From: Vicinamibacterales bacterium
GTDB taxonomy: Bacteria; Acidobacteriota; Vicinamibacteria; Vicinamibacterales; UBA2999
Direction: 5' to 3'
Length of the DNA stretch: 64,000 nucleotides
Assembly: GCA_044347565.1 (NCBI GenBank)
Contig: JBIKUN010000001.1
Span: forward strand, 22,302 to 86,301
Shown: one piece after another, positions 1 to 64,000 of the stretch
Layout of the letters: every line of letters starts with the position of its first letter
Position numbering within the stretch: position 1 is the stretch's first letter
The notes under the pieces: model-generated
Database searches by the model: none
Told to the model about the DNA's origin: nothing
What the model saw: the letters and a program-made list of their open reading frames with translations, nothing else
Translations under genes and position numbers: made by a program

Positions 1-1416
1 GGCGCGCAGGTCGAGCTGGTTGACGATCCGCGTCTCGAGGAAGTTGTTGATGAGCGACGGCGCCCGGAAGGCGCGGTTGGCCGACAGGCGGATCGCGTGG
101 TCCGGCGCCGGCTTGAAGATGAGCGCCGTGCGCGGCGAGAACGTCGGGTCGGGCAGGATGTTGAAGTAGTCGCTGCGCGCACCCACGACCCAGCGCAGGT
201 GGTCGTTGATGAAGATCTCGTCCTGGATGTAGGCACCGGTCTCGTAGCGGTTGTCGCCGCGCGGCGCCAGCGAGAGGTCGAAGCTGTTGTAGCGGGCGTT
301 GCCGCCGAAGCTCAGCACGTGGCGCGTGCCCAGGGCGAGGACGTTGCCGTACTCGACGTCGAACGTGCGGGTGTTGAAGTTGAACAGAATCGGGCGGCCC
401 TGCAGGTCGAACGACAGGAGCGCGTTGGCGTTGCCGTCGAGGATGTTGGTGAAGGCGTTGAGCTTCTGGGCGCCCTTGCTCCAGCGCACCGAGCCGTAGC
501 CGAGCTTCGTGCCCCGGGTCATGTCGAAGGGGCCGATCCCGGTGTGGATGATGCCCTCGGTGCCGGCGAAGCCGCCGGCGAACGACAGGCGGTAGGCGCC
601 CTGCGGCGCCTCATAGTCGAGACGGGCGTCGAACTTCGGCTGGCGCGTGCCGGTGTTCGCGAACCCCGGGTACGGCGTCTGCGCGGCGTTGTTGATGGTA
701 CCGGTCGGCCGGAGCAGCGCGTCCTGGGCGAAGGCCCCGGCCGACACCTTGTACGACCACTGGTCGTTGATGACGGCGGCGTTGGTGCCGTTCACGTACC
801 AGAGCGGCAGGCTGTTGCGCTCGGTGCGGGAGTCGCCCGGGCCGATGCTGCCGACGCCCATGGTGAAGCTCGTGCCCTGCATCTCGCGCGGGCTCTTCGT
901 GATGAAGTTGACAACGCCCGAGAGCGCGTTGGCGCCCCACACGGCCGAGGCCGGCCCGCGGATGACTTCGATCTGCCGGATCTCGTTCGGGTTGATGGGC
1001 AGGAAGTCCCACGCGACGAAGCCGAAGAAGTCGAGATACAGGGAGCGGCCGTCGATGAGGGCCAGCTGCGAGGTCGACAGCGTCGACGTGGCGCCGCGCA
1101 TGTTGATGTTGAAGTCACGCGCCGAGGTCTGCGTGATGTTCATGCCGGGCACCGAGCGCAGGAGCTCGGCGTAGTTGGTGGCCGGCGAGCTGGCGATGAC
1201 GTCGCTCGTCACGACGCTGACGGTGGCCGGCGCGTTCACGAGCTGCTGTTCGACCTTCGAGGCGGTCACGACCACCGCTTCGGTGTAAATCGGGGGCTGC
1301 TCGGCCTCGGCCGGCGCCGCGGGTGGCGGCACCGGCGGCTGAGCCGGCGGCTGGGCACCCGCTGTCGCGGTCGTCGCCAGCGTGAGTGCCACGATCCAAG
1401 CGCACACTGTCCTCAC
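1..1416 (-). CDS. TonB-dependent receptor, N-terminal 472 codons (C-terminus lies beyond the left window edge)
   Basis: Absent from the ORF track because no stop lies inside the window. The reverse strand reads GTG(1416-1414) VRTVCAWIVALTLATTATAGAQ (signal peptide). Plug-domain strings follow: VVVTASKVEQQLVNAPATVSVVT, LLRSVPGMNITQTSARDFNINMRGATS, EVIRGPASAVWGANALSGVVNFITK. AGGAGG at 1422-1427 lies 5 nt upstream. The plus ORF 97..1482 is its antisense shadow. Confidence 0.85.
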   Translation of the reverse strand, partial: MRTVCAWIVALTLATTATAGAQPPAQPPVPPPAAPAEAEQPPIYTEAVVVTASKVEQQLVNAPATVSVVTSDVIASSPATNYAELLRSVPGMNITQTSARDFNINMRGATSTLSTSQLALIDGRSLYLDFFGFVAWDFLPINPNEIRQIEVIRGPASAVWGANALSGVVNFITKSPREMQGTSFTMGVGSIGPGDSRTERNSLPLWYVNGTNAAVINDQWSYKVSAGAFAQDALLRPTGTINNAAQTPYPGFANTGTRQPKFDARLDYEAPQGAYRLSFAGGFAGTEGIIHTGIGPFDMTRGTKLGYGSVRWSKGAQKLNAFTNILDGNANALLSFDLQGRPILFNFNTRTFDVEYGNVLALGTRHVLSFGGNARYNSFDLSLAPRGDNRYETGAYIQDEIFINDHLRWVVGARSDYFNILPDPTFSPRTALIFKPAPDHAIRLSANRAFRAPSLINNFLETRIVNQLDLRA

Positions 1417-1581
1417 AGGAACCTCCTGACCGGGGGGCGGATGTCGTCCAAGTTCGTCCCCGATGATGGATCCGCATTGTAACGGACCTCGGCCGCGACG
1501 AGACGGGCCGCTCCACACGAAGGCGCGCCCGGGCGCGCGAGGGCGTGCCCCGCGTATCGCACGGACGGCGCCTGGCCGGCC

Positions 1582-2544
1582 TCAGGCGTGCGGCTGCACG
1601 GTGGCGGCCCACGCTTCGAGCGCGCGGGCGTCCTGGTCGAACCGGCGGATGCCGTCGCTCAGCTTCTCGACCGCCATCGCGTCCTGATTGTGGAGCCAGC
1701 GGTAGGCCTTCTCGTCGAGATGCACGCGCGCCTCGCCATCACGCGCCGCCATCCCGGGCGTGAGGGCCGGCGTGAGTTCGCCGGACGTCTCGGCCAGGGC
1801 CGCGAGCAGCTCGGGGCTGATCGTCAGCAGGTCGCTGCCGGCAAGCTGCGTGATCTGCTCGACGCGGCGGAAGCTGGCGCCCATGACCTGCGTCTGATAG
1901 CCGTGCTTCTTGAAGTAGGCATAGATGCGGCGCACCGACTCGACACCCGGGTCGGCGTCCACGGGAATCTCGGCGCCCCTCGCCTTGCGGTAGTAGTCGT
2001 AGATGCGGCCCACGAAGGGCGAGATGAGCGTCACGCCGGCCTCGGCGCAGGCCACCGCCTGCGCGAAGCTGAAGAGCAGCGTGAGGTTGCAGTGGATCCC
2101 CTCGCGCTCGAGCACCTCGGCGGCGCGGATGCCCTCCCAGGTGCTGCCGATCTTGATGAGCACGCGCTCCTTCGGCACACCGGCGGCGCCGTAGAGCGCG
2201 ATGAGGTCGTGGGCCTTGGCGATCGTGGCCTCGGTGTCGAAACTGTGACGCGCGTCCACCTCGGTCGAGACGCGGCCCGGAATGATCTTGAGGATCTCGC
2301 AGCCGAAGGCGACGGCGAGGCGATCCATGAAGGCTTCGGTGCGCGCGGAACCGGTCGCACCACCGGCCGCGGCGGCGGCGAGCGCGCCATCCACGAGCCC
2401 CCGGTAGGCCGGCTGCTGCGCGGCCTTGAGCAGGAGCGACGGATTGGTGGTGGCATCCTGCGGCCGGTGCTGCCGGATGGCGTCGATGTCGCCGGTATCG
2501 GCGACGACGACCGTGTAGCGCTTCAGGGAATCGAGCAGGGACAT
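1582..2544 (-). CDS. tal: transaldolase (TalB type)
   Basis: 320-aa ORF with [91 protein letters not shown]. These are transaldolase B family signatures. Confidence 0.95.
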
Positions 2545-2596
2545 GCGGCGATCTTACTCGGGACCGGGGGCTGGGGGCTGGGGCTAGACTTAGCGC

Positions 2597-4237
2597 ATGA
2601 GTCTTCGTGCGCTCGACGCCTGGACACGCCTCGAACAGCATCGCGACCGCATCGCGGACGTGCCGGCGCGGCAGCTCTTCGCCGACGACCCGCGGCGATT
2701 CGAGCACTTCTCGATCCGTCTCGACGATCTGCTCGTCGACTACTCGAAGCAGCGCGTCACGGCCGAGACGATGCGGCTCCTCGGCGAACTCGCCCACGCC
2801 ACCGGCGTCGACGCGGCGCGCGATCGCATGTTCGCCGGCGCCCGCATCAACACCACCGAAGATCGCGCCGTGCTGCATGTGGCGCTGCGCCGCACGGCCC
2901 CCGGTGCCGTGCTCGTCGACGGCCGCGACGTCATGCCCGACGTGCGGGCCGCCCGCGCCCACCTCGCAGGTGTCGCCGACGACGTCCGCGCCGGCCGCTG
3001 GACGGGCGCCACCGGCGCGCGCATCACCGATGTGGTCAACCTCGGCATCGGCGGCTCGGATCTGGGGCCGGCGATGGTGGTGGACGCGCTCACGCCGTAC
3101 GGACGCGAAGGTCCGCGGATGCACTTCGTCTCGAACGTCGATGGCGCGCATCTCGACGAGACGCTGCGGCTCGTGGCGCCGGCCACGACCCTCTTCATCA
3201 TCGCCTCGAAGACGTTCACCACGCAGGAAACCATGGCCAACGCGCGGTCGGCGCGAGCGTGGCTCGTGGCCGCGCTCGGCGACGCCGCGGTGGGCCGCCA
3301 CTTCGTGGCCGTCTCGACCAACGCCGCCGCCGTCGACGCCTTCGGCATCACCGCCGCGAACATGTTCGGCTTCTGGGACTGGGTGGGCGGACGCTATTCG
3401 TTGTGGTCGTCGATCGGTCTGCCGATCGCCATCGCCATCGGCTCGGCGGGCTTCGACGCGCTGCTCACCGGCGCCGACGACATGGACCGCCATTTCGAAA
3501 CCGCGCCCACCGCCGGCAACCTGCCGATGGTGCTCGGCCTGCTGGGCATCTGGAACACGAACTTCCTCGGGGCCGCGACGCACGCGGTGCTGCCCTACGA
3601 CCAGTACCTGCGGCGCCTGCCGGCCTACCTGCAGCAGCTCGACATGGAGAGCAACGGCAAGGGCGTGACACGCGATGGCGTGCCGGTGGACGTGGCCACG
3701 GGCCCCATCGTGTGGGGGGAACCGGGCACCAACGGCCAGCACGCCTTCTACCAGTTGCTGCACCAGAGCCCGCGGCTCGTCTCGGCCGACTTCCTCGCCG
3801 CCGCGGAGCCCGCGCACGGCCTGCCGGCGCACCATCCCCTGCTGCTCTCGAACTTTTTCGCGCAGACCGAAGCCCTCATGCGCGGCAAGACGCTCGACGA
3901 AGCGCGCGCGGAGCTCGCCGCCGCCGGCCTCGACGCCGGCGCCGTGACGCGTCTGGCGCCGCACAAGGTCTTCCCCGGCAGCCGCCCGACGACCAGCCTG
4001 CTCTACCGGCGCCTCGACCCGCGCACACTGGGCCGCCTGCTCGCGCTCTACGAACACAAGGTGTTCGTGATGGGGGCCGTGTGGGGCATCAACTCGTTCG
4101 ACCAGTGGGGGGTGGAACTGGGGAAGGTGCTCGCCAACCGCATCCTGCCGGAACTCGACGCCGCCACCGACGCGGCCAGTCACGACGGCTCGACCAACGC
4201 CCTCATCAACCACGCGCGACGCCTGCGCGGACGCTGA
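2597..4237 (+). CDS. pgi: glucose-6-phosphate isomerase
   Basis: 546-aa ORF with [56 protein letters not shown]. It is divergent from tal. Confidence 0.95.
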
Positions 4238-4276
4238 GACCGGTCGCTGGGATCGGAGGGGGGGCGCTGAAGAAGC

Positions 4277-4353
<77 letters not shown>

Positions 4354-4543
4354 GTATCGCGCAGGCGCTCGCTGCCAGAGGCAGCCTCGCTCTGCGAGCG
4401 CGGAACGGGTAGTGTAGTCGAACGGGCCGTCGCGCGGCAAACCATCAGCGCGGCGCAGCCGGGCGTGCGAACGCGGCGGCGTTTATCGGATGCGTCCCTC
4501 GACGTGACCAGAACGCCTGGACCTCAGATCGGTATCATGGCAA

Positions 4544-5845
4544 GTGATGGCTGACACCAGGCGCACCTCCGCGTTCCTGCACTTCTTCCACACGGAGGCC
4601 GCCGGCGGCGTCGTGCTGCTCGTGGCGGCGGTCGCGGCGCTCCTCGCGGCGAACTCGCCCCTGGCCGGCTGGTATACCGGCGTCTGGGAGACACGGATCG
4701 TCGTGGGCCCCGCAAGCCATCCGCTCGCCCTCACCGCCCGCATGTGGGTCAACGACGCGGTGATGGCGCTCTTTTTCCTGCTCGTCGGCCTCGAGATCAA
4801 GCGCGAGATCCTCGTCGGCGAACTCTCGAGCCTGCGGCAGGCGGCGCTGCCCTTCGCGGCGGCGATTGGCGGCGTGGCGGCTCCCGCGCTGCTTTTCCTG
4901 GCCGTGGCGCCGGCCGACATGCGCGCCGGCTGGGCCATTCCCACGGCCACGGACATCGCCTTCGCGCTCGGCGTGCTGGCGCTCGTGGCGCCGGGCGCGC
5001 CCACCGGGCTCAAGGTCTTCCTGGCGGCCCTGGCGATTGTGGACGACATGGCGGCCGTGCTCGTCATCGCCCTCTTCTACACCGCGGAGGTCCACGTGGG
5101 CGCCCTCATGACGGCGGCGGCGATCGCCGTGGGCCTCATCGGGCTCAACCGCGCCGGCGTGCGGCATCTCGCGCCGTATCTGGCCGCCGGCGTCGCGCTC
5201 TGGTTCTTCGTCCACGAATCCGGCATCCACGCCACCATCGCGGGGGTCGTGCTGGCGCTGACGATTCCGACCCACACACGCATCAACGCCGCCGAGTTCT
5301 CGCGTGAGGCCCGGGCCCACCTCGACGCCTTCGACGACACCGAAACGGGCGATCTGCTCGTCATCACGAGCCAGGGCCAGCAGAACGCGCTGCACGCGCT
5401 CGACCTGGCCAGCAGCGCCGTCTCGGCCCCGCTGCTCCGCCTCGAGCACGCCCTGCACGGACTGAGCGCATTCGTCGTGATGCCGGTCTTCGCCTTTGCC
5501 AACGCCGGCGTGGCGCTCGGCGGCGGCGCGCTCGACTGGACCACCGCCGGCGCCATCGGCCTGGGACTCGCCGCCGGTAAGCCGCTCGGCATCACGCTGG
5601 CCGCCTGGCTGGCCTGCCGTGCCGGCGTGGCCGCACTGCCCGCCGGCGTCACCTGGGGCATGCTGCACGGGGTGTCGTGGATGGCCGGCATCGGCTTCAC
5701 GATGTCGCTCTTCATCGCCGGCCTCGCCTTCGGACCGTCGCCGGCGTTCGATGCCGCGCAGGTAGGCATCATGAGCGGCTCGGCATTCGCGGCGCTCGTC
5801 GGCGCGATCGTGCTGCGGCGGCAGCTCACGGCAGCGCGCCGCTAG
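4544..5845 (+). CDS. nhaA: Na+/H+ antiporter NhaA
   Basis: 433-aa polytopic ORF. N-terminus FLHFFHTEAAGGVVLL, the NhaA double-Asp region LAIVDDMAAVLVIALFYT, and GIHATIAGV. Confidence 0.9.
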   Translation: MMADTRRTSAFLHFFHTEAAGGVVLLVAAVAALLAANSPLAGWYTGVWETRIVVGPASHPLALTARMWVNDAVMALFFLLVGLEIKREILVGELSSLRQAALPFAAAIGGVAAPALLFLAVAPADMRAGWAIPTATDIAFALGVLALVAPGAPTGLKVFLAALAIVDDMAAVLVIALFYTAEVHVGALMTAAAIAVGLIGLNRAGVRHLAPYLAAGVALWFFVHESGIHATIAGVVLALTIPTHTRINAAEFSREARAHLDAFDDTETGDLLVITSQGQQNALHALDLASSAVSAPLLRLEHALHGLSAFVVMPVFAFANAGVALGGGALDWTTAGAIGLGLAAGKPLGITLAAWLACRAGVAALPAGVTWGMLHGVSWMAGIGFTMSLFIAGLAFGPSPAFDAAQVGIMSGSAFAALVGAIVLRRQLTAARR

Positions 5846-6025
5846 TCCGGACGCCGCACGCCGAGGCGGAGGAGCACGGGCTCGGGGGCCTTCGAGCGTG
5901 AACGCGCGCTCCAGCCCGGCACCGGGCTCGATCGGCGGCAGGCCCGGGCTGACGGCCAGCGGCGAACCCATCCGCTACGCCGTCGAGCACCGCGGCTCAC
6001 GCAACCACCGGGGCGCCGGCCGGGG

Positions 6026-7399
6026 CTACGCCCCGACCACGGCGCGGTCGGTGATCTCGAGCGCCTTGTCGATGATGGCGAACGCCTCGCGCAGTTCCGC
6101 CTCGGTCACCGTGAGCGGCGGATTGGTGAAGAACGTGTGCCAGCGCACGAAGGTATAGAGCCCTTCTTCGCGGAAGCGCCTGCCGAGCGCCGCCATCTCG
6201 GGCGATGCCCCGGCGAAGGGCGCCATCGGCTCCATCGTCTTGCGGTTGCGCGTCAGCTCGAAGATGCCGAAGAGCCCGATGTTGCGCACCGCGCCGACCG
6301 ACGGATGTTTCGCCGCCATCTCCTGGTGCAGCCCGCGCAGCACCGCGCCCATCGTCGCGGCGTTGTCGATGATGCCTTCGTCTTCGTAGACCTTGATGGT
6401 GGCGAGCGCCGTGGCGCAGCCGAGCGGATGGCTGTTGTAGGTGAGGCCGCCGTTGAACTGCTTGTCCTTGAAGTGATCGGCGATGTGGCGGCGCAGCCCC
6501 ACCGCGCCGAGCGGCACGTAGGCGCTCGTGAGGCCCTTGGCCATGGTCATGATATCGGGCACGACCTGCCAGTGGTCCACGCCGAACCACTTGCCGGTGC
6601 GGCCGAAGCCGGCCATCACCTCGTCGCAGATCATCAGGATGCCGTACTTGTCGCAGAGCGCGCGCACGCCCTGCAGATACCCGTCGGGCGGCACGAGGAT
6701 GCCGTTGGTGCCGCTGATGGTCTCGAGGATGAAGGCCGCGATGTGCTTCGGGCCTTCCAGCTCGATCACTTCCTCGAGGTAGGCGAGCGACTGCTCCGCC
6801 GTGTCCCACCCGCGCTGCAGGCCGTGATACGGGTCGAGCACGTGGATGACGCCGGGGATGCCGGGTTCGGCCGCCCAGCGGCGCGGATCGCCCGTGAGCG
6901 TGAGGGCACCGGCGGTGCCGCCGTGGTAGCCGCGGTAGCGCGCCATGATCTTGTGCCGGCCGGTGACGGCGCGGGCGATGCGGATGGCGTTCTCGTTGGC
7001 TTCGGCGCCGCCGTTCGTGAAGAAGAACACCTCGAGATCACCGGGCGTGATCGCCGCCAGCCTGGCGCCCAGGCGCGCCCGCGGCTCGGTGGCCATGAAC
7101 GGGTTGGCGTAGGCGAGCGTGGCCGCCTGATCCTGGATGGCCTTGATGATGACCGGATGGCCGTGGCCGGCATTCACGCACATCAGCTGGCTGTTGAAGT
7201 CGATATAGCGCTTGCCTTCCGGCGTCCAGAAGTGGACGCCCTGCGCGCGGGCCACGGGGATCGGGTCCACCGCGCCCTGCACCGACCATTCGTAGAGGCT
7301 GTGCTGACGGCACAGCGCCACCATTTCGTCTCCGGTCATTCCCGGCGTTGCCACGGCCTGGCTCATCACACCTCTCCCCACGCGGATCTCCGCGCGCAC
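6026..7399 (-). CDS. class-III (omega-type) PLP-dependent aminotransferase
   Basis: 457-aa ORF with FTNGGAEANENAIRIAR, LMICDEVMAGFGRTGKWFGVDHW, PDIMTMAKGLTSAYVPLGAV (PLP lysine context). Confidence 0.85.
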   Translation of the reverse strand: MRAEIRVGRGVMSQAVATPGMTGDEMVALCRQHSLYEWSVQGAVDPIPVARAQGVHFWTPEGKRYIDFNSQLMCVNAGHGHPVIIKAIQDQAATLAYANPFMATEPRARLGARLAAITPGDLEVFFFTNGGAEANENAIRIARAVTGRHKIMARYRGYHGGTAGALTLTGDPRRWAAEPGIPGVIHVLDPYHGLQRGWDTAEQSLAYLEEVIELEGPKHIAAFILETISGTNGILVPPDGYLQGVRALCDKYGILMICDEVMAGFGRTGKWFGVDHWQVVPDIMTMAKGLTSAYVPLGAVGLRRHIADHFKDKQFNGGLTYNSHPLGCATALATIKVYEDEGIIDNAATMGAVLRGLHQEMAAKHPSVGAVRNIGLFGIFELTRNRKTMEPMAPFAGASPEMAALGRRFREEGLYTFVRWHTFFTNPPLTVTEAELREAFAIIDKALEITDRAVVGA

Positions 7400-7582
7400 A
7401 CTCGGTGCAAGTCTAGCAGCCCGCTCCGGCGCCCGGCGAGCGAACGTCGGCCGGGCGGCGCTGCGCGACCGGCGTCCCGGTGGCGGCCGACGCGAGCGAC
7501 TGGGCCGCGGCCATCACGCGCGCCGATGAACGCCTCTACGCGGCCACACGCGAGGCCGGAGCGATTCCGGTATAGTCGCGCG

Positions 7583-8065
7583 ATGCTCGCGCATCCCGCC
7601 GCTGCCCGCCTCGCCGGCGCTACCCTGCTCGCGCTCACCCTGCTCGCCGCGCTGCCGGGCGCCGCTGCCGCGCAGCGCGTGCGCCAGGTGATCGACGGCG
7701 ACACCATCACGGTGTCGGGCGTCGGCGTCGTGCGTCTGCTGGGTGTGGACGCCCCCGAGAAGACCGGCGGCTACCGGCAGTCTGAGCCCTTCGGTGATGC
7801 CGCGACCAGCTTCATGAAGCGTCTCGTTGAAGGACAGATCGTCAAGCTGGAATACGACGGCGCGCGCAAGGACCAGTACAACCGCACGCTCGCCTACGTG
7901 TTCCTGCCCGACGGCCGCCTCACCAACCTCGAAATCATCAAGGCGGGCTTCGCCGAGACGTATCGCCGCTTCGAGTATCAACGCAAGCCGGACTTCTTCG
8001 CGGCCGAGCGCGAAGCGAAAGACGCGAAGCGCGGTATGTGGGCGGCGCGCCGCACGCGAAACTGA
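7583..8065 (+). CDS. secreted thermonuclease (SNase-like) family protein
   Basis: Only the last 161 codons of track ORF 6137..8065 look real. They read MLAHPAAARLAGATLLALTLLAALPGAAAAQ (signal peptide), then VIDGDTITV, RLLGVDAPE, YNRTLAYVFLPDG, AAEREAKDAKRGMW. Confidence 0.8.
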   Translation: MLAHPAAARLAGATLLALTLLAALPGAAAAQRVRQVIDGDTITVSGVGVVRLLGVDAPEKTGGYRQSEPFGDAATSFMKRLVEGQIVKLEYDGARKDQYNRTLAYVFLPDGRLTNLEIIKAGFAETYRRFEYQRKPDFFAAEREAKDAKRGMWAARRTRN

Positions 8066-8204
8066 GGCCGGGTGGTCCGACCGTACGAGCCCGTTGCCGA
8101 AGCGCGACCGCCGATGCTATAGTCTGAGTTTGCCAGTCGCGTCTCGGCGCCCGCCGTGCGCGACCAGCGAGCGGTGACAGCCTTCGGGCGCGTCGCACTC
8201 CCCT

Positions 8205-8280
8205 GGGCCCGTAGCTCAACTGGCAGAGCAGCAGACTCTTAATCTGTTGGTTGAAGGTTCGATTCCTTCCGGGCTCACCA
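8205..8280 (+). tRNA. tRNA-Lys (anticodon CTT); integration target
   Basis: Cloverleaf with acceptor GGGCCCG/CGGGCTC (one G-U pair), anticodon loop CTCTTAA, T arm GAAGG TTCGATT CCTTC, encoded CCA. Confidence 0.9.
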
Positions 8281-8953
8281 TCTTTTCATCAGCCCTCTCG
8301 GACGGCGCCAAGTACTTGAAAAGTGGTGCTGTCACGGCGGTTCGATTGAATCGATTTCCGTCGTACGCGATCCCCTCCGGAAAGAACAGCGCCTGCAGCC
8401 GCTGCTTGTAGTCGAGCGACGCCTGCACCCACAGGTCTGACGCGCGCGGCAGAATGCGTTCTGCGAACGCCAGGATGCCCTGTACGTCGAGTTCGTCGGT
8501 GGCGTCGGCGTGGTAGTCGATCTGGGCCAGCGTCAGCTCCTCGCGCAGCCGGTCGCGCTGCCGCTCGTAGCTCGTGCGATCGATCGACTGCGCGAACAGG
8601 AACGCTTCGTCGAGCCGATCGAGCTTCTGCTGGATCGCCTTCACCCGCCGGTCCTGCTCGACCGTACGGTCCTTCGCCTCGGCCCGCCGCTGCTCCCACA
8701 CGTAGAGAATCCGGTCCTTGACCAGGCGCATGTCGCCGGCAGACGGCTGCAGGAGCGCGAGTTCGTCCGCGAACGCGCCTTCGAGCGCAGCCTTGCTGAC
8801 GTTGACCGCCCGACACTGCCGCTGGCAGTGGCAGTAGGTGTTGCCGCTCACTGAAAACTGACCACCCCGCTTGGCGGCACACTGACCAGACTGCAGACCA
8901 AGGGCTGTCGCCCATCTGGCCGCATTCGGGGCCCTGAGACTCAGGGCAAGTGG
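8216..8953 (-). pseudogene. large serine recombinase remnant (zinc-ribbon and coiled-coil C-terminal part only)
   Basis: The open frame runs from the stop at ~8954. It reads GLQSGQCAAKRGGQFSVSGNTYCHCQRQCRAVNVSKAALEGAF, then IQQKLDRLDEAFLFAQSIDRTSYERQRDRLREELTLAQ and LWVQASLDYKQRLQALFFPEGIAYDG. No resolvase catalytic N-domain is present. The frame runs antisense through the tRNA before stopping. Confidence 0.7.
8236..8280 (+). repeat. att repeat A (3' 45 nt of tRNA-Lys)
   Basis: ctcttaatctgttggttgaaggttcgattccttccgggctcacca is repeated at 21710-21754. Its last 22 nt recur at 25143-25164. Confidence 0.9.
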
Positions 8954-9615
8954 TCAGTGCTCGGCGAGCAGAACCGCCCGGCTCTGGTCAGAACTCATCA
9001 ATCGCGGTGCCGCGCGGTGCGGGTCGGGCACCGACAGCGTGCGTATGTGAGCGCGTTCACGAAGCTGCGTTTGGTGGCGCTCGCGGCCATCGCCACGCCC
9101 AGTGACGCGATCACGGAGAACTACGTTCCGGGCTCCCGGCACGTACGGCGCTACGAGTCGCGGAGATCACGAAAGATCGCATCGCGCATGGAGGCTCCTG
9201 AGCGGCCCGCCATCAGGCCTCGCCGACTCCCCCATCCCGTGTCGACCATGACGCTCCTGGGCCCATCTCCTTCACCTCTCGGACATCAACCACGCCATCG
9301 GGGTCGACGGCGAGATTCTCGCGAGCGGCCAAGGTACTGCGGTAGAACGACTTACAGCGGCCCGTCGAGCGCGGCTTCAGTGATCGATTGCGCGGCAGCC
9401 GCTCATGCAGGGGGAACACTGCTCCCCAAGGTGCGTTCCCCCCTGTGTTCCCCCTGCGGCCCGAGGGCAACGCCCACTAATCACGAGGTTCACGGCGCTC
9501 AGGTCCTCGCACGCTCCATTCGCCACGCGACCGGCGTTCCATGCTCAATTGCGCCCCGGCCACCTCGCTGAGTTCGCACAGCGAAGCGTGCCGCCCACCC
9601 GGCCGTCGCCCTAGG

Positions 9616-9657
9616 GCGGATGTCCTCCTTGACACAGCGGATGTCCTCTTGGCACAG
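9616..9657 (+). repeat. tandem imperfect direct repeat (22 + 21 nt)
   Basis: gcggatgtcctccttgacacag is followed immediately by gcggatgtcctcttggcacag, inside an ORF-poor stretch. Confidence 0.8.
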
Positions 9658-9812
9658 GTCCTTCTTACCTCCTTCTTCGAATGCGCGGATCGTCGAGGCG
9701 GCAGGCGAGCATCCGTCGACGTTACGCGGGCCTGCTTGAGAGAGCGGGAGTCTAGTCCGGTTTGCTCACGCGCCAGCGCTGCTCCTGTGGCCTGCGCCGC
9801 GCCGGTGGTCAA

Positions 9813-10967
9813 TCAGTCGACCGGAAGAAACGCCCATAGCGCCGGGCGGCCGCAGTTGCAGTGCACCGCTCGTCCGAGCAGGCCGCCACCTGCGAGTCCG
9901 AGATACACAGCTGTGCGAGCGGCGTCCCACGCGCCGGGTGCCGGGCGAGCCACCGCGTGGTCACGATTCCCAACGCTTGGGATCGGGTGGAAGATCGTTT
10001 CGACCAGCGCCGGCCGCTCGGGCTCATCGTCCTGGTCGGCGTCGAGCGCGCGGGCAGTCGCCTTCGCAAGCGTCTCGGACACCCCAGCCGCGCGCACGTA
10101 CGCATCCAACTCCGCGACCCCTCGACGGCTGACTGTCGGCAGGATGAGCAGTCCGACGAAGGACCACAGCGTGAACCACAGACTGAGTTCGATCGTGCCG
10201 CCGGCGGAGCCGAGTCGGCCGGGGCCCACGATCGCAGCCGACAATCCGACGCCTGAAAGCGTGAACGCCAGCGCCAGCATTCGACCGCGTCGCCAGGTGC
10301 CGCTCGTGCCGGCCAGCTCGCGGCGGAGCCGCACGCAGGCGAGCTGTTCCGGCGTCAACGACACCTGCCACCGCGCTGGAAGCACGACTCGCCGCGGCCT
10401 CACGACGCCAAGCACGCCGCCGGTAAACCCCTCGTCGTCGCTGGCCACGGTCACATCCGGAAGTTGACCGCCCGAAGACTCGACACCCAGACGGGCCAGC
10501 GACCTGGCCACGGCCATGCGGCCCCACAACAGCAGGAATGACGCGACCGCCCCGACGGCAACGACGCCCCAGACACCTCCGACCCGACCGGCGGCAAGGA
10601 GCGCGACCAGGCTCACGCACAGCACGCAGGCATAGACCACCGCGCCGCGAAGCAGGCGCCCAAGGAATGTCCGGAGCCCCTGGCGGGACCGGCCGTACCA
10701 CACCGGTAACAGGTGCCCGCCGAACAGGTCGAAGGGCAGCTGAACGGCCGCGTGCGATATTGAATAGACGGCCAACGCCAGCGCGGCCGCTCCGACGCCT
10801 GGGCTGACCATGGCATCTACTGCAGCCGGCAGCCCGGCGGCGAGGGCGGCGGTGGTCAGCGTGACCATGGTGCCAACGCCGGAGATGCCAACCCACAGCC
10901 GTGCGCGACCGTAGCCAGGGGCGCGGCCTTCCGACGAAACATACGTTCCTGATGGTGTCGTTGACAT
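9813..10967 (-). CDS. polytopic membrane protein, M48-peptidase-like but lacking HEXXH
   Basis: 384-aa ORF with 4-5 N-terminal TM segments and the layout of an M48/HtpX-type peptidase. RRELA sits where HEXXH is expected (TPEQLACVRLRRELAGTSG), and the C-terminus reads ETIFHPIPSVGNR. It starts 5 nt downstream of the photolyase-like gene. Confidence 0.6.
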   Translation of the reverse strand: MSTTPSGTYVSSEGRAPGYGRARLWVGISGVGTMVTLTTAALAAGLPAAVDAMVSPGVGAAALALAVYSISHAAVQLPFDLFGGHLLPVWYGRSRQGLRTFLGRLLRGAVVYACVLCVSLVALLAAGRVGGVWGVVAVGAVASFLLLWGRMAVARSLARLGVESSGGQLPDVTVASDDEGFTGGVLGVVRPRRVVLPARWQVSLTPEQLACVRLRRELAGTSGTWRRGRMLALAFTLSGVGLSAAIVGPGRLGSAGGTIELSLWFTLWSFVGLLILPTVSRRGVAELDAYVRAAGVSETLAKATARALDADQDDEPERPALVETIFHPIPSVGNRDHAVARPAPGAWDAARTAVYLGLAGGGLLGRAVHCNCGRPALWAFLPVD

Positions 10968-10972
10968 CGGCT

Positions 10973-12235
10973 CTATGGTGATTCGTGAAGCGCCTGGAGG
11001 GGAACTCGTGCAGCCTCCCAGAAGGGGAAGAACCCCTTGGTCGCCAGTGGGAAGAATGCCAGGTCGTGGCCGCGGTCGGCGTAGCGAAGCGTCACGCCGG
11101 TCTTCCTGAGTTCAACGGCGAGCTCGGCCAGCGCTGCGGCGACAAACCCCATGAGCGGCCTGTAGGCCCACACCTCGTCCGCCCCGTTCGCACGGCACCA
11201 GCCGGTGACCTCGGCGGCGCTCCGGGCGTGCGTCACGATCCGTACGCGGGTGTCGGCATCGGCACACGCGCCGGCCACCCACGTGGCGACCAGCTCACCG
11301 GGCGAGTGGTGCCGCCACTTTGCGACGGCATACCGGACCGCAGGCACACGGGTCCAGTCGTCGGGTCGAGGCCCGCAGTCCTCGTCGTGCAGGAGCACCG
11401 CCCGCGGCCGCACGTCACCGGCGGCGGGTCCGAGAGCAGGCCTCACCGCAGAGGTTCGGGCGAGACCATCGTCTGGCAGCGGCCGGGCCGACTCGTCGAG
11501 CTCACCCGGCCTCGGTGACCACCGGCCGTTCGTGAACCTGGCGATGTTGTCGGCGCGGGCCAGGTAGTGCTTGCCCGGCGTCTGAAGGCCCGCCACCCAG
11601 CGCCACGACAGGGTGTTCGACGCCGGGTCGCCGTCCAGCAGATGCTCGAGAAAGAAGCGAGCGCCAAGTTCCCACGGGAGCCTCAGCGTGAAGATCCACA
11701 CGCTCGCGAACCACATCCGCACGTGATTGTGCAGGTATCCCGTGGCGGTCAGTTCCTCGCACCACGCATTGAAATACGGCAAGTCGGTGGTGCCGGATGT
11801 CGCACGGGCGACACGGTCGCTGTCGGTCTGCGGGAGCGTGTCGTCGAGCGACCGAAGCCGCGCGAGGTAGGCGTGCCAGACACCGGGACGGGCCTCGAGC
11901 CACCCTTTCCAGTAGGTCCGCCAGACGACCTCCTGCACGAACTTTTCGACCCGCTCGAACGAGCCGACCGTGCGGGCGAACGCGAGCACTTCCTCCTCCA
12001 GCACCAGCCGCCGCCGGAGATACGGGGACAGCCGACTCGTCGTCAGCCCGTCGGCGTAGTTGCGCGCGGTGCCGTATCTCCCGACAACATCAGCCAGAGC
12101 GCCGAGCCGCGTCAGGCCCGCGGTCCGCGCTGGAACGGTGGTGCCTGCGTCGGCCCGCACAGCTACGGCCCTACTGCCGTGGTCGCGGCGTCGAGGTGTC
12201 CGAGCGCGACCCAGGCGATGAACAGGTTGATGCAC
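10973..12235 (-). CDS. photolyase/cryptochrome-family protein with the FAD-binding domain at the N-terminus (inverted topology)
   Basis: Strings include LSPYLRRRLV, FVQEVVWRTYWKGWLE, WCEELTATGYLHNHVRMWFASVWIFTLRLPWELGARFFLEHLLDGDPASNTLSWRWVAGLQTPGKHYLARADNI, followed by a ~150-aa C-terminal extension. No N-terminal alpha/beta domain is present. The start is uncertain. GTG at 12160, 2 nt after the DoxX stop, is a good alternative. Confidence 0.8.
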   Translation of the reverse strand: MHQPVHRLGRARTPRRRDHGSRAVAVRADAGTTVPARTAGLTRLGALADVVGRYGTARNYADGLTTSRLSPYLRRRLVLEEEVLAFARTVGSFERVEKFVQEVVWRTYWKGWLEARPGVWHAYLARLRSLDDTLPQTDSDRVARATSGTTDLPYFNAWCEELTATGYLHNHVRMWFASVWIFTLRLPWELGARFFLEHLLDGDPASNTLSWRWVAGLQTPGKHYLARADNIARFTNGRWSPRPGELDESARPLPDDGLARTSAVRPALGPAAGDVRPRAVLLHDEDCGPRPDDWTRVPAVRYAVAKWRHHSPGELVATWVAGACADADTRVRIVTHARSAAEVTGWCRANGADEVWAYRPLMGFVAAALAELAVELRKTGVTLRYADRGHDLAFFPLATKGFFPFWEAARVPLQALHESP

Positions 12236-12537
12236 ATCAGCAACAGGGCCGGCAGTGTCTGTGCGACCGAGTCGAGCACGCGGATGCGGGTTGCCACGCC
12301 CACGAACATCATCAGCGCCAGGCCGCCCGCGCTGAACGGCACGAGGGGCAGCCAGAGTTGACCCACGATCAGGCCAAGCGCCCCGAGCACCTCGAGGGTG
12401 CCCACGAGCGTCCGGAGTCGACTGAGGCCGAATCGCTCGAAGTCACGCCGCATGCCCTCGAAGAACAGGGACGCGATGCCGTAGAACAGGAACAGCAAGG
12501 AAGACACGACGATCGATGCATAATATGGCCACGTCAC
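12163..12537 (-). CDS. DoxX-family membrane protein
   Basis: 124 aa with 4 TM segments and DoxX-like strings (LFLFYGIASLF, GLSRLRTLVGTLEVLGALGLIVG). Confidence 0.7.
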   Translation of the reverse strand: MTWPYYASIVVSSLLFLFYGIASLFFEGMRRDFERFGLSRLRTLVGTLEVLGALGLIVGQLWLPLVPFSAGGLALMMFVGVATRIRVLDSVAQTLPALLLMCINLFIAWVALGHLDAATTAVGP

Positions 12538-12567
12538 GCTTGACCGACCTTCAAGCGGCGACGACGG

Positions 12568-12582
12568 TGACCAGTCTGGTCA
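12568..12582. promoter_or_regulatory. perfect 15-bp palindrome TGACCAGtCTGGTCA between the divergent DoxX genes
   Basis: Read directly. It is centred in the 65-bp gap between starts 12537(-) and 12603(+). Confidence 0.5.
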
Positions 12583-12602
12583 GTCATGCGGGGAGCGCAT
12601 TC

Positions 12603-12977
12603 ATGGAGTGGTTGTCACTGACGAATCTGCTTCAAATCGTAGTCGGCCTGGGGCTGTTGAATGTCTGGCTGGTGCGCGGAGGTTCCTCTACATCCTATCG
12701 CGGCGGTAAGGCGCAGACGCTGCAGCAGGAGTTTGCCGCCTACGGCCTGCCCGGGTTCGCCTTCTATCTCGTGGGCGCGCTCAAGATCGGAGCCGCCGTC
12801 GTGCTGCTGGCCGGCGTGTGGATGGCACTTCCGGTGCGGGAGGCAGCGGCCCTCGTGGCTGCGCTCATGATTGGCGCGATTGCCATGCACGTGAAGGTCA
12901 GCGATCCGTTGATGAAGTCGCTTCCCGCCGTGCTGATGCTGGCGATGAGCGCCGCGATCGTCGCCCTGCGCTCGTAG
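12603..12977 (+). CDS. DoxX-family membrane protein
   Basis: MEWLSLTNLLQIVVGLGLLNVWLVR..., 4 TM segments, LKIGAAVVLLAG. The internal Met (codon 30 of track ORF 12516..12977) was chosen as start. Confidence 0.7.
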   Translation: MEWLSLTNLLQIVVGLGLLNVWLVRGGSSTSYRGGKAQTLQQEFAAYGLPGFAFYLVGALKIGAAVVLLAGVWMALPVREAAALVAALMIGAIAMHVKVSDPLMKSLPAVLMLAMSAAIVALRS

Positions 12978-13014
12978 CCCCTGGTCAGAGATACGTTGCC
13001 GAGGTCGCGAGGCC

Positions 13015-13668
13015 TCACCATCCACTCGTGCCGGGGTCTCCCTTGAAGGGACCAACGAGTTCCGGCGTGATCCAGCCGCCGTAGAACCCGCCCGCCTGCC
13101 CCTTGATCCTCACCGCGTCCACGTAGTAATCGCTCCGGGCGGGGTAGAACGAGAGATGGGCGCGGAGGGCTTCGAAGGCCGGCAAAGGCTCGTCGTACGA
13201 CCAACCCACCGCATTCAGCACCATCGGCGCGGCACGCACGGTCCGGTATCTCGCCGTGCCTTTCCACTCGCAGACGGACGACCCCGGCGCGGGCTGCAGG
13301 TATTCGAGCGTGACGTCGGCACGCGGGATGTACACGGTGGGGGGGCTCGCCGTCTCGAGTACCCGAAGGGCGCGGCGCGTGCGCGCCACTTCCACGTCTC
13401 CGACGCGGACGACGATCTGTCTGGGCTCAGCGCCGATGCTTGGAGGCCGCGGGTAGTCCCAGACGGACTCCTGCCCGGGCGCTGGCGCCACGGCAAACGG
13501 CGGACGCACCTGCCCGTAGTAGCGCCAGCCCCCGGGCGTCGGCCCCGGGCGAGTTGGTGACGGGTGGCTGGCCACACTCGTATTGACGGCGAGGCCGCCC
13601 TCGAGGGTCCGGGACGGACGCTCGTTGGCCGGGACGTGGCCCACCCGCCGAGTATGATTGCGGCGCAC
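13015..13668 (-). CDS. DUF427 domain protein
   Basis: ESVWDYPRPP, VARTRRALRVLETASPPTVYIPRADV, SVCEWKGTARY, VGWSYDEPLPAFEALRAHLSFYP. The start is probably internal, because the full ORF overlaps the LOV gene start. Confidence 0.7.
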   Translation of the reverse strand: MRRNHTRRVGHVPANERPSRTLEGGLAVNTSVASHPSPTRPGPTPGGWRYYGQVRPPFAVAPAPGQESVWDYPRPPSIGAEPRQIVVRVGDVEVARTRRALRVLETASPPTVYIPRADVTLEYLQPAPGSSVCEWKGTARYRTVRAAPMVLNAVGWSYDEPLPAFEALRAHLSFYPARSDYYVDAVRIKGQAGGFYGGWITPELVGPFKGDPGTSGW

Positions 13669-14910
13669 CCCGAGGATGCGCGCGTGTCAGCAGAGCCCTC
13701 TCAACAGAACGCGAAGTCGTCGGCCGCCGCTCGCCTTCAGGAACGAGCGCCGGCGGATCAGCTCGCCCTGAAAGATCGTGCGCTCGACGTGGCGGCTGAG
13801 GGCATCACCATTGCAGACGCGCGGTTGCCCGACCGGCCCCTCATCTACGCGAACGAGGGCTTCGAGCACATGACGGGCTACTCCGTGGCGGAGGTGCTGG
13901 GCAGGAACTGCCGGTTCCTGCAGGGCCCCGGTTCCGATCCGGCCGCGGTGGCAGAAATCCGCGCCGCCGTCGCCGGGGAACGCGAGTGCATCGTCGAGAT
14001 CCTGAACTACCGCCGTGACGGCACGACGTTCTGGAATCGGCTCTCGATCACGCCGGTTCGCGACGACCTCGGCGAGGTGACCCATTACATCGGCATCCAG
14101 TCGGACGTCAGCGCCCGTCGCGAGGCCGAGCAGGGACTGCGTCGCGCCAAGGAAGTGCTCGAGCACGATCTCGAGCTAGCGGCGCGGGTTCAGCAGGCCC
14201 TGCTCCCGCCGGTGGAATCGCATCTGGGTGGATTGCGTATCGCGCGCGCGTTCCACCCCTGCACGGGCCTGGCTGGTGACGCGGTGGGTGTCGTGGCCTT
14301 CCCGCGCGGCCAGGTGGGCCTCTACCTGCTGGACGTGAGCGGGCACGGAGTAGGGGCGGCCCTTCTGTCGTTCACCTTGAACCACCTGCTGTCGTCATCG
14401 GTCGAGGGCGAGCTCCTCATCGAGGAGACGGACGACGGACTTGGAGTCGTTCCGCCATCGCGCGTGGCAGAGCGGCTCAACCGGCAGTTCCCGATGGAGC
14501 GAACGCGTCAGTACTTCACGATGGTGTACGGGGTGTTCGACGCATCGCGCGGGCGATTCCACTACGTGATGGCGGGTCACCCCGCGCCGATCCTCCTGCC
14601 CAGGACGGGGCCGCCAGCGCCGCTGCCCGGCAGCGGCCTGCCGATCGGCATGATCGAGCATGCGGCCTACGACGACGAGACCGTCATCCTCCACCCCGGG
14701 GATCGGCTCTACTTCTACACCGACGGGGTCGTCGAAGCGCTGGACGCGTCGGAGCAGGAGTTCGGTCACGAGCGTTTGATGGCGGAGATCGAACGGCAGC
14801 GGAACCGCCCGTTGCGGGCAGGGCTCGATATCGTCGCCGACCTGGTCCGGGACTGGTCGGAAGGCCACCTAAGAGACGACGTGTCGCTGCTTGCGATCGA
14901 GAGGATTTGA
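13654..14910 (+). CDS. LOV (blue-light PAS) domain fused to a PP2C/SpoIIE-type phosphatase
   Basis: LOV signature: IYANEGFEHMTGYSVAEVLGRNCRFLQGPGSD, with the adduct Cys codon at 13909-13911, then NYRRDGTTFWNRLSITPVRDD..HYIGIQSDVS. SpoIIE/PP2C strings follow: LAGDAVGVVAF, LYLLDVSGHGVGAALLS, YFYTDGVVEA. Confidence 0.85.
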   Translation: MIAAHPEDARVSAEPSQQNAKSSAAARLQERAPADQLALKDRALDVAAEGITIADARLPDRPLIYANEGFEHMTGYSVAEVLGRNCRFLQGPGSDPAAVAEIRAAVAGERECIVEILNYRRDGTTFWNRLSITPVRDDLGEVTHYIGIQSDVSARREAEQGLRRAKEVLEHDLELAARVQQALLPPVESHLGGLRIARAFHPCTGLAGDAVGVVAFPRGQVGLYLLDVSGHGVGAALLSFTLNHLLSSSVEGELLIEETDDGLGVVPPSRVAERLNRQFPMERTRQYFTMVYGVFDASRGRFHYVMAGHPAPILLPRTGPPAPLPGSGLPIGMIEHAAYDDETVILHPGDRLYFYTDGVVEALDASEQEFGHERLMAEIERQRNRPLRAGLDIVADLVRDWSEGHLRDDVSLLAIERI

Positions 14911-15124
14911 GAGCGTGACCGGCTGAGCGGGTGCCGCGCTCGGTGACAGACCCGGCGTGATCCAGCCCGGCCTTAGAGACTCACCTGCGATCGTGCGGCC
15001 TCCAGTGCACCTGACATCGTCAGTGCCGCGTCCAACCCAGAGAAAAGTCGATCCCCCGGCGCCCGTTCATCCGCCGATGTTCCTGCGTGGGCTCGCTGCA
15101 GTTCACATTCTGGGAGGTTCGGTT

Positions 15125-15895
15125 ATGGTACGTTCGCGCGTCGCGTCGGCACTGGTCCTCACTCTCATGCCCTCCGCGGCAATGGCTCAGACCAGCAAGA
15201 CGCTGGAGTCGGGTGATTTCGTCGGCATTTCGTTCTGGCTCATCTCCATGGCCCTCGTGGCCGCCACGGCGTTCTTCTTTCTCGAGACCCAGCGGGTCGC
15301 CGGCAAGTGGAAAACGTCGCTCACCGTCTCCGGTCTCGTCACCCTGGTGGCAGCCACTCACTACTTCTACATGCGCGACGTCTGGATCGCGACTGGCAGC
15401 ACGCCCACGGTGTATCGCTACATCGACTGGCTCATCACGGTGCCGCTGCTCATCACGGAGTTCCATCTGATTCTGGCTGCGATCGGCAAAGCCTCCCCTG
15501 GCATCTTCTGGCGTCTCATTGGCAGCACGACGGGCATGCTGGTCGCGGGTTATCTGGGTGAGGCCGGTTACGTCAACGTCTGGCCGGCTTTCATCGTGAG
15601 CATGGCGTTCTGGTTCGTCGTGCTCTACGAAATCTTCGCCGGCGAGGCCTCCAAGGCAGCCACGACCAACGCCCCGGCCTCGGTTCAGTCGGCCTTCAAG
15701 GCGATGCGTCTCATCGTCACGTTCGGCTGGGCGGTGTATCCCATCGGCTACTTCGTCGGTTACCTGACGGGCGGTGACCCTGCCGACAGCATGGGCATGC
15801 TCAACATCGTCTACAACTTCGCCGACGTGGTGAACAAGATTGCCTTCGGCGTCATCATCTGGTCGGTGGCCGTCACCGAGACTGAACGCGGGTAA
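15125..15895 (+). CDS. proteorhodopsin-type light-driven proton pump (DTE motif, Leu105: green-tuned)
   Basis: 256 aa. Signal peptide MVRSRVASALVLTLMPSAAMAQ, then WKTSLTVSGLVTLVAATHYFYMRDVW. RYIDWLITVPLLITEF gives Asp, Thr and Glu at the PR 97/101/108 positions and Leu at 105. The Schiff-base Lys lies in YNFADVVNKIAFGVIIW. GGGAGG lies 7 nt upstream. Confidence 0.92.
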   Translation: MVRSRVASALVLTLMPSAAMAQTSKTLESGDFVGISFWLISMALVAATAFFFLETQRVAGKWKTSLTVSGLVTLVAATHYFYMRDVWIATGSTPTVYRYIDWLITVPLLITEFHLILAAIGKASPGIFWRLIGSTTGMLVAGYLGEAGYVNVWPAFIVSMAFWFVVLYEIFAGEASKAATTNAPASVQSAFKAMRLIVTFGWAVYPIGYFVGYLTGGDPADSMGMLNIVYNFADVVNKIAFGVIIWSVAVTETERG

Positions 15896-15907
15896 AGCGA
15901 TCACGCG

Positions 15908-15943
15908 GGCAGGCACCCGGGCCAGTGGGCCTTGGTGCCTGCC
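15908..15943 (+). other. GC-rich stem-loop between opsin and blh
   Basis: ggcaggcacc (15908-15917) pairs perfectly with ggtgcctgcc (15934-15943). An inner GGCC/GGCC pairing is possible. No U-tract follows. The blh SD GGAGG (15951-15955) follows directly and can pair with CCTCC at 15942-15946, which shares c15942-15943 with the right arm of the main stem. Confidence 0.5.
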
Positions 15944-15960
15944 TCCTCCAGGAGGCTCGC

Positions 15961-16860
15961 ATGACGCGTCCGCTGAGGTGGCAAAGTGCGCTCTTTCTCC
16001 TGGCGAGTCTCGGCGCCTCCGCACTGGCGTTGGGGGGACTTCGCTTCGACCCTCGCACCGAGTTACTCGTATCGACGGTGCTGATCGGTTTGCTGGGCAT
16101 CCCGCACGGCGCTATTGACCCACTGCTGGCCGCGGCAGTCTACGACCTTCGTCGCCCGACCGACTGGTGCTGGTTCGGCGCCAGTTATGTGGCAGTCGCC
16201 CTGGCAGTCGTGCTGGTGTGGCTGTTCGCACCGATGCTGTTTCTCGCCGGATTCCTCCTCGTGTCCATCGTCCATTTCTCCGAGGACCTGGCACCCGGCG
16301 TCTCCTGGGTCTCGCGCGTGGCATATGGGGCGTCGGTCGTGGTCCTGCCGACCGTGCGGTACGCTTCGGAGACCGGCCGACTACTGGGGCTGGTCGCCGG
16401 CGCAGACGCCGCGGCCCCGGTTGTCGCGGTGCTCGCGGCCGTCGCGGGGCCGTTGATGGCGGTGGCGATCTGGCGGGCGCTGGTCGAAGGGGTGCGCAAC
16501 ACGCAGGTGGGACTCGAGTTGGCGGCCGTCGTTCTGCTGTCGGTCTGTGCACCCCCGCTCATCAGCTTCACGGTGTTCTTCTGCGTGATGCACAGCCTGC
16601 GTCATCTGATTCGAGCGGCGCAAACGCAGGCCGACCGGCCGGGCCGGTCGCTGGTGTACGCCGCGGCGTGGCCCATGGCCGGCACCGTCGGCGCAGCGGT
16701 CTTGGGATGGGCACTGCTGGGGAGCCAGTCGCTCGACCAGGCCATGATGCAGCTGGTCTTCGTCGGTCTCGCCGCGCTCACCGTGCCGCACATGGTTCTC
16801 GTCGAAGCCGCGACTCGGGCTGGCTGGCCCCGCATGGCACCCGCGTTCGAGCAGGCCTGA
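15961..16860 (+). CDS. blh: Brp/Blh-family beta-carotene 15,15'-dioxygenase (retinal synthase)
   Basis: Polytopic ~299-aa protein with the family's spaced histidines (GIPHGAIDP, IVHFSED, CVMHSLRHL, LTVPHMV). It lies directly downstream of the opsin. Confidence 0.85.
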   Translation: MTRPLRWQSALFLLASLGASALALGGLRFDPRTELLVSTVLIGLLGIPHGAIDPLLAAAVYDLRRPTDWCWFGASYVAVALAVVLVWLFAPMLFLAGFLLVSIVHFSEDLAPGVSWVSRVAYGASVVVLPTVRYASETGRLLGLVAGADAAAPVVAVLAAVAGPLMAVAIWRALVEGVRNTQVGLELAAVVLLSVCAPPLISFTVFFCVMHSLRHLIRAAQTQADRPGRSLVYAAAWPMAGTVGAAVLGWALLGSQSLDQAMMQLVFVGLAALTVPHMVLVEAATRAGWPRMAPAFEQA

Positions 16861-16883
16861 TACGAGGTCCCCGCTAGCGTCGC

Positions 16884-16902
16884 AGCGCGCGCCCCGCGCG
16901 CT
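16884..16902 (+). terminator. short GC hairpin just after blh (possible terminator; no U-tract)
   Basis: agcgcgc-gcccc-gcgcgct: 7-bp stem with a 5-nt loop, 24 nt after the blh stop. Confidence 0.25.
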
Positions 16903-16928
16903 CACCCGTCATCTCCTTCTCGGGGAGC

Positions 16929-17230
16929 GTGCGCGATGAGCCTGGCAACGCAGTGCTCGACACGACGGTGGTCGTGTTCCCCGACGACGAGGTGCAGTGG
17001 CCGTATCAATCGCGCTACATTCGCCCGGCGCGTCCAGACACCTCGGGCCGATTCGAGATCGCGGGCTTGCCGGCCGGTGGTCCGACCGCGTCCTGGCGCT
17101 GCAGGGGCTCGAAGACGGCCAAGCGACCGACCCGGCGTTCCTCGCGACGCTGCGCGATCGCAGCGAGCGACTCACTCTGGGCGAGGGCGGGGCGAAGTCA
17201 CTGTTGGCGAGCGCCGAGGGGCCGCGCTGT
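16929..17230 (+). pseudogene. frameshifted C-terminal remnant of a CarboxypepD_reg-type (TonB-receptor-associated) protein
   Basis: Frame 1 reads VVVFPDDEVQWPYQSRYIRPARPDTSGRFEIAGLPAGG. It continues in another frame as RVLALQGLEDGQATDPAFLATLRDRSERLTLGEGGAKSL. No N-terminal part is present. Confidence 0.5.
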
Positions 17231-17622
17231 GCGGACTCGCTGAAGCTCAGTGCGGGGTCGCAGGGCCCGTTCTGCGCCGAGCCGGTGCTCGTTCCGTCTG
17301 GCGATCATCAGATCCTGGCTTTCCGCGTCGTTCGCCACGCCAGCGATGTCACGCGCGTGCGCCGCGTCGCTCACGAGTTTGCCGTGAGCGGCGATGAGGG
17401 CCTGAACGTAGTGCTCTTGTGCCAACGGCGACTCGAATTCCGTCATCTGCGCCACGTGAGCGAGCGTGCCAAGGCCCCCGATGGCGTACGCGTCGAGCGC
17501 CCGAATCCGTTCCACTGCGCCAGGTGAGTCAGCGAGAGCAGGGCGTAGGAATCAGCGAGTACTTGGTTCAGGCCGCGCGTGAGTGCAGCCGTGTCGGTTG
17601 AAGCAGCGTCAATGGCCATCAT
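17198..17622 (-). pseudogene. Dps/ferritin-like protein remnant (internal deletion plus frameshift)
   Basis: The N-terminal piece [37 protein letters not shown] (from 17622) breaks frame near 17515. It resumes as ERIRALDAYAIGGLGTLAHVAQMTEF ... DAESQDLMIARRNEH. The expected segment between the HW motif and the ERIRALGG helix is missing. Confidence 0.55.
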
Positions 17623-17916
17623 GTCCTCGCTCTCGGGATGACCGTCGGGCGTGGCCGCCTACATCGCGTCGGCATAAGCCTGCGGGCAGCCGAAAGCGCC
17701 TCGGTTCCCACTTCTCCACCTCTTGGGACGCACGCTACGACCGCGAGGATGCCGGCACGCAACCGATACCCATCCGCGCCTCGCAGCCTGTCCAGCAACG
17801 GTTCGGTCGTGGACCTGAGCCGGCACACCGGGCGCCATACGCTCGGATGGCGGACGTTGCTGCCATCACACATCCGCTTTCCAGCTGTCGTTCACATACG
17901 ACAAAGAGAGATAGAC

Positions 17917-18354
17917 ATGGCCATGACTGCGACGACCGTGGCCGCGCCAACGGCCGATATCGTCGACACCGCCGTTGCTGCCGGCACGTTCAGCACCCTG
18001 GCGACGGCTCTGACAGCCGCGGGGTTGGTCGACACGTTGAATGGCGCTGGGCCCTTCACGGTGTTCGCGCCGACAAACAACGCGTTTGCGAAGATCCCGG
18101 CGGACGATTTGAAGGCACTGCTGGCGGACAACGCTGCGCTGACGAAGGTGCTGACCTACCACGTTGTGGCAGGCAAGGTCATGGCGGCCGACGTCGTGAC
18201 GATGAAGGAGGCGCAGTCGGTTCAGGGCAGCATGATCGCCATCGATACGACTGCGGGCGTCAAGGTCAACAACGCGACGGTCACGGCGACCGATATCGTG
18301 GCAACCAATGGCGTCATCCACGTGATCGATACCGTGATCATGCCGAAGGCCTGA
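17917..18354 (+). CDS. fasciclin (FAS1) domain protein, no obvious signal peptide
   Basis: [57 protein letters not shown] ... [10 protein letters not shown] ... [13 protein letters not shown]. Confidence 0.85.
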
Positions 18355-18668
18355 CTCGTGGACTCCGGAACGGCGCGGGCGACGAACCCGCGCCGTCCCC
18401 ACACCTCGGCTTGGGAGCCAGATGCGCGCGACGGGACTCGGTGTGGCGTGGTCGTTCGTATCACCGTCAACGATCGCCTCGTCGATATGCTTCCGGCGTT
18501 GATCCTGATGTTCGCCGACGGCTACATCTTGGTGGCGTCGCAGCCGGCGACCTGAACGGGCGTCAGATCACGCGGCCGCCAGTGGGACCAATCCGGCGAC
18601 CGAGGGCGTCTTACGGGACACGAAGTCCGACGCGCCGGTCCGCGCGACTGTATCGAAAGATCCTCACC

Positions 18669-18836
18669 GTGTTTCATCGCAGCGATGCCGTCTTTCTTGT
18701 GGCCGCCTTCCTGTCATTCGTGTTCTCGGTGTACCTCTGGTTCAGCGGGCAGCGCGACGAAGGCATGTTCGTGGGCATCTGGGTGCCGTCGATCCTGTCG
18801 TTCGCGACGCTGACGGCCCAGGCGAGGAAGCGCTGA
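18669..18836 (+). CDS. small two-TM membrane protein (55 aa, GTG start)
   Basis: VFHRSDAVFLVAAFLSFVFSVYLWFSGQRDEGMFVGIWVPSILSFATLTAQARKR. Its stop overlaps the next ATG (cTGATG). Confidence 0.4.
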   Translation: MFHRSDAVFLVAAFLSFVFSVYLWFSGQRDEGMFVGIWVPSILSFATLTAQARKR

Positions 18837-18970
18837 TGTCCGCCATGACGATTCTCGCGGTCGGGCTCTTCGTGACCGCTCTGTGCGGGTTCGGGTTGTG
18901 GTTCACGATCGTCGAGATCCGCCGGCTCTCGAGCCGCGCCCCGAGCGATGAGCCGGGACGACCTGCGTGA
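18836..18970 (+). CDS. small single-TM membrane protein (44 aa; below the ORF-track cutoff)
   Basis: [44 protein letters not shown]. It is coupled to the upstream small ORF and overlaps the SDR start. Confidence 0.4.
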   Translation: MSAMTILAVGLFVTALCGFGLWFTIVEIRRLSSRAPSDEPGRPA

Positions 18971-19718
18971 TTCGACCTTCGTCGTGGTTGCGGCGGCAAG
19001 CAGCGTGGCCGTGCGCGTGGCGCAGATGCTGGCTGCGCGAGGCGCGCGCCTGGTGCTGGCAGGCCGCGATGCCGCCGTGCTCGCTCCGCTCGCCGCAGAC
19101 GTCGGCGGCCGCGTGGTGACAGCCGACGCCACCCGCTTCTCAGACCTTGAGCGCTGCGTCGGCGACGCCGCGGCCACGACCGGCCGCCTGGACGGCATCG
19201 TCAACTGCGCCGGCTCGATTCTTCTGAAGTCCGCGCACCTCACCTCTGAACAGGAGTTGCAGGACGTGCTCTCGGCCAATCTCGTCTCGGCGTTTGCCAC
19301 CGTGCGCGCCGCGTCGAACGTGATGCGGCCGTCTGGCGGCTCGATCGTGCTGATGAGCTCGGCGGCCGCCGCCATCGGTCTGCCCAACCACGAGGCGATC
19401 GCCGCCGCGAAGGCCGGCGTGTCGGGGCTGATGCGTTCGGCGGCGGCGACCTACGCGCCCTATGGCATTCGCGTGAACGCTGTGGCTCCCGGTCTCGTCG
19501 ACACTCCGATGAGTCGCCCGATCACGTCGAACGATCTCGCGCGCAAGGCATCGGTGGCCATGCATCCGCTTGGCCGGCTCGGCACGCCTGACGACATCGC
19601 CGAGGCCGTATGCTGGCTGCTCGGCCCGCAAAGCTCCTGGGTCACGGGCCAGGTCATCGGCGTTGATGGCGGGCTGGCCACATTGAAGACCCGCAGCAAG
19701 ACAGAGAGCCGCTCCTGA
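18948..19718 (+). CDS. SDR-fold protein with degenerate cofactor and catalytic motifs
   Basis: The SDR core is present ([29 protein letters not shown]). The TGxxxGxG position reads VAAASSVA. The YxxxK position reads IAAAK (Tyr replaced by Ile). Confidence 0.7.
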
Positions 19719-19854
19719 CGACGTGAACACGCCTCCGCGTCGGGATCCGTCACTCGGACCGCGACGTCCTACCTACGTAGGCACGATGGTGCGAACGGAA
19801 CGCACCCTCGCACATCGTGACGATTCACAGCAGTGTTTCAGAGGGTATATCGAC

Positions 19855-20346
19855 ATGCAGATACTCAAGACTCTCGTGTGCGGCGCCGTCGTGGCGACCA
19901 TGGCTCTGTCGGCGGGAACGACCGTTCGTGCACAGGGCAAGGACATTGTTGACACGGCCGTGGCGGCCGGACAGTTCAAGACGCTCGCGGCGGCCCTGAC
20001 CGCGGCCGGCCTCGTGCCGACGCTGAAGGGTGCCGGGCCGTTCACGGTGTTCGCGCCGACCGACGAGGCGTTCGCGAAGCTGCCGAAAGGTACGGTCGAA
20101 GACCTGTTGAAGCCCGAGAACAAGGCCAAGCTCACCGCGATCCTCACGTATCACGTGGTCGCTGGCAAGGTGATGGCAGCCGACGTCGTGAAACTGACCT
20201 CTGCCAAGACCGTGCAGGGCGGATCGGCCAAGGTCTCGACGATGGGCGGCGGCGTGATGATCGATGCATCGCACGTCACGAAGACGGATATCGTGACGTC
20301 GAACGGCGTGATTCACGTGATCGACACGGTGATGATGCCGAAGTAG
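19855..20346 (+). CDS. secreted fasciclin (FAS1) domain protein
   Basis: [28 protein letters not shown] (signal peptide), then [44 protein letters not shown] ... [14 protein letters not shown]. Confidence 0.88.
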
Positions 20347-20472
20347 CGGCATCGACGGAGATGCATCGAGGGGTCCTACCGGAGCGTCCGGCGGCCCCTC
20401 GATCTGTGTACGCGTCCCGTGCACTGCCCGTACGACCGGGAGCACGGCAGAGATCCGCCGCGGTTACCTCGC

Positions 20473-21195
20473 TCATCCCGTGCGAGGCCCGTGGATGACA
20501 CCAGCCGCCCGGGCTTGCCACGCCGCCGCGTGCTCGCGGTGGTCGGCCATCACCGCCTGTGGCAGCTTCTTCGGCGCCGCAAGCGGCACCGCCATTCGGA
20601 CGTTGGCCGCGAAGCGCGCGCGATGACGCTCCAGGAAGTTCCAGTAGAGATGGTTTAGGGGACACGCCGCCGCTCCGCTCGTCGTGGCGGGATCGAACTG
20701 GCAGCCCGCGCATAGACTCGGCCCCAGCCGCTGGATGTACTTTCCCGACGACACGTGGGGCTTGCTGCCCACGATGCCGCCGTCAGCCCACGTTGCCATG
20801 CCGGCCACATTGGGTGCGACCACCCACTCGTAGGCATCCACGTACATTTCCCAGAACCAACGATAGAGCGCTTGCGGGTCGACACCGAGCAGCGTCGCGA
20901 TGTTCGACAGTGCCATCAGCCGCTGGATGTGGTGGCTGTAGCCGCGTGCGACCAGCTGTGCGACGGCGGTGTCGAGACAGTGGATGCCCGAGAGCTCGCC
21001 CCAGTAACACGAAGGCAGCGGCAGGTCTGCGGCGAGCGCGTTGGACACTCCGAACGTCATCACGGCGATGCGCACGGTCGTTGCCGCCTGAATTTTCGTG
21101 GACGTCCAGGACCTGCTCTGCGGCGGCGACGGCACGACGTGCCGGCTCTTCACGCCGGACGGCGCCCTCCTGTCGTACGATGGCGCGCATCTCAC
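20473..21195 (-). pseudogene. C-terminal half of an FeS-cluster (6-4) photolyase / CryB-PhrB-type protein; N-terminal half missing
   Basis: Family-like sequence starts only around LPLPSCYWGE. It continues GYSHHIQRLMALSNIATLLGVDP, WFWEMYVDAYEWVVAPNVAGMATWADGG, SGKYIQRLGPSLCAGCQFDPATTSGAAACPLNHLYWNFLERH. The C-x2-C-x12-C spacing is as in the FeS-BCP class. The first ~45 residues of the ORF look unrelated. Confidence 0.65.
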
Positions 21196-21659
21196 GCCGG
21201 ATCGCGCCCGCTACGCTGGCACGCGCCTGCCGGCGGCCCCGGCGCTGGCCGCCTGGCGCTAAGGCCCGGACGGCGCCGCTCCCGGAGATCACACATGCCT
21301 CACGTCATCGAACGCGCCACCACGGGCCGCGCCAGGTGTCACGACGTGACGACCGCTGCAGACCTCGTGGGCGTGCGGACGATACGGTCGTCGCCGGCCT
21401 TGCGGTCAGTGAAGCGCGAGTGATCCTGATTCGCTTTCCGGCCGGGGCGCGGCGCACGGTCGGGGTAGTCGTGGCGCAGGCGGTGAGCAGGTTCGGCGTG
21501 CGATTGGTCGGCAGCTTCGCCGTCGTCGAGCCCGGGCGGGTGCGGCTCGGCCGACCGCCTCGCGCCTGACGACAAGGCCCCAGGCTGGCATCGCCGTGTG
21601 GCACTGTGTGGCACTGCTTCCGTGCGTAGCGTCATCTGGGGCCACCACGAGTCGTCGAT

Positions 21660-23099
21660 TCATTCAGTAAATCGCGACCTGCGACGTCGTGCGATGGCTC
21701 TTCCGACGTCTCTTGATCTGTTGGTTGAAGGTTCGATTCCTTCCGGGCTCACCACTCCAACTGGAGGCGCATTAACGGTTTCCGCGTCGAGCGCGTCATC
21801 GACGTCGTACGCCCCAACCGCGCCGTGTGGCACTGGTGTGGCACTGGAGCAAGAATCCCCCTCGCGCACCATGGGCGGCGTGCGTTCGCTTGCCGCCTGC
21901 GAGTCCTCCAGCAGGCGCAACGCGCGCTCCAAGCGCATCGCCGTGGAACGCAGGTAGCGCGACGTCGTCGTGAGGTTGGTGTGACCGAGGAAGTCACGCA
22001 CGTCGTGCAACTCGGCGCGCGACTCCAGCAGCCGGCATGCGAACTCGCGGCGCAGGTCGTGGAAGTGCAGGTCAACAGCGCCGGCCTTCTCGCACGCGGT
22101 GCGCCACGTGGTCTTGATCGACGCGATCGGCCCGCCCACCTCGTCGCCGAACACATAGGCGTCCGGCGGTAGCACCTCACCCTCTGGGTCAGTCCGCAAC
22201 ATCTCGAGCACGGCGGCCAGGCGCTGCCCCACCGGAACGACCCGCAGCGTGCCCGTCTTGGTCTTCCCCGCGCGCAGCACCAGTGCCCGCGCACGGCCGC
22301 CGGCGTCGCACTGCACGTCGCGCCACTGCAACGACAGCAGTTCACCAAGTCGGCACCCCGTCGACAGTGCCGCGATCAGCAGGCCGCGCAGGTGCGGCGT
22401 GGCCACCGTCATGAGCGCGTCTTCTTCGCCTGGCAGCAGCCGGCGGGTGCGCACGGTTTCGGCGGCGCCGTCGAGCCGCACGACGTTCACGCCGTGCCGC
22501 TTGAACGGTGTGTCGTCCCGGTAGCCCTGCGCAATCGCCCAGTTGAACAGATGGCGCACGCGGGCCTTGAATCGGTTGAGGCCGACATGGCCGCCCTTGG
22601 TGCTGCGTCCGGCAAGTGTGGCGGACGTCAGCAGGTCCGCAGGCACGTCGCGCTGCTCGGCCCGCACCCTCGCAACCTGCCGTGCCGCGGCGAGCGCCTC
22701 GTTCACGGCGTCGAGGCGCGCGTGGATCTCGAACTGGCGCACGGCATGCGGCTTCCGTGTGTCACGCCGCGCGTAGTCGCGCAGGTAACGTTCCGCCACG
22801 TTCGCCAACGTGGGCTCAACGACTGTCTGCGTGCAGACCTCGGGGAGCGCGAACGCACCGGCACGCACCTCCGTCCGAATGCGATCGGCGAGCGCCTGCG
22901 CTTCACTGCGCGACATCACGTCGCCGGCCGGCCGATCCGCGAAGCGATGGAGACTCACGCGGTGGCGCACTTTGCTACCCGCGACGTCCTTGCCATGACA
23001 GAAGGCGAAGTGCCATGGGTGCGTGCACTTCGTCCACAGTCGCGGCGTACAGCCGCACCGCTTCGAGAGCCCATCCTGACGTCGCATGGTTGAAGTCAA
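21660..23099 (-). CDS. int: tyrosine-type site-specific integrase
   Basis: 479-aa ORF with LSTGCRLGELLSLQWRDV, catalytic region HFHDLRREFACRLLE, and LGHTNLTTTSRYL. The last ~30 codons read antisense through att repeat B. Confidence 0.9.
   Translation of the reverse strand: MTSTMRRQDGLSKRCGCTPRLWTKCTHPWHFAFCHGKDVAGSKVRHRVSLHRFADRPAGDVMSRSEAQALADRIRTEVRAGAFALPEVCTQTVVEPTLANVAERYLRDYARRDTRKPHAVRQFEIHARLDAVNEALAAARQVARVRAEQRDVPADLLTSATLAGRSTKGGHVGLNRFKARVRHLFNWAIAQGYRDDTPFKRHGVNVVRLDGAAETVRTRRLLPGEEDALMTVATPHLRGLLIAALSTGCRLGELLSLQWRDVQCDAGGRARALVLRAGKTKTGTLRVVPVGQRLAAVLEMLRTDPEGEVLPPDAYVFGDEVGGPIASIKTTWRTACEKAGAVDLHFHDLRREFACRLLESRAELHDVRDFLGHTNLTTTSRYLRSTAMRLERALRLLEDSQAASERTPPMVREGDSCSSATPVPHGAVGAYDVDDALDAETVNAPPVGVVSPEGIEPSTNRSRDVGRAIARRRRSRFTE
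21710..21754 (+). repeat. att repeat B (copy of the tRNA-Lys 3' 45 nt, one mismatch)
   Basis: ctcttgatctgttggttgaaggttcgattccttccgggctcacca, aligned by eye to 8236-8280. Confidence 0.9.
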
Positions 23100-23128
23100 A
23101 AGTGCGTCGGTGAGCTTGCCCCGGTTTC

Positions 23129-23440
23129 GTGGACATCTTCCGAAAGGTGGATACGATGTCCCGCATGGAAAGCAGCAAGCCCGCCCGACGCCTCCGTCGG
23201 CGGTTCACGGACGAGTTCAAGGCCGGCGCGATTCGGCTCGTCGTGGATGAAGGCCAGACCATCGGCGCCGTCGCCCGCGACCTCGATCTGACGGCCTCGT
23301 CGCTCGCCGAGTGAGTCAAGCGGGCGCAGGCGGACCGGACCAAGGGCCACACGGGCTTGACGACGGTGGAGCGCGAGCAACTGGCACAGCTCCGCCGCGA
23401 CAATCGCGAGTTGCGCCTGGAGCGCGACATCCCACAACAA
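23129..23440 (+). pseudogene. IS3-family transposase orfA remnant (in-frame TGA, truncated)
   Basis: RRFTDEFKAGAIRLVVDEGQTIGAVARDLDLTASSLAE, then TGA(23312-23314), then VKRAQADRTKGHTGLTTVEREQLAQLRRDNRELRLERDI. No orfB or inverted repeats were seen. Confidence 0.7.
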
Positions 23441-23587
23441 GATGAACTTGCTCGCGGCGGTGCGGATTCTCGATGTTCCTGGGGCTCACGGGCACTGACG
23501 CCCGAAGGGCCGCGAGCCTGGAAACCGAGCCGCCTTGACGCACGCCAGGCCAGGTGTTACTTTCGTGACACCTTCGGAGATGAGCGC

Positions 23588-23887
23588 ATGGCCACGACCA
23601 CGATCAAGCTTGCCAACGATCTCAAGGAACGAATCGCGCCATTAGCGCGCGCTGCCGGCCAGACACCGCATGCGTGGATGGTGACCGCGCTCGAGCGTCA
23701 GGCCGAGCTGGCGGGCATGCGCGAACAGTTCATTGCGGAGGCGGAAGCGTCCGCGTCAGAAGTCGACGCGGGTGGCGCGTTATATGCGGCCGAGGACGTT
23801 CACGCCTATATCCTTGCGCGCGCCGCACGCAGGGGCGGTGGCAGGAAGCCAGCCCGGCCGAAGGCGATCAAGCGCCGCCGCGCGTGA
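23588..23887 (+). CDS. ParD/RelB-type antitoxin
   Basis: MATTTIKLANDLKERIAPLARAAGQTPHAWMVTALERQAE (RHH-like). There is a 4-nt GTGA overlap with the toxin gene. Confidence 0.75.
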   Translation: MATTTIKLANDLKERIAPLARAAGQTPHAWMVTALERQAELAGMREQFIAEAEASASEVDAGGALYAAEDVHAYILARAARRGGGRKPARPKAIKRRRA

Positions 23888-24165
23888 AGATCCTGTACTC
23901 GGCGCGTGCGCTCGCTGGCCTCGACCGCGTGTTCGATTTCCTCGCCGCCCATGATCCGAACGCAGCCGTGCGCGCTGCAGAGCGGATCGGCGAGGCCGTG
24001 GCGCTGCTTCAGAACCACCCGTTCGTCGGCCGGCCGATCCGCGGCGAGGTGCGCGAGTTGGTGATTTCGCACGGCCGCGACGGTTACGTGGCGCTCTATC
24101 GCGTTCGCGCCGGCACGGTTGTGGTCCTCGCGGTGCGGCACCAGCGCGAGGCCGGGTATCAATAG
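23884..24165 (+). CDS. ParE/RelE-family toxin
   Basis: VKILYSARALAGLDRVFDFLAAHDPNAAVRAAERIGEAVALLQNHPFVGRPIRGEVRELVISHGRDGYVALYRV; 93 aa. Confidence 0.75.
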   Translation: MKILYSARALAGLDRVFDFLAAHDPNAAVRAAERIGEAVALLQNHPFVGRPIRGEVRELVISHGRDGYVALYRVRAGTVVVLAVRHQREAGYQ

Positions 24166-24384
24166 TTGCCGACCGGGTGGTGCAGAGAAGCGCGGCCGCA
24201 AAGCTGAGCCGCGGCGAGGGTTGCCGGTCGCGGTGCGCGAGGACGCGGCGCGCTGGTGCGGTCACCACGTTCGGCGGAGGGCTTCGCGGGTGACGTCGTT
24301 CTCGAGCAGCGAGTCCGCCAGCCGCTTCTTCAAAGGCGTCTTCTGCTCCGCTTTCCGACGCTCGCCAGCTCGTATGACGCAGTC

Positions 24385-24876
24385 ATGCACGTGGAAGAAG
24401 TGCTGACCATCCGCCTGCCAAGGGGCACGCGGCGCCGTCTGGAGCGGCGCGCCAAGGCGCAGAAGCTCTCGGTGAGCCAGCTGGTGCGTCGCGCGCTCGA
24501 ACAGGACGAGCTGCTCATGAGCCTCGCCTCGGCTCGCGCCGAACTAGTCGTGGTGCGTGCTCTTGGCTCCGGCGCCGTGGTCACGTCCCCGGCGCTACTC
24601 GATGAGATCGATGGCACGTTACGCGCCAGGTTCACGATCGGACCTGCGGCAATGGCGTTTCTCGAGCAGCTCCGCTTGCGGGTGCATCTCGTCGTGCCGG
24701 CGCCACTCGCGCCGCCGGCGTCGCGTGCCCCTGACGATGACGTGGTGTTGGCAACGGCCGTCGCCGCCAATGCGACGGCCATCGTCACCGGAAACCGTGA
24801 CCTGCTCGTTCTGCAACGCTGTCGCGGTGTCGAGATCGTCACGCCACGCGACTTCCTGAGCCGCCTGCCGACGTGA
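24385..24876 (+). CDS. RHH (CopG-like) antitoxin fused to an N-terminally truncated PIN domain
   Basis: N-terminus MHVEEVLTIRLPRGTRRRLERRAKAQKLSVSQLVRRALEQ. C-terminus SRAPDDDVVLATAVAANATAIVTGNRDLLVLQRCRGVEIVTPRDFL (PIN C-terminal signature). The expected N-terminal vvlDTNv acidic motif of PIN is absent. Confidence 0.6.
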   Translation: MHVEEVLTIRLPRGTRRRLERRAKAQKLSVSQLVRRALEQDELLMSLASARAELVVVRALGSGAVVTSPALLDEIDGTLRARFTIGPAAMAFLEQLRLRVHLVVPAPLAPPASRAPDDDVVLATAVAANATAIVTGNRDLLVLQRCRGVEIVTPRDFLSRLPT

Positions 24877-25142
24877 CCTGCTGAGGGTCAGCTGCCCCAG
24901 TGTGCCGCATGAAGGAGACGCAACCAGGCACACCGTCCCACGCCTTCCGGATGTCGTGGCGCTGATGGAAGACCTGCCGTCACACGGTCGAGCCCACCAG
25001 CGGCAAGCCCGCGGTGCACAGCCGAGCCAGAGACAGACATGAGCTGAGTGTAGGCCACTCGCCCGTCTCCAGAATGTCTCAAGGAACCCGGTCGAATCAC
25101 GTCGACGCCGTCAGCCGGTTGGCTGAACGACGAACTCAAGCG

Positions 25143-25168
25143 TCGATTCCTTCCGGGCTCACCACTCC
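25143..25168 (+). repeat. att repeat C (26 nt, outermost copy)
   Basis: tcgattccttccgggctcaccactcc is identical to 21733-21758. The first 22 nt match the tRNA 3' end. Confidence 0.85.
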
Positions 25169-25173
25169 CCGGC

Positions 25174-26991
25174 CTACCAGATCAGGCTGTCGCCCCAGAT
25201 GAGCGTGTCACCCCAGACCAGGGTGTCGCCCCAGATGAGCGTGTCGCCCCAGATGAGCGTGTCGCCCCAGATGAGCGTGTCGCCCCAGACCAGGGTGTCG
25301 CCCCAGATGAGCGTGTTGGCCCACGTCGGGCTGCTCATCACCAGGTCGTTGCCGACCAGCGGAGCGGCGAAGGGTGCGCCGACGCCCCAGCGCTGCCCGA
25401 GGGCCCACGCAGGACTGTTGTAGTACACCTGGTCCCGGGCCGCGCGCCGGTTGCCCCACGTCACCAGTTCCGTCCACGGCCGCGCCTCGCCGGCGATGAT
25501 CGACGACGTCGCGACACCGGTCGACAGCCACCAGGCGCTGCCCGGTGCGGCGGAGTCGATGGCGGCGGCGAGCCGGACGGCACCCTCGCCGTTCAGGCTG
25601 CCGGCCCCGCGGGTGAGCACATCGGCGTTGGCCACCTGCAGCGCCGTGGCCTGCAGGATGGCCTTGATGGCATTCGGGGTGAGCCGGGGCCGGGGCGTCG
25701 TTGCAGCGCGCCACGTCTCCCGATGGGCCTCAATCATCTGGGCGACGACGGCGGTCGTCACAGCGGCCGCCATGCTCGTGCCGCTGAACCGCATGTAGGC
25801 GGTGCTGACGCCTTTAACTTTTTTCGCCGTCACGACAGAACCGCTGAGCTGGAATTGCGTGTACTGGGACAGCAGGCTGCTCAGGTCGATGACCGATGGC
25901 AGGCGCGTTCCGGGAGCGACCAGGTCGGGCTTGGCGAGACCGTCAAAGTAGGTGGGCCCGCGCGACGAGTAGTCTGGAACGACGTCGTCGCCGCGCGCGT
26001 CGGTCTGCTGGGTGTCGAGGGCACCGACGGTGATGGCCGACGGGGCGTTGCCCGGGGAGGTGATGCCGGCGTAGCCCACGGTACCGGTCTGGGGATTTCG
26101 CCCGAGATTGCCCGCCGAGATCACCACGACGATCCCGGCCTGCACGGCCCGCTCCACGGCCTGCACGAGCGGGTCGGTGGCGGCCGCCTCGAGAATCGGG
26201 TGGCCGAGCGACAGGTTGATGATGTCGATGCCGAACGCGGCGCGGTTGGCGATGGCGAAATCGACGGCACGAACCACGTTGCTCGTATAGCCGGCGCCGG
26301 TCGCGTCGAGGACCCGCATCGGATGCAGGGTGACCCCGGTCGCCACGCCTCGATAGGCGCTGCTGCTGAAACCGTCCCGGTTGGCGATGAGCGAGGCGAT
26401 GGCGGTGCCATGCCCATAGCCGTCGGCTGGCGTGACCTTTCTGGGAGGCAGCGCTTTGCCATGCTTGCCGGTCAACGTGAAGTCCCAGACGTCCCGCGCG
26501 TTGCCGAATGCCGCGAGGTTCGCGAGGCCGGAATCGATGACTGCCACGCCGACTCCCGTCCCGGTCCACCGGCCCGATGCCAGCCCGAGCGTGCCGAGGA
26601 GGTGCGGGACGACGGTCGTGTCCGACTGGGCGTTGGCCTTCACCACGGCATCGGTCGACACCCGGCGCACATCGGCCCGGGCCGTCAGCTCGGCCAGATC
26701 GGCGGCCGAGACGTCGGCGGTGACAAGGTTCGGGAGCTCGCCGCCCGCGTGCAGACGCCGACCCTTCGCCAGCAGGTGACTGCGGACCGCGGTGCCGTCG
26801 TCGGTGGTCGCGATCATGACGCGCTGCATCGAGGCCGCGGCCCGCGCGGCGGCCCGCGTCAGCGCCTTGTCGAGCTTGGCGGCGCTCGCTGGCTGGGCGG
26901 CGGCGGCGACATCCAGCAGCGGCAGTGAGAGCAGGAGCGCCAGCCAGGCGTGGTGCCCGAATACGAAACGGCGAATACGGCTGACTTTCAT
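25174..26991 (-). CDS. secreted subtilisin-like (S8) serine protease with a C-terminal hexapeptide-repeat tail
   Basis: Start chosen at MKVSRIRRFVFGHHAWLALLLSLPLLDVAAAAQ (codon 175 of track ORF 25174..27513). Catalytic triad contexts are VAVIDSGL, GYGHGTAIASL and SGTSMAAAV. Confidence 0.88.
   Translation of the reverse strand: MKVSRIRRFVFGHHAWLALLLSLPLLDVAAAAQPASAAKLDKALTRAAARAAASMQRVMIATTDDGTAVRSHLLAKGRRLHAGGELPNLVTADVSAADLAELTARADVRRVSTDAVVKANAQSDTTVVPHLLGTLGLASGRWTGTGVGVAVIDSGLANLAAFGNARDVWDFTLTGKHGKALPPRKVTPADGYGHGTAIASLIANRDGFSSSAYRGVATGVTLHPMRVLDATGAGYTSNVVRAVDFAIANRAAFGIDIINLSLGHPILEAAATDPLVQAVERAVQAGIVVVISAGNLGRNPQTGTVGYAGITSPGNAPSAITVGALDTQQTDARGDDVVPDYSSRGPTYFDGLAKPDLVAPGTRLPSVIDLSSLLSQYTQFQLSGSVVTAKKVKGVSTAYMRFSGTSMAAAVTTAVVAQMIEAHRETWRAATTPRPRLTPNAIKAILQATALQVANADVLTRGAGSLNGEGAVRLAAAIDSAAPGSAWWLSTGVATSSIIAGEARPWTELVTWGNRRAARDQVYYNSPAWALGQRWGVGAPFAAPLVGNDLVMSSPTWANTLIWGDTLVWGDTLIWGDTLIWGDTLIWGDTLVWGDTLIWGDSLIW
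25177..25320 (-). repeat. 8 tandem 18-bp units encoding (G/A)(D/N)(T/S)L(I/V)W at the protease C-terminus
   Basis: ccagatgagcgtgtcgcc and close variants are head-to-tail from the codon before the stop. The protein ends WANTLIWGDTLVWGDTLIWGDTLIWGDTLIWGDTLVWGDTLIWGDSLIW. Confidence 0.95.
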
Positions 26992-27127
26992 GATTGATAC
27001 CTTCCTGTCGAGAAGGACAGCAGAAGCCGTGCCAGCCTGAGGCTGTCCGGCCTCTGTCGGCAAATCCTTCTGCCGCAATGCCTTGGCCGCAGATCGCCGG
27101 GCTGACGCTTGCCAGATTCGAGAGCTC

Positions 27128-27167
27128 CCGCAATTGCGGACGGCCCCACGCCGCAATTGCGGACGGC
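27128..27167. promoter_or_regulatory. two copies of ccgcaattgcggacggc (each containing the 12-bp palindrome CCGCAATTGCGG), 23 bp apart
   Basis: Read directly at 27128-27144 and 27151-27167, in the 340-bp divergent region between the S8 protease and the HEAT/HD-GYP operon. Confidence 0.5.
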
Positions 27168-27333
27168 ATTCGATGCGCGGCCGACACAGGCGAGAGGCAG
27201 CATGAGGAGGGTCTGGGGGCGACAGAGTCAGCGTTCTCCGCCCTGGGCCGTTCGGGAACGGCCGCACCGGAAGGCGCCGGGCGCAGCCCACTGTCAAGTC
27301 CTGTGTCCGCTGTGCCGATTGCCCACACGATAG

Positions 27334-29241
27334 GTGCGTCAACCACCAGCTGCCGTGAACTCCACAACGCCTCCTCAACACGCTTTTCGGCCGGACTATG
27401 GAGCGGACATCAGCGGATGCCCCCCCGATGCCAGGATCGCCGGGATTACGAGCTGGCTCGGGCAGTTCTCGCGCGTCCTGAAGACCTGCCGCCTCTACGA
27501 CGCGCGCAGCCACAACACGATCAGGTGCCGTGAAGAACTGGGCACCGCGATGCTGGCCCTGCTCGGGGACCGCGGCGCGTTACGGCTGGAGTTCTCCGCG
27601 CACCAGATTCACAGCGACAGGCACCCGGTGATGGTCTCGCGGCCCGGCGAAGACAGCTTCGTCATGCCCTTCTACCGCGACGGCCTCCGCACGCTGACGT
27701 TCAACCCGGACGCCGAGGCGTGGGAACTGGACGTGATCGTCGACCTGCTCCTGCGCGTCACCAGTCGCGTCGACAGCGGCGGCGAAGACCTGGTCACGCT
27801 GCTCTGGGCCGCGGGCCTGCCGCACATCGACATGAGCTACGTCGACTCCGAGACCGATGCGGACATGGGCGACGAGAGCGACGACTTCTCGCCGGGCGAG
27901 CCCACGCCGGCAAACAGCCCGGTACTGCCGTGGCCAGGCAGCGGCGGGAGCACGCCGGGAGAAGGCACGCCCACGGAGGGCCAGCGCGGCACGGGGCGCA
28001 CGGGCCTCGGCGCAACTGCCCCGGCGACCGGCGAGCCCGCCGGCGCGACCGGATGGCCTGCCGCGGCGGCCGAGGTCGAGCTGCCCGACTCGACGACGGT
28101 GTCGGTCCGCTTGCGCAGCGACGACTGGCTCGCGGGCGAGCCCGCGGGCGAACTCGACGAGCGCTACCTCGCGCTGGATGCGACCCGCATCGCCGATCTC
28201 GACCGGTTCGCGGCCGGTCTGCGCCAGGACCGTGGCTGCAGCCTCGTGCAGGCCGCGCTCGGTCTGGTGCGCGACGCCCTCGGCTCCAGCCTGCTCGAGG
28301 GCGACCGCGCCGACCTCACCGACCTGCTGGAACGTGCACTGCAGGACGCAATTGCCGGAGCGGGCTGGCCGGACGCCCGCGAAGTGGTCGACTGCCTGAC
28401 CGAGCTGACCGAGGGCCGCTGGCACGCGGCCCCGCTGATCGAGCAGCTGGCGCGCGCCGACTCGCCGGTGACCGGCTCGCTCGTGCGCTATCTCGACGAG
28501 CAGACGGTCGCCGATGACACGGGATTGGTGGAGTTCGCGCGCCGGCTCGGGCCGGTCGCGGTCGGATGGCTCATGAGTATCGTCGCGCTCGCCAGCCACG
28601 AGCGCACCCGGCGTACGCTGATGGCGACGCTGACCGCGTTCTGCGAGGGCCATCCCGAGCTCCTGGCCCCCTGGCTGACCGATGAACGATGGCACGTGGT
28701 GCGCAACGCCGTCTGCATCATGGGCGCCACGGCAGGCGGCGCGCCCCCGGCGCTGTTGCGCCCGTTGGTGCACCACCCGGAACCGTGCGTGCGGCAGGAG
28801 GTGATCGCGGCGCTGGCGAACACCGACATCGAAGCGGCCCGCCCACTGCTGCTCGCACTGATCCATGACTCCGAGGCGTCCATCCGTCGGGCCGTACTTC
28901 GTCGGCTGGGCTCGCAGCGCCACCCGCGGACAAGCGCGGCGCTCATCGCGATCGTGCTCGACCCAGGCTTCCGCAAGCGACCGGTCGAGGAGGTGCGCGC
29001 GGTGACGACTGCACTGGGCGGCTGCGCGGGCGACGAGGCGCTGCCCCACCTCGAGCCGCAGCTGTACGCCCCGAGGTGGTTCAGCATGGGGGAGGGACCG
29101 CACTGCCAGATGATCGCGCGCTGCATCATGCGCATCGGCACGCCGGCGGCGCGGGCGATGCTCGAGCGGGGCGCGTGTTCGCGCGTCGCCGCAACGCGCG
29201 ACGCCTGCCGGCTGGCGCTCAGGACGACAGCCCATGCTTGA
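27334..29241 (+). CDS. HEAT-repeat protein
   Basis: 635-aa ORF (GTG start, uncertain). C-terminal HEAT-like repeats include VVRNAVCIMGAT, EPCVRQEVIAALANT, EASIRRAVLRRLG. It overlaps the next gene by 8 nt (ATGCTTGA). Confidence 0.7.
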   Translation: MRQPPAAVNSTTPPQHAFRPDYGADISGCPPDARIAGITSWLGQFSRVLKTCRLYDARSHNTIRCREELGTAMLALLGDRGALRLEFSAHQIHSDRHPVMVSRPGEDSFVMPFYRDGLRTLTFNPDAEAWELDVIVDLLLRVTSRVDSGGEDLVTLLWAAGLPHIDMSYVDSETDADMGDESDDFSPGEPTPANSPVLPWPGSGGSTPGEGTPTEGQRGTGRTGLGATAPATGEPAGATGWPAAAAEVELPDSTTVSVRLRSDDWLAGEPAGELDERYLALDATRIADLDRFAAGLRQDRGCSLVQAALGLVRDALGSSLLEGDRADLTDLLERALQDAIAGAGWPDAREVVDCLTELTEGRWHAAPLIEQLARADSPVTGSLVRYLDEQTVADDTGLVEFARRLGPVAVGWLMSIVALASHERTRRTLMATLTAFCEGHPELLAPWLTDERWHVVRNAVCIMGATAGGAPPALLRPLVHHPEPCVRQEVIAALANTDIEAARPLLLALIHDSEASIRRAVLRRLGSQRHPRTSAALIAIVLDPGFRKRPVEEVRAVTTALGGCAGDEALPHLEPQLYAPRWFSMGEGPHCQMIARCIMRIGTPAARAMLERGACSRVAATRDACRLALRTTAHA

Positions 29242-30679
29242 CCGCGAGGACATGCCGGGCGACGAGCCCACCGGCGAGGACGACACCCTGCGCATCCGCA
29301 CGCTCGGCGGCATCGTCATCTCGCGCCTGAACGGCCTGCTGCGCGGCATGCGCTTCTACGGCGCCGGCAACCGGGCGCTGCTCGCGCAGCAGCAGGACCT
29401 GCTCGACGCCGTCAAGGCCATCCAGGCCGACGAGGTCTCACTGCTTGGGATGGGTGAGTACTTCTACGTCAACGGCGTCCGTCTGCGCCCGGAGGGTTCG
29501 TCCTTGCCGGTCTTCCGCACGCTGCTCGCCGAGTTCGAGGCGCGCCGCCTGGGCGGGCTGCGCTTCTCGGCCCAGCTGGGATTGGAGGAGCTGGAGTCCT
29601 TCCTGCGCGTCCTCCTCAGGGAGCGGCACGAGAAGGCCGCAGCGGCGCTGAGAGCGGCAACCACCCGCACGGGTGTCGCCAATATCTGCGCGATCCAGCC
29701 GCGTGAGATGGGCGCGCAGATGCCCACCGAGGGCGAGCGGCCGGGGGACGACGACCGGCACGAGGCCCGCGCGGTCTTCAGCCGCGCCGTGCGGGGCACG
29801 CGCGCCCTGTTGCAGCGCACCCGGCGCACGGGCAGGCCGGCCCTGCAGCAGGCGCGCCGTGTGGTGCAGCCGATCGTGGATCGGCTGCTCCGCGACGAGG
29901 ACTCGCTGGTTGGCCTCACGGCGCTGAAACGGCACGACGAGTACACGTTTGCTCACTGCGTCAACGTGAGCATCCTCTCGGTCCGCATGGGACAACTGCT
30001 CGGGCTTTCGCGCCCGGAGCTTGCCGGCATCGGCGTGGCGGCGCTGCTGCACGACACGGGCAAGATCATGGTGCCGGCCGACGTGCTGCGCAAGCCGGGC
30101 CAGCTGGACCCGGAGGAGTGGGCGGCCATTCGCCGGCACCCGGTCGAGGGCCTGCGCATCATCAGCCGCATGACGGGACTCTCCGAGCTGATGCTGAGCG
30201 CGATGCGCGTGGCATTCGAGCACCACATGAACGTGAACCAGACGGGTTACCCGGGCGTCCGGGGTGGCCGTGCGATGAGCCCCTTCTCGCGCATCGTCGC
30301 GGTGGCGGACGTCTTCGATGCCATGACCGCCCACCGCGCCTATCGGAAGCGCCCATTGACGGCCCATGAGGCGCTGCGCCTGATGCTCGGGCGGGAGTGC
30401 GAGCAGTTCGACCGGGCCGTGCTGTGGGCGCTGGTCAACACGGTGGGGCTCTACCCGGCCGGCACGCTGATGCGCATGGAATCCGGCCGCGTGCTGCTCA
30501 GCCTTTCACCGAATGTGGCCGATCCACGCCGCCCGCTGTGCCGCGCACTGACGACCACGCCGAGGGAGGAGGCGGCCCCGATCGCGCCCGACTTCGTCCT
30601 CGACGCACACGAACGGGTGATGCGCGTGCTTGCGCCCGAAGACGTCGACGTGGACGTCGAGGACCAGCTGGCGGCCTGA
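29234..30679 (+). CDS. HD-GYP domain phosphohydrolase (likely c-di-GMP phosphodiesterase)
   Basis: HCVNVSILSV, AALLHDTGKIMVP, RRHPVEG, FEHHMNVNQTGYPG. Confidence 0.85.
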   Translation: MLDREDMPGDEPTGEDDTLRIRTLGGIVISRLNGLLRGMRFYGAGNRALLAQQQDLLDAVKAIQADEVSLLGMGEYFYVNGVRLRPEGSSLPVFRTLLAEFEARRLGGLRFSAQLGLEELESFLRVLLRERHEKAAAALRAATTRTGVANICAIQPREMGAQMPTEGERPGDDDRHEARAVFSRAVRGTRALLQRTRRTGRPALQQARRVVQPIVDRLLRDEDSLVGLTALKRHDEYTFAHCVNVSILSVRMGQLLGLSRPELAGIGVAALLHDTGKIMVPADVLRKPGQLDPEEWAAIRRHPVEGLRIISRMTGLSELMLSAMRVAFEHHMNVNQTGYPGVRGGRAMSPFSRIVAVADVFDAMTAHRAYRKRPLTAHEALRLMLGRECEQFDRAVLWALVNTVGLYPAGTLMRMESGRVLLSLSPNVADPRRPLCRALTTTPREEAAPIAPDFVLDAHERVMRVLAPEDVDVDVEDQLAA

Positions 30680-30785
30680 CCGGCCCGGACTCCCAGGCGC
30701 GCAAGGCCGCATCGCACGTGAGCGCGCAGCGGCCGGGTGTCACCGGCAGCGACACCTCGATCGTGACGTCGGCGGCGCCGCCGGG

Positions 30786-33326
30786 TCAGGCGGAGCGCCG
30801 GAAGAACCAGTGCTTCACCAGCTCGCTGGCCAGCAGGTAGCCGCCGGTGATGCCGACGAGCATGAGCACGAGCCGCGGCGGCAGCGGCACGAAGCCAAAG
30901 AGCGGGCCGAGCGGCGAATAGGGCAGGAACACCGTCGTGCCGGCCACCACGAGAGTGGCCGTGAGCAGCACGGTGCCGGGTCGGCTGCGAAAGAACGGCC
31001 GCCGGGTCCTGATGACGAGCACGATGAGGAGTTCCGTCATGAGCGACTCGATGAACCAGCCCGTCTGGAACTCGGGCGCCGCCGCCTGCAGCCACCACGC
31101 GAGCACGCCGAAGGTGAGGTAGTCGAACACCGAACTCACCAGCCCGAACACCAGCATGAAGTTGCGGATGAACCGGATGTCCCACCGGCGGGGGCGGTCG
31201 ATCTGCTCGGCGTCGACACCGTCGGTGGCAATGGTCATCGACGGCAGATCGGACAGGAAGTTGTTGAGCAGGATCTGCTTGGGCAGCAGCGGCAGAAAGG
31301 GCAGGAACAACGACGCTCCCGCCATGCTCAGCATGTTGCCGAAATTCGCGCTCGTCGTGATGAAGACGTACTTGAGGGTGTTGGCGAAGGTCTGGCGGCC
31401 GAGCCGTACGCCCTGGGCGAGCACGCCGAGGTCACGGTCGAGCAGCACGATGTCGGCGGCCTCCTTGGCGACGTCCACGGCGCCTTCCACCGAGATGCCG
31501 ACGTCAGCCGTATGGAGGGCACTGACGTCATTGATGCCGTCGCCGAGGTACCCCACCACGTGACCGGCCTGGCGCAGCGCCGCCAGGATCCGCTCCTTCT
31601 GGTTCGGCTCGGTCTCGGCGAAGATGTCGACGTCGCCGACGCGCTGGCGCAGCGCCGTGTCACTGAGCAGCCGCAGCTCGTCGCCGGTGACCACCGTGGC
31701 TTGGGGCAGTCCCATGAGCCGCCCCATCCGCCGGGCCACCAGCCGGTTGTCGCCGGTAATGATCTTGAGCGCCACGCCGAGCTGCCGCAGCTCCGCGATG
31801 GCGCTCAGCGCGCTGGCTTTGGGCGGGTCGGCGAGCAACAGGAAGCCGATGAAGGTCATCTGCTGCTCGTCGTTGCGGTTGATGACCGGGTCGTCGGTGA
31901 CGTCGCGCGTCGCGACGCCCAGCACGCGATAGCCCTCGTCGCTCCACGCTTCGAAGCGTGCCTGCAGCGACGCCCGGATCGCGTCGAGCGGCACGAGCCC
32001 GTCCGGTGCGGTGGCTGACCGCACCCTGGCCGTCACGCACACGTCGAGCACGTGGCGCAGCGCGCCCTTGGTGATCATCGTGTGCCGGTGACCGCCGGCC
32101 GCCGGCGCCGTCTCTTCGACCACGACACTCAGCCGCTTGCGGATGAAGTCGTAGGGCACTTCGTCCACCTTGGTGTAGGCCGGCAGTCGGGGGCACGGCA
32201 GGCGGCGCAGCGCGTCGTCGATCGGATTGGGGAAGCCCGATTCGAAGATGGCGTTGAGCTGCGCGTAGAGCAGCACCTCGTCGCCCGGCGTTCCCTCCGC
32301 GTCGACTGCCGCGTGCAGCTGCACGACGCCCTCGGTGATGGTGCCGGTCTTGTCGCAGCACAGCACGTTCATGCTGCCGAAGTCTTCGATGGAATTGAGA
32401 CGGCGCACGATCACGCGGGCGGCGGCCATCTGCTGGGCGCCGCGGGCCAGCGTGAGACTGACGATGGCCGGCAGCAGCTCCGGCGTGAGGCCGACGGCCA
32501 GCGCCAGCGCGAACAGGAACGCGTCGACGACCGGCCGGTGCAGATAGACATTGATGCCGAAGATCGCGATCACCAGCAGCAGCGTGGTCTTGATGAGCAG
32601 TTCGCCGAAGCGACGCAGGCCCCGCTCGAACTCGGTCTCCGGCGGCCGCAGCCGCAGCCGCGCCGCGATCTCACCGAACACCGTCTTGGCGCCGGTATGT
32701 ACCACCACGGCGTGGCCCGTGCCGCTGACCACGTGCGAGCCACTGAAGAGCGCGTTCGTCCGCTCGGCGAGCGGGGTGTCGGCGGCGAGGTCGCCCGCGC
32801 TCTTCTCGGCAGGGTAGGTTTCGCCGGTCAAGACGGACTCATCGACGAAGAGATCGGTCGAGCGGAGAATGCGGCAGTCGGCCGGCACGGCCGCGCCCGC
32901 CGCCAGCACGATCACGTCGCCGGGCACGAGTGCGTCCTGCGGCAGGTCGACGTCGCCGCCGTCGCGGCGCACGGTCACGCGCGTCTGCACCACCGCCAGC
33001 AGCCGGGCCACGGCATGGCTGGCGCGGAACTCCTGCGAGAAACCGAGCAGCGCGCTGCCGAGCACGATGGCCAGGACGATGCCCGCATCCGCCGTCTCGC
33101 CCAGGAACACCGACAGCGTCATGGCGAAGAGCAACAACAGGACGAGCGGACTCCGGAACTGGTTCAGCAGCAGGCCGAGCGGCGGCGTGTTCCGGGCAGC
33201 GGAGCTGCGGTTGGGACCGAACCGGGCCAGACGTTCGGCGGCGTCGCGCGAGGTCAGGCCGTCGGCGCCCGAGGCGGTGGCCGCGATGACTGCATCGATC
33301 GGCGAAGACCAGAACGGTCCGGACAT
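30786..33326 (-). CDS. mgtA: Mg2+-importing P-type ATPase (MgtA/MgtB type)
   Basis: CCDKTGTITEG, KIITGDN, GDGINDVSALHTADVGISV, and a 10-TM layout. ATG at 33326 is preferred over the TTG at 33446 given by the track. Confidence 0.88.
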   Translation of the reverse strand: MSGPFWSSPIDAVIAATASGADGLTSRDAAERLARFGPNRSSAARNTPPLGLLLNQFRSPLVLLLLFAMTLSVFLGETADAGIVLAIVLGSALLGFSQEFRASHAVARLLAVVQTRVTVRRDGGDVDLPQDALVPGDVIVLAAGAAVPADCRILRSTDLFVDESVLTGETYPAEKSAGDLAADTPLAERTNALFSGSHVVSGTGHAVVVHTGAKTVFGEIAARLRLRPPETEFERGLRRFGELLIKTTLLLVIAIFGINVYLHRPVVDAFLFALALAVGLTPELLPAIVSLTLARGAQQMAAARVIVRRLNSIEDFGSMNVLCCDKTGTITEGVVQLHAAVDAEGTPGDEVLLYAQLNAIFESGFPNPIDDALRRLPCPRLPAYTKVDEVPYDFIRKRLSVVVEETAPAAGGHRHTMITKGALRHVLDVCVTARVRSATAPDGLVPLDAIRASLQARFEAWSDEGYRVLGVATRDVTDDPVINRNDEQQMTFIGFLLLADPPKASALSAIAELRQLGVALKIITGDNRLVARRMGRLMGLPQATVVTGDELRLLSDTALRQRVGDVDIFAETEPNQKERILAALRQAGHVVGYLGDGINDVSALHTADVGISVEGAVDVAKEAADIVLLDRDLGVLAQGVRLGRQTFANTLKYVFITTSANFGNMLSMAGASLFLPFLPLLPKQILLNNFLSDLPSMTIATDGVDAEQIDRPRRWDIRFIRNFMLVFGLVSSVFDYLTFGVLAWWLQAAAPEFQTGWFIESLMTELLIVLVIRTRRPFFRSRPGTVLLTATLVVAGTTVFLPYSPLGPLFGFVPLPPRLVLMLVGITGGYLLASELVKHWFFRRSA

Positions 33327-33464
33327 CACCTGGATGATAGCCACCAAGTCGTCTAATCCGTCCGCCTGTCTGGCGCGTTCGCCCTGAGCCGGAAGCGAAG
33401 GGTGCCGATGCCCGCGCCGTTTGCTACTGCGGCTGCTCTCCCACAACGAATGCAGGGGCGGCGG

Positions 33465-34184
33465 TCATCGAGCCCGCCGCCAGCCGACGACCAGCACGGT
33501 CACGCAGAGGGTCGCGCCGACAGCGGCGAAGATTCGGCCGACAATGAGCAGGTCCTGCACGGACCGGCGCCGGCTGTCGCGGTAGGCCGCCGCCGAGCCA
33601 CCGGCGAGGGTCGTGATGCGGATGGCGCGCCCCTGCGGGCCGCGCTCGAGCACCCCATCGGCGGTCACGGCGTCGCCGCGGCGGAAGCCGTCGGCGCCCT
33701 GCGTCTTCTCGCCGAACGCCAGGTAGACAAGGTTCTCGCCACTCTGCCATGTGTGCGGCGGGAGCGCCAACTCGTAGTCGGGGGAGGCAACCGTCACGCG
33801 GTGGGGGGGCTCGCCCAGCACGAGCGCCGGCGTGACGACCTCGGTCGTGGCCCATTGCTCCCGCCGCCGGGCGCCGTCCTCCTTCCAGCCCCTGAACTCA
33901 CGGCGCTGGTAGGCCACGAAGTCACGAAACCGCTCGGGGGTGTCGGACGCGATGCGGGCCTCGAGCAGCACGCGCGTGCCGTCCGGCTGGCCGGGCGATG
34001 TCAGCGGCGACACCACGGCAAGAGCGTCGAGCGTTGCCGAGTCCGTCTGCTGAGAGGGCACGGCGACCAGCAGCAGGAGCAGGCCGCCGACGGTGAACAC
34101 CAGGCCGAAGCCGCCCACGAAGAGATAGGCGGAGTGCCTGGCGATCCACGATCGGCTGGACGCAGAGGGGGTGTTGTCGGTCAT
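33465..34184 (-). CDS. hypothetical membrane protein (TM at each end, ~170-aa exposed domain)
   Basis: 239-aa ORF with plausible composition. It lies directly upstream of mgtA on the same strand. No family was recognised. Confidence 0.6.
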
Positions 34185-34456
34185 TGGACACCAGCGGCCG
34201 CCGCCATCGGGGAACCGACCGGCGCAGCCACGCCGGCGATAGTGTAGCCGTTCGGCCCGACGCGATCCGCAATCACGCGCGGCTCAAGGGGCTGGCCGGC
34301 GTGTACCCGAACCTCGGCCGTCCCGGAGTTGGCGGCGTGATCGTCGCCGCCACGATGCTGATCGCTCCGGGCCAGACTGCCGACCACCACGCTGCCCTGG
34401 CGCGGCGCCGGCGGCGCCCACGCGGATGCGACGTTCGGGGGCGGGATCGCGCACAA
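34181..34456 (-). CDS. hypothetical small protein (91 aa, TTG start)
   Basis: Third-codon-position G+C is high by eye in this frame, and its stop overlaps the next ATG (ATGA). No recognisable family. Confidence 0.35.
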
Positions 34457-34507
34457 TGACGGTCGACGCGCCGCTGCGGCCGCGTCTTCCTGACAAGGGG
34501 CACGCGC

Positions 34508-35053
34508 ATGTCATCTCCCGTATCGCTGCCGTCCGGACCTGACGCCACCAAGGCCTGTCCGGTGTGCGCCGAGACCATCAAGGCGGCAGCTCTCAAATGC
34601 CGCTTCTGCAACACCGACCTGGCGGTCTTGCAGGCCGAACAGGAGGCGGCGCAGGAGCGCATCCTGTTCGCGGGCCACCCGGTCCTGCTGCCCACCCTTG
34701 GCGCCTGGGCGCTGGCGGTGCTGTCCCTCGGGCTGGCCCTGCCGTACTTCTGGGCTCGCAGCCGGGCCCTGACCTACGTGATCACGACGCAGCGTATCCG
34801 GATCGAGCGCGGCCTGTTCTCGAAAATCGAGTCGAGCGTGGACCTGTTCCGGTTGGACGACTTCGACATCCACCGCCCGCTCGGCATGCGGCTGGTCGGC
34901 CAGGCGGCGCTGCATCTGCGTTCGTCCGATCCGGACATGGCCGACGCCTCGCTGTACGGCGTCCCCGGGCTGGTCGACATCGCGGACCAGCTGCGCGAGT
35001 GCGCCATGCGCGAGCGCACCCGCCGCCGCGTCACGACGTTCGTCAATGCCTAG
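34508..35053 (+). CDS. zinc-ribbon plus bacterial PH (bPH_2/YdbS-like) domain membrane protein
   Basis: CPVCAETIKAAALKCRFCNTDL, two TM segments, then YVITTQRIRIERGLFSKIESSVDLFRLDDFDI. Confidence 0.75.
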   Translation: MSSPVSLPSGPDATKACPVCAETIKAAALKCRFCNTDLAVLQAEQEAAQERILFAGHPVLLPTLGAWALAVLSLGLALPYFWARSRALTYVITTQRIRIERGLFSKIESSVDLFRLDDFDIHRPLGMRLVGQAALHLRSSDPDMADASLYGVPGLVDIADQLRECAMRERTRRRVTTFVNA

Positions 35054-35144
35054 CCGCAGCCCCGTGAGGCGACGCGGCGGTGTCCGGCGCGCCACGCGGT
35101 TCGGGACTGCCGGGCCAACCCGCTCCTGAGCTATCCTCACGGGC

Positions 35145-36170
35145 ATGCGCCGAGTCCCTGCCGCTGCCCTGCTGGTCGCCTGCAGCCTCCTTGTCGTCGG
35201 CTCACCGTCCCGCCCCGCGGCAGCGACGGCGGCCCAGAACACCATCAAGCTCGACAGTTATGCCGAGTGGCGCAATCGCGACCTCGTCGTCGTCGACGGC
35301 CAGCGCGTCTACGTGGACGAGGCGACGGTCTGGAAGCGCGGCCCGCGAGCCCTCGCCGACATCCCGCTGGGACACGAGGTGCGGGTGACCGGCATCCGCC
35401 AGAGCGACGGCCGCATTCTGGCCACGGAGATCGACGTGCGGCCCAATGGCGCCAACGCGCTCTTCGAGGGGGACATTCTCACCGGCACCACGCAGCTCGA
35501 GGACGCCTGGCGGGAGCGGCGCACGGCGTTCGAGCCCACCGAAGGCGACAAGGTCCACGTCATCGGCAAGGTGCTTGAGGACGGCCCGCTGGTCGCCCGG
35601 GTGCAGCGCCTGGTCACGCGCCTGACCCCGCCCTATGTCGACCGGTCGCGCCTGCGCGTCTACGTCATCGATAACGACAACTGGAACGCGATGGCGATGG
35701 GTAACGGCGCCATCTGGGTGTTCTCGGGCATCATGCGCGACATGTCGGACGAGGAACTGGCGATCGTCGTCGGCCACGAGCTGGCGCACTTCACGCACGA
35801 GCACTCGCGGCGCCAGGCGCGACGCGGCATCTGGACGCAGCTCGGGGCGCTGGCGGCGGTACTGACGGCCGAGGCGGTCGACAACGATATCCTCAAGCAG
35901 AGCATCGTCATCGGTGCCGGGCTGGCTCTGTCGGCGATCAACGCCGGCTACGGACGCGACCTCGAGGATCAGGCCGACCGCGTCGGGCTCCGCTACGCCT
36001 ACGAGGCGGGCTTCAACGTCCAGCGGGCGCCGCTCGTCTGGCAGCGGTTCCTCGAGAAGTACGGCGAGGAGAACCGTCTGGTGAACTTCTTCTTCTCCGA
36101 CCACTCCCAGTCGGGAGCCCGGCGCCGCAACCTCGAACGCGAGCTGGTCTGGAACTACCCGCGGCGTTGA
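35145..36170 (+). CDS. M48-family zinc metallopeptidase (secreted or lipoprotein)
   Basis: Signal peptide, NAMAMGNGAIWVFSG, and an intact HELAHFTHEH motif. Confidence 0.85.
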   Translation: MRRVPAAALLVACSLLVVGSPSRPAAATAAQNTIKLDSYAEWRNRDLVVVDGQRVYVDEATVWKRGPRALADIPLGHEVRVTGIRQSDGRILATEIDVRPNGANALFEGDILTGTTQLEDAWRERRTAFEPTEGDKVHVIGKVLEDGPLVARVQRLVTRLTPPYVDRSRLRVYVIDNDNWNAMAMGNGAIWVFSGIMRDMSDEELAIVVGHELAHFTHEHSRRQARRGIWTQLGALAAVLTAEAVDNDILKQSIVIGAGLALSAINAGYGRDLEDQADRVGLRYAYEAGFNVQRAPLVWQRFLEKYGEENRLVNFFFSDHSQSGARRRNLERELVWNYPRR

Positions 36171-36239
36171 CGCGCGCACGCCACGACGACGGCACGAGCG
36201 CCGCTACGGCCAGGCGGGCGCGAGGCGCCGCCACTCACG

Positions 36240-37139
36240 TTACTGCTTCATGAGGTAGCCGTGGCACTCGTGCCCGGCGACGAGCGGAATCACGCGCTCG
36301 GGCTTGTCGGCCAGGAACTCGTCGCAGGCCTGCTTCACGCCGGGAAAGAGGCTCCAGCGCGAGGGCAGGGCCTCGGGGTCGTGATAGTCGTCGAGCACCA
36401 CCACCGAGCCCGGCGAGAGACGCGGGTAGACCTCGCGGAGCCCCGTCATCGTCGACGAATACAGGTCGCCGTCAAGGTGCGCGAAGGCGACCTTCTCTGG
36501 CAGGCCCGACGGCAGCGTGTCGTCGAACCAGCCTTTGTGGATCTCGGGCACGCGAACAGCGAAGCGCGCGAACGTGCGGCGGACGCTCTCTTCCGACACC
36601 GCCAGTGCCCCGGCGGCCGTGGCCGGCGAGCCGTCGCGGAAGTCTTCGGTGGTGGACGGCGGCAGGCCGGCGAACGAGTCGAAGACGTGCAGGCGCTTGT
36701 CGCTGCCCTGCTCGTCGAGCGTCTTCTGCAGCAGCACAGCCGTGAGCCCTTCGTGGCAGCCGAGCTCGACTACGTCGCCGGGCACCCTGGCGACCACGGT
36801 CGAGCGCAGCAGGTGATACAGATTGCTCGCCTGCTCGCGGCTCGTCATGTAGCCGCGCAGCATGTTCTCTTTCGCCCAGAACGGGTAGCTGTCCTTCACA
36901 CCGAAGTCGGCGTTCAGTGCGTCGAAGGCGAACGACAGCTTGACGATCGGGTTGGACGCGTTGAACGACTTCATGCGTTCCGCGAGCTTCGCCAGGTCGT
37001 CGCGCGACATCCCCTGCAACTGCGCGAACCACACGTCGTCGATGGCGATCTCGCGCCGGCCCATCCGCTTGAGCGCCGCCGAGAAGTCCCGCCAGTAGTC
37101 GGCTGCGCCCTCGTGGGCCAGCTCCAGAATGAAACGCAC
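36240..37139 (-). CDS. TylF/MycF-type class I SAM-dependent methyltransferase
   Basis: GDVVELGCHEGLTAVLL, HVFDSFAGLP, AFAHLDGDLYSSTMTGL, VVVLDDYHD. The GTG start at 37139 is preceded by GGGAGA. Confidence 0.8.
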   Translation of the reverse strand: MRFILELAHEGAADYWRDFSAALKRMGRREIAIDDVWFAQLQGMSRDDLAKLAERMKSFNASNPIVKLSFAFDALNADFGVKDSYPFWAKENMLRGYMTSREQASNLYHLLRSTVVARVPGDVVELGCHEGLTAVLLQKTLDEQGSDKRLHVFDSFAGLPPSTTEDFRDGSPATAAGALAVSEESVRRTFARFAVRVPEIHKGWFDDTLPSGLPEKVAFAHLDGDLYSSTMTGLREVYPRLSPGSVVVLDDYHDPEALPSRWSLFPGVKQACDEFLADKPERVIPLVAGHECHGYLMKQ

Positions 37140-37372
37140 GTGGAATCTCCCTGTCAGGGCCGCCGGGCGCCGTTTCGACGGCTGGGCCGGCACGCCATGG
37201 CGCGGGGCGGACCGGCCGCCGGCGCCGGGAACGTCTTCGTGCGCCTGCACCCCGGTCCGTCCGACGACGTTACGGACGTAGACGGTGCCCGGCGTCGGGC
37301 CCGCGCGACGCAACGGCTCGGTAGACGAAATCCACCGCCCCTGCCCTCGCTCTGAGACCGGGTGCCCGGTCC

Positions 37373-37831
37373 TTACCTGTTGTAGCCACCCAGATAGATC
37401 CGCGCGACCTCCGAGAGCCGGAAGCGGCGCTCGCCGCCAGCCTGGAAGCTCACCACGCGCGGCTCGTTCTCCTTGGCCGATCCCTGGCCGCCCTCGATGT
37501 TGATCAGGCGTCCGCGCAGTACTTCGCCACCGCGCGTCACGAGGACATGGTCACCGCCGCGCGCCTGCTGCACTTCACCGGCGGGCAGGTTCTCGGCATT
37601 GCCGCCGACGTCAATCAACTGCACGTCGGCCATCGGGAACCTCTGCTGGTCGTTCTGGGTAACACGCACGTACACGGTGTCAGTCGCGCGAGTCCAGTCC
37701 TCGAAGCGGCCGGCGATCTTCTGGTTGCCGCGCCGGACGATGGTGACCTGTTCCTGCGCCTGGGCAACGATGGGGGCGAGGACGAGGAAGCCGCACACGA
37801 GGAGGGAAGCACGGAGAATGAGCTTGGTCAT
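37373..37831 (-). CDS. secreted hypothetical protein with an internal duplication
   Basis: MTKLILRASLLVCGFLVLAPIVAQAQ (signal peptide). Two similar halves are visible: VTIVRRGNQKIAGRFEDW..RFPMADVQLIDVGG and VLVTRGGEVLRGRLINI..RFRLSEVARIYLGG. Confidence 0.65.
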   Translation of the reverse strand: MTKLILRASLLVCGFLVLAPIVAQAQEQVTIVRRGNQKIAGRFEDWTRATDTVYVRVTQNDQQRFPMADVQLIDVGGNAENLPAGEVQQARGGDHVLVTRGGEVLRGRLINIEGGQGSAKENEPRVVSFQAGGERRFRLSEVARIYLGGYNR

Positions 37832-37902
37832 CGGACTTGTGTATCTCAACAGCCGTGTCCGGCGCAATGAGCTGGCCCCGGTTCCATGGAACCTGACGCG
37901 CC

Positions 37903-38364
37903 CTAGCGCGTCAGGACCTCGCTGCCGCTGACCGGCATGCCGCAGACGGTGCCGGTGTAGGTCATGCGCGCCGACGAGCCGTTCACGGGAGTGGCGGTGC
38001 CACGGAGCGTGAAGCCGCACGGACCGGCCGAGCCTGCCGTGTTCCAGGTCATCGTGTTCCCCGAGGCCACACCCTCGCCGGTGCCCCGGATGGAGGTGCC
38101 CATGCAGGTGGCGCCGTAGGTCACGGTCGCGCGGTCGGTGCCGACCGGGGTCACGGTGTACTGTGTGTTGCTGCACACGCCCGAAACGGCCGCACCGCCG
38201 TGGCTCGATGGCGACGAGGCCCAGGTGCCGCTGAGAGCGGTCATGGCTGAGTTAGCGGCTGAATCCGACGCCGACGGTGACGTGGGCGATGCCATCGGCG
38301 AGCCGCTGCACGCCGACGCGAAGACCGAGGCGAACGCGAGAGTTCCGAGGGCACCGAGACGCAT
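37903..38364 (-). CDS. hypothetical lipoprotein
   Basis: MRLGALGTLAFASVFASAC (lipobox-like), followed by a Ser/Thr/Gly-rich mature part with 5 Cys. Confidence 0.6.
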   Translation of the reverse strand: MRLGALGTLAFASVFASACSGSPMASPTSPSASDSAANSAMTALSGTWASSPSSHGGAAVSGVCSNTQYTVTPVGTDRATVTYGATCMGTSIRGTGEGVASGNTMTWNTAGSAGPCGFTLRGTATPVNGSSARMTYTGTVCGMPVSGSEVLTR

Positions 38365-38423
38365 GGCCCGAGAGTCTATGCCAGATGCGCGGCCCTCGCC
38401 AATGCCGCCGGGCAGACGCCAGG

Positions 38424-38996
38424 TTACCGTTCGAGGAAGAGCGTGAGCACGTGGTCCACGTGGCGCCCCCTGGCGACGTCGGCGCCCAATTCCGACGCCA
38501 GGGGCCCGTCGAGCAACAGGGTCGAGAGCCCGTGGACGAGCGACCAGTGCATGGACACCAGCGCGTCCTTCCGCGACCGGCTGGCGCGAGGCCCGGCGAT
38601 CTCGCCCACCAGCCGATCGAGGACGGCGAACGCCCGCCCGCCCGCGGCATGGGCCGCAGGAAATCGTGCGGGATCCGAGAGTTCCGGGCGGAACATGAGC
38701 CGAAAATGCACCGGCTGCTCGAGCGCGAAGTCAACGTAGGCGCGCCCCACCCGCCGCATCCGCTGGTCGGGAGGCCCCGTGCGCTCTGCCGCCTCCATGC
38801 GACTTGCCAGCATGGTGAAGCCGTGCTCGACCAGCGCCGCGACGATCGCCGCCTTGTCCGCGAAATGGTGGTACGGCGCCTGGTGGCTCACGCCGGCACG
38901 CCGCGCGACCTCCCGCATGGACAGGCCGGCCAGCCCGACGTCGTGGATCAACTGCACGCTGGCGTCGAGCACGCGCTGCTTGAGGTCTGCGGTCAT
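38424..38996 (-). CDS. TetR-family transcriptional regulator
   Basis: GLAGLSMREVARRAGVSHQAPYHHFADKAAIV (HTH region). Confidence 0.88.
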   Translation of the reverse strand: MTADLKQRVLDASVQLIHDVGLAGLSMREVARRAGVSHQAPYHHFADKAAIVAALVEHGFTMLASRMEAAERTGPPDQRMRRVGRAYVDFALEQPVHFRLMFRPELSDPARFPAAHAAGGRAFAVLDRLVGEIAGPRASRSRKDALVSMHWSLVHGLSTLLLDGPLASELGADVARGRHVDHVLTLFLER

Positions 38997-39017
38997 GCCG
39001 CACGATGACGCGTGGGC

Positions 39018-39066
39018 TTGACATTGTCAACCCCACGCGATAGACATTGTCAGGTGACGTTGTCAA
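39018..39066. promoter_or_regulatory. three tandem operator-like sites (TTGACAtTGTCAA, aGACAtTGTCag, gTGACGtTGTCAa)
   Basis: Read directly between the tetR start (38996) and the DUF2147 gene (39105). The first copy is a perfect 13-bp palindrome. Confidence 0.6.
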
Positions 39067-39104
39067 GTTGCCGTGCTTCCCGGCCCCCATTCGAGGTTCT
39101 CGCG

Positions 39105-39542
39105 ATGCGCATTGCCTGCCTGCTCCTGCTCGCCGCCGCCGTCCCCACCCCGCTGAACGCTCAGGCCGCCTCTACCCCCGTCGGCACGTGGCACACCTAC
39201 GACGATACGACCGGCAAGCCGCGCGGCGTCGTCGAGATCGTCGAGCGCAACGGCGTCCTCACCGGCATCATCCGTGGCACCCTCGTCGCGGGCGAGCCCG
39301 AACGCCTCTGCGACAAGTGCCCCGGGGACCGCCGGAACCAGCCCCTCACCGGGCTCGAGATGATCCGCAACGTCCGCCGCGACGGCGACACATGGGGCGG
39401 GGGCGAACTGCTCGACCCCGATAACGGCAAGACCTACCGCGTCAAGCTCACGCCGGAGCCGGACGGCCGGACCCTGCAGGTACGCGCCTATCTCGGCATT
39501 GCGCTGCTCGGCCGTACCCAGACCTGGCGGCGTGCGCGATGA
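39105..39542 (+). CDS. DUF2147 domain secreted protein
   Basis: Signal peptide, GTWHTYDDTTGKPRGVVEI, CDKCPGDRRNQPLTGLEMI, LLDPDNGKTYRVKL, LGRTQTW. Confidence 0.8.
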   Translation: MRIACLLLLAAAVPTPLNAQAASTPVGTWHTYDDTTGKPRGVVEIVERNGVLTGIIRGTLVAGEPERLCDKCPGDRRNQPLTGLEMIRNVRRDGDTWGGGELLDPDNGKTYRVKLTPEPDGRTLQVRAYLGIALLGRTQTWRRAR

Positions 39543-40345
39543 CCCCCCGCCTCCCCCGCCATCGCATCGCTCTGCTCACCGGCGCATCGTCCGGCATCGG
39601 CGAAGCCCTCGCCGCCGCGCTCGCGGCGCAGGGGACGCATGTACTCCTCGCCGCGCGTTCGGTGCCGCGCCTCGAGGCCCTCCGCGCGCGGATCGAGACG
39701 ACGGGCGGCCGCGCCACGGTGGTCCCGGCCGACCTCGCGGCCCCCGGGGCGGCCCGGCGCCTCTACCTCGACGTCGAGCGCCTCGCCCTGCCAGTGGATC
39801 TGCTGGTCAACAATGCAGGCGTCGGCTTTCACGGGGGCTTCGAGACCGAGGCCCCGGACCAGCTCGACGACATGCTGCAGGTGAATGTCGTCGCGCTCAC
39901 GGCACTCACCCGCCAGTTCGTCCCAGGCCTGCTCGCACGGCAGGGGACGGTGCTCAACATCGCGTCGACGGCCGCCTTTCAGCCTGCCCCGTTCATGGCG
40001 GCCTACGGCGCGACCAAGGCGTACGTGCTGTCGCTCTCGGAGGCACTCTGGGCGGAGTATCGCGGGCGTGGACTGCACGTGGTGGCGCTCTGCCCGGGCC
40101 CCGTCGAGACCCCGTTCCTCGACGCCGCGGGACGCGGCGTCCGCTCGTCCGCGCTCTTCCGTCGGCTGCTCACCGTCGGCGACGTGGTCGACGCGGCGAT
40201 GGCCGCGCTCGAGGCGCGCAGCCCCACGCGGATCGTCGGCCGGCTGAACCAGCTCATGGCCCAGTCGGCCCGCCTCTCGCCCCGGGCGCTCTCGGCCCGC
40301 ATCAGCGCGGCGCTGCTCGCCCCCGCCGGCGCGAGCAACTCCTGA
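39539..40345 (+). CDS. SDR-family oxidoreductase (canonical motifs)
   Basis: ALLTGASSGIGEALA, NNAG, YGATKAY. The ATGA start/stop overlaps the upstream gene. Confidence 0.88.
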   Translation: MTPRLPRHRIALLTGASSGIGEALAAALAAQGTHVLLAARSVPRLEALRARIETTGGRATVVPADLAAPGAARRLYLDVERLALPVDLLVNNAGVGFHGGFETEAPDQLDDMLQVNVVALTALTRQFVPGLLARQGTVLNIASTAAFQPAPFMAAYGATKAYVLSLSEALWAEYRGRGLHVVALCPGPVETPFLDAAGRGVRSSALFRRLLTVGDVVDAAMAALEARSPTRIVGRLNQLMAQSARLSPRALSARISAALLAPAGASNS

Positions 40346-40471
40346 GGCGAACTCTGGTTCGCAGCAGATGCAGTAGTGTCGCCAGTGCCCCCGCATGGAG
40401 CACGGCCTGACACCCGCAACGCAGGTCCGCCCCCCGGCTGACCGGGCCGGCCTCATGCTGTACACAGAGCC

Positions 40472-41689
40472 ATGGACCACCCACACCTGCCCTCGCCGAT
40501 CTGGACCCCGACCCGGGCCGCGGGCCGCGCCCGGCTCGAAGCCTTCCTGCCGCATGCCGGACGCAGCTACGAGCGCGACCGCAACGTCGACCGCGGACCC
40601 GCCGACCGCTCCAACGTCTCGGGACTGTCGCCCTGGCTCCGCCGTCGCATGATCACCGAGACCGAGGTCATCGAGGCCGTGCTCGCACACCATCCCTTCG
40701 AGGCTGCGCGGACATTCATCCAGGAGGTCTTCTGGCGCACCTACTGGAAAGGCTGGCTTGAGCAGCGCCCGGATGTCCTGCGCCGCTTCGACGTCGAACG
40801 CACGCAAGCCGCCGCGCAGGCCACAGCGAATCCGGATCTGCGCGCGCGCCTCGACACCGCCACCGCGGGCCAGACCGGCATCAAGGCCTTCGATGCCTGG
40901 GTGGACGAACTCGTGACCACCGGCTGGCTCCACAACCATGCACGCATGTGGTTCGCCTCGATCTGGATCTTCACCCTGAAGCTGCCGTGGCAACTGGGCG
41001 CCGCCTTCATGTTCAGCCACCTGCTCGATGCAGACCCGGCGTCGAACACGTTGTCCTGGCGCTGGGTCGCCGGCCTTCACACGCGCGGCAAGCACTACCT
41101 CGCGCGCGCCGACAACATCCGCGACAACACGCTCGGACGCTTCAATCCCGCAGGCCAGCTGGACGAGCAGGCCGTGCCCTTGCCGGCGGACGGGCCGCCG
41201 TCCGCGCTCCGCCCGCTACCTCCGGCAGGCCGCCTCTCCACGCACCGCGTGGGCCTCATCCTGCACGAGGATGACCTTCACCCCGAAAGCCTTCCGCTCG
41301 GGGCCGGCATCGCCGCTGTCGCCCTGCTCACGCTCCCGCCCATGGCCCACCCCGAAGGCCCCGTGGCGCGCTTTGCGCGTGGCGCCGGGGATGACGCGCT
41401 CGACCGCGCGGCCAGGGTCTTCAGCGTGCCCGCCGAGCCCATCGCCCCCACACGCATCCGGGAATGGGCGCGGTCCATCGGCGTGAGCGAGGTCGCTGCC
41501 GCCTTTGCGCCGGTCGGCCGTGCAGCCGCCGCACTGGGGCAGGCAGGCGTCGCGCTCGAACGCGAGGGCATTCGCCTGGTGCAGCTGCGCCGCGACTTCG
41601 ATCAGCAGGCCTGGCCTCACGCAACGGCAGGCTTCTTCCGCTTTCGCGAGCAGATCCCCCGGCTTGTGGCAGGACTTTCCGGAACATGA
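40472..41689 (+). CDS. second inverted-topology photolyase/cryptochrome-family protein (paralogue of 10973..12235)
   Basis: FIQEVFWRTYWKGWLEQRPDV, WVDELVTTGWLHNHARMWFASIWIFTLKLPWQLGAAFMFSHLLDADPASNTLSWRWVAGLHTRGKHYLARADNI, plus a C-terminal extension. Confidence 0.8.
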   Translation: MDHPHLPSPIWTPTRAAGRARLEAFLPHAGRSYERDRNVDRGPADRSNVSGLSPWLRRRMITETEVIEAVLAHHPFEAARTFIQEVFWRTYWKGWLEQRPDVLRRFDVERTQAAAQATANPDLRARLDTATAGQTGIKAFDAWVDELVTTGWLHNHARMWFASIWIFTLKLPWQLGAAFMFSHLLDADPASNTLSWRWVAGLHTRGKHYLARADNIRDNTLGRFNPAGQLDEQAVPLPADGPPSALRPLPPAGRLSTHRVGLILHEDDLHPESLPLGAGIAAVALLTLPPMAHPEGPVARFARGAGDDALDRAARVFSVPAEPIAPTRIREWARSIGVSEVAAAFAPVGRAAAALGQAGVALEREGIRLVQLRRDFDQQAWPHATAGFFRFREQIPRLVAGLSGT

Positions 41690-41999
41690 TCGACGTCGTC
41701 CTGATGCACGCGTGACCTGACGGTCGACGACCACGCCGTCCTCGCTCACGCACCTGAGTCGTTTGCCTCCCCCCCGACACGAAGACACAGGAAGTCGATC
41801 CGGCCCCTGTGTTTGCGCTCCAGACTGCAGCCGCTTCAGCCGCGCGGCCCCGGCGTCGTGGCCCTCACGGCGTCGCCACAGCACGCACGACCAGCCGGCG
41901 CCGCGGCGCGTACGAGTGGACTCGCCTCGACAGTTTGGGCGGGGCGCCTGACACGGTCTTGACCGACCTGGCTGGTCGGATATACCTTCGCTCTTGCAA

Positions 42000-42016
42000 A
42001 TGAGACTCAGTCTCAT
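42000..42016. promoter_or_regulatory. 17-bp palindrome ATGAGACTcAGTCTCAT, 16 nt upstream of the TonB receptor start
   Basis: Read directly. It sits in a locally AT-rich patch, preceded by TTGCAA (41994-41999) and followed by GGAG and ATG(42032). Confidence 0.55.
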
Positions 42017-42031
42017 CTGTGGAGCAATCAA

Positions 42032-44431
42032 ATGATTCATGTGGGTGTGCGCGTTGCGGCCCTGGTCGTCGTTCTGGGTGCGCTTCCGGGTGCGTCGCCT
42101 GCGTCGGGGCAGGCGACGCACGGGTCGATTACGGGTACCGTCACGGATGACAGCGGTGCGGTCGTCGCAGGAGCGTCGGTCACCGCTCGCCGCGCCGCAA
42201 CAGGCGTGGAGTCTCGCGTCGAGACGAGTGGCACTGGCGCCTTCTCTGTTGCGGACCTGCCGCCGGGCGACTACGAGATCCGGGTCGCCGGTCAGGGGTT
42301 CTCCCTCACCGTGCTGCGACTGATGCTGCAGCCTGGCGAGACGCGATCCCTGCCGCTGCGCCTCCGCGTCGGCGGACTGACCGAGGACGTCGTCGTGGTC
42401 GCCGGCGAGATGGCCGGCAGCCACGCACGTCTTCGCCGCCTGCCGGGGGCGGTGGACGTCGTCTCCAGGGAGACACTCGAGCGCAGCCGTGTGATGACGA
42501 CCAACGAGGCGCTGCGCAAGGTGCCCGGTCTGCACGTGCGCGACGAAGAGGGGTTCGGGCTGCGACCCAACATCGGGATCCGCGGCGTCAACCCGACGCG
42601 TTCCAGCAAGGTGCTGCTGCTCGAAGATGGCATCCCGCTGGCCTATGCCGTCTACGGCGACAACGCCAGCTACTACCACCCGCCGGTGGACCGTTTCGAG
42701 CGCATCGAGGTGCTGAAGGGCGGCGCCCAGATCGCGCACGGGCCCCAGACGATTGGGGGCGCGGTCAACTATGTCACCCCGAAACCGCCAGCCATGCCCG
42801 GCGGCTCGCTGGCCCTCGCCGGCGGCAACCGTGACTACGTCAACGGTCACGGCACGGCCGGCACCACGGTGGGCCGCACCGGCCTCCTCGTCGACTACAT
42901 GCGCAAGCAGGGCGACGGGGCGCGCGACCACCACGACTTCGTTCTGAACGACATCACCGTGAAGCTCGTGCAGGGCGTGGGGGACAACCAGCAGTGGACG
43001 TTCCGCGGCAACTACTACGGCGAAGATTCGACGGTCACCTACTCAGGGCTGCGTCAGGACGAGTATGCCGCCACCCCCAGGGGCAACCCGTTCAAGAACG
43101 ACGTCTTCCAGGCCGATCGCATCGGCGCGTCGGCCACCCAGGCGCTGGCCGTGAACGGCCACGTCGCGCTGACCACGAATCTCTACTGGAGCACGTTCGG
43201 TCGCGACTGGTGGCGGCAGTCGAGCAACTCGGCGCAGCGGCCCAATGACGCCTCCGATCCGTTGTGCGCCGGCATGGCGAACCTCGACACGACGTGCGGC
43301 AACGAGGGGCGCCTGCGCCAGTACCACGCCTGGGGCGTGGAGCCGCGGGTGCAGGTCTTCCATCGTGTGTTCGGCGTCACGAGCGAGACGGCGTTCGGGG
43401 TGCGGGCGCATTTCGAGCATCAGGACCGCCGGCAGGAAAACGGCAGCTCGCCGGCCGCCCGCAACGGGGCGGTGGTCGAGGACAACGTGCGCACCAACCA
43501 GGCCTTCTCGGGCTTCCTCGAGAACCGCTTCCTGCTGGGCGGCTGGACGGTCACACCAGGTGTCCGGCTCGAGCACGTGAGCTTCGAACGCACCAACCGC
43601 CTCGCCAACACGGGCCTCGGGGTGACGGGCGACACGAGCCTCACACGTGTCATTCCCGGCCTCGGCGTCTCGCACACGGCGGGGGAACGGGTCACGCTGT
43701 TCGCCGGTGCCCACCGGGGGTTTGCCCCGCCGCGCACCGAAGATGTCATCGCCAACACGGGCGGCGTGATCGATCTGGATCCCGAGCTCAGCTGGAACTA
43801 CGAGGCGGGCGTGCGGAGCACGATGCGGCCGGGCCTCAGCCTCGACGCCACGCTCTTCCGAATGGACTACGAGAACCAGCTGGTGCCCGCGAGCCTGGCG
43901 GGCGGCGTCGGCGCGACGCTCACCAACGGCGGATCAACCCTGCACCAGGGCCTCGAGCTGCGGGCACAGGTCGATACCGCGCCGATGACCGGGTCGATCC
44001 ACGATCTCTATGCGCGGGCGGCCTATACCTACCTGCCGACGGCGAAGTTCACCGGCGCACGATTCAGCAGCATCTCGGGGTTCGCCACCACCAGCGTGAG
44101 CGGGAACCGGCTGCCCTACGCGCCGGAGCAGATGGCCGCCATCACCCTCGGGTACGCGGTGAACAGCGTCGATGTGTCACTGGAGGCGGTTCGCACCGGG
44201 GCCCAGTTCGGCGATGACCTCAACACCGTGGTGCCCACGCCGGATGGCCAGCGGGGATTGCTGCCGGCCAACACCGTGTGGAACGTCGCGGTGAACTACA
44301 CCATGGCGCGCAGCACGTTCTTCCTGGCCGTGAAGAACGCCTCGGACACCCTCTACATCGTGGACCGCACGCGCGGCATTCTGCCGGGCATGCCCCGCCT
44401 GGTGCAGGCTGGTGTCAGAGTGCGGTTCTGA
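42032..44431 (+). CDS. TonB-dependent receptor with an N-terminal carboxypeptidase-regulatory-like domain
   Basis: Signal peptide, then GSITGTVTDDSGAVVAGASVTA..TGAFSVADLPPGDYEIRV. Plug strings EALRKVPGLHVRDEEGFGLRPNIGIRG and LLLEDGIPL. It ends ...GVRVRF. Confidence 0.9.
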   Translation: MIHVGVRVAALVVVLGALPGASPASGQATHGSITGTVTDDSGAVVAGASVTARRAATGVESRVETSGTGAFSVADLPPGDYEIRVAGQGFSLTVLRLMLQPGETRSLPLRLRVGGLTEDVVVVAGEMAGSHARLRRLPGAVDVVSRETLERSRVMTTNEALRKVPGLHVRDEEGFGLRPNIGIRGVNPTRSSKVLLLEDGIPLAYAVYGDNASYYHPPVDRFERIEVLKGGAQIAHGPQTIGGAVNYVTPKPPAMPGGSLALAGGNRDYVNGHGTAGTTVGRTGLLVDYMRKQGDGARDHHDFVLNDITVKLVQGVGDNQQWTFRGNYYGEDSTVTYSGLRQDEYAATPRGNPFKNDVFQADRIGASATQALAVNGHVALTTNLYWSTFGRDWWRQSSNSAQRPNDASDPLCAGMANLDTTCGNEGRLRQYHAWGVEPRVQVFHRVFGVTSETAFGVRAHFEHQDRRQENGSSPAARNGAVVEDNVRTNQAFSGFLENRFLLGGWTVTPGVRLEHVSFERTNRLANTGLGVTGDTSLTRVIPGLGVSHTAGERVTLFAGAHRGFAPPRTEDVIANTGGVIDLDPELSWNYEAGVRSTMRPGLSLDATLFRMDYENQLVPASLAGGVGATLTNGGSTLHQGLELRAQVDTAPMTGSIHDLYARAAYTYLPTAKFTGARFSSISGFATTSVSGNRLPYAPEQMAAITLGYAVNSVDVSLEAVRTGAQFGDDLNTVVPTPDGQRGLLPANTVWNVAVNYTMARSTFFLAVKNASDTLYIVDRTRGILPGMPRLVQAGVRVRF

Positions 44432-44547
44432 GGAGGCGCAACGACGTGGGCAGACGGAGGACCGTCGCACGTGCGGTGCCTGGTGTCGTGCTGCCACCGC
44501 CAGTGCCAGGCATCACGCCGGATCAGGTGGGGATTCCGACAGGCAGG

Positions 44548-45159
44548 TCACCTCACTGAGCCGACCGCACAGGTCAGAAGGCCCGTGAAAAGCCGTCGTC
44601 GCTCCGTATCGTCGCCTGCAATTCGCCGCAGCGACGTCCAGACGGGAAAAGTCGTCAGCGCAGTCAGAAGCTGAAGCACCGCGTTGGGCAGGGCATCATC
44701 CTTGACGGCTTCGTGGACGAGCGCGCCAACGCCTGCCTCCACGGCACGCAGGAACAGGTCGAGTTCGGGGATGACATGTCGGTCGGCTTGGGCGCCCGTG
44801 AGTCGAAGCGCACCGCGTTGGTAGAAGCGGTCGACTTCGTCGACAAGGCGCTCAAGACGGTCCTCGCGCCTGGCAACGTCCCTGAAGAGTTCCGGTGCCC
44901 TTTCGGGGACAGGCGGGTCCATCTCTTTCCAGACATGTGCACCGCAGGCCGCAACCAACGATCCCACGGTGGGAAAGTGGCGATAGACCGTCGCCACGCC
45001 GACGCCAGCGCGCTGGGCGACGTCCACGAATGATGTGGCCGCGACTCCCTGCTCGTCATGCAGCCGCATCGTCGCGCCGACAATGCGCTCCCGTGTCTCG
45101 GCCTGGGCCCTGGCACGGTCCTTCATCTGATAACGGCGCCTGGCCGTTCGTGTTCCCAT
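44548..45159 (-). CDS. TetR-family transcriptional regulator
   Basis: TRERIVGATMRLHDEQGVAATSFVDVAQRAGVGVATVYRHFPT. Confidence 0.85.
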   Translation of the reverse strand: MGTRTARRRYQMKDRARAQAETRERIVGATMRLHDEQGVAATSFVDVAQRAGVGVATVYRHFPTVGSLVAACGAHVWKEMDPPVPERAPELFRDVARREDRLERLVDEVDRFYQRGALRLTGAQADRHVIPELDLFLRAVEAGVGALVHEAVKDDALPNAVLQLLTALTTFPVWTSLRRIAGDDTERRRLFTGLLTCAVGSVR

Positions 45160-45160
45160 G

Positions 45161-45175
45161 TTGACGATAAGTCAA
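45161..45175. promoter_or_regulatory. inverted repeat TTGACgataaGTCAA abutting the tetR start
   Basis: Read directly in the AT-richer 81-bp tetR-cupin divergent region. Confidence 0.45.
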
Positions 45176-45240
45176 TTCCGCGATATCTATATTCCGCCAA
45201 TATGGCCGATGACCAACCCACCTGTCCAGCGAGGATCGCC

Positions 45241-45711
45241 ATGAACACGTTTTCTTCCACCACCGAGAGCCACACGGCCCTCATCAGCGAACGCCGCTTC
45301 CTCGGCCTACCGACATGGATCAAGGCGGATCGGGCGTTGACTGGCGGTCACTTCAGTCTGATCGAACAGGTCATCCCGCCCGGCTTCGAGTCGCCGTGGC
45401 ATATGCACCGTTCGGAGGACGAGTCGTTCTACGTCATCGACGGCCAGATGTCGGTGATCTTCGAAGGCAGCCGCACGCTGCTGCAGCCAGGAGACTTCGC
45501 TTTTGGCCCCAGGGGCATTCCGCACGGTTTTCGGATCGAGGGTGAGAAGCCCGCGCGAGTCCTGCTGATGACGACCGGAAGCGATTTCGCCGACTTCGTC
45601 GCCGAGACGAGCACGCCGAGCGACGCGCCGCCGGTGCCTCCCGACATGGGACTGCTGGTGGCAGCCGCCGAACGTCATGACATCGCCATTCTCGGCCCGC
45701 TTCCACGATAG
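45241..45711 (+). CDS. cupin-domain protein
   Basis: GGHFSLIEQVIPPGFESPWHMHRSEDESFYVIDGQMSV ... GDFAFGPRGIPHGFR. An alternative start exists at 45202. Confidence 0.8.
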   Translation: MNTFSSTTESHTALISERRFLGLPTWIKADRALTGGHFSLIEQVIPPGFESPWHMHRSEDESFYVIDGQMSVIFEGSRTLLQPGDFAFGPRGIPHGFRIEGEKPARVLLMTTGSDFADFVAETSTPSDAPPVPPDMGLLVAAAERHDIAILGPLPR

Positions 45712-45809
45712 AAGGACGATAGGCGACATTAGTTGAGCACGGCATCGTGGCTCGCTCATTGCTCCGGCACCGTGGTCACGGCGCGGCGCGGGGACCATCG
45801 ACGCTCGTG

Positions 45810-47282
45810 TCAGCGACAGACGTAATGGCCCGGCACGATGGGCGGCGACGCGTCACAGGGTGTGGTCTCGATGCGGACGACCTCGCTCGCGTGCCAGGCG
45901 AGGGCCCGCTCGTAGGCGAGGATGCGCGGCTGCGAGGTGGTGCCCACGATGATGCGTTCCTGACTCAGGAAGCCGACGTAGTAGGCCGTCCAGTAGTCGC
46001 TGCGCGCATAGCGGATGCCTCGCGCTTCCAGCGCCCGCACCAGCAGCACGCGATTGGTCGGCGTGAACTGGCCGGCCTGCTCGTGCCAGAGGCGCGCGTG
46101 CGGCCATAGGTTCAACAGCAGGAGCAGCGCGAAGGTGGCGGCCAGCACGCCGCGCCACGCCCGGCGCTCCTCGACGCTCCAGTACAGCAGCGCCAGCCCG
46201 GTCGGCAGGAACAGGCCGAGCAGGCTGTAGCGCACGGTCAGCGTCGAGATCGGGCCGCAGCGGCTCACGGCGTAGACCAGGACGGCCTGCGCGCCCACGA
46301 GCATCAGGTAGGTGCCAAGCCCGACAACCGGCGTGGCCCGCTGACGCCACAACGTTCCGGCGTGCCACCCAACCGTACGCACGAGCACCACGACCAGCAG
46401 CAGACCAATAACCGGCCACGCACCGCTCACACCCTGGGTCACCTGCGTATGCACGGCGGCGTCGGCCAGCGGCGCCGGCGCAGCCCCCCAGAGCAGGCCG
46501 AGGAACGACGTCGCAAGGTTGGCCACGTTGCTGGCGGCCTGGGCCGGCGAGAAACAGAAGGCGCTGCCTAGCGTGGCCAGGTTCCCCTCCACGACACCCG
46601 CCCAGGAGTCCGGGCCACGCACCGATCCGAAGCGCGCCGCACCGGCAATCAGCGCGGCCGTACCGGCCACCGCCAGCGCCACCCGCACCCAGTGCCGGCG
46701 TCCATCACGTGTCAGCAGGACGCCGGTGAGCAGATCGATCGCCACAAGCGCGGCCACCCCGTACGCCACGAACTCGCGCACGTGGAAGCCGAGACAGGCC
46801 ATGACGCCGAGCAGCAGCGGGCGGAAGCGGACAAACCACAACAGCAGGATGAACAGCGCCGGCTCGACGGTCATGCCGAGGGCATCCATGAGCCCGGCCC
46901 CGCTGACTGGAGCCGGCACCAGTACGGGCAGCGCCAGGAGCAGCGCGACCGCCGGCGACAGTCCCGCCCGGACCATCGCCAGCATCGTCGCCAGGCCGAC
47001 GCCGACATTCATGAGCACCAGCGGCAGTTTGAGCGCGAACACCGTGGGCCCGAGCAGCCACATGAACGGCGCGGTGAGGTAGGCCGAGACGATCACCAGA
47101 TACGACGCGCCGTACTGGTAGACAGGCAACGCCCGGAACTCGGCGATATGCTTGCCCATCAGCCCCACGACGGCCTGATCCGAATCGAAGGCCATCGTGC
47201 CCCACACCGCGTAGGGTAGCGAGCGGAAGCCGACCAGCACCGCCGCGAGCAGGAACCAGGGCACGCACCGGCCGCCGGTCAT
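45810..47282 (-). CDS. polytopic membrane protein, GT-C (ArnT/PMT, GT39-like) glycosyltransferase candidate
   Basis: Real start at MTGGRCVPWFLLAAVLVGF (ATG 47282, GGGAGG upstream). The upstream 370 codons of the 860-aa track ORF look like shadow. About 12 TM segments, and a first-loop acidic motif AFDSDQAVVGLMGKHI. Confidence 0.65.
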   Translation of the reverse strand: MTGGRCVPWFLLAAVLVGFRSLPYAVWGTMAFDSDQAVVGLMGKHIAEFRALPVYQYGASYLVIVSAYLTAPFMWLLGPTVFALKLPLVLMNVGVGLATMLAMVRAGLSPAVALLLALPVLVPAPVSGAGLMDALGMTVEPALFILLLWFVRFRPLLLGVMACLGFHVREFVAYGVAALVAIDLLTGVLLTRDGRRHWVRVALAVAGTAALIAGAARFGSVRGPDSWAGVVEGNLATLGSAFCFSPAQAASNVANLATSFLGLLWGAAPAPLADAAVHTQVTQGVSGAWPVIGLLLVVVLVRTVGWHAGTLWRQRATPVVGLGTYLMLVGAQAVLVYAVSRCGPISTLTVRYSLLGLFLPTGLALLYWSVEERRAWRGVLAATFALLLLLNLWPHARLWHEQAGQFTPTNRVLLVRALEARGIRYARSDYWTAYYVGFLSQERIIVGTTSQPRILAYERALAWHASEVVRIETTPCDASPPIVPGHYVCR

Positions 47283-47322
47283 CAAAGCCTCCCGATGGAG
47301 GCCGCGACCGTCGGGGAGCCGA

Positions 47323-49962
47323 TTGAGGAGCGGGACGGACGTCATGCGCGCGCGAGGCCAGTCCATGATACGCATGATCGATCTCGTGCCGCCCAGCCCA
47401 GCGCTCACACCGCTCCGCATGCCGAGGTGGCCCTTCCCCATCCTGCTGACCCTGATCGTCGTCGGGTCGTGGGCCCTCGATACCCGCCAGCCGATGCCGT
47501 GGCCCGAGGCGGCAACGCCGTGGTTCACCCAGGTGCGTGCGCTCGCGCCGGCGACGTGGGGCATGGACCGCGTGAACGCGCAGGCGGCGCTCACGCCCGA
47601 TGTGCCGCTCGGCTCGCTGCTCGTGCTGCTGGCGGTGGCGGCGTGCACGCTCGCCACGCTGCTGGCCATCGGGGTCCGCGCGCCCCTGGCGCTCGCGGTG
47701 GCGCTTGGCCTCGCGGCCACGCGCTCACTCTGGAGCACCGTGTCGCCAGGGCAGGACGCGCTGCCGGTTGCCGTGGTGGCGTGTGCCGTCGTGGCCGTCG
47801 CGTGGCCGGCGGCGCGCCGAGTCGTAACCGCGACCGCCGCGCTGGGCGTCCTCGTCGCGTCGCCGACGGCCGCCTGGCTGGCGGCGCCGGCCGTGGCCGC
47901 GCTGCCGATGTCGTGGCGCCGTCGCGGCGTGTCGATCGTCGTGTTGCTCGCCCTCGGGCTCGGGCTGCAGGTGGCCCTGCTGCGACAGGTGTGGGCCGGC
48001 ATCACGTGCCTGGTCCCGGGCGAGTGGCCAATGGCGCTCGGCGACGTGCTGCGGCCGGGCAGCTCCGCGGATGCATCGCCGTGGCTGGCCGTGCAGCAGT
48101 CGCTGAGCGTGCTCGCCGGTGATGTGCATGCGTTCGGCCTGCTCGTGGCGGCGCTCGGCCTGGCGCGAGCGTCCGAGCGCACCCGTCCCCTGCGATTCGC
48201 CACCGCCGCCGCCATCACGCTGGCCGGCCTCGCGGTGTCCACCGGCGCCCTGCCCCCGAGCCACACGGCGGCGCTGCTGTTGCCCTGGTGGGCCGCCTGG
48301 TTCGGATGGGGACTGGCCACGCTCGTCGACGACACGTCCGGCCGGGCGCGGCCGTCGGCCTTCGCCTTTGGTGTCGTGCTCGCCCTCGCCACGCCGATGC
48401 TGCGTCACGCCACCCTCGTACCCGACCCATGGACGGCCGGCATGCCGTCGGTCGCGCAGGCGGTCGCCCCGGCCTGGCGGGACGGCGTCATCGCGAGCGC
48501 CGACGAGGCCCTGACGCGCCGGCTGCGCCTGGCGGGCGTGGCGATCGTCCCCGCCGGCGCCAGCACACTCGACCGGTGTCTGGCCTCGGGCCGGCCGGTG
48601 CACGCGCTCGGTGCCACGGTCCGCGCGGTCGAGCACCTGGGCTACCGTGTTGTCGAGCAGCCATTGCGCGCGCCGCTGGCAGCGGTCCTCAACGATCTGC
48701 GCCCCGACCAGCTGGTGGCCCTCGCCCTCTCGCCGTCGGCGCTCCAGTGGCTGGGCGCACCCGCCGTGGCGCGCCTCGCAGCGGTCCCTCCGTACGCGCT
48801 CTCCAGCCCGGCGCTGGGCGTCGTCGCGCGAACCGACCGCGGCGGCGCGGTCCGCACCGGACGCGAGGGCATCGATATGTCCCTGCCGGAAGGCGAGCTC
48901 GTCGGCGGACGCCGGTTGTTCGCGCCAGTGTCGGTGAGCGCACGGTCGGGCGAGACGTTCGTGGACAGCACGCCCGAGCGACTGGCCGCCGGCCAGCAGG
49001 CGTCGCTGGCCGTCATCGATCGCGCGCACTCGGTCGTGCTGCGGGCCGTGGGCGAGCCGGTACCCGGGCTGCCGATTTCGCTGCGGCGGCAGGCCGACTG
49101 GCGGCATGTCGGCGTCGCGGGCGCGGCGGCCTGCGTTCCCTCCTCGCGGCGCTGGACGCCGGTGCCCGGCGGCGACCGCCGGTTGAGCGTGCCGGTGGCT
49201 GGCGCCTCGGCGGCGCGGCCGGTCGTGCTCTACCTGGCCGCGGCCGACAGACCGACGGTCGGCGTCGCCGGCCTCGCGCCGGCGGCGCGGTGGCCCTCCT
49301 GGCGGGTCGAGCTCTTCGACACGCAACACGCGTCCGACCGCGGCCGTCTCGAGGCGCTCGAGACGCAGGACGACGTCCCCGGCGCAGGTCGTCCGCGAGC
49401 CCGCTGGGTGGCACGAGTGGTGGTGGCACCGCGTGGCCCCTGGGAACACGACCGCGTGGCCGTGAGCGCCGGTACCGCGCCCGAGGCGTGGATGGTGCGC
49501 GGCGCCGCCACGTCGACGGTCTGCGCGATGGCGGCGGCCGGTGAGCCACTCCTGCAGGGGCAGTACGGTCCGGTCGACGACGACACCGCGCGCGAACTCA
49601 CCGTGACGGCGCTCGACGGCTGGCATGCCGCCGATGTGCTGTACGGGCAGGTGTGGCAGTGGACGTCGCGTCCCGCGGCCACCGCCGTGTTTGAGGTCGA
49701 CGCTTCGATGCCGCTCATTCTGGCGATGGATGCCACCGGCGCCCGCACCGCGAGCGGCGACCAGGCCATCACCGTGCGCCTGAACGACCACGTGCTGCGC
49801 ACCGACTGGCACGGGCCCGGCCGCATCGCGTTGCCCGCAGAGGCCGTACGCGCGGGCGAGAACACGCTGTCGCTGGAGGTCGGCCAGGTCGTCGAGCCGG
49901 ACGGCGACCCGCGTGCCCTCGGGATCCAGATCCGCCAATTGCGGGTCATACCGCCGAACTGA
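47323..49962 (+). CDS. large membrane protein (N-terminal polytopic region plus ~500-aa C-terminal domain), function unknown
   Basis: 879-aa ORF with coding-like composition. It is divergent from 45810..47282 with only ~40 bp between starts (start uncertain). Confidence 0.6.
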   Translation: MRSGTDVMRARGQSMIRMIDLVPPSPALTPLRMPRWPFPILLTLIVVGSWALDTRQPMPWPEAATPWFTQVRALAPATWGMDRVNAQAALTPDVPLGSLLVLLAVAACTLATLLAIGVRAPLALAVALGLAATRSLWSTVSPGQDALPVAVVACAVVAVAWPAARRVVTATAALGVLVASPTAAWLAAPAVAALPMSWRRRGVSIVVLLALGLGLQVALLRQVWAGITCLVPGEWPMALGDVLRPGSSADASPWLAVQQSLSVLAGDVHAFGLLVAALGLARASERTRPLRFATAAAITLAGLAVSTGALPPSHTAALLLPWWAAWFGWGLATLVDDTSGRARPSAFAFGVVLALATPMLRHATLVPDPWTAGMPSVAQAVAPAWRDGVIASADEALTRRLRLAGVAIVPAGASTLDRCLASGRPVHALGATVRAVEHLGYRVVEQPLRAPLAAVLNDLRPDQLVALALSPSALQWLGAPAVARLAAVPPYALSSPALGVVARTDRGGAVRTGREGIDMSLPEGELVGGRRLFAPVSVSARSGETFVDSTPERLAAGQQASLAVIDRAHSVVLRAVGEPVPGLPISLRRQADWRHVGVAGAAACVPSSRRWTPVPGGDRRLSVPVAGASAARPVVLYLAAADRPTVGVAGLAPAARWPSWRVELFDTQHASDRGRLEALETQDDVPGAGRPRARWVARVVVAPRGPWEHDRVAVSAGTAPEAWMVRGAATSTVCAMAAAGEPLLQGQYGPVDDDTARELTVTALDGWHAADVLYGQVWQWTSRPAATAVFEVDASMPLILAMDATGARTASGDQAITVRLNDHVLRTDWHGPGRIALPAEAVRAGENTLSLEVGQVVEPDGDPRALGIQIRQLRVIPPN

Positions 49963-50082
49963 TCGCGCCGTCGACGTGACCCGCCGCGCCTGGCGGGCGT
50001 CGCTTGTCGTGTAGTATCGACAGCGCACGTCGCCATCGTCGCAGCTGTTACGGGGTGCCGAGATTGTCCGAGGGGAGACTGG

Positions 50083-51225
50083 GTGGACTTCGAGTGGACC
50101 GCTGACCATCATCGCCTCCATCGCGGCGCCGTGGAGTTTGGCGCCGCGCGGCTCGTCGACGGGGTGGCCAGCCGCGACCGCGAGTGCGACTTCTCGCGCG
50201 AGGCGTGGCAGGCCTGCGCCGAGTTCGGGCTGCAGGGCCTGCTCGTCCCGGCGGCGTGGAACGGTGCCGGTCAGGATCTGCTGTCGGCGGTCACGGTCTT
50301 CGAAGGCATCGGCTACGGCGCGCGCGACAACGGGCTGGTGTTCTCGGTCGCCGCCCATGCCGCCTCGTGCGAGGGGCCGTTGAGCGCCTTCGGCAGCGAG
50401 GCCCAGAAGCGCGAGTGGCTGCCCGGCCTGGCCGACGGCCGCCTGATTGGCGCGACCGCCATCACAGAGCCGGACTCCGGGTCGAGCGCGCTCTCGCTGG
50501 CGACGACCGCGGTGCCGCACGGCGACGGCTGGGTGCTGCACGGCTCCAAGAGCTTCGTCACCAACGCGCCGGTCGCCGATCTCTTCATCGTCTACGCGCG
50601 CACCGGACCGGGCTTTGGCGGAGCCACCGCGTTCCTCGTGCCGCGCCACACCGAGGGGCTGGTCATCGGCCCGCCGATCGAGAAGATGGGGCTGCGCACC
50701 AGCCCGATGTCGATGGTCTACCTCGACGACTGTCGCCTGCCGGCCTCGGCCGTGGTGGGCGGCGTCGGCTCGGGCGCGATGATCTTCAGCCAGGTGATGG
50801 AGGCCGAGCGGCTCCTGGTGATGGCGCCGGCGATCGGCGTGATGCAGCGCATCCTCGAACGCTGCGTCGCGCACGCCCGGCAGCGCCGGGCCGGATCGGT
50901 GCCGATCGGCAGGCACCAGGCGATTGCGCACCGCATCGCCGACATGGAACTGCAGCTGGAGGCGGCCCGGCTGCTGCTGTACCGGGCGGCCTGGCAGCGC
51001 ACGCGCCACGGCACGGCGACGCGCGACTCGGCGCTCGCCAAGCTCGCCGTCAGTGAGGCCTACGTGGACACCTGCCGCAGCGCCGTGCAGATCTTCGGCG
51101 GCTACGGGTACACCGTCGAGTACGAACTCGAGCGGGAACTGCGCGACGCGCTCGCCGCCACGCTGTATGTGGGCACATCCGAGATCCAGCGCAATCTCAT
51201 CGCCGGGCTCAGGGGGTTGGGATGA
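50083..51225 (+). CDS. acyl-CoA dehydrogenase-family flavoprotein
   Basis: 380 aa with GLQGLLVP, GATAITEPDSGSS, GSKSFVTNAPVADLFIVYART, and a C-terminal IFGGYGYTVEYELERELRDA. Confidence 0.88.
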   Translation: MDFEWTADHHRLHRGAVEFGAARLVDGVASRDRECDFSREAWQACAEFGLQGLLVPAAWNGAGQDLLSAVTVFEGIGYGARDNGLVFSVAAHAASCEGPLSAFGSEAQKREWLPGLADGRLIGATAITEPDSGSSALSLATTAVPHGDGWVLHGSKSFVTNAPVADLFIVYARTGPGFGGATAFLVPRHTEGLVIGPPIEKMGLRTSPMSMVYLDDCRLPASAVVGGVGSGAMIFSQVMEAERLLVMAPAIGVMQRILERCVAHARQRRAGSVPIGRHQAIAHRIADMELQLEAARLLLYRAAWQRTRHGTATRDSALAKLAVSEAYVDTCRSAVQIFGGYGYTVEYELERELRDALAATLYVGTSEIQRNLIAGLRGLG

Positions 51226-52406
51226 GGGTGGGTCTGCTCTCCGTGCTCCTTCTTCTCGTGTCGGCAGGCGAGACGCGCGCCCACAACGTGGGCGACAGCT
51301 ACCTGTACCTGCAGGTCTACGAGGACCGCGTCACGGGACGCTTCGAAGTGTCGCTGGCCGACTTCAATGCCGCGTTGCGGCTGACGGGGACGGACCGGGA
51401 GATCACGCCGTCGAACTTCGACCAGACGATCGGTTTCCTGCGCGACTACTACCGCTCGCACGTCACCATCGCCGACGCGCGGGGGCCGCTCGGCATCCGC
51501 TTCACGACGCACGACCTGCTCGACGTGCGCGGCGGCTACGCCCAGCTGTCGTTCGACCTGGACGGGCTCGACGGCGTGCCCGACCGGCTCATGTTCGACT
51601 ATGCGGTGCTGCTCGACGAGGAACCCGGCCACCGCGGCTTCCTGCTCATCGAGCACAACTGGGCGACGGGCACCATCGCCAACGAAGGCCAGATCTCCCT
51701 GGTCTTCAGCCCCGATAACCGTCATCAGGAGTTCGACATCACCACCGGCAGCCGCTGGCGCGGCTTCGTCGCCGTCGTCCGGCTCGGTGTCGATCACATC
51801 TGGATGGGCGTGGATCACGTGATGTTCCTGGTCGCCCTCCTGCTGCCGGCGGTGCTCGTGCGCCGTGACGGCGGATGGCGGGCCATCGAGGACTTCAGAC
51901 CGGCGCTCGTCAACGTCGTGAAGATCGTGACGGCCTTCACCGTGGCGCACAGCGTGACGCTCTCGCTCGCTTCGCTCGGCATCCTGCACCTGCCAGTCCG
52001 GATGGTCGAGGTGATCATCGCGGGCTCCATCGCGGTGGCCGCCGCCGACATTCTTTATCCGCTGTTCCACGGACGCATCTGGCTCATCGTCTTCGGATTC
52101 GGCCTGTTCCACGGCTTCGGTTTCGCGGCGGCCATGGAGGAGATTGGCGTGCTGCGCGAGCACATCGGCCTGACGCTGTTCGGGTTCAACCTCGGGGTCG
52201 AGCTGGGCCAGCTGGCCATCGTCGTCGTGACGTTCCCACTGCTGTTCCTGGTGCGCCGGCTGGCGATGTACCGGCAGCTCGCGCTGCCACTCACGGCGGC
52301 CGCGATGATCCTGATTTCGCTGGTGTGGGTGGTCGAGCGGTCGTTCGACGTCAAGTTGCCGAGGCCCGGGATGGTCATCTCGGCGGTGCGCACCTGGCTC
52401 GCGTGA
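51222..52406 (+). CDS. HupE/UreJ-like (HupE_UreJ_2 type) membrane protein with an N-terminal exported domain
   Basis: Signal peptide ending ...GETRA|HNVGDSY, a ~170-aa soluble part, then GVDHIWMGVDHVMFLVALLLP, FTVAHSVTLSL and GLFHGFGFA in 6 TM segments. The ATGA start overlaps the ACAD stop. Confidence 0.7.
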   Translation: MRVGLLSVLLLLVSAGETRAHNVGDSYLYLQVYEDRVTGRFEVSLADFNAALRLTGTDREITPSNFDQTIGFLRDYYRSHVTIADARGPLGIRFTTHDLLDVRGGYAQLSFDLDGLDGVPDRLMFDYAVLLDEEPGHRGFLLIEHNWATGTIANEGQISLVFSPDNRHQEFDITTGSRWRGFVAVVRLGVDHIWMGVDHVMFLVALLLPAVLVRRDGGWRAIEDFRPALVNVVKIVTAFTVAHSVTLSLASLGILHLPVRMVEVIIAGSIAVAAADILYPLFHGRIWLIVFGFGLFHGFGFAAAMEEIGVLREHIGLTLFGFNLGVELGQLAIVVVTFPLLFLVRRLAMYRQLALPLTAAAMILISLVWVVERSFDVKLPRPGMVISAVRTWLA

Positions 52407-52437
52407 ACGTGGTCCCCGAAGAAGGAGGCGAATCCGC

Positions 52438-54027
52438 ATGCCCGCACTGCTGAACCGGCTGATCGACGCGGCGGCGCTCAGCCGCCCCGAGGCGCCGGCG
52501 GTGCGGTGCGACGACGAGACGCTCACCTACGAGCAGCTCGCGCGGCGGGCCAATGGCCTCGCGCGGGTGCTGCTCCAGACCGGCCTGTCGCGCGGCAACC
52601 GCGTGGCGGTGTGGCTCGGCAAGGGGCTGCACGTGCCGGTGAGCTTCTACGGCGTGTTCGCGGCGGGCGGCACGCTCGTGCCGATCGATCCGAAGGCTCC
52701 CGTGGAGCAGGCCGTCCGCATCCTGCGCGCCACCGGGGCGACCCATCTGGTGTCGGAGCCCGAACGCCGGGCCGCCGTCGGCCGGGCGCTCGCCGCGTGT
52801 CCCGACGTGACCCACGTGATCGGGGTCGCCGCCGACGACGCGATAGAGGTGCCGTGCGTCGCGTGGGCGACGGTGCTCGAGCAGGCCAGCGACCGGCCGC
52901 CGGACGTCGCGGTCATCGAACTCGACCCTGCCTACATCCACCACACCTCGGGCTCGACCGGCGTGCCCAAGCTGATTCTGCACACCCACTACTCCGCGAC
53001 CAGCTTCGTGAACTGGGCGGCGTCGACCTATGCGCTGCGGAGCGACGACCGCCTCACCAACCACTCGTCGCATCACACCTGCTTTGCCACCTTCGACTAC
53101 TACGCCGCGGCCCGTGCCGGCGCGACCACGGTCATCCTCACCCCGGCGGTGCTGATGATGCCTGGGAGCCTCGCGGCCCTCCTCGAGCGCGAGCAGGTCT
53201 CGGTGTGGTACTCCGTGCCGGCCGCGCTGGTGCAGCTGTCGCTGCGCGGCGATCTCGAGGCGCGGGACCTGCGGGCCCTCCGCTGGGTGCTCTTCGCGGG
53301 CGAGACCTTCCCCGGCAAGCACCTGCGCCGGATCCGTCAGCAGCTGCCCGGCGCCCGCTTCAGTCACGTCTACGGATCGACCGAGGTCAACGTCTGCACC
53401 TACTACCATCTCCCGGAGACCGGTGATCCCGGCGGCCCGCTGCCCATCGGTCGGGCCTGCGCCACCGCGCGCACCCTGGTGGCCGACGCGGCGCTGCAGC
53501 CGGTGCCGGACGGCGAGGTGGGCGAGCTGTTCGTGCGCGGGTCGACGGTGATGGCCGGCTACTGGGACGATCCCGATCGCAACCGCCAGGTGCTCGTCCG
53601 CCGCCCTGCTGGCGGCGGGCTCGACGAGGTCTACTTCAAGACGGGCGACCGGGCGCGAGTGCTCGCCGACGGCAACCTCGCGTTCGTCGCCCGCGCCGAT
53701 CGCCAGGTCAAGGTGCGCGGCCACCGCGTCGAGCTCGAGGAGGTCGAAGCCGCGCTCCTCTCGCTGCCGTCGGTCGAGGAGGCCGCGGTGTTCACCGTGC
53801 CGGACGGCGAGGGCAGCGCGGCGCTGCGGGCCGCGGTGGTGGTGGGCGGCGAGGCACCGCCGCCGGAACGGGAGATGCTGGCCGACCTGCGCAGAGTGCT
53901 CCCCCTGTACGCCTTGCCCTCGGCGATTGCCGTCGTCGGGGCCATGCCGCGTACGCCGACCGGCAAGATCGACTTGCGAGTGCTTGGCGGACACGCGGAG
54001 GAAAGGACGCCGAGCGATGGCGAATGA
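52438..54027 (+). CDS. free-standing adenylation (AMP-binding) enzyme
   Basis: 529 aa with TYEQLARRANGLA, IHHTSGSTGVPKLI (A3), YGSTE (A5), FKTGDRA (A7), VKVRGHRVELEEVE (A8), PRTPTGKID (A10). GAAGGAGG lies upstream. Confidence 0.88.
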   Translation: MPALLNRLIDAAALSRPEAPAVRCDDETLTYEQLARRANGLARVLLQTGLSRGNRVAVWLGKGLHVPVSFYGVFAAGGTLVPIDPKAPVEQAVRILRATGATHLVSEPERRAAVGRALAACPDVTHVIGVAADDAIEVPCVAWATVLEQASDRPPDVAVIELDPAYIHHTSGSTGVPKLILHTHYSATSFVNWAASTYALRSDDRLTNHSSHHTCFATFDYYAAARAGATTVILTPAVLMMPGSLAALLEREQVSVWYSVPAALVQLSLRGDLEARDLRALRWVLFAGETFPGKHLRRIRQQLPGARFSHVYGSTEVNVCTYYHLPETGDPGGPLPIGRACATARTLVADAALQPVPDGEVGELFVRGSTVMAGYWDDPDRNRQVLVRRPAGGGLDEVYFKTGDRARVLADGNLAFVARADRQVKVRGHRVELEEVEAALLSLPSVEEAAVFTVPDGEGSAALRAAVVVGGEAPPPEREMLADLRRVLPLYALPSAIAVVGAMPRTPTGKIDLRVLGGHAEERTPSDGE

Positions 54028-54316
54028 TACGCGACCGGGGCTCGAGGCCTCCGACATCGAACAGCGGCTGCTGGCCTTCCTGCAGCGCGAACTGCTGGAG
54101 CCGGGCGTGGCGATTGGCCGCGACGCCGACCTGCTGTCGGGCGACGTGATCGACTCGATCGGCGTCCTCCGCCTGGCCGCCTTCGTCGGCGAGGAATTCC
54201 GGATCGGCGTGCAGCCCGCCGATTTCGTCGTCGGGAACTTCCGGAGCGTCGCGGTGCTCGCCGGCTATGTCGGTCGCGCCCTGACCGCGCAGGCGGCAGG
54301 AGACGTCGGGCCATGA
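54017..54316 (+). CDS. free-standing carrier protein (ACP/PCP-like)
   Basis: 99 aa: MANDTRPGLEASDIEQRLLAFLQRELL ... LLSGDVIDSIGVLRLAAFVGEEF (DSxG phosphopantetheine site). GGAGGAAAGGA lies upstream. It overlaps the A gene end and the NRPS start. Confidence 0.75.
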   Translation: MANDTRPGLEASDIEQRLLAFLQRELLEPGVAIGRDADLLSGDVIDSIGVLRLAAFVGEEFRIGVQPADFVVGNFRSVAVLAGYVGRALTAQAAGDVGP

Positions 54317-57300
54317 GCGATGCCGGACCGGCGGTTCGGTCGCGCGACGCCGCGGCCGAGCCCACGGCGTTGACGCACAGCCAGCAGCAGATCTGGGTCG
54401 GCCAGCGGCTCACCCCGGCGAGCCCGCTCTACAATATGGCGTTCGCCTTCGTCTTCCCCGCGGAGCTGAACGCCGACCTGTTCTGCGCGGCCTGGCAGCG
54501 AGTCATCGACGCCAGCGACGCGCTCCGGACGCGGATCGTGGACGACGAGCGCGGCCATCCGCAGGGCACCGTGACGGCGCGCGGGCGGGCCACCGAGGTG
54601 ATCGACCTCGCCCCGTCACCCGACCCCGGCGACGCGTTCCGCCAGTGGTGCCGTGAGCGCTGCGCGCGCCCGCTGCCACCTGGCGGCGACCTGGTCGACA
54701 GCGTGCTGGTGCGGCTCGGTGACGGGCGAACCGGGTGGTATCTCAACCAGCACCATGTCATCACCGATGCCCGGGCGACCCAACTGCTGTACCGCCAGGT
54801 CGGTGCCGAGTACGAGACCCTGCGCGGCGCCGGCGGCGTCGAACCGCCAGCCCTCCCCCACTACTATCCGACCATCGCGGCCCTGCCAGCCGGCGTGGCC
54901 ACGCGCGCGGCCGCCGTGGACCACTGGCAGGCTCGCCGGGAGCGCCCCGGCCGGTCGGTGCCCTTCTACGGCCGCCCCGCGGTGCCCGTGGGCACGGCGA
55001 GCACCCGCCTGACGATCGACCTCGACGAACCCCGATCCCGCGGTCTCGATCGCCTCGGCCGCGCGGTGGGACTCGCACACGTGCCGGAGGGCGTGTCGCG
55101 GTTCGCGCTGTTCGCGACACTGCTCGTCACCTGGCTCCACCGGATCAGCGGGGCCCGCGAACTCGGCTTCGACGCCCCGGTCAACGGAAGACCGACACCG
55201 CAGTCCCGGCGCGCGCTCGGCGTGTTCATCGAGATGTTTCCGTTCGCGGTGGCCGTCGACAACACCGACACGTTCCGGACGCTGGCGGCCCGGTGCCTGC
55301 AGGAATCGCTCCTCCTGCTGCGTCACGGACTCCCGGGCCTCAGCGCGCCGTCGGGCGCCACCACCAGCACCGTCGTCCTCAACGTCGTGCCCGCCTCCTT
55401 CGGCCCCTTCGCGGGGATGCCGGCCGATGTCGACTGGGTGCACCCGGGGCACGGCGACAGCGTGCATGCCCTGCGGCTCCAGGTCCACGACTTCGCAGGG
55501 GCCGGGCGCTACGTGCTGCACTTCGACGTCAACGACGGCGCGCTCGAGGCGCGGCTGTGGCAGCGCAGTCTGCGCCACTTCGAGTCGCTGCTCGACGCCG
55601 TGCTCGACGACCCCGACCGCCCGATCGCCGCCATCGACATCCTGGTGGACGAGGAACGGCAGGCGCTCGCCGCGCTCAACACGACGAACGCGCGGCCGCT
55701 GCCGCAGCAGCCGGTGACCGCGATGTTCGAGGCGCGGGCGGCCAGCGATCCGGGCGTAATCGCCGTCCGCCAGGGGACGACGTCGCTGACCTTCGCAGCG
55801 CTGCGGGCTCAGGCCGACGCCCTGGCGGCCACGCTGCTGGCGCGCGGCATCGCCCCGGGCGATCGCGTCGCCATTGCCGGCCGCCGGTCTCTGCACTCGG
55901 TCGTCGCCATTCTCGGCACGCTGCGCGCGCGCGCGGCGTACGTGCCGATCGACGCCTCGACGCCAGCGGCGCGTCTCGACTACGTGCTGCAGGACTCCGG
56001 CGCCCGCCTGCTCCTCGCCGGCGAGGGCATGTCAGTGCCCCCGCGGCCGGGATGCACCGTGCTCGACATCGCCGAGGCGATTGACGCCGGCGCCGGGATG
56101 ACGCCGGACCGGCCCGGGCCAGGCCTGGACGACCTCGCCTACCTGATGTACACGTCCGGGTCGACGGGCCGGCCCAAGGGCGTCCTCATCGAGCACGGCG
56201 GCCTGGCAGATTATCTGTGCTGGGCGGAGCGCCGCTACGTGCGCGGCGACCGTCTCACCTATCCGCTGTTCACCTCGCTGGCCTTCGACCTCACCGTCAC
56301 CAGTCTGTTCCTGCCGCTCATCACCGGCGGGACGATGGAGGTCTACCCGGAGCCGGACGGCCCGGTCGATGCGGCGCTGATGGACGTGGCCGCCGCCAAC
56401 ACGGTCGACTTCATCAAGCTCACGCCCTCGCATCTGTCGCTGCTGCGACGCCTCGGCCTCGACGGCTCGCGGCTGCGCCGCATGGTGGTCGGCGGCGAAG
56501 ATCTCAAGACCGCGCTCGCCGCGGCCATCAGCGCGCAACTGCACGGCGCGGTCGAGATCGACAACGAGTACGGGCCGACCGAGGCCGTCGTCGGGTGCGT
56601 GGCACACCGCTACGCCCCGACGGCGGATACGGGGTCCAGCGTGCCCATCGGCGTCCCGGCCGATCACGTCCAGGTGGAGATTCTGAACCAGGCGCTGTCG
56701 CCGGTCCCCGAGGGCGTGGCGGGAGAGCTGTGGGTGTCGCGCTTCGGGCTCGCGCGCGGGTATCACGGGGCCCCGGACCTGACCGACGCGCGCTTCACGG
56801 CGCACCCGCGGCGACCCGGCGAGCGCTGGTATCGCACAGGAGATCTCGTGCGGCTGGCGGCCCCAGGCACGCTCGACTATCTCGGCCGGATCGACCGCCA
56901 GCTCAAAGTGTCCGGCTTCCGCGTCGAACCCGGTGAGGTGGAGGCCGCGCTGCTCGCGGTGCCGCAGATCACGCAGTGCGCCGTTATCGCGCGCCGCCGG
57001 CCGGCGGCCGACCCTGCGGCGGACGACGCCGTCCGCCACTGCGCCCGCTGCGGCCTGCCCTCCAACTTCCCCCGCGTGACCTTCGACGCCGAGGGCGTGT
57101 GCGACGTCTGCCGCGCCTACGACGCCATCGAGCCGCATGCCCGGGCCTACTTCCGCACGATGGACGACCTGCGGGCGCTGTTCGCATCGTCGGCACGCGC
57201 GTGTCCCTCCGGCTACGACTGCCTGATGCTCTACAGCGGCGGCAAGGACAGCACCTATGCGCTGTGCCGGCTGGTGGAGATGGGATTGTCGGTCTACGCC

Positions 57301-58629
57301 TTCACGCTCGACAACGGCTTCATCTCGGACCGCGCGAAGGAGAACATCCGCAGGGTGACGACGCAGCTCGGCGTGCCGATCGAGTTCGCGACCACGCCGG
57401 CGATGAACGCCATCTTCCGCGACAGCCTGGCGCGTTTCTCGAACGTCTGCAACGGCTGCTTCAAGACGATCTACACGCTCGGCATGCTGCGGGCGCGCGA
57501 CCTCGGGGTCCCGATCGTCGTCACCGGGCTCTCACGCGGCCAGATGTTCGAGACGCGGCTGTCGGAGGAGATGTTCCGCGACGGCCGGATCCGCCCCGAC
57601 GAGGTCGACGCGGCGGTGCTGGCCGCGCGCAAGGCCTACCACCGTGCGCCCGACGAGGTGTCGCGCACGCTGGACGTGCGGGCCTTCGACGACGATCGCA
57701 TCTTCGAGCAGGTGCAGTTCGTCGACTTCTATCGCTATTGCGACGTTGGCATGGACGCGATGCTCGATTATCTCGGGCGGACGGTGCCCTGGATCCGCCC
57801 GGCCGACACCGGCCGCTCGACCAACTGCCTCATCAACGACCTCGGCATCTACGTGCACCGCAAGGAGCGCGGGTACCACAACTACGCGCTGCCGTACAGC
57901 TGGGACGTGCGGCTCGGCCACAAGACGCGCGCGGCCGCCCTCGAGGAGCTCGATGACAACATCGACCCCGCCGCTGTGCGCCGGTTGCTCGCCGGCATCG
58001 GCTACGACGAGCAGCGGATCGCGGCGAGCGGCGAGCAGACGTCGCTCGTGGGCTTCTACGTCGCATCCGGCGACATCGCCGAGCCCGACCTGCGGCAGGC
58101 GCTGGCCGAGCGCCTGCCCGCGCCGCTCGTGCCGGCGCGGCTGCGGCGTGTGGACACGATTCCGCTCACCGCCAACGGCAAGGTCGACGAGCAGGCGCTG
58201 GCCGGCCTGCTGGCCGAGCGGACGGCCGAGGCGGCGTACCGTGCTCCCGAGGGCCCGGTCGAGGAGTTCCTGGCGGGCGTCTGGCGTGAGGAGCTGGCGG
58301 TGGCGCGCGTTGGAACGGGCGACAGCTTCTTCGACCTGGGCGGCACCTCGCTCACCGCCATGCAGGTGATGGTGCGCCTGTGCCGCGAGTTCGACATCAC
58401 CCTGCCGCTCGCGACGATTTTCACCCACCAGACGCTCGGCGCGCTGGCGCGGGCCGCGGAGGACCGGATCCTCGCGGATGTCGCGGATGACGCGGACGGG
58501 CCCGGCACGGAGCCGGCCGGCCCGCGGGTGCGCGTCACTCCGACTGAGTCGTCGGGCGCCGGCTCCGCAGGCGCCCCCGCAGCAGGTGCAGCAGGACCGC
58601 GAAGCGCCCCGACAGGCCCAGCTCGCTGA
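54313..58629 (+). CDS. NRPS module C - A(interrupted by a zinc-ribbon/PP-loop domain) - T
   Basis: C domain HHVITDARAT (aa 147-156). A motifs: LAYLMYTSGSTGRPKG, NEYGPTE, YRTGDL, GRIDRQLKVSGFRVEPGEVE (A8, aa 858-877). An insert spans aa ~897-1240 with HCARCG..GVCDVCRAY and LMLYSGGKDSTYAL. Then LPAPLVPA (A9) and LTANGKVD (A10). T domain FFDLGGTSLTAMQV. Confidence 0.9.
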   Translation: MSDAGPAVRSRDAAAEPTALTHSQQQIWVGQRLTPASPLYNMAFAFVFPAELNADLFCAAWQRVIDASDALRTRIVDDERGHPQGTVTARGRATEVIDLAPSPDPGDAFRQWCRERCARPLPPGGDLVDSVLVRLGDGRTGWYLNQHHVITDARATQLLYRQVGAEYETLRGAGGVEPPALPHYYPTIAALPAGVATRAAAVDHWQARRERPGRSVPFYGRPAVPVGTASTRLTIDLDEPRSRGLDRLGRAVGLAHVPEGVSRFALFATLLVTWLHRISGARELGFDAPVNGRPTPQSRRALGVFIEMFPFAVAVDNTDTFRTLAARCLQESLLLLRHGLPGLSAPSGATTSTVVLNVVPASFGPFAGMPADVDWVHPGHGDSVHALRLQVHDFAGAGRYVLHFDVNDGALEARLWQRSLRHFESLLDAVLDDPDRPIAAIDILVDEERQALAALNTTNARPLPQQPVTAMFEARAASDPGVIAVRQGTTSLTFAALRAQADALAATLLARGIAPGDRVAIAGRRSLHSVVAILGTLRARAAYVPIDASTPAARLDYVLQDSGARLLLAGEGMSVPPRPGCTVLDIAEAIDAGAGMTPDRPGPGLDDLAYLMYTSGSTGRPKGVLIEHGGLADYLCWAERRYVRGDRLTYPLFTSLAFDLTVTSLFLPLITGGTMEVYPEPDGPVDAALMDVAAANTVDFIKLTPSHLSLLRRLGLDGSRLRRMVVGGEDLKTALAAAISAQLHGAVEIDNEYGPTEAVVGCVAHRYAPTADTGSSVPIGVPADHVQVEILNQALSPVPEGVAGELWVSRFGLARGYHGAPDLTDARFTAHPRRPGERWYRTGDLVRLAAPGTLDYLGRIDRQLKVSGFRVEPGEVEAALLAVPQITQCAVIARRRPAADPAADDAVRHCARCGLPSNFPRVTFDAEGVCDVCRAYDAIEPHARAYFRTMDDLRALFASSARACPSGYDCLMLYSGGKDSTYALCRLVEMGLSVYAFTLDNGFISDRAKENIRRVTTQLGVPIEFATTPAMNAIFRDSLARFSNVCNGCFKTIYTLGMLRARDLGVPIVVTGLSRGQMFETRLSEEMFRDGRIRPDEVDAAVLAARKAYHRAPDEVSRTLDVRAFDDDRIFEQVQFVDFYRYCDVGMDAMLDYLGRTVPWIRPADTGRSTNCLINDLGIYVHRKERGYHNYALPYSWDVRLGHKTRAAALEELDDNIDPAAVRRLLAGIGYDEQRIAASGEQTSLVGFYVASGDIAEPDLRQALAERLPAPLVPARLRRVDTIPLTANGKVDEQALAGLLAERTAEAAYRAPEGPVEEFLAGVWREELAVARVGTGDSFFDLGGTSLTAMQVMVRLCREFDITLPLATIFTHQTLGALARAAEDRILADVADDADGPGTEPAGPRVRVTPTESSGAGSAGAPAAGAAGPRSAPTGPAR
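57001..58032 (+). other. inserted domain inside the A domain: CxxC-x16-CxxC zinc ribbon plus PP-loop ATP pyrophosphatase (N-acetyl-sugar-amidotransferase-like)
   Basis: C910/C913/C930/C933. SGGKDS at aa 975-980 (nt 57235-57252). Also NVCNGCFK and GLSRGQMFE. Boundaries were estimated from where A8-A9 linker-like sequence stops and resumes. Confidence 0.7.
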
Positions 58630-59323
58630 AGGACCCGATCTGCGCATTGGTCCCGGCGTACATCGAGAGGCGCCGCACACGGTCGCGGGCACGCAGGAAC
58701 TCCCGGTGGATTACCCGCATGTCGGGCGCATACGCCAGCCGGAGATCGGGCCGCATCGCGGCCAGCCGGTGCACGAGTTCCGTGTCGGCGGCGCGCTCCC
58801 ATAACCGGAACGGCCCCACGTCCTCGAACACCGACGCCCGCACCGCCATGTTGTTGCCGTAGGCGAACTGGTAGGCCGGCGGGCACTGCGTGACCACGTA
58901 CTCGGCCTTGGCGTTCTCGTAGGCGGCGAGCATGGCCAGGGCCACCGACGCCTCGACCGGATACCGGCAGTGGCCGATCTGGATCGCGACGGCGGGATCG
59001 CGCATGCCGTCACACACCGCCCGCAGCCAGTTGCGGTCGGTGACGCAGTCGGCGTCGGTGAACGCGATGATCGGCGCCTGCGCCCGCCGGATGCCGGCGT
59101 TGCGCGCCGCGTAGACCCCCGGCGTGTCCTCGCGCAGCAGCGTCACCTGCGGATACCGCCGGACCACCGCCGCGGACTCGTCGGTCGACCGGTTGTCCAC
59201 CATGAGGATCTCGACGGCCCCACCCACCTCGTCCTGCGCCAGCAGCGCCTCGATGCACGCCGGAAGGTAGCGCTGACGATTGAAGAACGGCACGATCACC
59301 GACACACGGGGCAATGGGGTCAT
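58535..59323 (-). CDS. family-2 glycosyltransferase
   Basis: VSVIVPFFNRQRYLPACIEALLAQ, MVDNRSTDES, AFTDADC. The ATGA start overlaps the NRPS2 stop. The 3' end overlaps the convergent NRPS1 by 95 nt. Confidence 0.85.
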   Translation of the reverse strand: MTPLPRVSVIVPFFNRQRYLPACIEALLAQDEVGGAVEILMVDNRSTDESAAVVRRYPQVTLLREDTPGVYAARNAGIRRAQAPIIAFTDADCVTDRNWLRAVCDGMRDPAVAIQIGHCRYPVEASVALAMLAAYENAKAEYVVTQCPPAYQFAYGNNMAVRASVFEDVGPFRLWERAADTELVHRLAAMRPDLRLAYAPDMRVIHREFLRARDRVRRLSMYAGTNAQIGSFSELGLSGRFAVLLHLLRGRLRSRRPTTQSE

Positions 59324-62300
59324 GGCATGGACCAGGAGGTCGAGGCGTCAGCCTCGAGGTGCTGGAGGACAACGGCCCGCGCCGCGTCCACGTGTGCCGC
59401 GTCATGCGGATCGGGCGTGGCGTGGACGGTGAGCGGGCCGAGAAAGTAGGGCCGCCACGTCGCCGCGGCGTCGCTCGACGTGCCGGTGGGATTGAAGAAG
59501 ACGGTGGGCGTGCGCACCGGCCCGGGCTGGTAGTGCGCATGCAGCCGGAACCGCTCCACGCGCACGTCGGCCTGGAGGAGGCGCGGCGTGAGCGGCAGCC
59601 CGGCCCGCTGCCGCAGGCCGCCGGCGAGGCTCAGCACCCGCCGCCACGGGCGCTCGGTGAGCCATTGCCTGGCCCGCCGGTACGGCGCTCTGGTGAACGG
59701 GTGATTGCCGCGCAGGTAGAGGCGCAGGATCTGTCCGGCCGAGAGTTCGGCCAGCGGCCGGCGGAGACCATCAATGCGCACGCGGAACGGGCCGACGCGG
59801 TAGAAGTCCAGGGGCATCGGCGCGATCGCGTAGAGCCGCTCCACCGGGAGACCGCGCGCTTCCATCACCCGCACGGTCTCGATCGCCAGCCACGCGCCGA
59901 AGGAATAGCCGGCCAGGACGCAAGGGGTCTCCGGAAAGCGCCGCGCGATCTCGCCGGCCAGCTCCTCCGCCAGGTCGGTCATCGTCGGCCAGCGTCCACG
60001 ATTGCCTTCGGGGCGCAGGCTGACCCCTCGCAGGCCGTACACGGGCCGTTCGCCGCGGAACCGCGCCGCCAGTACCGGTGCGAAGACGTCGGGGACGGCG
60101 ATGACGAGCGGCGCCTTGCGCCCCGTGGGCTGGATGGGAAACAGGTGCTGGTACTCCTGCGTCTGCGCGCCGCGGCGTTCGCCAATCCGCTCGGCGAGAT
60201 CGCGGACGGTGGGATGCTGGAACACGTCGGCTGCCGACAGCGTGACCTCGAAGTCCTGCTCGATGGCGGTGACCATCTGCAGCACCTGCAGCGAGTGCCC
60301 CCCCAGCTCGAAGAAATTGTCGGACACTGTGAGGCCGGTGCGCCCCAGCAGGCCCTCCCAGAGGGACAGCAGGGCGTGCTCGCGCGTGCTGAGCACCGCG
60401 TCGGTGGCGGGCAGCCGGCGTTCGGCGGCGAGCGGCGTGTCCCGCAGACTTCGGCGGTCGACCTTGCCATTGGGCAGCGTCGGCAGCGCGGACACCTCCA
60501 CCAGCCGGCTCGGCACCATGTGCTCCGGCAGCCGCGCGGCCAGGCCCGGTCGCCAGTCCCGCACGCCACCTGGACGCTTCGCCACGACGAACGCCACGAG
60601 TTGCAGCGGCCCTCCGTCGCCGGCGCCGGATGACCCTCCACCGGCACCACGAGCCACGACGGCCGCCTGCTCGATGGCGGGATGTTCGAGCAGGGCCGCC
60701 TCGATCTCGCCGGGCTCGATGCGGAACCCGCGCAGCTTGATCTGCTCGTCGTCGCGTCCGAGGAACAGCAGCCGCCCGTCGGCGGTCCAGGCCATGCGGT
60801 CGCCCGTGCGATAGCGGCGCCCGGTCGCGTCCTGCCCCGGCGCGGCGGCGGCGAACCGTTCGCCGGTGAGGTCGGGGCGCCGCCAGTAGCCGTCGGCGAC
60901 GGTCGGCCCGACGATGAACCCATGCCCGGGAATTCCGGCCGGCACGCGACGGCCGAGCGGATCGAGCACTTCCACCCGCACGCCGGGGATGGGGCGCCCG
61001 ATGGCCACCGGGCGCGCCGCGTCGGCGGCCGTCACTTCATGCACCGTGGCCCAGACCGTGGCCTCGGTGGGGCCGTACTCGTTGAAGAGCCGCACATGGG
61101 GCAGGCGCGCGATGTGGTCGTCGGCGAGCCGCGACGCACAGCTCTCCCCGGCGACGATCACCGTCTCGAGCCCCTGCAGCCGATCGCCGCCCGCCTGGAG
61201 CAGCTGGGCGTAGAGCGAGGGCACGCACAGCAGGCTGGTCACGTGGTGATCGGCCACGAGCTGCGCCAGCCGCCGCACGTCGCGCGCCTCCTCGTCCGTC
61301 GGCAGGACGAGTGTGCCCGCGGTGGCGAGCGTCCAGAAGATGCCGGCCACCGAGCTGTCGAAGGCCAGACTCGGCAGGAGCAGGAAGCGCCCCGGCGGTG
61401 AGCCGTAGTACTGCACACGCGCCTGAGTCGAGCGCCTCAGGTGTTCGTGCGTGATGACGACACCCTTCGGACGGCCGGTCGAACCCGACGTGTAGAGAAT
61501 GTAGGCCACCGACTCCGGTGAGACGTCGGGCGACGCCGCGGCGGGAGCGGCGTCGGGCTGGAGCGTATCGACCGCAATGGATCGCCCGCCGCCTGCCGGC
61601 GGGCGGCTGGCGCGCGCCGAGGTCGTGACCACGGCCGCCACCTCCGCGTCGGCGAGCAGATCGCGGTTGCGCGCCTCCGGGTAGGAGGGGTCCAGCGGCA
61701 CGTAGGCGGCGCCGGCGAGGTGGCTGCCGGCCACGCCGGCGATCATCTGCGTGGAGCGCGGCAGGAACAGCGCCACGCGACCGCCGGGCCTCACACCTGC
61801 GGCTCGCAGCGCGGTGGCGATCGTCCGCCCCGCGGTCTCGAGTTCGTCGTAGCGGAGACTGACGCCGCCACAGGTGACGGCCGGCCCCTGCGGCAGGCGG
61901 CGGGCCTGCGCCAGCATCCGCGGCGGCAGCAGGTCCATTGCCGGTTCGTCGAGCCGGGGCCCGCGCTCCCACGCCGACACCCGCTGCATTTCCGCGACGT
62001 CGAGCATCGGCACCTCGCGCACTGGCCGGTCGCGATCGGCGGGCAGGTGTTCGAGCAGCACCTCGTAGTGGTCGAGGAGCGCCTCCATCCAGACGGCATC
62101 GAAGCGGTCGGCGCGGAACTCGACGGCAAGCTGCAACCCGCCGTCGCCTTCGCTCACGAGGAGCGTCAGATCGAACTTCGCGGCACCCAGATCGAGCGTG
62201 ATCGGCTCGAGCGCGACGTCTCCGAGCCACGGGGCGGGGTCCGACTCCTGGTAGACGAACATCACCTGGAAGATCGGGTGGCGATCCGCCTGACGTGCGG

Positions 62301-63393
62301 GCGACAACGCCGCCGCCAGCACGTCGAAGGGCACCGACGCGTGAGCGAGCAGGGCCTTCAGTTCCGCACAGAAGTGCTCGACGCACGTTCCGACCTGCTG
62401 CTGCTCGTCGAGCGGCGTGGCGACGACCAGCGGGTTGAGGAAGTAGCCGATCATGTCCGCCGTGGCCGGATGCGAGCGCGTCGTCACCGGCGTGGCGAAG
62501 GCCACCCGCTGGCCGCCGGTGTAGCGGTGCAGCAGCAGCCGGAACACGAACGCGTAGATCATGAACGGCGTCGCGCCGGTGGCGGTGGCGAAGCGCCTGA
62601 TGCCCGCCTGGGTCGACGCACGCGGTCGCCGCTCGATGAGCCGCCCCCGGTGCCCTCCGGGGCTGGCGGGCTGCTCGAAGGGCAGCCGCAGGTCGTCTGG
62701 CAGGGGGTCGAGGCGCCCTCGCCAGAACGCGAGGTCCTCGTCACGACGGCTCGCGCCGGTCTGCCCGAGCCAGTGGACGTAGTCGTCATACTGGGCGCCC
62801 GGGGCCGGGTCCGTGAGCCGCCCCGCGTAGGCCGCCGCGACCTCCTTCCACAGGACGGCGAGCGATCGCTCGTCGGCCAGGATGTGGTGCAGCGTGAGCA
62901 ACAGGACGCGCGTCTGCCCAGACGGCTCCTCGATGAGCTGGACGCGGACCAGCGGCCCGTGCGCGAGGTCGAAGGGCCGGCGGGCCTCTCGGGTGGCCAC
63001 CGCCAGCGCGCCCCCCTCCTCGGCCTCGACCCGCTCGATGACGAGCGGCGTCGCCGCGTGGACGATCTGACGCGCGGTGTCGCCGTCGGCCTCGAACGTC
63101 GAGTGCAGCAGCCGGTGCCGCGACACCACCCGCGCGAACGCCTGCTGCAGCCGCGGGACGTCCAGCACGCCGCGGACGCGGAAGGCGCTGCACAGGTTGT
63201 AGGCGGACGAGTCCGGGTCCAGCTGGTGCACGACCCACAGGCCGCGCTGCATCTCGCCCAGTGCGGCGGGCTGGCCGGCGGGTCGGGCCACCAGGTCGAG
63301 CCCGCGCGCGCGAGCACCGGCCTTCTTCGACTGGATGGCCCGCTGCAACCGCTCGGCCCGGTCACTCGCCTTCCCGGGCCCGCTCATTGGCAA
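59320..63393 (-). CDS. NRPS module C - A - T - TE
   Basis: C domain LHHILADERS. A motifs: VAYILYTSGSTGRPKG, NEYGPTE, YRTGDRM, LRGFRIEPGEIE, LPEHMVPS, LPNGKVD. T domain FFELGGHSLQVLQM. Thioesterase GYSFGAWLA. Confidence 0.92.
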   Translation of the reverse strand: MPMSGPGKASDRAERLQRAIQSKKAGARARGLDLVARPAGQPAALGEMQRGLWVVHQLDPDSSAYNLCSAFRVRGVLDVPRLQQAFARVVSRHRLLHSTFEADGDTARQIVHAATPLVIERVEAEEGGALAVATREARRPFDLAHGPLVRVQLIEEPSGQTRVLLLTLHHILADERSLAVLWKEVAAAYAGRLTDPAPGAQYDDYVHWLGQTGASRRDEDLAFWRGRLDPLPDDLRLPFEQPASPGGHRGRLIERRPRASTQAGIRRFATATGATPFMIYAFVFRLLLHRYTGGQRVAFATPVTTRSHPATADMIGYFLNPLVVATPLDEQQQVGTCVEHFCAELKALLAHASVPFDVLAAALSPARQADRHPIFQVMFVYQESDPAPWLGDVALEPITLDLGAAKFDLTLLVSEGDGGLQLAVEFRADRFDAVWMEALLDHYEVLLEHLPADRDRPVREVPMLDVAEMQRVSAWERGPRLDEPAMDLLPPRMLAQARRLPQGPAVTCGGVSLRYDELETAGRTIATALRAAGVRPGGRVALFLPRSTQMIAGVAGSHLAGAAYVPLDPSYPEARNRDLLADAEVAAVVTTSARASRPPAGGGRSIAVDTLQPDAAPAAASPDVSPESVAYILYTSGSTGRPKGVVITHEHLRRSTQARVQYYGSPPGRFLLLPSLAFDSSVAGIFWTLATAGTLVLPTDEEARDVRRLAQLVADHHVTSLLCVPSLYAQLLQAGGDRLQGLETVIVAGESCASRLADDHIARLPHVRLFNEYGPTEATVWATVHEVTAADAARPVAIGRPIPGVRVEVLDPLGRRVPAGIPGHGFIVGPTVADGYWRRPDLTGERFAAAAPGQDATGRRYRTGDRMAWTADGRLLFLGRDDEQIKLRGFRIEPGEIEAALLEHPAIEQAAVVARGAGGGSSGAGDGGPLQLVAFVVAKRPGGVRDWRPGLAARLPEHMVPSRLVEVSALPTLPNGKVDRRSLRDTPLAAERRLPATDAVLSTREHALLSLWEGLLGRTGLTVSDNFFELGGHSLQVLQMVTAIEQDFEVTLSAADVFQHPTVRDLAERIGERRGAQTQEYQHLFPIQPTGRKAPLVIAVPDVFAPVLAARFRGERPVYGLRGVSLRPEGNRGRWPTMTDLAEELAGEIARRFPETPCVLAGYSFGAWLAIETVRVMEARGLPVERLYAIAPMPLDFYRVGPFRVRIDGLRRPLAELSAGQILRLYLRGNHPFTRAPYRRARQWLTERPWRRVLSLAGGLRQRAGLPLTPRLLQADVRVERFRLHAHYQPGPVRTPTVFFNPTGTSSDAAATWRPYFLGPLTVHATPDPHDAAHVDAARAVVLQHLEADASTSWSMP

Positions 63394-63440
63394 TGCGCTC
63401 GACTCCGGCCGCGATTCCGGGGCACTGTATGAGGATCAGG

Positions 63441-64000
63441 ATGGCGGACGCTCGCACCACAAGCGGGGCACGACGGCCCATGCGGATTCTCGAAGTCGAG
63501 ACCTTCGGTCGCGGCGGGCTGATCCACTACGTCTACAACCTCTCATGCGCGCTCGCCGACCGTGGAGTCGACGTCACGCTCGTGACCGCCGCGGCCTACG
63601 AACTCGAGGGCCGGGCCCTGCCGCCGCGCGTCAGGCTCGTCAAGGCCATTGCCCGCGTCACGCACCGGCTCCGTGCGTGGCTGCCGGGTCGCGCCCTGGG
63701 AATGGCGGTGAAGCTCGAGGCGCTGGCGGATGCCGTCGCTGTCGCGGTCCTGGCCCGACGCGTCCGTCCGGACGTCGCGCACCTCCACTGCACCAACCAA
63801 AGCGCCTTAGGTTACCTCATCCTGCTGCGGCTCACCGGCATCCCGGTGGCCGTGACCGCACACGTGGTCACGCCGCACGAACGCGGCCGCGTCCAGGACG
63901 CCGTGCACCGCTTCATCCATCGTCTCAGCCCGCTCATCATCGCCCACTCCGCATTCGACCGCCAGCGCCTGATCGAAGAGTTCGCGATCGAACCACGGCG
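63441..64000 (+). CDS. family-4 (GT-B) glycosyltransferase, N-terminal part (runs off the right edge)
   Basis: Not in the track because no stop lies inside the window. GAGGA lies 5 nt upstream of the ATG. MADARTTSGARRPMRILEVETFGRGGLIHYVYNLSCALADRGVDVTLVT ... AHLHCTNQSALGYL ... VTAHVVTPHE. Confidence 0.7.
   Translation, partial: MADARTTSGARRPMRILEVETFGRGGLIHYVYNLSCALADRGVDVTLVTAAAYELEGRALPPRVRLVKAIARVTHRLRAWLPGRALGMAVKLEALADAVAVAVLARRVRPDVAHLHCTNQSALGYLILLRLTGIPVAVTAHVVTPHERGRVQDAVHRFIHRLSPLIIAHSAFDRQRLIEEFAIEPR

Follow-up and report, generated by a model that had tools for sequence, protein, structure and literature searches.

The tRNA-Lys(CTT) gene of a Vicinamibacterales-like acidobacterium is probably an integration hotspot where at least three integrative elements, designated here T1, T2, and L, have left decayed remains. 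A preceding examination of the same DNA from its letters alone (the sequence-only reading) had proposed two tandem elements delimited by three copies (A, B, and C) of the tRNA 3′ end. Our analysis of the whole stretch of 64,000 nucleotides (the window) supported the tandem arrangement and the proposed order, as indicated by the junction at copy B, but not the number two, because the serine recombinase next to the tRNA belongs to a family that makes no 45-nt repeats, which raises the count to at least three.

Repeat copies and the junction at copy B

The intact tRNA-Lys(CTT) gene (8205–8280, plus strand) was detected by ARAGORN and Rfam RF00005 (70.9 bits) and was 100% identical to the tRNA in the loci L003, L005, and L088. 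Its last 45 nt, corresponding to tRNA positions 32–76, represent copy A (8236–8280, plus strand). Copy B (21710–21758, plus strand) consists of tRNA positions 32–76 followed by CTCC, and its 45-nt part (21710–21754) differs from copy A at one nucleotide, tRNA position 37, which is A in copy A and G in copy B. Copy C (25143–25168, plus strand) consists of tRNA positions 55–76 followed by CTCC, with arm motifs absent nearby, and it matches exactly 26 nt of copy B (21733–21758). CTCC follows the CCA in copies B and C, whereas copy A has TCTT instead. Self-comparison thus confirmed that the repeats are real and of the lengths originally claimed, and the claimed distance of 5 nt between the end of copy C and the stop codon of an S8 protease gene (25174–25176) was also correct. 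The displaced 3′ fragments (21710–21754 and 25143–25164) are on the same strand as the intact tRNA gene (8205–8280) and in direct orientation, as the Islander approach looks for. A search of the window for the 22-nt core with up to three mismatches retrieved the three copies and an unrelated tRNA-Arg and nothing else, and 0 of 100 shuffled sequences gave a match, so that the chance expectation is zero. The interpretation of the copies as traces of integration at tRNA-Lys was upheld, as they are att-type relics of site-specific integration. Synteny with relatives ends exactly at tRNA-Lys, and the composition beyond it is foreign, with a GC content of 0.62–0.69 compared with 0.70–0.73 in the left flank and a third-position GC of 0.77–0.86 compared with 0.91–0.93. 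No empty tRNA-Lys site was found, nor were these particular elements seen in excised form.

Copy B is traversed by the ORF of an apparently intact tyrosine integrase of 418 aa (21660–22916, minus strand; PF00589, 1.4e-23, 84 bits; phrog_1, 1.5e-46), and an identical protein (P0241) is present on four contigs. Its translation contains CRLGE, a Lys in the TKTG region, HDLRRE, and GHTNLTTTSRY, consistent with the R-K-H-R-H/W-Y residues expected of a tyrosine recombinase (PF00589). To the left of copy B, at the right end of the A–B interval, lies the P arm of the attachment site (21593–21709, minus strand) with two tandem AGTGCCACAC motifs (21596–21605 and 21606–21615), and to its right, within the 3′ end of the integrase gene, the P′ arm (21759–21850, minus strand), which begins CTCCAACTG and contains two further motifs (21825–21834 and 21836–21845). 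Exact AGTGCCACAC occurs four times in the 64 kb, as these two pairs flanking copy B and nowhere else, and the motifs are putative integrase binding sites. They are conserved in L006, L111, L172, L173, and L174; in L006, L172, L173, and L174, the P′ arm adjoins integrase homologs, and the CTCC shared by copies B and C is the conserved first 4 nt of this integrase-side arm, as in the window. The core at copy B with arm-type sites on both sides, conserved with the integrase in relatives, accordingly resembles a lambda-type attP.

The complete element in L173 (~5.06 kb), the integrase of which is 76% identical to that of the window, is arranged in the order of tRNA-Lys, CTCC and the P′ arm with its motif pair, integrase, cargo, P arm, and a copy of tRNA positions 32–76, demonstrating that this integrase family produces a repeat of exactly 45 nt. 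The P arm of its attR is homologous to window 21593–21709, with an identity of ~85% as estimated from the alignment, and the P arm and block are also common to the window and L111, with 76% identity over 166 nt of flank and copy. Hence, the P arm in which the DNA to the left of copy B terminates is genuine and belongs to the same integrase family. Because the AGTGCCACAC pairs are present on both sides and the repeat in L173 is 45 nt, copy B is the right end (attR) of the A–B element joined to the left end (attL) of the older B–C element, in agreement with the initial proposal of a junction between two tandem elements. The A/B block, the boundary of which recurs in L173, L111, L098, and L086, extends from the anticodon loop to the tRNA 3′ end, as does the identity block of the anticodon-loop sublocation class attributed to Williams (2002) where it is cited in PMC4383910.

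Beyond the integrase, the B–C interval contains an IS3-type OrfA fragment (23129–23314, plus strand; Pfam HTH_Tnp_1) and two toxin–antitoxin loci, of the ParE type (23357–24165, plus strand; Pfam ParE_toxin) and of the RHH–PIN type (24256–24876, plus strand; Pfam RHH_1 and PIN_3), all three supported by gene calls on L168. In two other species (L006 and L008), this locus also contains T1-like integrase remnants, with a nucleotide identity of 83–86% over the longest aligned pieces (79% for a shorter L006 piece), which is near that of the flanking aminotransferase gene (83–84%), corroborating the suggestion that the B–C integrase element is the older one. Copy C had been taken for the original chromosomal tRNA end, which was not substantiated, as it contains only positions 55–76 and no arm motifs. 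Nor does it appear to be the normal right end for the tyrosine integrase of B–C, because the expected attR is the P arm with tRNA positions 32–76, as in L173; since copy C is too short for that integrase and has no arm motifs, B–C would be truncated. The boundary of copy C at position 55 matches a class of T-loop-type relics in the relatives L097, L010, and L006, and the copy may be either a truncated attR or an older relic of the T-loop type. The flanking S8 (subtilase) protease gene (25174–27513, minus strand; Pfam Peptidase_S8), which has 18-bp tandem repeats at its 3′ end, was likewise not demonstrably part of the core chromosome: the best of its homologs shares 50% identity with it, and synteny with relatives was found neither for it nor for anything else to the right of the tRNA.

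The serine recombinase fragment and the proposed history

Next to the tRNA lies a C-terminal fragment of a large serine recombinase (8216–8851, minus strand; 211 codons comprising zinc-ribbon and coiled-coil regions), which matched phrog_95 'integrase' (E = 6e-5) at profile positions 408–545 of 651 and the ORF of which reads into the reverse complement of tRNA-Lys. It has 1561 homologs at E ≤ 0.001; among the matches listed, the best are 67–95% identical, many having PF13408 and some PF07508. The window copy begins within the zinc-ribbon region and has no N-terminal resolvase domain with the serine nucleophile, and its homology to L003 and to an intact 531-aa copy in L004 ends at window position 8841. 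Full-length relatives carry the domains of a large serine recombinase (Resolvase, Recombinase, and Zn_ribbon_recom), as found in the intact copy of L004 and in the PF00239 ORFs of L003, L085, and L086. The fragment is the attL junction of a third, mostly deleted element.

In this family, at least 17 complete elements of 4.8–10.6 kb share only 9–13 nt with the tRNA at the far end, where 'TGGTGAGCC-N13/14-AGTTGGAACC' is present on the same strand. The family thus leaves repeats of 9–13 nt and, at fixed spacing, a conserved GGTTCCAAC arm; L087, L162, L166, and L084 contain attP in intact form. Short att sites with a minimal core and an attP adjoining the gene, as in large serine recombinase integration, are present in the family but not at the window copy, and no far-end site of the GGTTCCAAC arm type was found in the window. 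No tyrosine integrase was detected in the A–B interval by Pfam and tblastn, the serine recombinase fragment being the only recombinase sequence there. The earlier treatment of A–B as one clean element was therefore untenable, as its own integrase is gone and its tRNA-side end comes from a different element family.

The repeats, the arm motifs, and the two recombinase families with their att architectures in relatives are observed, and we infer the following order of integrations and deletions. T1, the oldest, would be a tyrosine-integrase element that entered tRNA-Lys. To the right of copy B, CTCC, the P′ arm, and the integrase would be what survives of its tRNA-side end, with the IS3 scrap and the two toxin–antitoxin loci beyond them, and its far end (P arm and 45-nt tRNA block) would have been lost or reduced to copy C. 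T2, with an integrase of the same family, would later have entered the regenerated tRNA and displaced T1 outward, its right end (P arm and tRNA positions 32–76) being fused to the left end of T1 at copy B. Later still, L, a large-serine-recombinase element, would have inserted at the extreme 3′ end of tRNA-Lys, and a deletion would have taken most of L and the integrase end of T2, with the last 211 codons of the recombinase remaining against the tRNA. With no P′ arm at copy A, no P arm at copy C, and only part of the serine recombinase left, the array now looks immobile; the absence of the P′ arm at copy A also suggests that the att sites of A–B are probably not functional. As for its cost, this history requires three integrations and at least two deletions, and the missing right end expected of T1 (P arm and 45-nt block) counts against it.

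Light-related cargo and alternative histories

The DNA between copies A and B (~13.4 kb) carries a light-related set consisting of proteorhodopsin, Blh, LOV-PP2C, and photolyase-like genes. Ahead of the cargo lies a stretch with no convincing ORF (8842–9812), beginning at a deletion or rearrangement breakpoint, in which no Pfam match and, by tblastn, no integrase remnant were found, and which resembled none of the loci compared apart from L001 and L002, contigs of the same strain. The following cargo (9813–13668; Pfam, NCBIfam, and PDB sequence searches) encodes a membrane protein with a weak Peptidase_M48_N match, a photolyase/cryptochrome-like protein (10973–12235, minus strand), two DoxX-like proteins, and a DUF427 protein, with a third-position GC of 0.78–0.86 compared with 0.91–0.93 in the left flank. 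A single gene (13564–14910, plus strand; Pfam PAS_9 and SpoIIE; NCBIfam LOV/YtvA models, 1e-44) encodes a blue-light LOV domain joined to a PP2C/SpoIIE phosphatase, with the canonical GRNCRFLQG motif. It is followed by a proteorhodopsin-type gene (14957–15895, plus strand; Bac_rhodopsin, 9e-48; PDB proteorhodopsins, E = 5e-80) and by blh for β-carotene 15,15′-dioxygenase, a retinal synthase (15925–16860, plus strand; BCD, 1e-39; TIGR03753, 160.9 bits against a cutoff of 95). Its translation shows the residues of the D/T/E motif and, in VVNK, the Schiff-base lysine; with blh adjacent, the rhodopsin is predicted to be a proton pump supplied by retinal synthesis, and it has Leu at what is presumably the green/blue tuning site. 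The remainder (16997–21195; Pfam, gene calls on L168, and translations) comprises an unknown ORF, fasciclin-like genes, an SDR gene, a fasciclin gene, and a truncated photolyase-family gene, read as FeS-type (20473–21195, minus strand), of which roughly the N-terminal two thirds are missing and the C-terminal part remains; the truncation marks a second breakpoint between 21195 and ~21590.

The light-related genes most likely arrived as cargo of T2, and their arrival with L is less likely. The second breakpoint, at 21195–21590, is what suggests the latter: a deletion that started in the photolyase gene and took out the right end of the recombinase element and most of T2 would have left of T2 only a P arm of ~120–500 nt. 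The loss of the N-terminal part of the photolyase right beside the P arm fits this variant, as do the 5–10 kb of variable cargo borne by serine-recombinase elements elsewhere. However, it also requires two deletions and is no simpler, and none of ~40 sampled serine-recombinase elements has any of these cargo genes, so that we consider it unlikely.

Entry of the whole A-to-C segment (~17 kb) as a single composite element by means of the serine recombinase at the tRNA end, with copy B and its two arms as the attP, intact and unused, of an inner tyrosine-integrase module, is less probable still. One integration and one deletion would suffice, the serine-recombinase type of the right flank of copy A would be accounted for, and copy B with its flanks has the full P-core-P′ layout next to its integrase. 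Nevertheless, copy C lacks the far-end signature of the serine recombinase (GGTTCCAAC arm at fixed spacing), which is found nowhere in the window, and L006 has the P′-integrase module with no P arm, the arms occurring separately as attL and attR.

Two elements, a serine-recombinase element with 45-nt attL and attR in A–B and a tyrosine-integrase element with a 26-nt repeat in B–C, would also save one integration. At other loci, intact copies adjoin the tRNA in exactly the way that the recombinase fragment adjoins copy A, and L111 has the recombinase, the block (positions 30–76), and a homolog of the left flank of copy B in a contiguous, attP-like arrangement. L111, however, was sampled for its serine recombinase, and such adjacency is expected in a tandem array as well. 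Moreover, the complete serine-recombinase elements, at least 17 in number, end in the 9–13-nt core and GGTTCCAAC arm and never in a 45-nt block, L173 proves that the flank to the left of copy B is the P arm of the tyrosine-integrase family, and the repeat of the tyrosine integrase itself is 45 nt and not 26 nt. This reading is therefore largely refuted already and ranks slightly below the composite element. That the repeats are similar by chance or result from faulty assembly or binning (a chimeric contig) is hardly credible even though the source is a metagenome assembly, given the chance expectation of zero and the reproduction of both junction regions in six independent contigs from six other samples, namely, L001 and L002 for the tRNA/recombinase-fragment end and L168–L171 for the region spanning, in this order, the S8 protease, copy C, the integrase, copy B, and the rhodopsin. 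Other tandem arrays at tRNA-Lys are present in L086 and L088.

Relation to known tRNA-associated elements

The favored history of at least three elements has counterparts in the tandem tDNA-integrated islands with the signature used by Islander and TIGER (Hudson et al, 2015, PMC4383910; Mageeney et al, 2020, PMC7192596), in which displaced 3′ fragments, directly oriented, lie beyond an intact tRNA gene and newer elements push older ones outward. By our own assignment, the 45-nt block resembles the anticodon-centred attP class and the 22–26-nt copy the T-stem-region class tabulated in the Islander paper (PMC4383910). In tandem arrays as Islander defines them, an integrase and a tRNA fragment belong to every island, whereas only one interval of the window, B–C, retains an intact tyrosine integrase; furthermore, the inner interval is fused to the remnant of a serine-recombinase element, and the outermost fragment differs from the block length of the adjoining integrase.

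The Dehalococcoides ssrA islands with the serine recombinase DsiB, for which accretion and cis-mobilizable element scenarios have been discussed (McMurdie et al, 2011, PMC3146451), are likewise tandem, with variable cargo and some without integration modules, and have a large serine recombinase gene on the reverse strand adjoining the t(m)RNA 3′ end. As for such a scenario, the A–B interval is bounded by the 45-nt block and has no integrase, but with no P′ arm at copy A its att sites are probably not functional. The differences are that the target is ssrA there and tRNA genes here (Lys, Glu, and Ala sublineages), that the shared core is 20 bp there and 9–13 nt here, and that the recombinase ORF here ends inside the tRNA, only a fragment being left in the window. 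No DsiA-like second recombinase was seen here. The tycheposons of Prochlorococcus, which use mostly tyrosine recombinases and, in a minority, large serine recombinases (Hackl et al, bioRxiv 10.1101/2020.12.28.424599), are also cargo elements at tRNA genes flanked by partial tRNAs, in which successive integrations displace older elements and leave degraded integrases and stray partial tRNAs; their host belongs to another phylum. In the present array, neither a tycheposon-like replication module nor a sign of current mobility was seen.

Photosystem modules of proteorhodopsin and blh are laterally transferred, as described in the marine proteorhodopsin literature. The present compact rhodopsin–blh pair is similarly located in a compositionally foreign, strain-variable region; unlike the known modules, it has linked LOV-PP2C and photolyase-like genes and lies in an att-bounded interval at an acidobacterial tRNA gene. 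Stacked mobile islands at a tRNA gene are a well-known kind of structure, and the less ordinary part of this array is a family of serine recombinases that targets the ends of tRNA genes, with sublineages for tRNA-Lys, tRNA-Glu, and tRNA-Ala.

Copies of the tRNA-Lys end and the tyrosine integrase

The remains of at least three integrative elements are stacked at tRNA-Lys(CTT), and this decayed stack is probably immobile. The tRNA gene was called by both ARAGORN and Rfam at 8205-8280; its last 45 nt (copy A, 8236-8280) were found again at 21710-21754 (copy B), where an A-to-G change at tRNA position 37 is the sole difference, and the 26 nt at 21733-21758, including the CTCC after the CCA, matched 25143-25168 (copy C) exactly. 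Both repeats, and the distance of 5 nt from copy C to the stop codon of the S8 protease ORF, had been reported in a sequence-only reading and were reproduced here. A search of the window for the 22-nt core with up to three mismatches returned copies A, B and C and an unrelated tRNA-Arg only, and none of the shuffled-sequence controls contained a match. Furthermore, the left and right ends of the structure were recovered in independent metagenome contigs (L001, L002; L168-L171; L-numbers denote loci fetched from databases for comparison), indicating that the structure is not an assembly artefact. An ARAGORN call of tRNA-Gly(GCC) at 13879-13952 was rejected as a false positive, being without an Rfam match and inside the coding region of a LOV-PP2C gene.

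The length of a repeat alone is not diagnostic of its maker, and each copy could be attributed to its recombinase only with the help of arm motifs and relatives. Only four exact copies of the 10-mer AGTGCCACAC are present in the 64-kb window, all in the same orientation: as a tandem pair approximately 100 nt to the left of copy B (21596-21615), in the arm that we term P (21593-21709), and as a second pair approximately 70 nt right of it (21825-21845), in the P' arm (21759-21850) within the 3' end of the tyrosine integrase gene (21660-22916, minus strand). The right-hand pair was also found beside the CTCCAA(C/G)T junction in close integrase homologs in L006 (found by tblastn, 83% nucleotide identity to the window), L172 (83% protein identity), L173 and L174 (each 76% protein identity). 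L173 is a complete element of approximately 5.06 kb, in the order of tRNA-Lys, CTCC-P' arm, integrase, cargo, P arm and a copy of tRNA positions 32-76, and its P arm was, by our estimate from the alignment, approximately 85% identical to window 21593-21709; in L111, a similar P arm adjoins a copy of tRNA positions 30-76. The 45-nt repeat thus represents the anticodon-side block used by this integrase family, and copy B is most likely the attR of a left family member fused to the attL of a right, integrase-bearing one. The attR copies differ from the tRNA in the anticodon loop (G37 in copy B and L098, C36 in L173 and G38 in L111), mapping the crossover to the 3' side of position 38.

Integrase remnants at the tRNA locus in L006 and L008 were 83-86% identical to the window at the nucleotide level (longest aligned pieces), and the corresponding identity of the aminotransferase flank was 83-84%. 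This similarity fits an old, vertically inherited relic and lends independent support to an earlier arrival of the element in the B-C interval (between copies B and C). Taken together with the arm motifs and L173, it supports the proposal of the sequence-only reading that B-C came first and that the A-B element was later inserted between it and the tRNA. An empty site would be predicted to read tRNA-Lys followed by CTCCCCGGCC. The observation behind that reading was confirmed and its interpretation partly supported: copy B agrees with a fusion of two tandem elements, but a serine recombinase fragment adds a third element, and B-C is truncated on the right.

The serine recombinase fragment and the cargo

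The least ordinary feature of the locus lies outside the original finding. The ORF abutting the tRNA (8216-8851, minus strand), corresponding to the C-terminal 211 codons of a large serine recombinase, matched positions 408-545 of 651 of a PHROG integrase profile and had 1561 homologs at E<=0.001. The best matches listed were 67-95% identical, many of them with the Zn_ribbon_recom domain and some also with the Recombinase domain, and came from soil and freshwater metagenomes, the few with a source name being Acidobacteria or Dehalococcoidia. Relatives have Resolvase ORFs just upstream, with an intact frame of 531 aa in L004; the copy in the window breaks off at 8841. No database match exceeded 370 aa among the 120 listed, and in L003 (9282-10876), L085 (9262-10978) and L086 (455-1935) two overlapping ORFs take the place of a single recombinase frame, likely through decay or long-read indel errors; a programmed frameshift was rejected because the breaks are at differing positions and L004 has a single intact frame.

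A metagenome scan for relatives of the recombinase yielded 80 loci, and a scan of IMG/VR yielded one relative only (L087). The recombinase ORF ends inside a tRNA gene, which is tRNA-Lys(CTT) for copies at least 76% identical and tRNA-Glu(TTC) or tRNA-Ala(GGC) for more distant sublineages. At least 17 loci have, 4.8-10.6 kb away on the same strand, a far-end site of the form TGGTGAGCC (or the Glu/Ala equivalent), N13/14 and AGTTGGAACC, and the uninterrupted attP (recombinase 3' end, core and arm) was found in the IMG/VR contig L087, L162, L166 and L084. Because these far-end sites have only 9-13 nt in common with the tRNA, the family recombines within the last dozen tRNA bases, and the 45-nt repeat cannot be its product. 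It is an evenly balanced possibility that loci L003, L004 and L084-L167, together with the window fragment, represent a large serine integrase family, widespread and highly conserved, that is dedicated to tRNA 3' ends, with sublineages retargeted to Lys(CTT), Glu(TTC) and Ala(GGC) and with attP and attB having in common only 9-13 nt and a conserved AGTTGGAACC arm. No far-end site of this type was found in the window, where the attL junction alone appears to be left of the serine recombinase element, with the rest presumably lost. By analogy with L173 and L174, the A-B element should have its integrase end at the place now taken by the fragment; no integrase remnant was found in 8842-9812. In the simplest account, one deletion would have removed both the rest of the serine recombinase element and that integrase end.

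Beyond the recombinase ORF, the A-B interval carries genes for a membrane protein, a photolyase/cryptochrome-like protein (10973-12235, minus strand), two DoxX proteins, one DUF427 protein, a LOV-PP2C/SpoIIE phosphatase (13564-14910) with the canonical NCRFLQ motif within GRNCRFLQG, a proteorhodopsin, Blh, an SDR and fasciclin proteins, and, bordering the P arm, the C-terminal part of a truncated photolyase-family gene, FeS-type by our reading; no tyrosine integrase was found in the interval. The LOV-PP2C gene lies directly upstream of the proteorhodopsin-blh pair. The proteorhodopsin translation contains the D/T/E motif residues and the Schiff-base lysine, and its best PDB matches were proteorhodopsins (E=5e-80); Leu occupies the position that we take to be the green/blue tuning site. 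The match of the photolyase/cryptochrome-like ORF was restricted to the early FAD-binding domain (query 33-216 versus photolyase 205-395), without the N-terminal alpha/beta domain and with approximately 190 further C-terminal residues without assignment; either rearrangement of the gene or an uncommon architecture could account for this. A 144-nt direct repeat with 74% identity (17956-18099 versus 19942-20085) appears to represent two fasciclin-domain paralogs. The truncation of the photolyase-family gene indicates a second breakpoint beside the P arm, and in view of this the light-related cargo might, though less probably, have belonged to the serine recombinase element instead of the tyrosine integrase element. 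The B-C interval contains the tyrosine integrase (418 aa, apparently intact), whose ORF runs through copy B, together with an IS3 OrfA scrap, a ParE locus and an RHH-PIN locus.

Copy C and the flanking DNA

Copy C comprises tRNA positions 55-76 and CTCC, with no arm motifs found near it. An attR of the tyrosine integrase is expected to look different, which indicates that the right side of B-C has been truncated. The sequence-only reading took copy C for the original tRNA end, but the CTCC common to copies B and C is no proof of this: the integrase-side arms in the window and four relatives all begin with the same four nucleotides. A single-step entry of the whole A-C interval, with copy B as an unused internal attP, is disfavored because copy C is without the serine recombinase signature and the P and P' arms occur separately elsewhere.

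The boundary of copy C matches T-loop-type relics in L097, L010, L006, L085 and L110, which accompany a conserved unit of approximately 79 nt that the window is without. This unit, with a 21-22-nt T-loop-type tRNA copy (L097 3035-3140, L010 7564-7666, L085 10812-10913 and L110 2563-2670), follows closely on tRNA-Lys or on the far end of an element in several species, and looks like an old integrase relic. The unit with its copy of positions 55/56-76 was rejected as the far arm of the serine recombinase, because the genuine far-end site in L097 is found just inside the unit, which makes the unit older downstream DNA. Small toxin-antitoxin cassettes (PIN, HicAB and MazE-PIN) are stacked at tRNA-Lys in L006 (5790-7710), L172 (11446-12386) and L088 (5615-7105). 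In L006 and L172, each cassette ends in a far-end site of the serine recombinase type; those of L006 are separated by the repeated unit of approximately 79 nt and a copy of tRNA positions 56-76, and in L088 a PIN cassette has the tRNA on one side and a partial tRNA copy on the other.

The S8 protease beyond copy C had no homolog above 50% identity, although the database includes genomes with 97% identity in the flank; close relatives yielded no ortholog, and the search for an empty site through this gene yielded none. S8-like genes near tRNA-Lys in L104 and L107 were 38-41% identical to it. The 3' end of the gene (25177-25340) consists of approximately 8-9 tandem 18-bp repeats encoding a repeated hexapeptide tail, and a similar tract is present in the L104 gene (13737-13969; proteins 38% identical).

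The flanking aminotransferase, close to TonB-dependent receptors, has orthologs with 97% identity in uncultured Acidobacteria MAGs and 87% in a Vicinamibacterales MAG. Synteny was searched with tblastn, using ORFs selected by their third-position GC, in place of tblastx, which was swamped by high-GC low-complexity matches; 10 kb each of L003 (CAXWJL010000003.1) and L004 (CADEFD010000083.1) was examined. Left of the tRNA, all genes (aminotransferase, SNase, antiporter, PGI and others) were syntenic with the relatives, and right of it (8281-64000) no synteny was found within their 7-10 kb. The GC content was 0.62-0.69 in the A-C interval versus 0.70-0.73 in the left flank, and the third-position GC was 0.77-0.86 versus 0.91-0.93. 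The T-stem of tRNA-Lys(CTT) (window 8253-8269 versus L003-L010) varies by fully compensatory pairs (GAAGG/CCTTC, GTAGG/CCTAC and CTCGG/CCGAG), which differ even between L004 and both the window and L003, despite approximately 97% identity in the neighboring protein. This variation fits an exchange of the tRNA 3' half for element-borne copies.

Relation to known integration systems

As an integration hotspot, the tRNA-Lys locus is textbook and modest in itself. It is well documented that tandem islands form at tRNA genes as newer elements displace older ones, with stray tRNA fragments and broken integrases left behind (PMC4383910; PMC7192596; bioRxiv 10.1101/2020.12.28.424599), with 125 tandems of two or more islands in Islander (PMC4383910) and displaced tRNA-gene islands in the tycheposons of Prochlorococcus (bioRxiv 10.1101/2020.12.28.424599). 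The closest precedent is the ssrA islands of Dehalococcoides (PMC3146451), which likewise have a serine recombinase against a t(m)RNA gene in tandem, partly module-less islands. Two surveys, of 2015 (PMC4383910) and 2020 (TIGER, PMC7192596), describe the targeting of tRNA genes by serine integrases as not known or not proven, and the later one counted 14 of 297 candidates and asked for experimental proof; it is for this reason that the recombinase family stands out here.

If active, the family would provide a natural series of retargeted serine integrases with att sites readable straight from metagenomes, and clean attP/attL/attR sets for three tRNAs could interest those studying or engineering large serine integrases. 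A complete proteorhodopsin photosystem with light sensors occupies an interval bounded by att sites in a Vicinamibacterales-like acidobacterium, and such cargo represents a concrete lateral route for light harvesting into a mostly soil-dwelling phylum.

Follow-up and report, generated by a model that had tools for sequence, protein, structure and literature searches.

Islands integrated at tRNA genes are known in tandem arrays, which arise by accretion and can include integrase-less elements of the CIME type. Among light-related gene sets, the RpoE-ChrR regulon of Rhodobacter sphaeroides includes the photolyase gene phrA. A table of the singlet-oxygen-responsive genes of this species lists the fasciclin gene RSP_1409, the short-chain dehydrogenase/reductase (SDR) gene RSP_1087 and a cyclopropane-fatty-acid-synthesis protein together (PMC7074977). 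In Sphingomonas glacialis AAP5, a LOV regulator lies beside the rhodopsin operon and an operon of NAD(P)-binding and fasciclin genes is adjacent, all of them light-responsive (Kopejtka et al., 2022; PMC9897461). Proteorhodopsin (PR)-blh cassettes, with or without crtEIBY, are transferred laterally, and horizontally acquired PR modules and photolyase pairs have been published for Great Lakes nitrifiers (PMC9239080). In addition, NewPHL enzymes were found to repair CPD in single-stranded DNA (Emmerich, 2020; PMC7736829), and LOV-SpoIIE phosphatases form a recognised class of LOV architecture (PMC4844311).

Herein, a locus combining several of these components was analysed in a 64,000-nucleotide stretch (the window) from a freshwater member of the Vicinamibacterales (Acidobacteriota). 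Window positions 8281-21754 are inserted foreign DNA, 13.4 kb in length, at a tRNA-Lys(CTT) gene. The features of the island and its surroundings are as follows:

8205-8280, forward: tRNA-Lys(CTT) (ARAGORN; Rfam tRNA, 70.9 bits)
8236-8280: attL, the left direct-repeat copy, being the last 45 nt of tRNA-Lys (repeat search and alignment)
8219-8890, reverse: large serine recombinase, 3' remnant, abutting tRNA-Lys
8891-9669: no supported gene (about 0.8 kb), between the recombinase remnant and the block shared with locus L107
9813-10967, reverse: multi-pass membrane protein, last gene of a DoxX-NewPHL-membrane protein operon
10973-12160 (ORF to 12235), reverse: NewPHL-class photolyase, with N-terminal FAD catalytic domain and C-terminal alpha/beta Z-domain
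12163-12537, reverse: DoxX_2 membrane protein a, first gene of the NewPHL operon (Pfam 9.3e-12)
12516-12977, forward: DoxX_2 membrane protein b, divergent (Pfam 1.9e-08), 91% identical in L106
13015-13644, reverse: DUF427 (Pfam NTP_transf_9) protein (Pfam 2.5e-27), present in the L107 block
13654-14910, forward: predicted LOV-PP2C (SpoIIE-type) blue-light phosphatase, with PAS_9 and a full SpoIIE/PP2C domain (Pfam)
15125-15895, forward: green-type proteorhodopsin (Bac_rhodopsin 9e-48), with DTE motif, L105 and signal peptide
15961-16860, forward: Blh, predicted beta-carotene 15,15'-dioxygenase (Pfam BCD 1.2e-39, full-length profile), with four histidines
16997-17527, forward: 176-aa ORF called in all metagenome contigs, of uncertain coding status
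17638-18354 (gene called from 17917), forward: fasciclin-domain protein 1 (Pfam 2.4e-40)
18948-19718, forward: SDR (Pfam adh_short_C2 6e-62)
19723-20346 (gene called from 19855), forward: fasciclin-domain protein 2 (Pfam 1.7e-39), with signal peptide
20473-21195 (homologous part 20596-21045), reverse: pseudogene fragment of an FeS-BCP (6-4) photolyase
21710-21754, forward: attR, the displaced 3' part of tRNA-Lys, serving as right island repeat and left end of element B
21660-23099, reverse: tyrosine integrase of element B (Pfam Phage_integrase 1.4e-23; NCBIfam Xer-like)
21660-25168: element B, outside the light island, ending in a 24-27-nt tRNA-end repeat at 25141-25168

A preliminary description had read the element as mobile and tRNA-integrated, which is borne out by the direct repeat, the lower GC3 and the absence of the island from a sister genome. 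The two copies of the tRNA-Lys 3' end (8236-8280 and 21710-21754) are identical at 44 of 45 positions, and the shorter copy at 25141-25168 is a further repeat of this end. Median GC3 is 0.83 for island genes and 0.91 for flanking genes (Mann-Whitney p=7e-6); it is even over the cargo genes (0.78-0.88), and all cluster genes lie below the flanking ones. In L229, a sister-species contig whose left flank is syntenic with the window (78-87% nucleotide identity), the tRNA is joined straight to post-island sequence, L229 positions 16034-16295 corresponding to window 21710-21971 at 91%. L229 being a different species, a deletion there is formally possible; the repeat and the recombinase remnant favour insertion. 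The content of the tRNA-Lys locus varies among the sister genomes L229, L230 and L231. Within the population itself, a search for the excised or empty form with the exact empty-site pattern gave 0 matches, and the island is present in every contig reading past the tRNA, which suggests that it has been retained.

Judged from its sequence, the island's own integrase is a large serine recombinase of which only a dead 3' remnant is left. This remnant spans the equivalent of residues 313-531 in a protein of 531 aa, with its last codons antisense to the tRNA; the zinc-ribbon end and the coiled coil are kept and the Resolvase catalytic domain is missing. By tblastn, the L155 recombinase, which carries Resolvase, Recombinase and Zn_ribbon_recom domains, matched at 79% over 224 aa, and nothing matched its residues 1-312. 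In at least eight other contigs, including the sister genome L230, the same tRNA carries full-length members of this family with unrelated cargo. Because the recombinase is truncated, present-day mobility is unlikely, and the island is probably now fixed and immobile. The ORF at 8957-9571 had no match in Pfam or NCBIfam, and the metagenome contigs carry no gene call in 8891-9669, a segment that is likely a rearrangement scar.

The intact integrase nearby belongs to element B, a separate 3.4-kb tyrosine-integrase element in tandem with the island that also contains HTH, a 176-aa ORF, ParE and RHH-PIN (Pfam PIN_3/RHH; gene calls). The arrangement resembles tandem and CIME-type arrays in that the complete tRNA precedes two elements parted by partial tRNA repeats, one element lacking a working recombinase. 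It differs from them in that one tRNA has been used by both a serine and a tyrosine recombinase, and this difference makes trans-mobilisation of the island by the element B integrase doubtful.

Domain searches supported all five light-related assignments made earlier (LOV, opsin, blh and the two photolyases), confirmed both DoxX genes, the DUF427 gene and the fasciclin genes, and likewise confirmed the SDR. The "inverted-topology photolyase-like" gene at 10973-12235 has the proposed domain layout and belongs to an already described class, NewPHL (Emmerich, 2020; PMC7736829). Pfam FAD_binding_7 covers residues 99-225 only, and the best PDB matches are to class I CPD photolyases, in their catalytic half. 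[quoted passage not shown] Unlike the described NewPHL proteins, the island protein has a somewhat longer Z-domain (about 185 versus about 150 aa), and its gene shares an operon with a DoxX protein, whose stop lies 3 nt from the NewPHL start and which is 96% identical in L106, and with the multi-pass membrane protein. The latter has hydrophobic segments and a weak Peptidase_M48_N-like match (Pfam 5.8e-06, just under the cut-off), and its homologues directly follow NewPHL in L102, L106, L107 and L108 (79-90% identity). The core genome encodes a paralog of NewPHL at 40472-41689, and an ortholog in Acidobacterium Baikal-G1 adjoins amine-oxidase, DUF1365 and CFA-synthase genes of the type found in the RpoE-ChrR regulon.

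The LOV-PP2C reading of 13654-14910 holds on its PAS_9 and SpoIIE/PP2C domains, on matches to NCBIfam LOV kinases and YtvA (E 1e-44 to 1e-46) and on a GRNCRFLQG motif that includes the adduct cysteine; its orthologs across Vicinamibacteria are 75-89% identical. The opsin and blh assignments were equally upheld by profile matches with key residues. The opsin matches green proteorhodopsin structures at E=5e-80 and keeps the equivalents of H75, D97, T101, L105, E108 and K231. Its closest species-level relative, 89% identical and located in an Acidobacteria MAG (L010), has only blh beside it, among housekeeping genes. Of 80 related PR loci, 52 contain blh, which usually follows PR downstream at a distance of about 5 kb. 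As in cassettes such as that of Great Lakes Nitrosospira, a PR with DTE and L105 is paired with a retinal-forming dioxygenase in a strain-specific region, with cross-phylum relatives at about 70% identity; unlike in those cassettes, PR and blh have no crt genes between them, and the pair sits within a larger light-gene set on a tRNA-integrated element (PMC9239080).

Downstream, the ORF at 16997-17527 has no known domain in Pfam or NCBIfam. The fasciclin genes, previously considered of unclear role, have, together with the SDR, published counterparts that are induced by light beside a rhodopsin operon (PMC9897461). Furthermore, L020 has an SDR of 44% identity flanked by blh and fasciclin. The "C-terminal half" of an FeS-type (6-4) photolyase proved correct in family and place, yet it is a dead C-terminal third: homology is confined to residues ~332-480 of the 512-aa FeS-BCP, all four cluster cysteines are present, and no N-terminal remnant was found anywhere in the window. 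The proposed combination of light-energy capture (PR and Blh), blue-light sensing (LOV-PP2C) and UV repair (NewPHL) thus stands without its fifth light-related item.

Among described loci, that of AAP5, likewise from lake surface water, is similar in placing a LOV gene near rhodopsin and retinal genes with NAD(P)-binding and fasciclin neighbours, the fasciclin operon being induced by light with the rhodopsin. The AAP5 LOV protein, however, is an EL222-like LOV-HTH transcription factor, whereas the LOV-PP2C phosphatase must act via other proteins; the AAP5 pump is a xanthorhodopsin, whereas that of the island is a green proteorhodopsin. Moreover, the AAP5 locus lacks the NewPHL/DoxX/DUF427 block and the photolyase remnant, is not reported as an integrative element and belongs to a different phylum (PMC9897461). 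The RpoE-ChrR regulon shares the fasciclin and SDR genes, and differs in being scattered over the chromosome rather than forming a mobile cluster and in its ECF sigma/anti-sigma pair, which the island lacks.

The full combination was found in none of the 80 related PR loci and only in this single freshwater Vicinamibacterales population. The earlier view that it had not been described is only partly right, the LOV/rhodopsin/fasciclin arrangement being published (PMC9897461). Sub-modules do recur. The expected linkage of LOV-PP2C, DUF427, both DoxX genes and the photolyase-like gene exists in L107, but not around PR-blh: the L107 block matches window 9670-14494 at 91% nucleotide identity in a different context, with homology ending at 9670. 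L106 carries DoxX-DoxX-NewPHL-membrane protein in an unrelated context, L102 carries NewPHL with the membrane protein, and no LOV-PP2C ortholog elsewhere adjoins PR. PR-blh recurs as a pair, and fasciclin (with or without SDR) recurs beside PR, directly upstream in L013, L031 and L052 and as blh-SDR-fasciclin in L020, the adjacency being recurrent in Burkholderiales and Methylophilaceae. Since the whole combination does not recur and PR and LOV-PP2C have other neighbourhoods elsewhere, the cargo is a mosaic of modules rather than a single co-transferred unit.

Altogether, we favour, with a probability of about 0.65, a since-decayed island of the large-serine-recombinase type at tRNA-Lys(CTT) carrying a mosaic "sunlight kit" that would act as outlined below. 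It is unlikely, if worth serious thought, that unrelated fragments, including light genes common in surface-water bacteria, merely piled up at a tRNA-Lys hotspot through successive insertions and deletions, leaving independent, uncoordinated or non-functional genes. Such accretion would agree with pseudogenes at both ends (the truncated recombinase and FeS-BCP), the gene-less scar, module neighbours that differ in every other genome, the variability of the locus among L229, L230 and L231, and the lack of a common upstream motif on inspection. Against it stand the strong functional bias of four intact light genes with fasciclin/SDR companions among about 15 genes, the uniform cargo GC3, the recurrent fasciclin-PR adjacency, the independent, co-regulated LOV, rhodopsin and NAD(P)-binding/fasciclin set of Sphingomonas (PMC9897461), and the apparent retention of the island by the population. 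We also infer that four to five light genes among about 15 is far above random placement.

An ancestral chromosomal light regulon, beside which small elements left the tRNA-end repeats and recombinase pieces and which sister genomes lost by deletion, is improbable. The spread of LOV-PP2C orthologs resembles that of housekeeping PGI (76-92%), a NewPHL paralog is part of the core genome and the population yielded no empty site; however, the 45-nt repeat frames exactly the cluster together with the recombinase remnant, the L229 tRNA joins precisely to the sequence after the right repeat, GC3 of every cluster gene is below that of the flanks, and the LOV-to-NewPHL block occupies unrelated contexts in L106 and L107. 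Chimeric assembly of light genes from different organisms deserves hardly any credence: the data are of metagenome type and some contigs break at the tRNA (L094, L095, L231), but window 5125-25913 (20.8 kb) is co-linear at 99.9% identity in one 84-kb contig, and overlapping pieces at 99.9% identity are present in more than 20 contigs whose samples and assemblers are independent (JGI, ENA, NCBI).

In the favoured reading, the serine-recombinase island inserted in the 3' end of tRNA-Lys(CTT), upstream of an older small tyrosine-integrase element, and then decayed, losing the recombinase catalytic domain and reducing the FeS-BCP photolyase to a stub. Its cargo comprises a divergent DoxX gene and DoxX-NewPHL-membrane protein with DUF427 and LOV-PP2C, the PR-blh pair, and fasciclin-SDR-fasciclin, and may have been assembled after integration instead of being delivered jointly. 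As predicted from homology, and where the host provides beta-carotene, PR with Blh-made retinal would pump protons in green light; NewPHL would repair cyclobutane dimers in single-stranded DNA under blue light; and the fasciclin, SDR and DoxX proteins may defend the envelope against photo-oxidative stress. In blue light, LOV-PP2C would dephosphorylate a host partner-switching protein and thereby activate a sigma factor of the stress or ECF type; this factor may in turn control the island genes, a co-regulation by LOV-PP2C that we infer. Inspection of upstream regions made no shared promoter motif evident. The island contains no carotenoid genes, RsbV/RsbW-type partners or sigma factor, so PR function and LOV-PP2C signalling would depend on unseen host genes. 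The island is thus a neat, though not unprecedented, case of the acquisition of a bacterial "sunlight kit", a variation on a known theme rather than a new kind of system.

The preliminary description had placed five light-related items on a single tRNA-integrated element, and domain and motif searches confirmed all five at their sites, the FeS-BCP item as a pseudogene. The best reading of window 8281-21754 is that of a light-adaptation island, in which the activities of the genes and their co-regulation are predicted.

Features of the light island and of the element in tandem with it (window positions)
8281-21709, left-hand element, holding all light genes
8219-8890 (-), last ~220 residues (313-531) of a large serine recombinase, abutting tRNA-Lys(CTT)
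10973-12235 (-), 420-aa photolyase-like protein assigned to the NewPHL class
13654-14910 (+), predicted LOV-PP2C, a putative blue-light photoreceptor with a complete SpoIIE/PP2C (RsbU/RsbP-type) domain
15125-15895 (+), green-type proteorhodopsin (PR), predicted proton pump
15961-16860 (+), predicted full-length Blh, a beta-carotene 15,15'-dioxygenase
20473-21195 (-), pseudogene stub of an FeS-BCP/CryPro (6-4) photolyase
21755-25168, right-hand element (B), with an intact tyrosine integrase, HTH, ParE and RHH-PIN genes

The last 45 nt of tRNA-Lys(CTT), at 8236-8280, are repeated at 21710-21754 with one mismatch, and a third, 24-27-nt copy of the tRNA end lies at 25141-25168; the three copies therefore mark two elements in tandem. 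Excision of the island would place the junction ...GGGCTCACCA / CTCCAACTGG directly 3' of a complete tRNA-Lys, and the circular form would join 21709 to 8281. The recombinase was compared with a 531-aa homolog (locus L155) carrying Resolvase, Recombinase and Zn_ribbon_recom domains, and no match to residues 1-312 is left in the window. The island thereby appears as a decayed integrative element of the large-serine-recombinase type that has lost the recombinase catalytic domain. A broad tRNA pattern search of metagenomes returned 120 loci, mostly from unrelated organisms, and revealed the family to which this recombinase belongs: many contigs from soil, freshwater and wastewater (L129, L148, L155, L175, L191, L193, L219 and L230) have full-length 531-aa members, 82-90% identical, next to tRNA-Lys(CTT) and with unrelated cargo, the last ~20 codons of their genes being antisense to the tRNA-Lys 3' end. 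This tRNA gene is a widely used integration hotspot for both serine and tyrosine recombinase elements. The ORFs at 8957-9571 and 23357-23887 gave no Pfam or NCBIfam match. The ORF of the element B tyrosine integrase continues across the displaced tRNA segment and extends ~50 nt into the light island (window 21660-21760); since it reads across the junction, its last ~35 codons were created by that junction, and its catalytic residues lie upstream.

Comparison with three sister-species contigs (L229, L230 and L231) further defined the insertion. These have the left flank in common with the window at 78-90% nucleotide identity, including LigD, TonB receptor, transaldolase, PGI, aminotransferase and SNase genes. 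In L229, a complete tRNA-Lys is directly followed by what lies after the right repeat in the window (L229 16034-16295 corresponds to window 21710-21971 at 91%), and this contig appears to represent the 'no island' state. L230 has, after the tRNA, a full-length serine recombinase element whose cargo is different, and L231 ends at the tRNA end. In addition, the island genes have a median GC3 of 0.83 (range 0.78-0.88), lower than the 0.91 of the flanking genes (Mann-Whitney p=7e-6). Repeats, sister contigs and lower GC3 together therefore indicate a genuine insertion at an integration hotspot. Within the population itself, every contig reading past the tRNA carries the island: none of the same-population contigs reached via the left-flank SNase gene lacked it, and the exact empty-site pattern (tRNA end plus native right flank) had 0 matches in metagenomes.

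The window has a GC content of ~70% and a dense gene set, called with GC3 guidance. The named sequences closest to its housekeeping PGI gene (2597-4237) come from MAGs of Vicinamibacterales and 'Acidobacteria bacterium', with identities of 76-92%. Proteins identical to those of the region were found in more than 20 metagenome contigs (JGI, ENA and NCBI), and several related MAGs from the same searches carry Lake Mendota-style sample names within the same JGI accession range. The host is therefore taken to be a planktonic freshwater member of the Vicinamibacterales. One metagenome contig of 84 kb shares window 5125-25913 co-linearly (99.9% identity), and the presence of the same region in independent contigs rules out an assembly chimera. 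Acidiparvus (UBA12189), considered as the source lineage, was rejected: its GC content is 44-49% and it belongs to Holophagaceae. The S8 peptidase (subtilase) gene at 25174-27513 (-) carries eight tandem copies of an 18-nt unit at its 3' end (window 25159-25356), which correspond to a hexapeptide repeat at the subtilase C-terminus. Where this array is aligned, the 84-kb contig and the window have lengths that differ by 18 nt, and the number of repeats may therefore vary within the population.

The rhodopsin module is well preserved. The PR matches Pfam PF01036 (9e-48) with a bacteriorhodopsin-like 7-TM fold and aligns to green PR structures (PDB 7b03/2l6x) with E=5e-80 over residues 27-254, RYIDWLITVPLLITEF, HY and VNKI being in register with 7b03. 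Equivalents of H75, D97, T101, L105, E108 and K231 are kept, comprising the DTE motif, the green-tuning L105 and the retinal Schiff-base lysine. Blh covers positions 1-264 of 267 of the BCD profile (1.2e-39), with four iron-binding histidines in PHG, VHF and MHSLRH motifs. No carotenoid synthesis genes were found in the window, and the ORF at 16997-17527 gave no Pfam or NCBIfam match. The alignment of the FeS-BCP item is limited to residues ~332-480 of a 512-aa homolog and the fragment is preceded by stop codons; N-terminal remains occur nowhere in the window, and the fragment lacks the DPRP domain and a complete FAD domain. Its four 4Fe-4S cysteine ligands persist in HCLD, LCAGC and ACPL, in register with the homolog on contig L104.

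The photolyase-like gene shows all features described for the NewPHL class, to which it is assigned by sequence. In members of this class, the catalytic domain is N-terminal and keeps the CPD-repair residues intact; the Z-domain, at the C-terminus, resembles the antenna domain and bears a GFF motif and a conserved Trp (Emmerich et al., 2020; PMC7736829). Characterised members are DsNewPHL and MmNewPHL, and CPD repair by NewPHL enzymes is ssDNA-specific. In the island protein, FAD_binding_7 lies at residues 99-225, in the N-terminal half only, and the best PDB alignments cover residues ~205-395 of class I CPD photolyases, the N-terminal antenna domain being absent. The protein falls in a large family of ~400-aa proteins in which FAD_binding_7 is the sole domain. 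E77, W80, N145, M149, W186 and W188 show no variation across 46 family members, and alignment to 1tez confirmed the register of the CPD-repair residues (equivalents of E. coli E274 and N341, the Met and the Trp pair). Near the C-terminus, 'KGFFPFWE' marks the Z-domain, with G376 and F378 invariant and W381 at least 90% conserved in the same members. An AlphaFold model built with the 46 homologs (pLDDT 94.9) is helical over residues 12-209 and shows a five-stranded alpha/beta domain over 255-393. Foldseek against the PDB matched the catalytic half alone, and none of the solved structures it returned shared the domain order; the fold assigned to the Z-domain is therefore based on the model's secondary structure.

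Translational coupling joins NewPHL to the DoxX gene upstream of it and, on the downstream side, to a multi-pass membrane protein of 351-384 aa with weak Peptidase_M48_N similarity (window 9813-12537). The sharing of an operon by a soluble DNA photolyase and membrane proteins is an unexplained arrangement. Four other contexts (L102, L106, L107 and L108) retain NewPHL and the membrane protein as a pair, and conservation of the block is nested: NewPHL stands alone in L098-101 and L232-234, with the membrane protein in L102 and L108, with the membrane protein and both DoxX genes in L106, and with DUF427 and LOV-PP2C added in L107 (91% nucleotide identity over window 9670-14494). The flanks of the block differ in every genome compared. 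NewPHL orthologs of 78-83% identity were never near a PR, occurring alone or near other photolyase/singlet-oxygen-type genes; in a Verrucomicrobiota genome, a NewPHL of 43% identity lies 1.1 kb from a PR. In Acidobacterium sp. Baikal-G1 (L102, NSIL01000017, 4778-16171), NewPHL sits amid amine oxidase/DUF1365/CFA synthase, PNPOx, DUF2256, DUF4130 plus radical SAM, and PPDK-like genes. On a Lake Tanganyika contig of 56% GC (L116 314-5393), tRNA-Lys is accompanied by genes for PNPOx, a PPDK-like protein, a class I photolyase and a short PAS protein. Light-response clusters may also include PNPOx and PPDK-like genes. A second NewPHL paralog, 45% identical to the island copy, lies in the core genome at 40472-41689 (+), downstream of DUF2147 (39012-39542) and SDR (39539-40345) genes and with a divergent TetR gene (38424-38996) adjoining; window 38424-41689 possibly holds a resident operon under light or stress control.

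The LOV-SpoIIE phosphatase is an established architecture (PMC4844311), and both halves of the island protein are conserved. Its LOV part matches PAS_9 (2.9e-21) and the NCBIfam YtvA and LOV-kinase models (1e-44 to 1e-46), with GRNCRFLQG (including the adduct-forming Cys), LNYRRDGTTFWN, IGIQSDVS and all flavin-contacting Asn/Asn/Gln residues present. The phosphatase part covers positions 2-191 of 192 of PF07228 (1.2e-43), with the metal-binding Asp motifs DVSGHG, TDG and DDVS. Neither the island genes nor the other window genes scanned included cognate STAS/anti-sigma partner-switching genes, and the island has no sigma factor; the partner-switching genes may lie elsewhere in the genome. Orthologs of 75-89% identity are abundant in Vicinamibacteria. 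On the three long contigs compared, their surroundings are unrelated, with no PR linked and, in one (L104), a full FeS-BCP close by. The ARAGORN tRNA-Gly(GCC) call at 13879-13952, inside the coding sequence, recurs in the L107 ortholog (964-1037) and is a false positive, as Rfam finds nothing at the window site.

The two DoxX, DUF427, two fasciclin and SDR genes were confirmed by domain searches. Between fasciclin 1 and SDR (window 18448-18970), two or three tiny ORFs (35-55 aa) are called consistently in metagenome contigs; two of them, of 55 and 44 aa, encode one hydrophobic helix each. Elsewhere, three Burkholderiales loci including Aquabacterium have fasciclin immediately 5' of PR in the same orientation (L013 9393-10792; L031 3283-4687; L052 8754-10690, with two tandem fasciclin copies), and a Methylophilaceae MAG has the order blh-SDR (44%)-fasciclin (L020 15460-18755). 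In Sphingomonas glacialis AAP5, an operon of NAD(P)-binding and fasciclin genes adjoins the xanthorhodopsin operon; light induces the two together, and a LOV-HTH gene on the opposite side is proposed as the regulator (PMC9897461). Together with this published locus, these arrangements suggest that across phyla rhodopsin genes are repeatedly accompanied by fasciclin, with or without SDR. Fasciclin RSP_1409 and SDR RSP_1087 are included among the singlet-oxygen-responsive genes of R. sphaeroides (PMC7074977), and an Azospirillum fasciclin protein is implicated in photo-oxidative stress as cited in PMC10949492. The DoxX, DUF427 and fasciclin genes had initially been described as of unclear role; their identities hold, and fasciclin and SDR genes have precedents in light responses.

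To assess recurrence of the combination, the 80 closest PR loci in species-representative genomes were surveyed. Blh was present in 52, usually ~5 kb downstream of PR, and the full combination in none, sub-modules alone being found. The closest PR (89%, Acidobacteria MAG, L010) has blh as its only companion, among housekeeping genes. The modules recur separately, which makes the island a mosaic of three or more modules and not a unit travelling intact. The interpretation in the preliminary description is therefore borne out in part. Neighbourhood conservation, which it proposed to check, holds for the LOV-PP2C, DUF427, DoxX and NewPHL genes linked in L107 but not for the surroundings of PR-blh pairs. 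The tRNA-integrated element proved real, yet its recombinase is decayed and its FeS-BCP gene dead. The combination, which the preliminary description did not recognise as described, is so far unique in its complete form to one population, and the arrangement of LOV, rhodopsin and fasciclin/NAD(P)-binding genes already has a published counterpart in S. glacialis AAP5. Great Lakes nitrifiers are reported to carry horizontally acquired PR modules, a pair of FeS-BCP and 'FAD-domain-only' photolyases, and a region with integrase and photolyase (PMC9239080).

In functional terms, PR and Blh would supply supplementary energy, NewPHL would carry out ssDNA photorepair, fasciclin, SDR and DoxX would protect the envelope, and LOV-PP2C would feed blue-light information into the host partner-switching and sigma network. 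Inspection upstream of the island genes revealed no obvious common promoter or operator. A stronger version holds that one serine-recombinase event delivered a photo-adaptation cassette comprising all these functions (sensing, energy capture, ssDNA photorepair and envelope defence), that all are wired through LOV-PP2C into the host partner-switching sigma network, and that the acquisition let a lineage of the mainly soil-dwelling Vicinamibacterales live in sunlit lake water. Taken jointly, these claims are improbable, at roughly 15%. If they were true, rhodopsin phototrophy across phyla would have fasciclin and SDR as general accessory components that have gone unrecognised.

Altogether, the island is real and non-random, each of its component classes is known, and it demonstrates no new mechanism. 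It unites features reported separately, namely horizontal PR modules, horizontal photolyase pairs, and LOV, fasciclin and NAD(P)-binding genes adjoining rhodopsins. Furthermore, candidates for testing emerge from it: the LOV-PP2C, which is uncharacterised, the operon that joins NewPHL to its membrane partners, and fasciclin and SDR as recurring rhodopsin companions. Rhodopsin phototrophy in Acidobacteriota has so far been described mainly in a different, low-GC lineage (PMC11561045); the defined borders and the sister-genome comparison show that in this phylum a single integrative element can hold an entire set of functions related to sunlight.

Follow-up and report, generated by a model that had tools for sequence, protein, structure and literature searches.

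How did a proteorhodopsin and the enzyme that would supply its retinal come to lie together in a very GC-rich acidobacterial genome, with no carotenoid genes beside them, and what would the pair do there? The question was addressed in the window, that is, the whole stretch of 64,000 nucleotides that was analysed. Two genes are at its centre:

15125-15895, + strand: proteorhodopsin (PR) of 256 aa, with a DTE motif and Leu at the tuning site (Pfam, PDB search, alignment and tree).
15961-16860, + strand: Blh/Brp beta-carotene 15,15'-dioxygenase, a retinal synthase (PF15461, TIGR03753).

The main reading, with a probability of roughly 0.85, is that a minimal PR-Blh photosystem is carried by a tRNA-Lys(CTT) island in a freshwater Vicinamibacterales-type acidobacterium. 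The opsin and Blh are themselves ordinary and constitute no new kind of system.

The boundaries of the island and the recombinases in and beside it are given by the following features:

8205-8280, + strand: tRNA-Lys (CTT), the integration target (ARAGORN; Rfam RF00005 at 70.9 bits).
8236-8280, + strand: attL of the PR island, the 45-nt 3' end of the tRNA-Lys (direct-repeat family D3).
21710-21754, + strand: attR of the PR island and attL of the integrase element, matching the tRNA-Lys 3' end at 44 of 45 positions (repeat family D3).
25143-25164, + strand: third copy of the tRNA-Lys 3' end, 22 nt exact, right boundary of the integrase element (repeat family D3).
8312-8851, - strand: orf179, C-terminal remnant of a large-serine-recombinase-like integrase (weak phrog_95 match).
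21660-23099, - strand: tyrosine integrase, its 3' end overlapping the att repeat (Pfam PF00589 1.4e-23; phrog_1 1.5e-46).
23884-24876, + strand: toxin-antitoxin genes of the integrase element, ParE-like and RHH-PIN (JGI ParE_toxin and PIN_3; Pfam PIN_3 and RHH_1).

With the aminotransferase of the left flank (window 6026-7399) as query, a scan of metagenomes retrieved three related contigs, L092, L093 and L145, but no contig of the source population. L092 and L093 were collinear with the left flank of the window, and in both of them window position 8280 was followed directly by 21710-22966, only one att copy being present. Because these contigs join 8280 straight to 21710, the PR-blh pair sits in an insertion of 13,474 bp, and the PR island comprises positions 8281-21754. 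An earlier note on this DNA had placed the pair on a mobile element, a claim now upheld by the direct repeats, the adjoining integrase and the precise empty site in relatives; at the level of sequence, PR-blh is demonstrated to be cargo of a mobile element inserted at tRNA-Lys. Contigs with a nuclease identical to the one in the flank (window 7583-8065) included no island-free variants, and all those that were long enough carried the island. The G+C content was 67.1% in the island, 67.8% in the integrase element and 70.2-70.7% in the flanks. GC3 values of island genes were 0.79-0.86 versus 0.91-0.93 in the left flank; some core genes of the right flank had values of 0.83-0.87, and that of the S8 peptidase, a core gene, was 0.83, within the range of the island. 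The contrast in composition is a moderate one.

The PR island itself contains no intact recombinase, only the C-terminal remnant of about 180 aa. The match of this remnant, orf179, to the phrog_95 integrase was weak (E 4.7e-5, covering positions 408-545 of the 651 in the profile), and no match was obtained in Pfam or NCBIfam. Over the ~960 nt that come after the remnant, stop codons interrupt all frames, and three-frame translation yielded no intact N-terminal part. The only intact integrase lies in the adjoining 3.4-kb element; its ORF is open in the window but absent from the JGI gene calls of the parent contig. In L092 and L093, homologues of this integrase with 75-90% identity lie directly against tRNA-Lys. 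A comparison of the tyrosine integrase with the region adjoining the tRNA gave no similarity. As the PR island has no intact recombinase, the adjoining tyrosine integrase most likely inserted it or could move it in trans. Integration of the PR island was site-specific, at the 3' end of tRNA-Lys(CTT), and placed it between the tRNA and the integrase/toxin-antitoxin element of 3.4 kb, which is the older of the two.

Alternatively, the whole 16.9 kb (8281-25164) could be one composite element moved by the integrase at 21660-23099, the internal att being a relic. The three att copies in the same orientation, the position of the sole intact integrase in the distal part and the similar G+C content of both parts (67.1% and 67.8%) are consistent with such an element. 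Relatives, however, have only the integrase part at this tRNA, which means that the two parts were acquired separately at least once; a single composite element is possible, but the balance is against it. The reading of two adjoining units, the PR island and the integrase element, was retained.

Besides PR and blh, the island carries the following genes:

9813-10868, - strand: membrane protein of 351 aa, weakly like the N-terminal helices of CAAX proteases (PF16491 5.8e-6, just below the cut-off).
10973-12160, - strand: NewPHL-like photolyase with the N-terminal FAD-binding catalytic domain and without an N-terminal antenna domain.
12163-12537, - strand: DoxX-family membrane protein (Pfam PF13564 9e-12).
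12525-12977, + strand: second DoxX-family membrane protein (Pfam PF13564 1.9e-8; JGI gene call).
13015-13335, - strand: DUF427 protein (Pfam PF04248 2.5e-27; JGI call of 106 aa).
13654-14910, + strand: LOV domain (blue-light flavin sensor) fused to a PP2C/SpoIIE phosphatase (SpoIIE 1e-43, PAS_9 3e-21).
17917-18354, + strand: fasciclin-domain protein, copy 1 (Pfam PF02469 2e-40).
18948-19718, + strand: short-chain dehydrogenase/reductase, SDR (Pfam adh_short_C2 6e-62).
19855-20346, + strand: fasciclin-domain protein, copy 2 (Pfam PF02469 2e-39).
20473-21075, - strand: protein of 200 aa with a faint match to the photolyase FAD domain (Pfam PF03441 4e-5, below the cut-off).

The 351-aa membrane protein was called by JGI in every contig, and the Chthoniobacter MAG L054 has a homologue with 37% identity close to its PR gene. 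Residues 9-200 of the NewPHL-like photolyase aligned with class I photolyase positions ~206-395, and its length and topology agree with those of DsNewPHL, of 405 aa (PMC7736829). The LOV region gave matches of 1e-44 to 5e-46 to the families of YtvA and LOV histidine kinases, and the translation of the LOV-PP2C gene holds GRNCRFLQG with the adduct-forming Cys. A tRNA-Gly called by ARAGORN at 13879-13952, inside this gene, did not receive confirmation from Rfam and was rejected as a false positive. The two fasciclin copies include repeats D2 and D4, which are 74-81% identical. For the 200-aa protein, a 48%-identical homologue was found in L043. The candidate orf176 (16997-17527) and its antisense ORF had no Pfam or PHROG match, and orf176 had no homologue in related loci. 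Together with the PR pair, the LOV-PP2C, NewPHL-like photolyase, DoxX, DUF427 and SDR genes give the island the appearance of a kit for living in sunlit water. A speculative and rather unlikely extension would be that an integrase-less island of this kind, with PR and Blh for energy, LOV-PP2C for sensing and the NewPHL-like photolyase for UV repair, was moved in trans by the tRNA-Lys integrase and helped the Vicinamibacterales, an order typically found in soil, to colonise the surface water of lakes, the LOV phosphatase switching PR-blh with light.

The second gene of the pair encodes a Blh of 299 aa from an ATG at 15961, with an AGGAGG Shine-Dalgarno sequence upstream. It matched PF15461 (BCD) at 1e-39 and 137 bits (cut-off 28) and NCBIfam TIGR03753 at 161 bits (cut-off 95.25). 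Residues H49, H105, H211, H215 and H277 were invariant across 22 aligned homologues; in Blh enzymes the conserved histidines serve as iron ligands. The gap between the opsin and blh is 65 nt, as previously described, with both ORFs exactly where they had been placed and Blh above the curated cut-offs. This spacer contains one further feature:

15901-15963, + strand: GC-rich stem-loop in the PR-blh spacer, pairing with the Shine-Dalgarno sequence of blh (folding).

The stem-loop had a minimum free energy of -41.2 kcal/mol (z -3.9), with none of 200 shuffled sequences equally stable, and a hairpin was found at the same PR-blh position in L170 and L172. A scan for consensus promoters and terminators around the opsin and blh performed no better than on shuffled sequence. 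The two genes are probably co-transcribed, and the stem-loop, judging from folding of three sequences, may mask the ribosome-binding site of blh, which would make Blh much less abundant than the opsin. Blh would split beta-carotene into two molecules of all-trans-retinal, to be bound by Lys238 of the opsin (K231 of green proteorhodopsin, GPR).

No genes for making the beta-carotene were found in the window. tblastn searches with the crtEIBY ORFs of four related loci, whose identity was Pfam-confirmed for the L002 set only, detected no crtE, crtI, crtB or crtY, and Pfam scans of all well-supported window ORFs recovered none of the crt families, both in agreement with the claim, made earlier from the letters, that crtEBIY genes are missing there. 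Likewise, no crtE/I/B/Y was found in ~72 kb of the parent contig. In L172, crtB/I/Y and crtE lie at most 9 kb from its 89%-identical PR, and named homologues of its CrtY, with 55-58% identity, occur in Acidobacteriota and Vicinamibacterales MAGs. One match from the search with the L172 CrtY is borne by L186, within a crtE-Y-I-B-Z cluster. A candidate host CrtY from the same search, P0266, was rejected because it derives from other samples. Given crtY clusters in relatives of the same order, beta-carotene made by the host is plausible, and it would come from crt genes elsewhere on the host chromosome; scavenged retinal would be the alternative.

According to this alternative, the host would have no beta-carotene pathway, and Blh would be idle or act on another carotenoid. 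It fits with the lack of crt genes in the ~72 kb around PR-blh and within 10 kb on either side in the relative L170, and freshwater Acidobacteriota (Acidiparvus) with a DTE/L105 PR and without crtEBIY have been published (PMC11561045). On the other hand, Blh is intact, above the family cut-offs and with every His kept, and stands beside PR in all three contexts in which the pair was found, which argues for selection on retinal synthesis; CrtY-containing MAGs also exist in the order. Dependence on scavenged retinal was considered rather unlikely. A testable question follows from the layout, namely whether a crt-less PR-blh cassette is functional only in hosts that already make beta-carotene.

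The host belongs to an Acidobacteriota/Vicinamibacterales lineage with a G+C content of ~70%, which accords with the very GC-rich genome noted before. The best named matches of PGI were MAGs of Acidobacteria (86-91%) and Vicinamibacterales (76-80%), and the habitat is probably that of the Lake Mendota metagenome series. The closest relatives of the opsin are encoded on contigs of ~66-67% GC from Lakes Tanganyika and Baikal, labelled Acidobacteria, and the 67.1% of the island is comparable to these values. As its nearest relatives lie on such contigs, the transfer probably took place within or near the phylum. Among species-representative genomes, which do not include that of the window, the best opsin match found by a scan was 89% identical. 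In a search for viral carriage, the best hit was the opsin of a giant-virus MAG, 47% identical, which gives no support for a phage vehicle.

The PR-blh pair was found in three unrelated genomic contexts. Incongruent phylogenies are the usual grounds for inferring horizontal spread of PR; in the present case the insertion is readable base by base, from the target tRNA, the att repeats, the adjoining integrase and the empty site in relatives. Conversely, the PR-blh region might be ancestral and the layout of L092 and L093 the product of a precise deletion between att repeats. Recombination between the two 45-nt repeats would yield the exact junction of these contigs, the island is present throughout the contigs of the population, and L145, whose aminotransferase is 94% identical to that of the window, also has the left end of the island. 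However, the GC and GC3 of the island are below those of the flanks, the closest PR-blh pairs are in unrelated contexts, and the repeat duplicates the 3' end of the tRNA, a signature of integration, all of which make an ancestral region improbable. Moreover, a segment that excises between att repeats is behaving as an integrated element does, and the region would be mobile DNA either way. The island represents a concrete vehicle for a two-gene photosystem among high-GC freshwater Acidobacteriota.

The opsin carried by this island is encoded by an ORF with an ATG start at 15125 and a TAA stop at 15893-15895, and with a GGGAGG Shine-Dalgarno sequence 8 nt upstream of the ATG. The protein has an N-terminal signal-like peptide, as in GPR, and matched Pfam Bac_rhodopsin PF01036 at 5e-48, with residues 33-251 covered. 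In a PDB search, the green PR structures 7b03, 2l6x and 8cqc matched over the full length of the opsin (E 5e-80, 56.6% identity), as the earlier note had judged by eye; green and blue PRs together scored from 5e-80 to 1e-68, versus 4e-17 for XR, 2e-11 for NDQ Na+ pumps, 4e-11 for NTQ Cl- pumps and ~1e-9 for BR. By pairwise alignment, residues H79, R98, D101, T105, L109, E112, D234, N237 and K238 correspond to H75, R94, D97, T101, L105, E108, D227, N230 and K231 of GPR. The helix-C residues D101, T105 and E112 fall within RYIDWLITVPLLITEF, and K238, in a DxxNK context, is the Schiff-base Lys of helix G. The same alignment confirmed the equivalents of Asp97, Thr101 and Glu108 and the Leu at position 105 that had been read from the sequence, as well as the His75 equivalent in ATHYFYM and the Lys in VVNKIAF; both strings are present in the translation, with H79 and K238 aligned. 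Equivalents of H75, R94, D97, T101, L105, E108, D227 and K231 were kept in 30 aligned relatives of the opsin. L109, at the position of GPR L105, is Leu rather than Gln, the state of green tuning. Binding of an antenna by PR or XR is associated with Gly at XR position 156 in TM5, where Phe or Trp blocks carotenoid binding, and GPR has Phe at this fenestration site (bioRxiv 10.1101/2022.08.24.505090). In the alignment the opsin likewise had a Phe there, F156, equivalent to GPR F152 and the sole Phe of that helix.

In a neighbour-joining tree, the check that the earlier note had proposed, the opsin branched inside the freshwater PR radiation and grouped with the Lake Tanganyika and Baikal contigs labelled Acidobacteria. 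On its sequence characters it is predicted to be a green-absorbing member of the DTE proteorhodopsin family that pumps protons outward in the light. That it is instead a sensory rhodopsin or a Na+/Cl- pump is very improbable: the adjoining LOV-PP2C signalling gene could hint at a sensory context, with nothing more specific in favour, but the DTE motif, the carboxylate donor at E108 and the PR-specific His75 are all there, the scores of NDQ and NTQ pumps are poorer than that of PR by ~70 orders of magnitude, Pfam scans of the window ORFs revealed no transducer gene adjoining the opsin, and the adjacency of LOV-PP2C and PR is not kept among the relatives examined.

Compared with GPR (eBAC31A08; 2l6x, 7b03, 8cqc), the predicted proton pump of the window can be aligned end to end over the seven helices and shares the key residues and the fenestration Phe. 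It differs in three small insertions of a single residue each, of which one falls in the E-F loop region and the other two in the F-G loop region, and in its host, a freshwater acidobacterium of ~70% GC versus a marine gammaproteobacterium.

The canonical PR-crtEIBY-blh cluster combines the same opsin with a Blh of the same family. In many of the retrieved relatives blh lies 4.7-5.5 kb downstream of PR; L002 has crtE, crtI, crtB and crtY between the two genes (Pfam-confirmed), and L015, L043 and L054 have ORFs of crt-matching size there. In contrast, in the window, L001/L170, L003, L012 and L172, blh directly follows PR in a cassette without crt genes.

Integrase-less, cis-mobilisable elements in tandem arrays are known as the CIME concept from Streptococcus ICEs. 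The arrangement described here resembles such tandem tRNA islands in the tRNA 3'-end target, the att repeats, the integrase in one of two units, the toxin-antitoxin genes and the empty site in relatives. It differs in that no conjugation or phage genes were seen and in that the remnant adjoining the tRNA is that of a serine rather than a tyrosine recombinase.

The closest parallels in host and habitat are Acidiparvus/UBA12189 (PMC11561045) and the 'Acidobacterium sp. Baikal-G1' MAG (L012), which are likewise planktonic lake Acidobacteriota with a DTE motif, Leu105 and no crtEBIY beside the opsin. DTE/L105 proteorhodopsins without crt genes have already been published for freshwater Acidobacteriota (PMC11561045). 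Acidiparvus is a streamlined genus of Holophagaceae with a low G+C content of 44-49%, and its PR is reported to have conserved native flanking genes and not to have been transferred recently, blh being unmentioned (PMC11561045). The host of the window, in contrast, is of the high-GC Vicinamibacterales type, blh is present, and PR-blh is on a demonstrable insertion. The finding has precedent (PMC11561045), and the PR-blh island is a clean example of the spread of light harvesting between bacteria.

The six-frame ORF list contains an ORF at 14957-15895 (+) whose internal ATG at 15125, preceded by the strong Shine-Dalgarno sequence GGGAGG, opens a protein of 256 aa with the N-terminus MVRSRVASALVLTLMPSAAMAQ. 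The protein was assigned to Pfam Bac_rhodopsin (5e-48). Among all PDB chains, its top matches were the green-absorbing proteorhodopsins (PR) 7b03, 8cnk, 2l6x and 8cqc, with E 5e-80 over residues 27-254.

Matches of the opsin in the PDB search (E values)
Green proteorhodopsin: 5e-80
Blue proteorhodopsins: 2e-76 to 1e-68
Gloeobacter rhodopsin: 6e-21
Xanthorhodopsin (XR): 4e-17
NDQ sodium pumps: 2e-11
NTQ chloride pumps: 4e-11
Bacteriorhodopsins: about 1e-9

Global alignment with the green-absorbing reference (GPR) sequence printed by the PDB search gave 56.6% identity over 226 positions. Opsin residues H79, R98, D101, T105, L109 and E112 correspond to GPR H75, R94, D97, T101, L105 and E108, and W202, Y205, D234, N237 and K238 to GPR W197, Y200, D227, N230 and K231. 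The window holds an intact DTE/L105 opsin, and the residues assigned by eye in the earlier note (DTE, Leu105, His75 and the Schiff-base Lys) were all right. The carotenoid "fenestration" site is occupied by Phe (F156, equivalent to GPR F152), and GPR is known to carry Phe at XR position 156 (bioRxiv 10.1101/2022.08.24.505090); because of this residue, a xanthophyll antenna is not expected.

The opsin stop lies at 15895 and an intact blh adjoins it, 65 nt downstream as first described: the second ORF (ATG 15961, end 16860, 299 aa) is preceded by a strong Shine-Dalgarno sequence, AGGAGG. Its product matched Pfam BCD, beta-carotene 15,15'-dioxygenase (1e-39), and the NCBIfam Brp/Blh family TIGR03753 with 161 bits (curated cut-off 95 bits). 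When 22 Blh homologues from related loci were aligned, all five histidines (H49, H105, H211, H215 and H277) and their PHG, HF and HxxRH contexts proved invariant. Folding of the spacer revealed a GC-rich stem-loop at 15901-15963 (+) (-41 kcal/mol, z -3.9); its 3' arm base-pairs with the ribosome-binding site of blh. Hairpins of different sequence occupy the same place in the related loci L170 (10798-10835) and L172 (10804-10834). PR and blh are presumably co-transcribed, and this pairing, together with the hairpins in L170 and L172, suggests that the stem-loop would keep opsin expression high and Blh expression low.

Lake Tanganyika contigs, L001/L170 (labelled Acidobacteria) and L172 (labelled Acidimicrobiia), encode the nearest other opsins (88-90%); those of freshwater Beta- and Alphaproteobacteria, Verrucomicrobiota and an Acidobacterium MAG from Lake Baikal come next at 67-77%. 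The phylogenetic placement called for earlier, run as an NJ tree, clustered the window opsin with the Tanganyika and Baikal sequences. Two 89%-identical opsins, P0012 and P0015 (NCBI MBM3782053.1 and MBM3809297.1), are misannotated as 'biphenyl 2,3-dioxygenase'. In most retrieved relatives PR and the downstream blh are 4.7-5.5 kb apart, with crtEIBY between them where checked; blh directly follows PR in the window, L001/L170, L003, L012 and L172. Three unrelated settings are known for the tight pair: the tRNA-Lys island of the window; L170, where the neighbourhood is of housekeeping type and lacks crt genes; and L172, where crtB, crtI, crtY and crtE lie up to 9 kb upstream. L015 (Ca. Methylopumilus universalis) encodes a second rhodopsin at 10818-11561 (Pfam 1e-34; 31% identity with the window PR), between PR, which it follows directly, and an ORF about the size of crtE.

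No crtEBIY genes had been seen in the window, and the searches agreed. When the ORFs between PR and blh of L015, L002, L043 and L054 were compared with the window (tblastn, E 1e-3), only the opsin and Blh were matched; those of L002 proved to encode polyprenyl synthase, phytoene desaturase, phytoene synthase and lycopene cyclase. Pfam scans covering all well-supported ORFs of the window likewise gave no crt family, nor do the gene tables for the parent contig at JGI list any for about 2.4 kb to the left and 5 kb to the right of the window. The CrtY of L172 has named relatives at 55-58% in Acidobacteriota and Vicinamibacterales MAGs, and L186, a contig with one unnamed match from that search, carries a crtE-Y-I-B-Z cluster. 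These CrtY relatives and the L186 cluster indicate that lycopene cyclisation is available in the order Vicinamibacterales, and this host may have it. Blh would turn host beta-carotene into retinal, and the opsin holoprotein would pump protons outward in green light. The L172/L173 contig with P0015 is labelled Acidimicrobiia in NCBI, but all the closest named relatives of its CrtY belong to Acidobacteriota or Vicinamibacterales, so this bin label may be wrong.

PR and blh are located on a site-specific insertion. The features of the site, with the tRNA recognised by ARAGORN and Rfam, are as follows.

8205-8280: tRNA-Lys(CTT)
21710-21754: repeat of the last 45 nt of the tRNA, one mismatch
21660-23099 (-): tyrosine integrase (PF00589 1.4e-23; phrog_1 1.5e-46), its 3' end running through the middle att repeat
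After the integrase, up to the third repeat: IS3-type HTH fragment, ParE-like toxin, RHH-PIN pair
25143-25164: exact repeat of the last 22 nt of the tRNA

L092 and L093, metagenome contigs from a related lineage, share with the window the gene order TAL-PGI-NhaA-aminotransferase-nuclease-tRNA-Lys, their aminotransferase being 87% identical to that at 6026-7399. In both, the DNA matches window 8114-8280 and passes straight into 21710-22966, with the 45 nt in single copy, so the 13,474 bp between the repeats are an insertion relative to that arrangement. This junction and the tRNA-Lys repeats bear out the earlier view that the pair is carried on a mobile element. Of the two elements, the one with the integrase is the older resident. 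No intact recombinase was found in the PR island. An ORF abutting the tRNA, 8312-8851 (-), resembles large serine-recombinase-type integrases (phrog_95, 4.7e-5) in their C-terminal zinc-ribbon/coiled-coil part only, and the approximately 960 nt upstream of it (8852-9812) contain stops in all frames; together they probably represent a decayed integrase gene. The neighbouring tyrosine integrase probably supplied integration in trans. Island composition agrees with a foreign origin without being decisive.

Composition of the PR island and its flanks
PR island: GC 67.1%, GC3 0.79-0.86
Left flank: GC 70.2%, GC3 0.91-0.93 (TAL, PGI, NhaA, aminotransferase) and 0.86 (nuclease)
Right flank: GC 70.7%, GC3 0.83 rising to 0.91

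Eight tandem 18-nt repeats (25159-25356), immediately right of the last att copy, encode a hexapeptide repeat in the 3' end of an S8 subtilase gene (25174-27513, -).

Other cargo of the island is listed below.

10973-12160 (-): photolyase-like protein, 395 aa, FAD domain N-terminal with no antenna domain before it
13654-14910 (+): LOV-PP2C protein (SpoIIE 1e-43; LOV-family matches 1e-44 to 5e-46)
Remaining cargo: two DoxX, DUF427, SDR, two fasciclin genes, a 351-aa membrane protein

The LOV-PP2C gene shares the strand of the opsin gene and precedes it by 215 nt, an adjacency not conserved among related loci, and its product has the flavin-adduct motif GRNCRFLQG of this blue-light sensor domain; neither a STAS nor an anti-sigma partner was seen in the island. 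A tRNA-Gly called by ARAGORN within this CDS (13879-13952, +) was unconfirmed by Rfam and is probably a false positive. The photolyase-like protein resembles NewPHL in topology (PMC7736829). A NewPHL-like core-genome paralogue of about 400 aa, with an N-terminal FAD domain, is encoded at 40472-41689 (+), adjoining a TetR-DUF2147-SDR group, and a 200-aa protein (20473-21075, -) faintly matches the photolyase FAD domain. The fasciclin genes (17917-18354 and 19855-20346) show 74-81% DNA identity over parts of their length. Genes of this family also adjoin PR in the Aquabacterium/Burkholderiales loci L004, L022 and L043. Some cargo genes have homologues near PR in the Verrucomicrobiota loci L002 and L054. 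Elsewhere in the window, an NRPS cluster (52438-63393) comprises an acyl-AMP ligase, a family-2 glycosyltransferase and two C-A-T modules, one of which includes a thioesterase, and adjoins acyl-CoA dehydrogenase and HupE/UreJ protein genes.

At least 22 contigs carry the exact opsin. Of the ten places shown, nine were in JGI samples 3300042289 to 3300044644 (one also in NCBI) and the tenth was an ENA contig. The nine such contigs with DNA were 99.4-100% identical to the window, and blh was intact in all contigs of the population. Since the sample numbers fall in the range of Lake Mendota time-series MAG names, the population would originate from that lake. The best named relatives of the left-flank glucose-6-phosphate isomerase are MAGs labelled Acidobacteria (86-91%) and Vicinamibacterales (76-80%).

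A DTE/L105 PR without crtEBIY has been described in Acidiparvus, a streamlined planktonic freshwater genus of Acidobacteriota, where the gene was judged native (PMC11561045). The present case differs in host order, GC content, the presence of blh and an insertion resolved to the base. These differences leave the kind of system unchanged, and such PRs are already published; this case is chiefly of value because it illustrates the transfer vehicle clearly.
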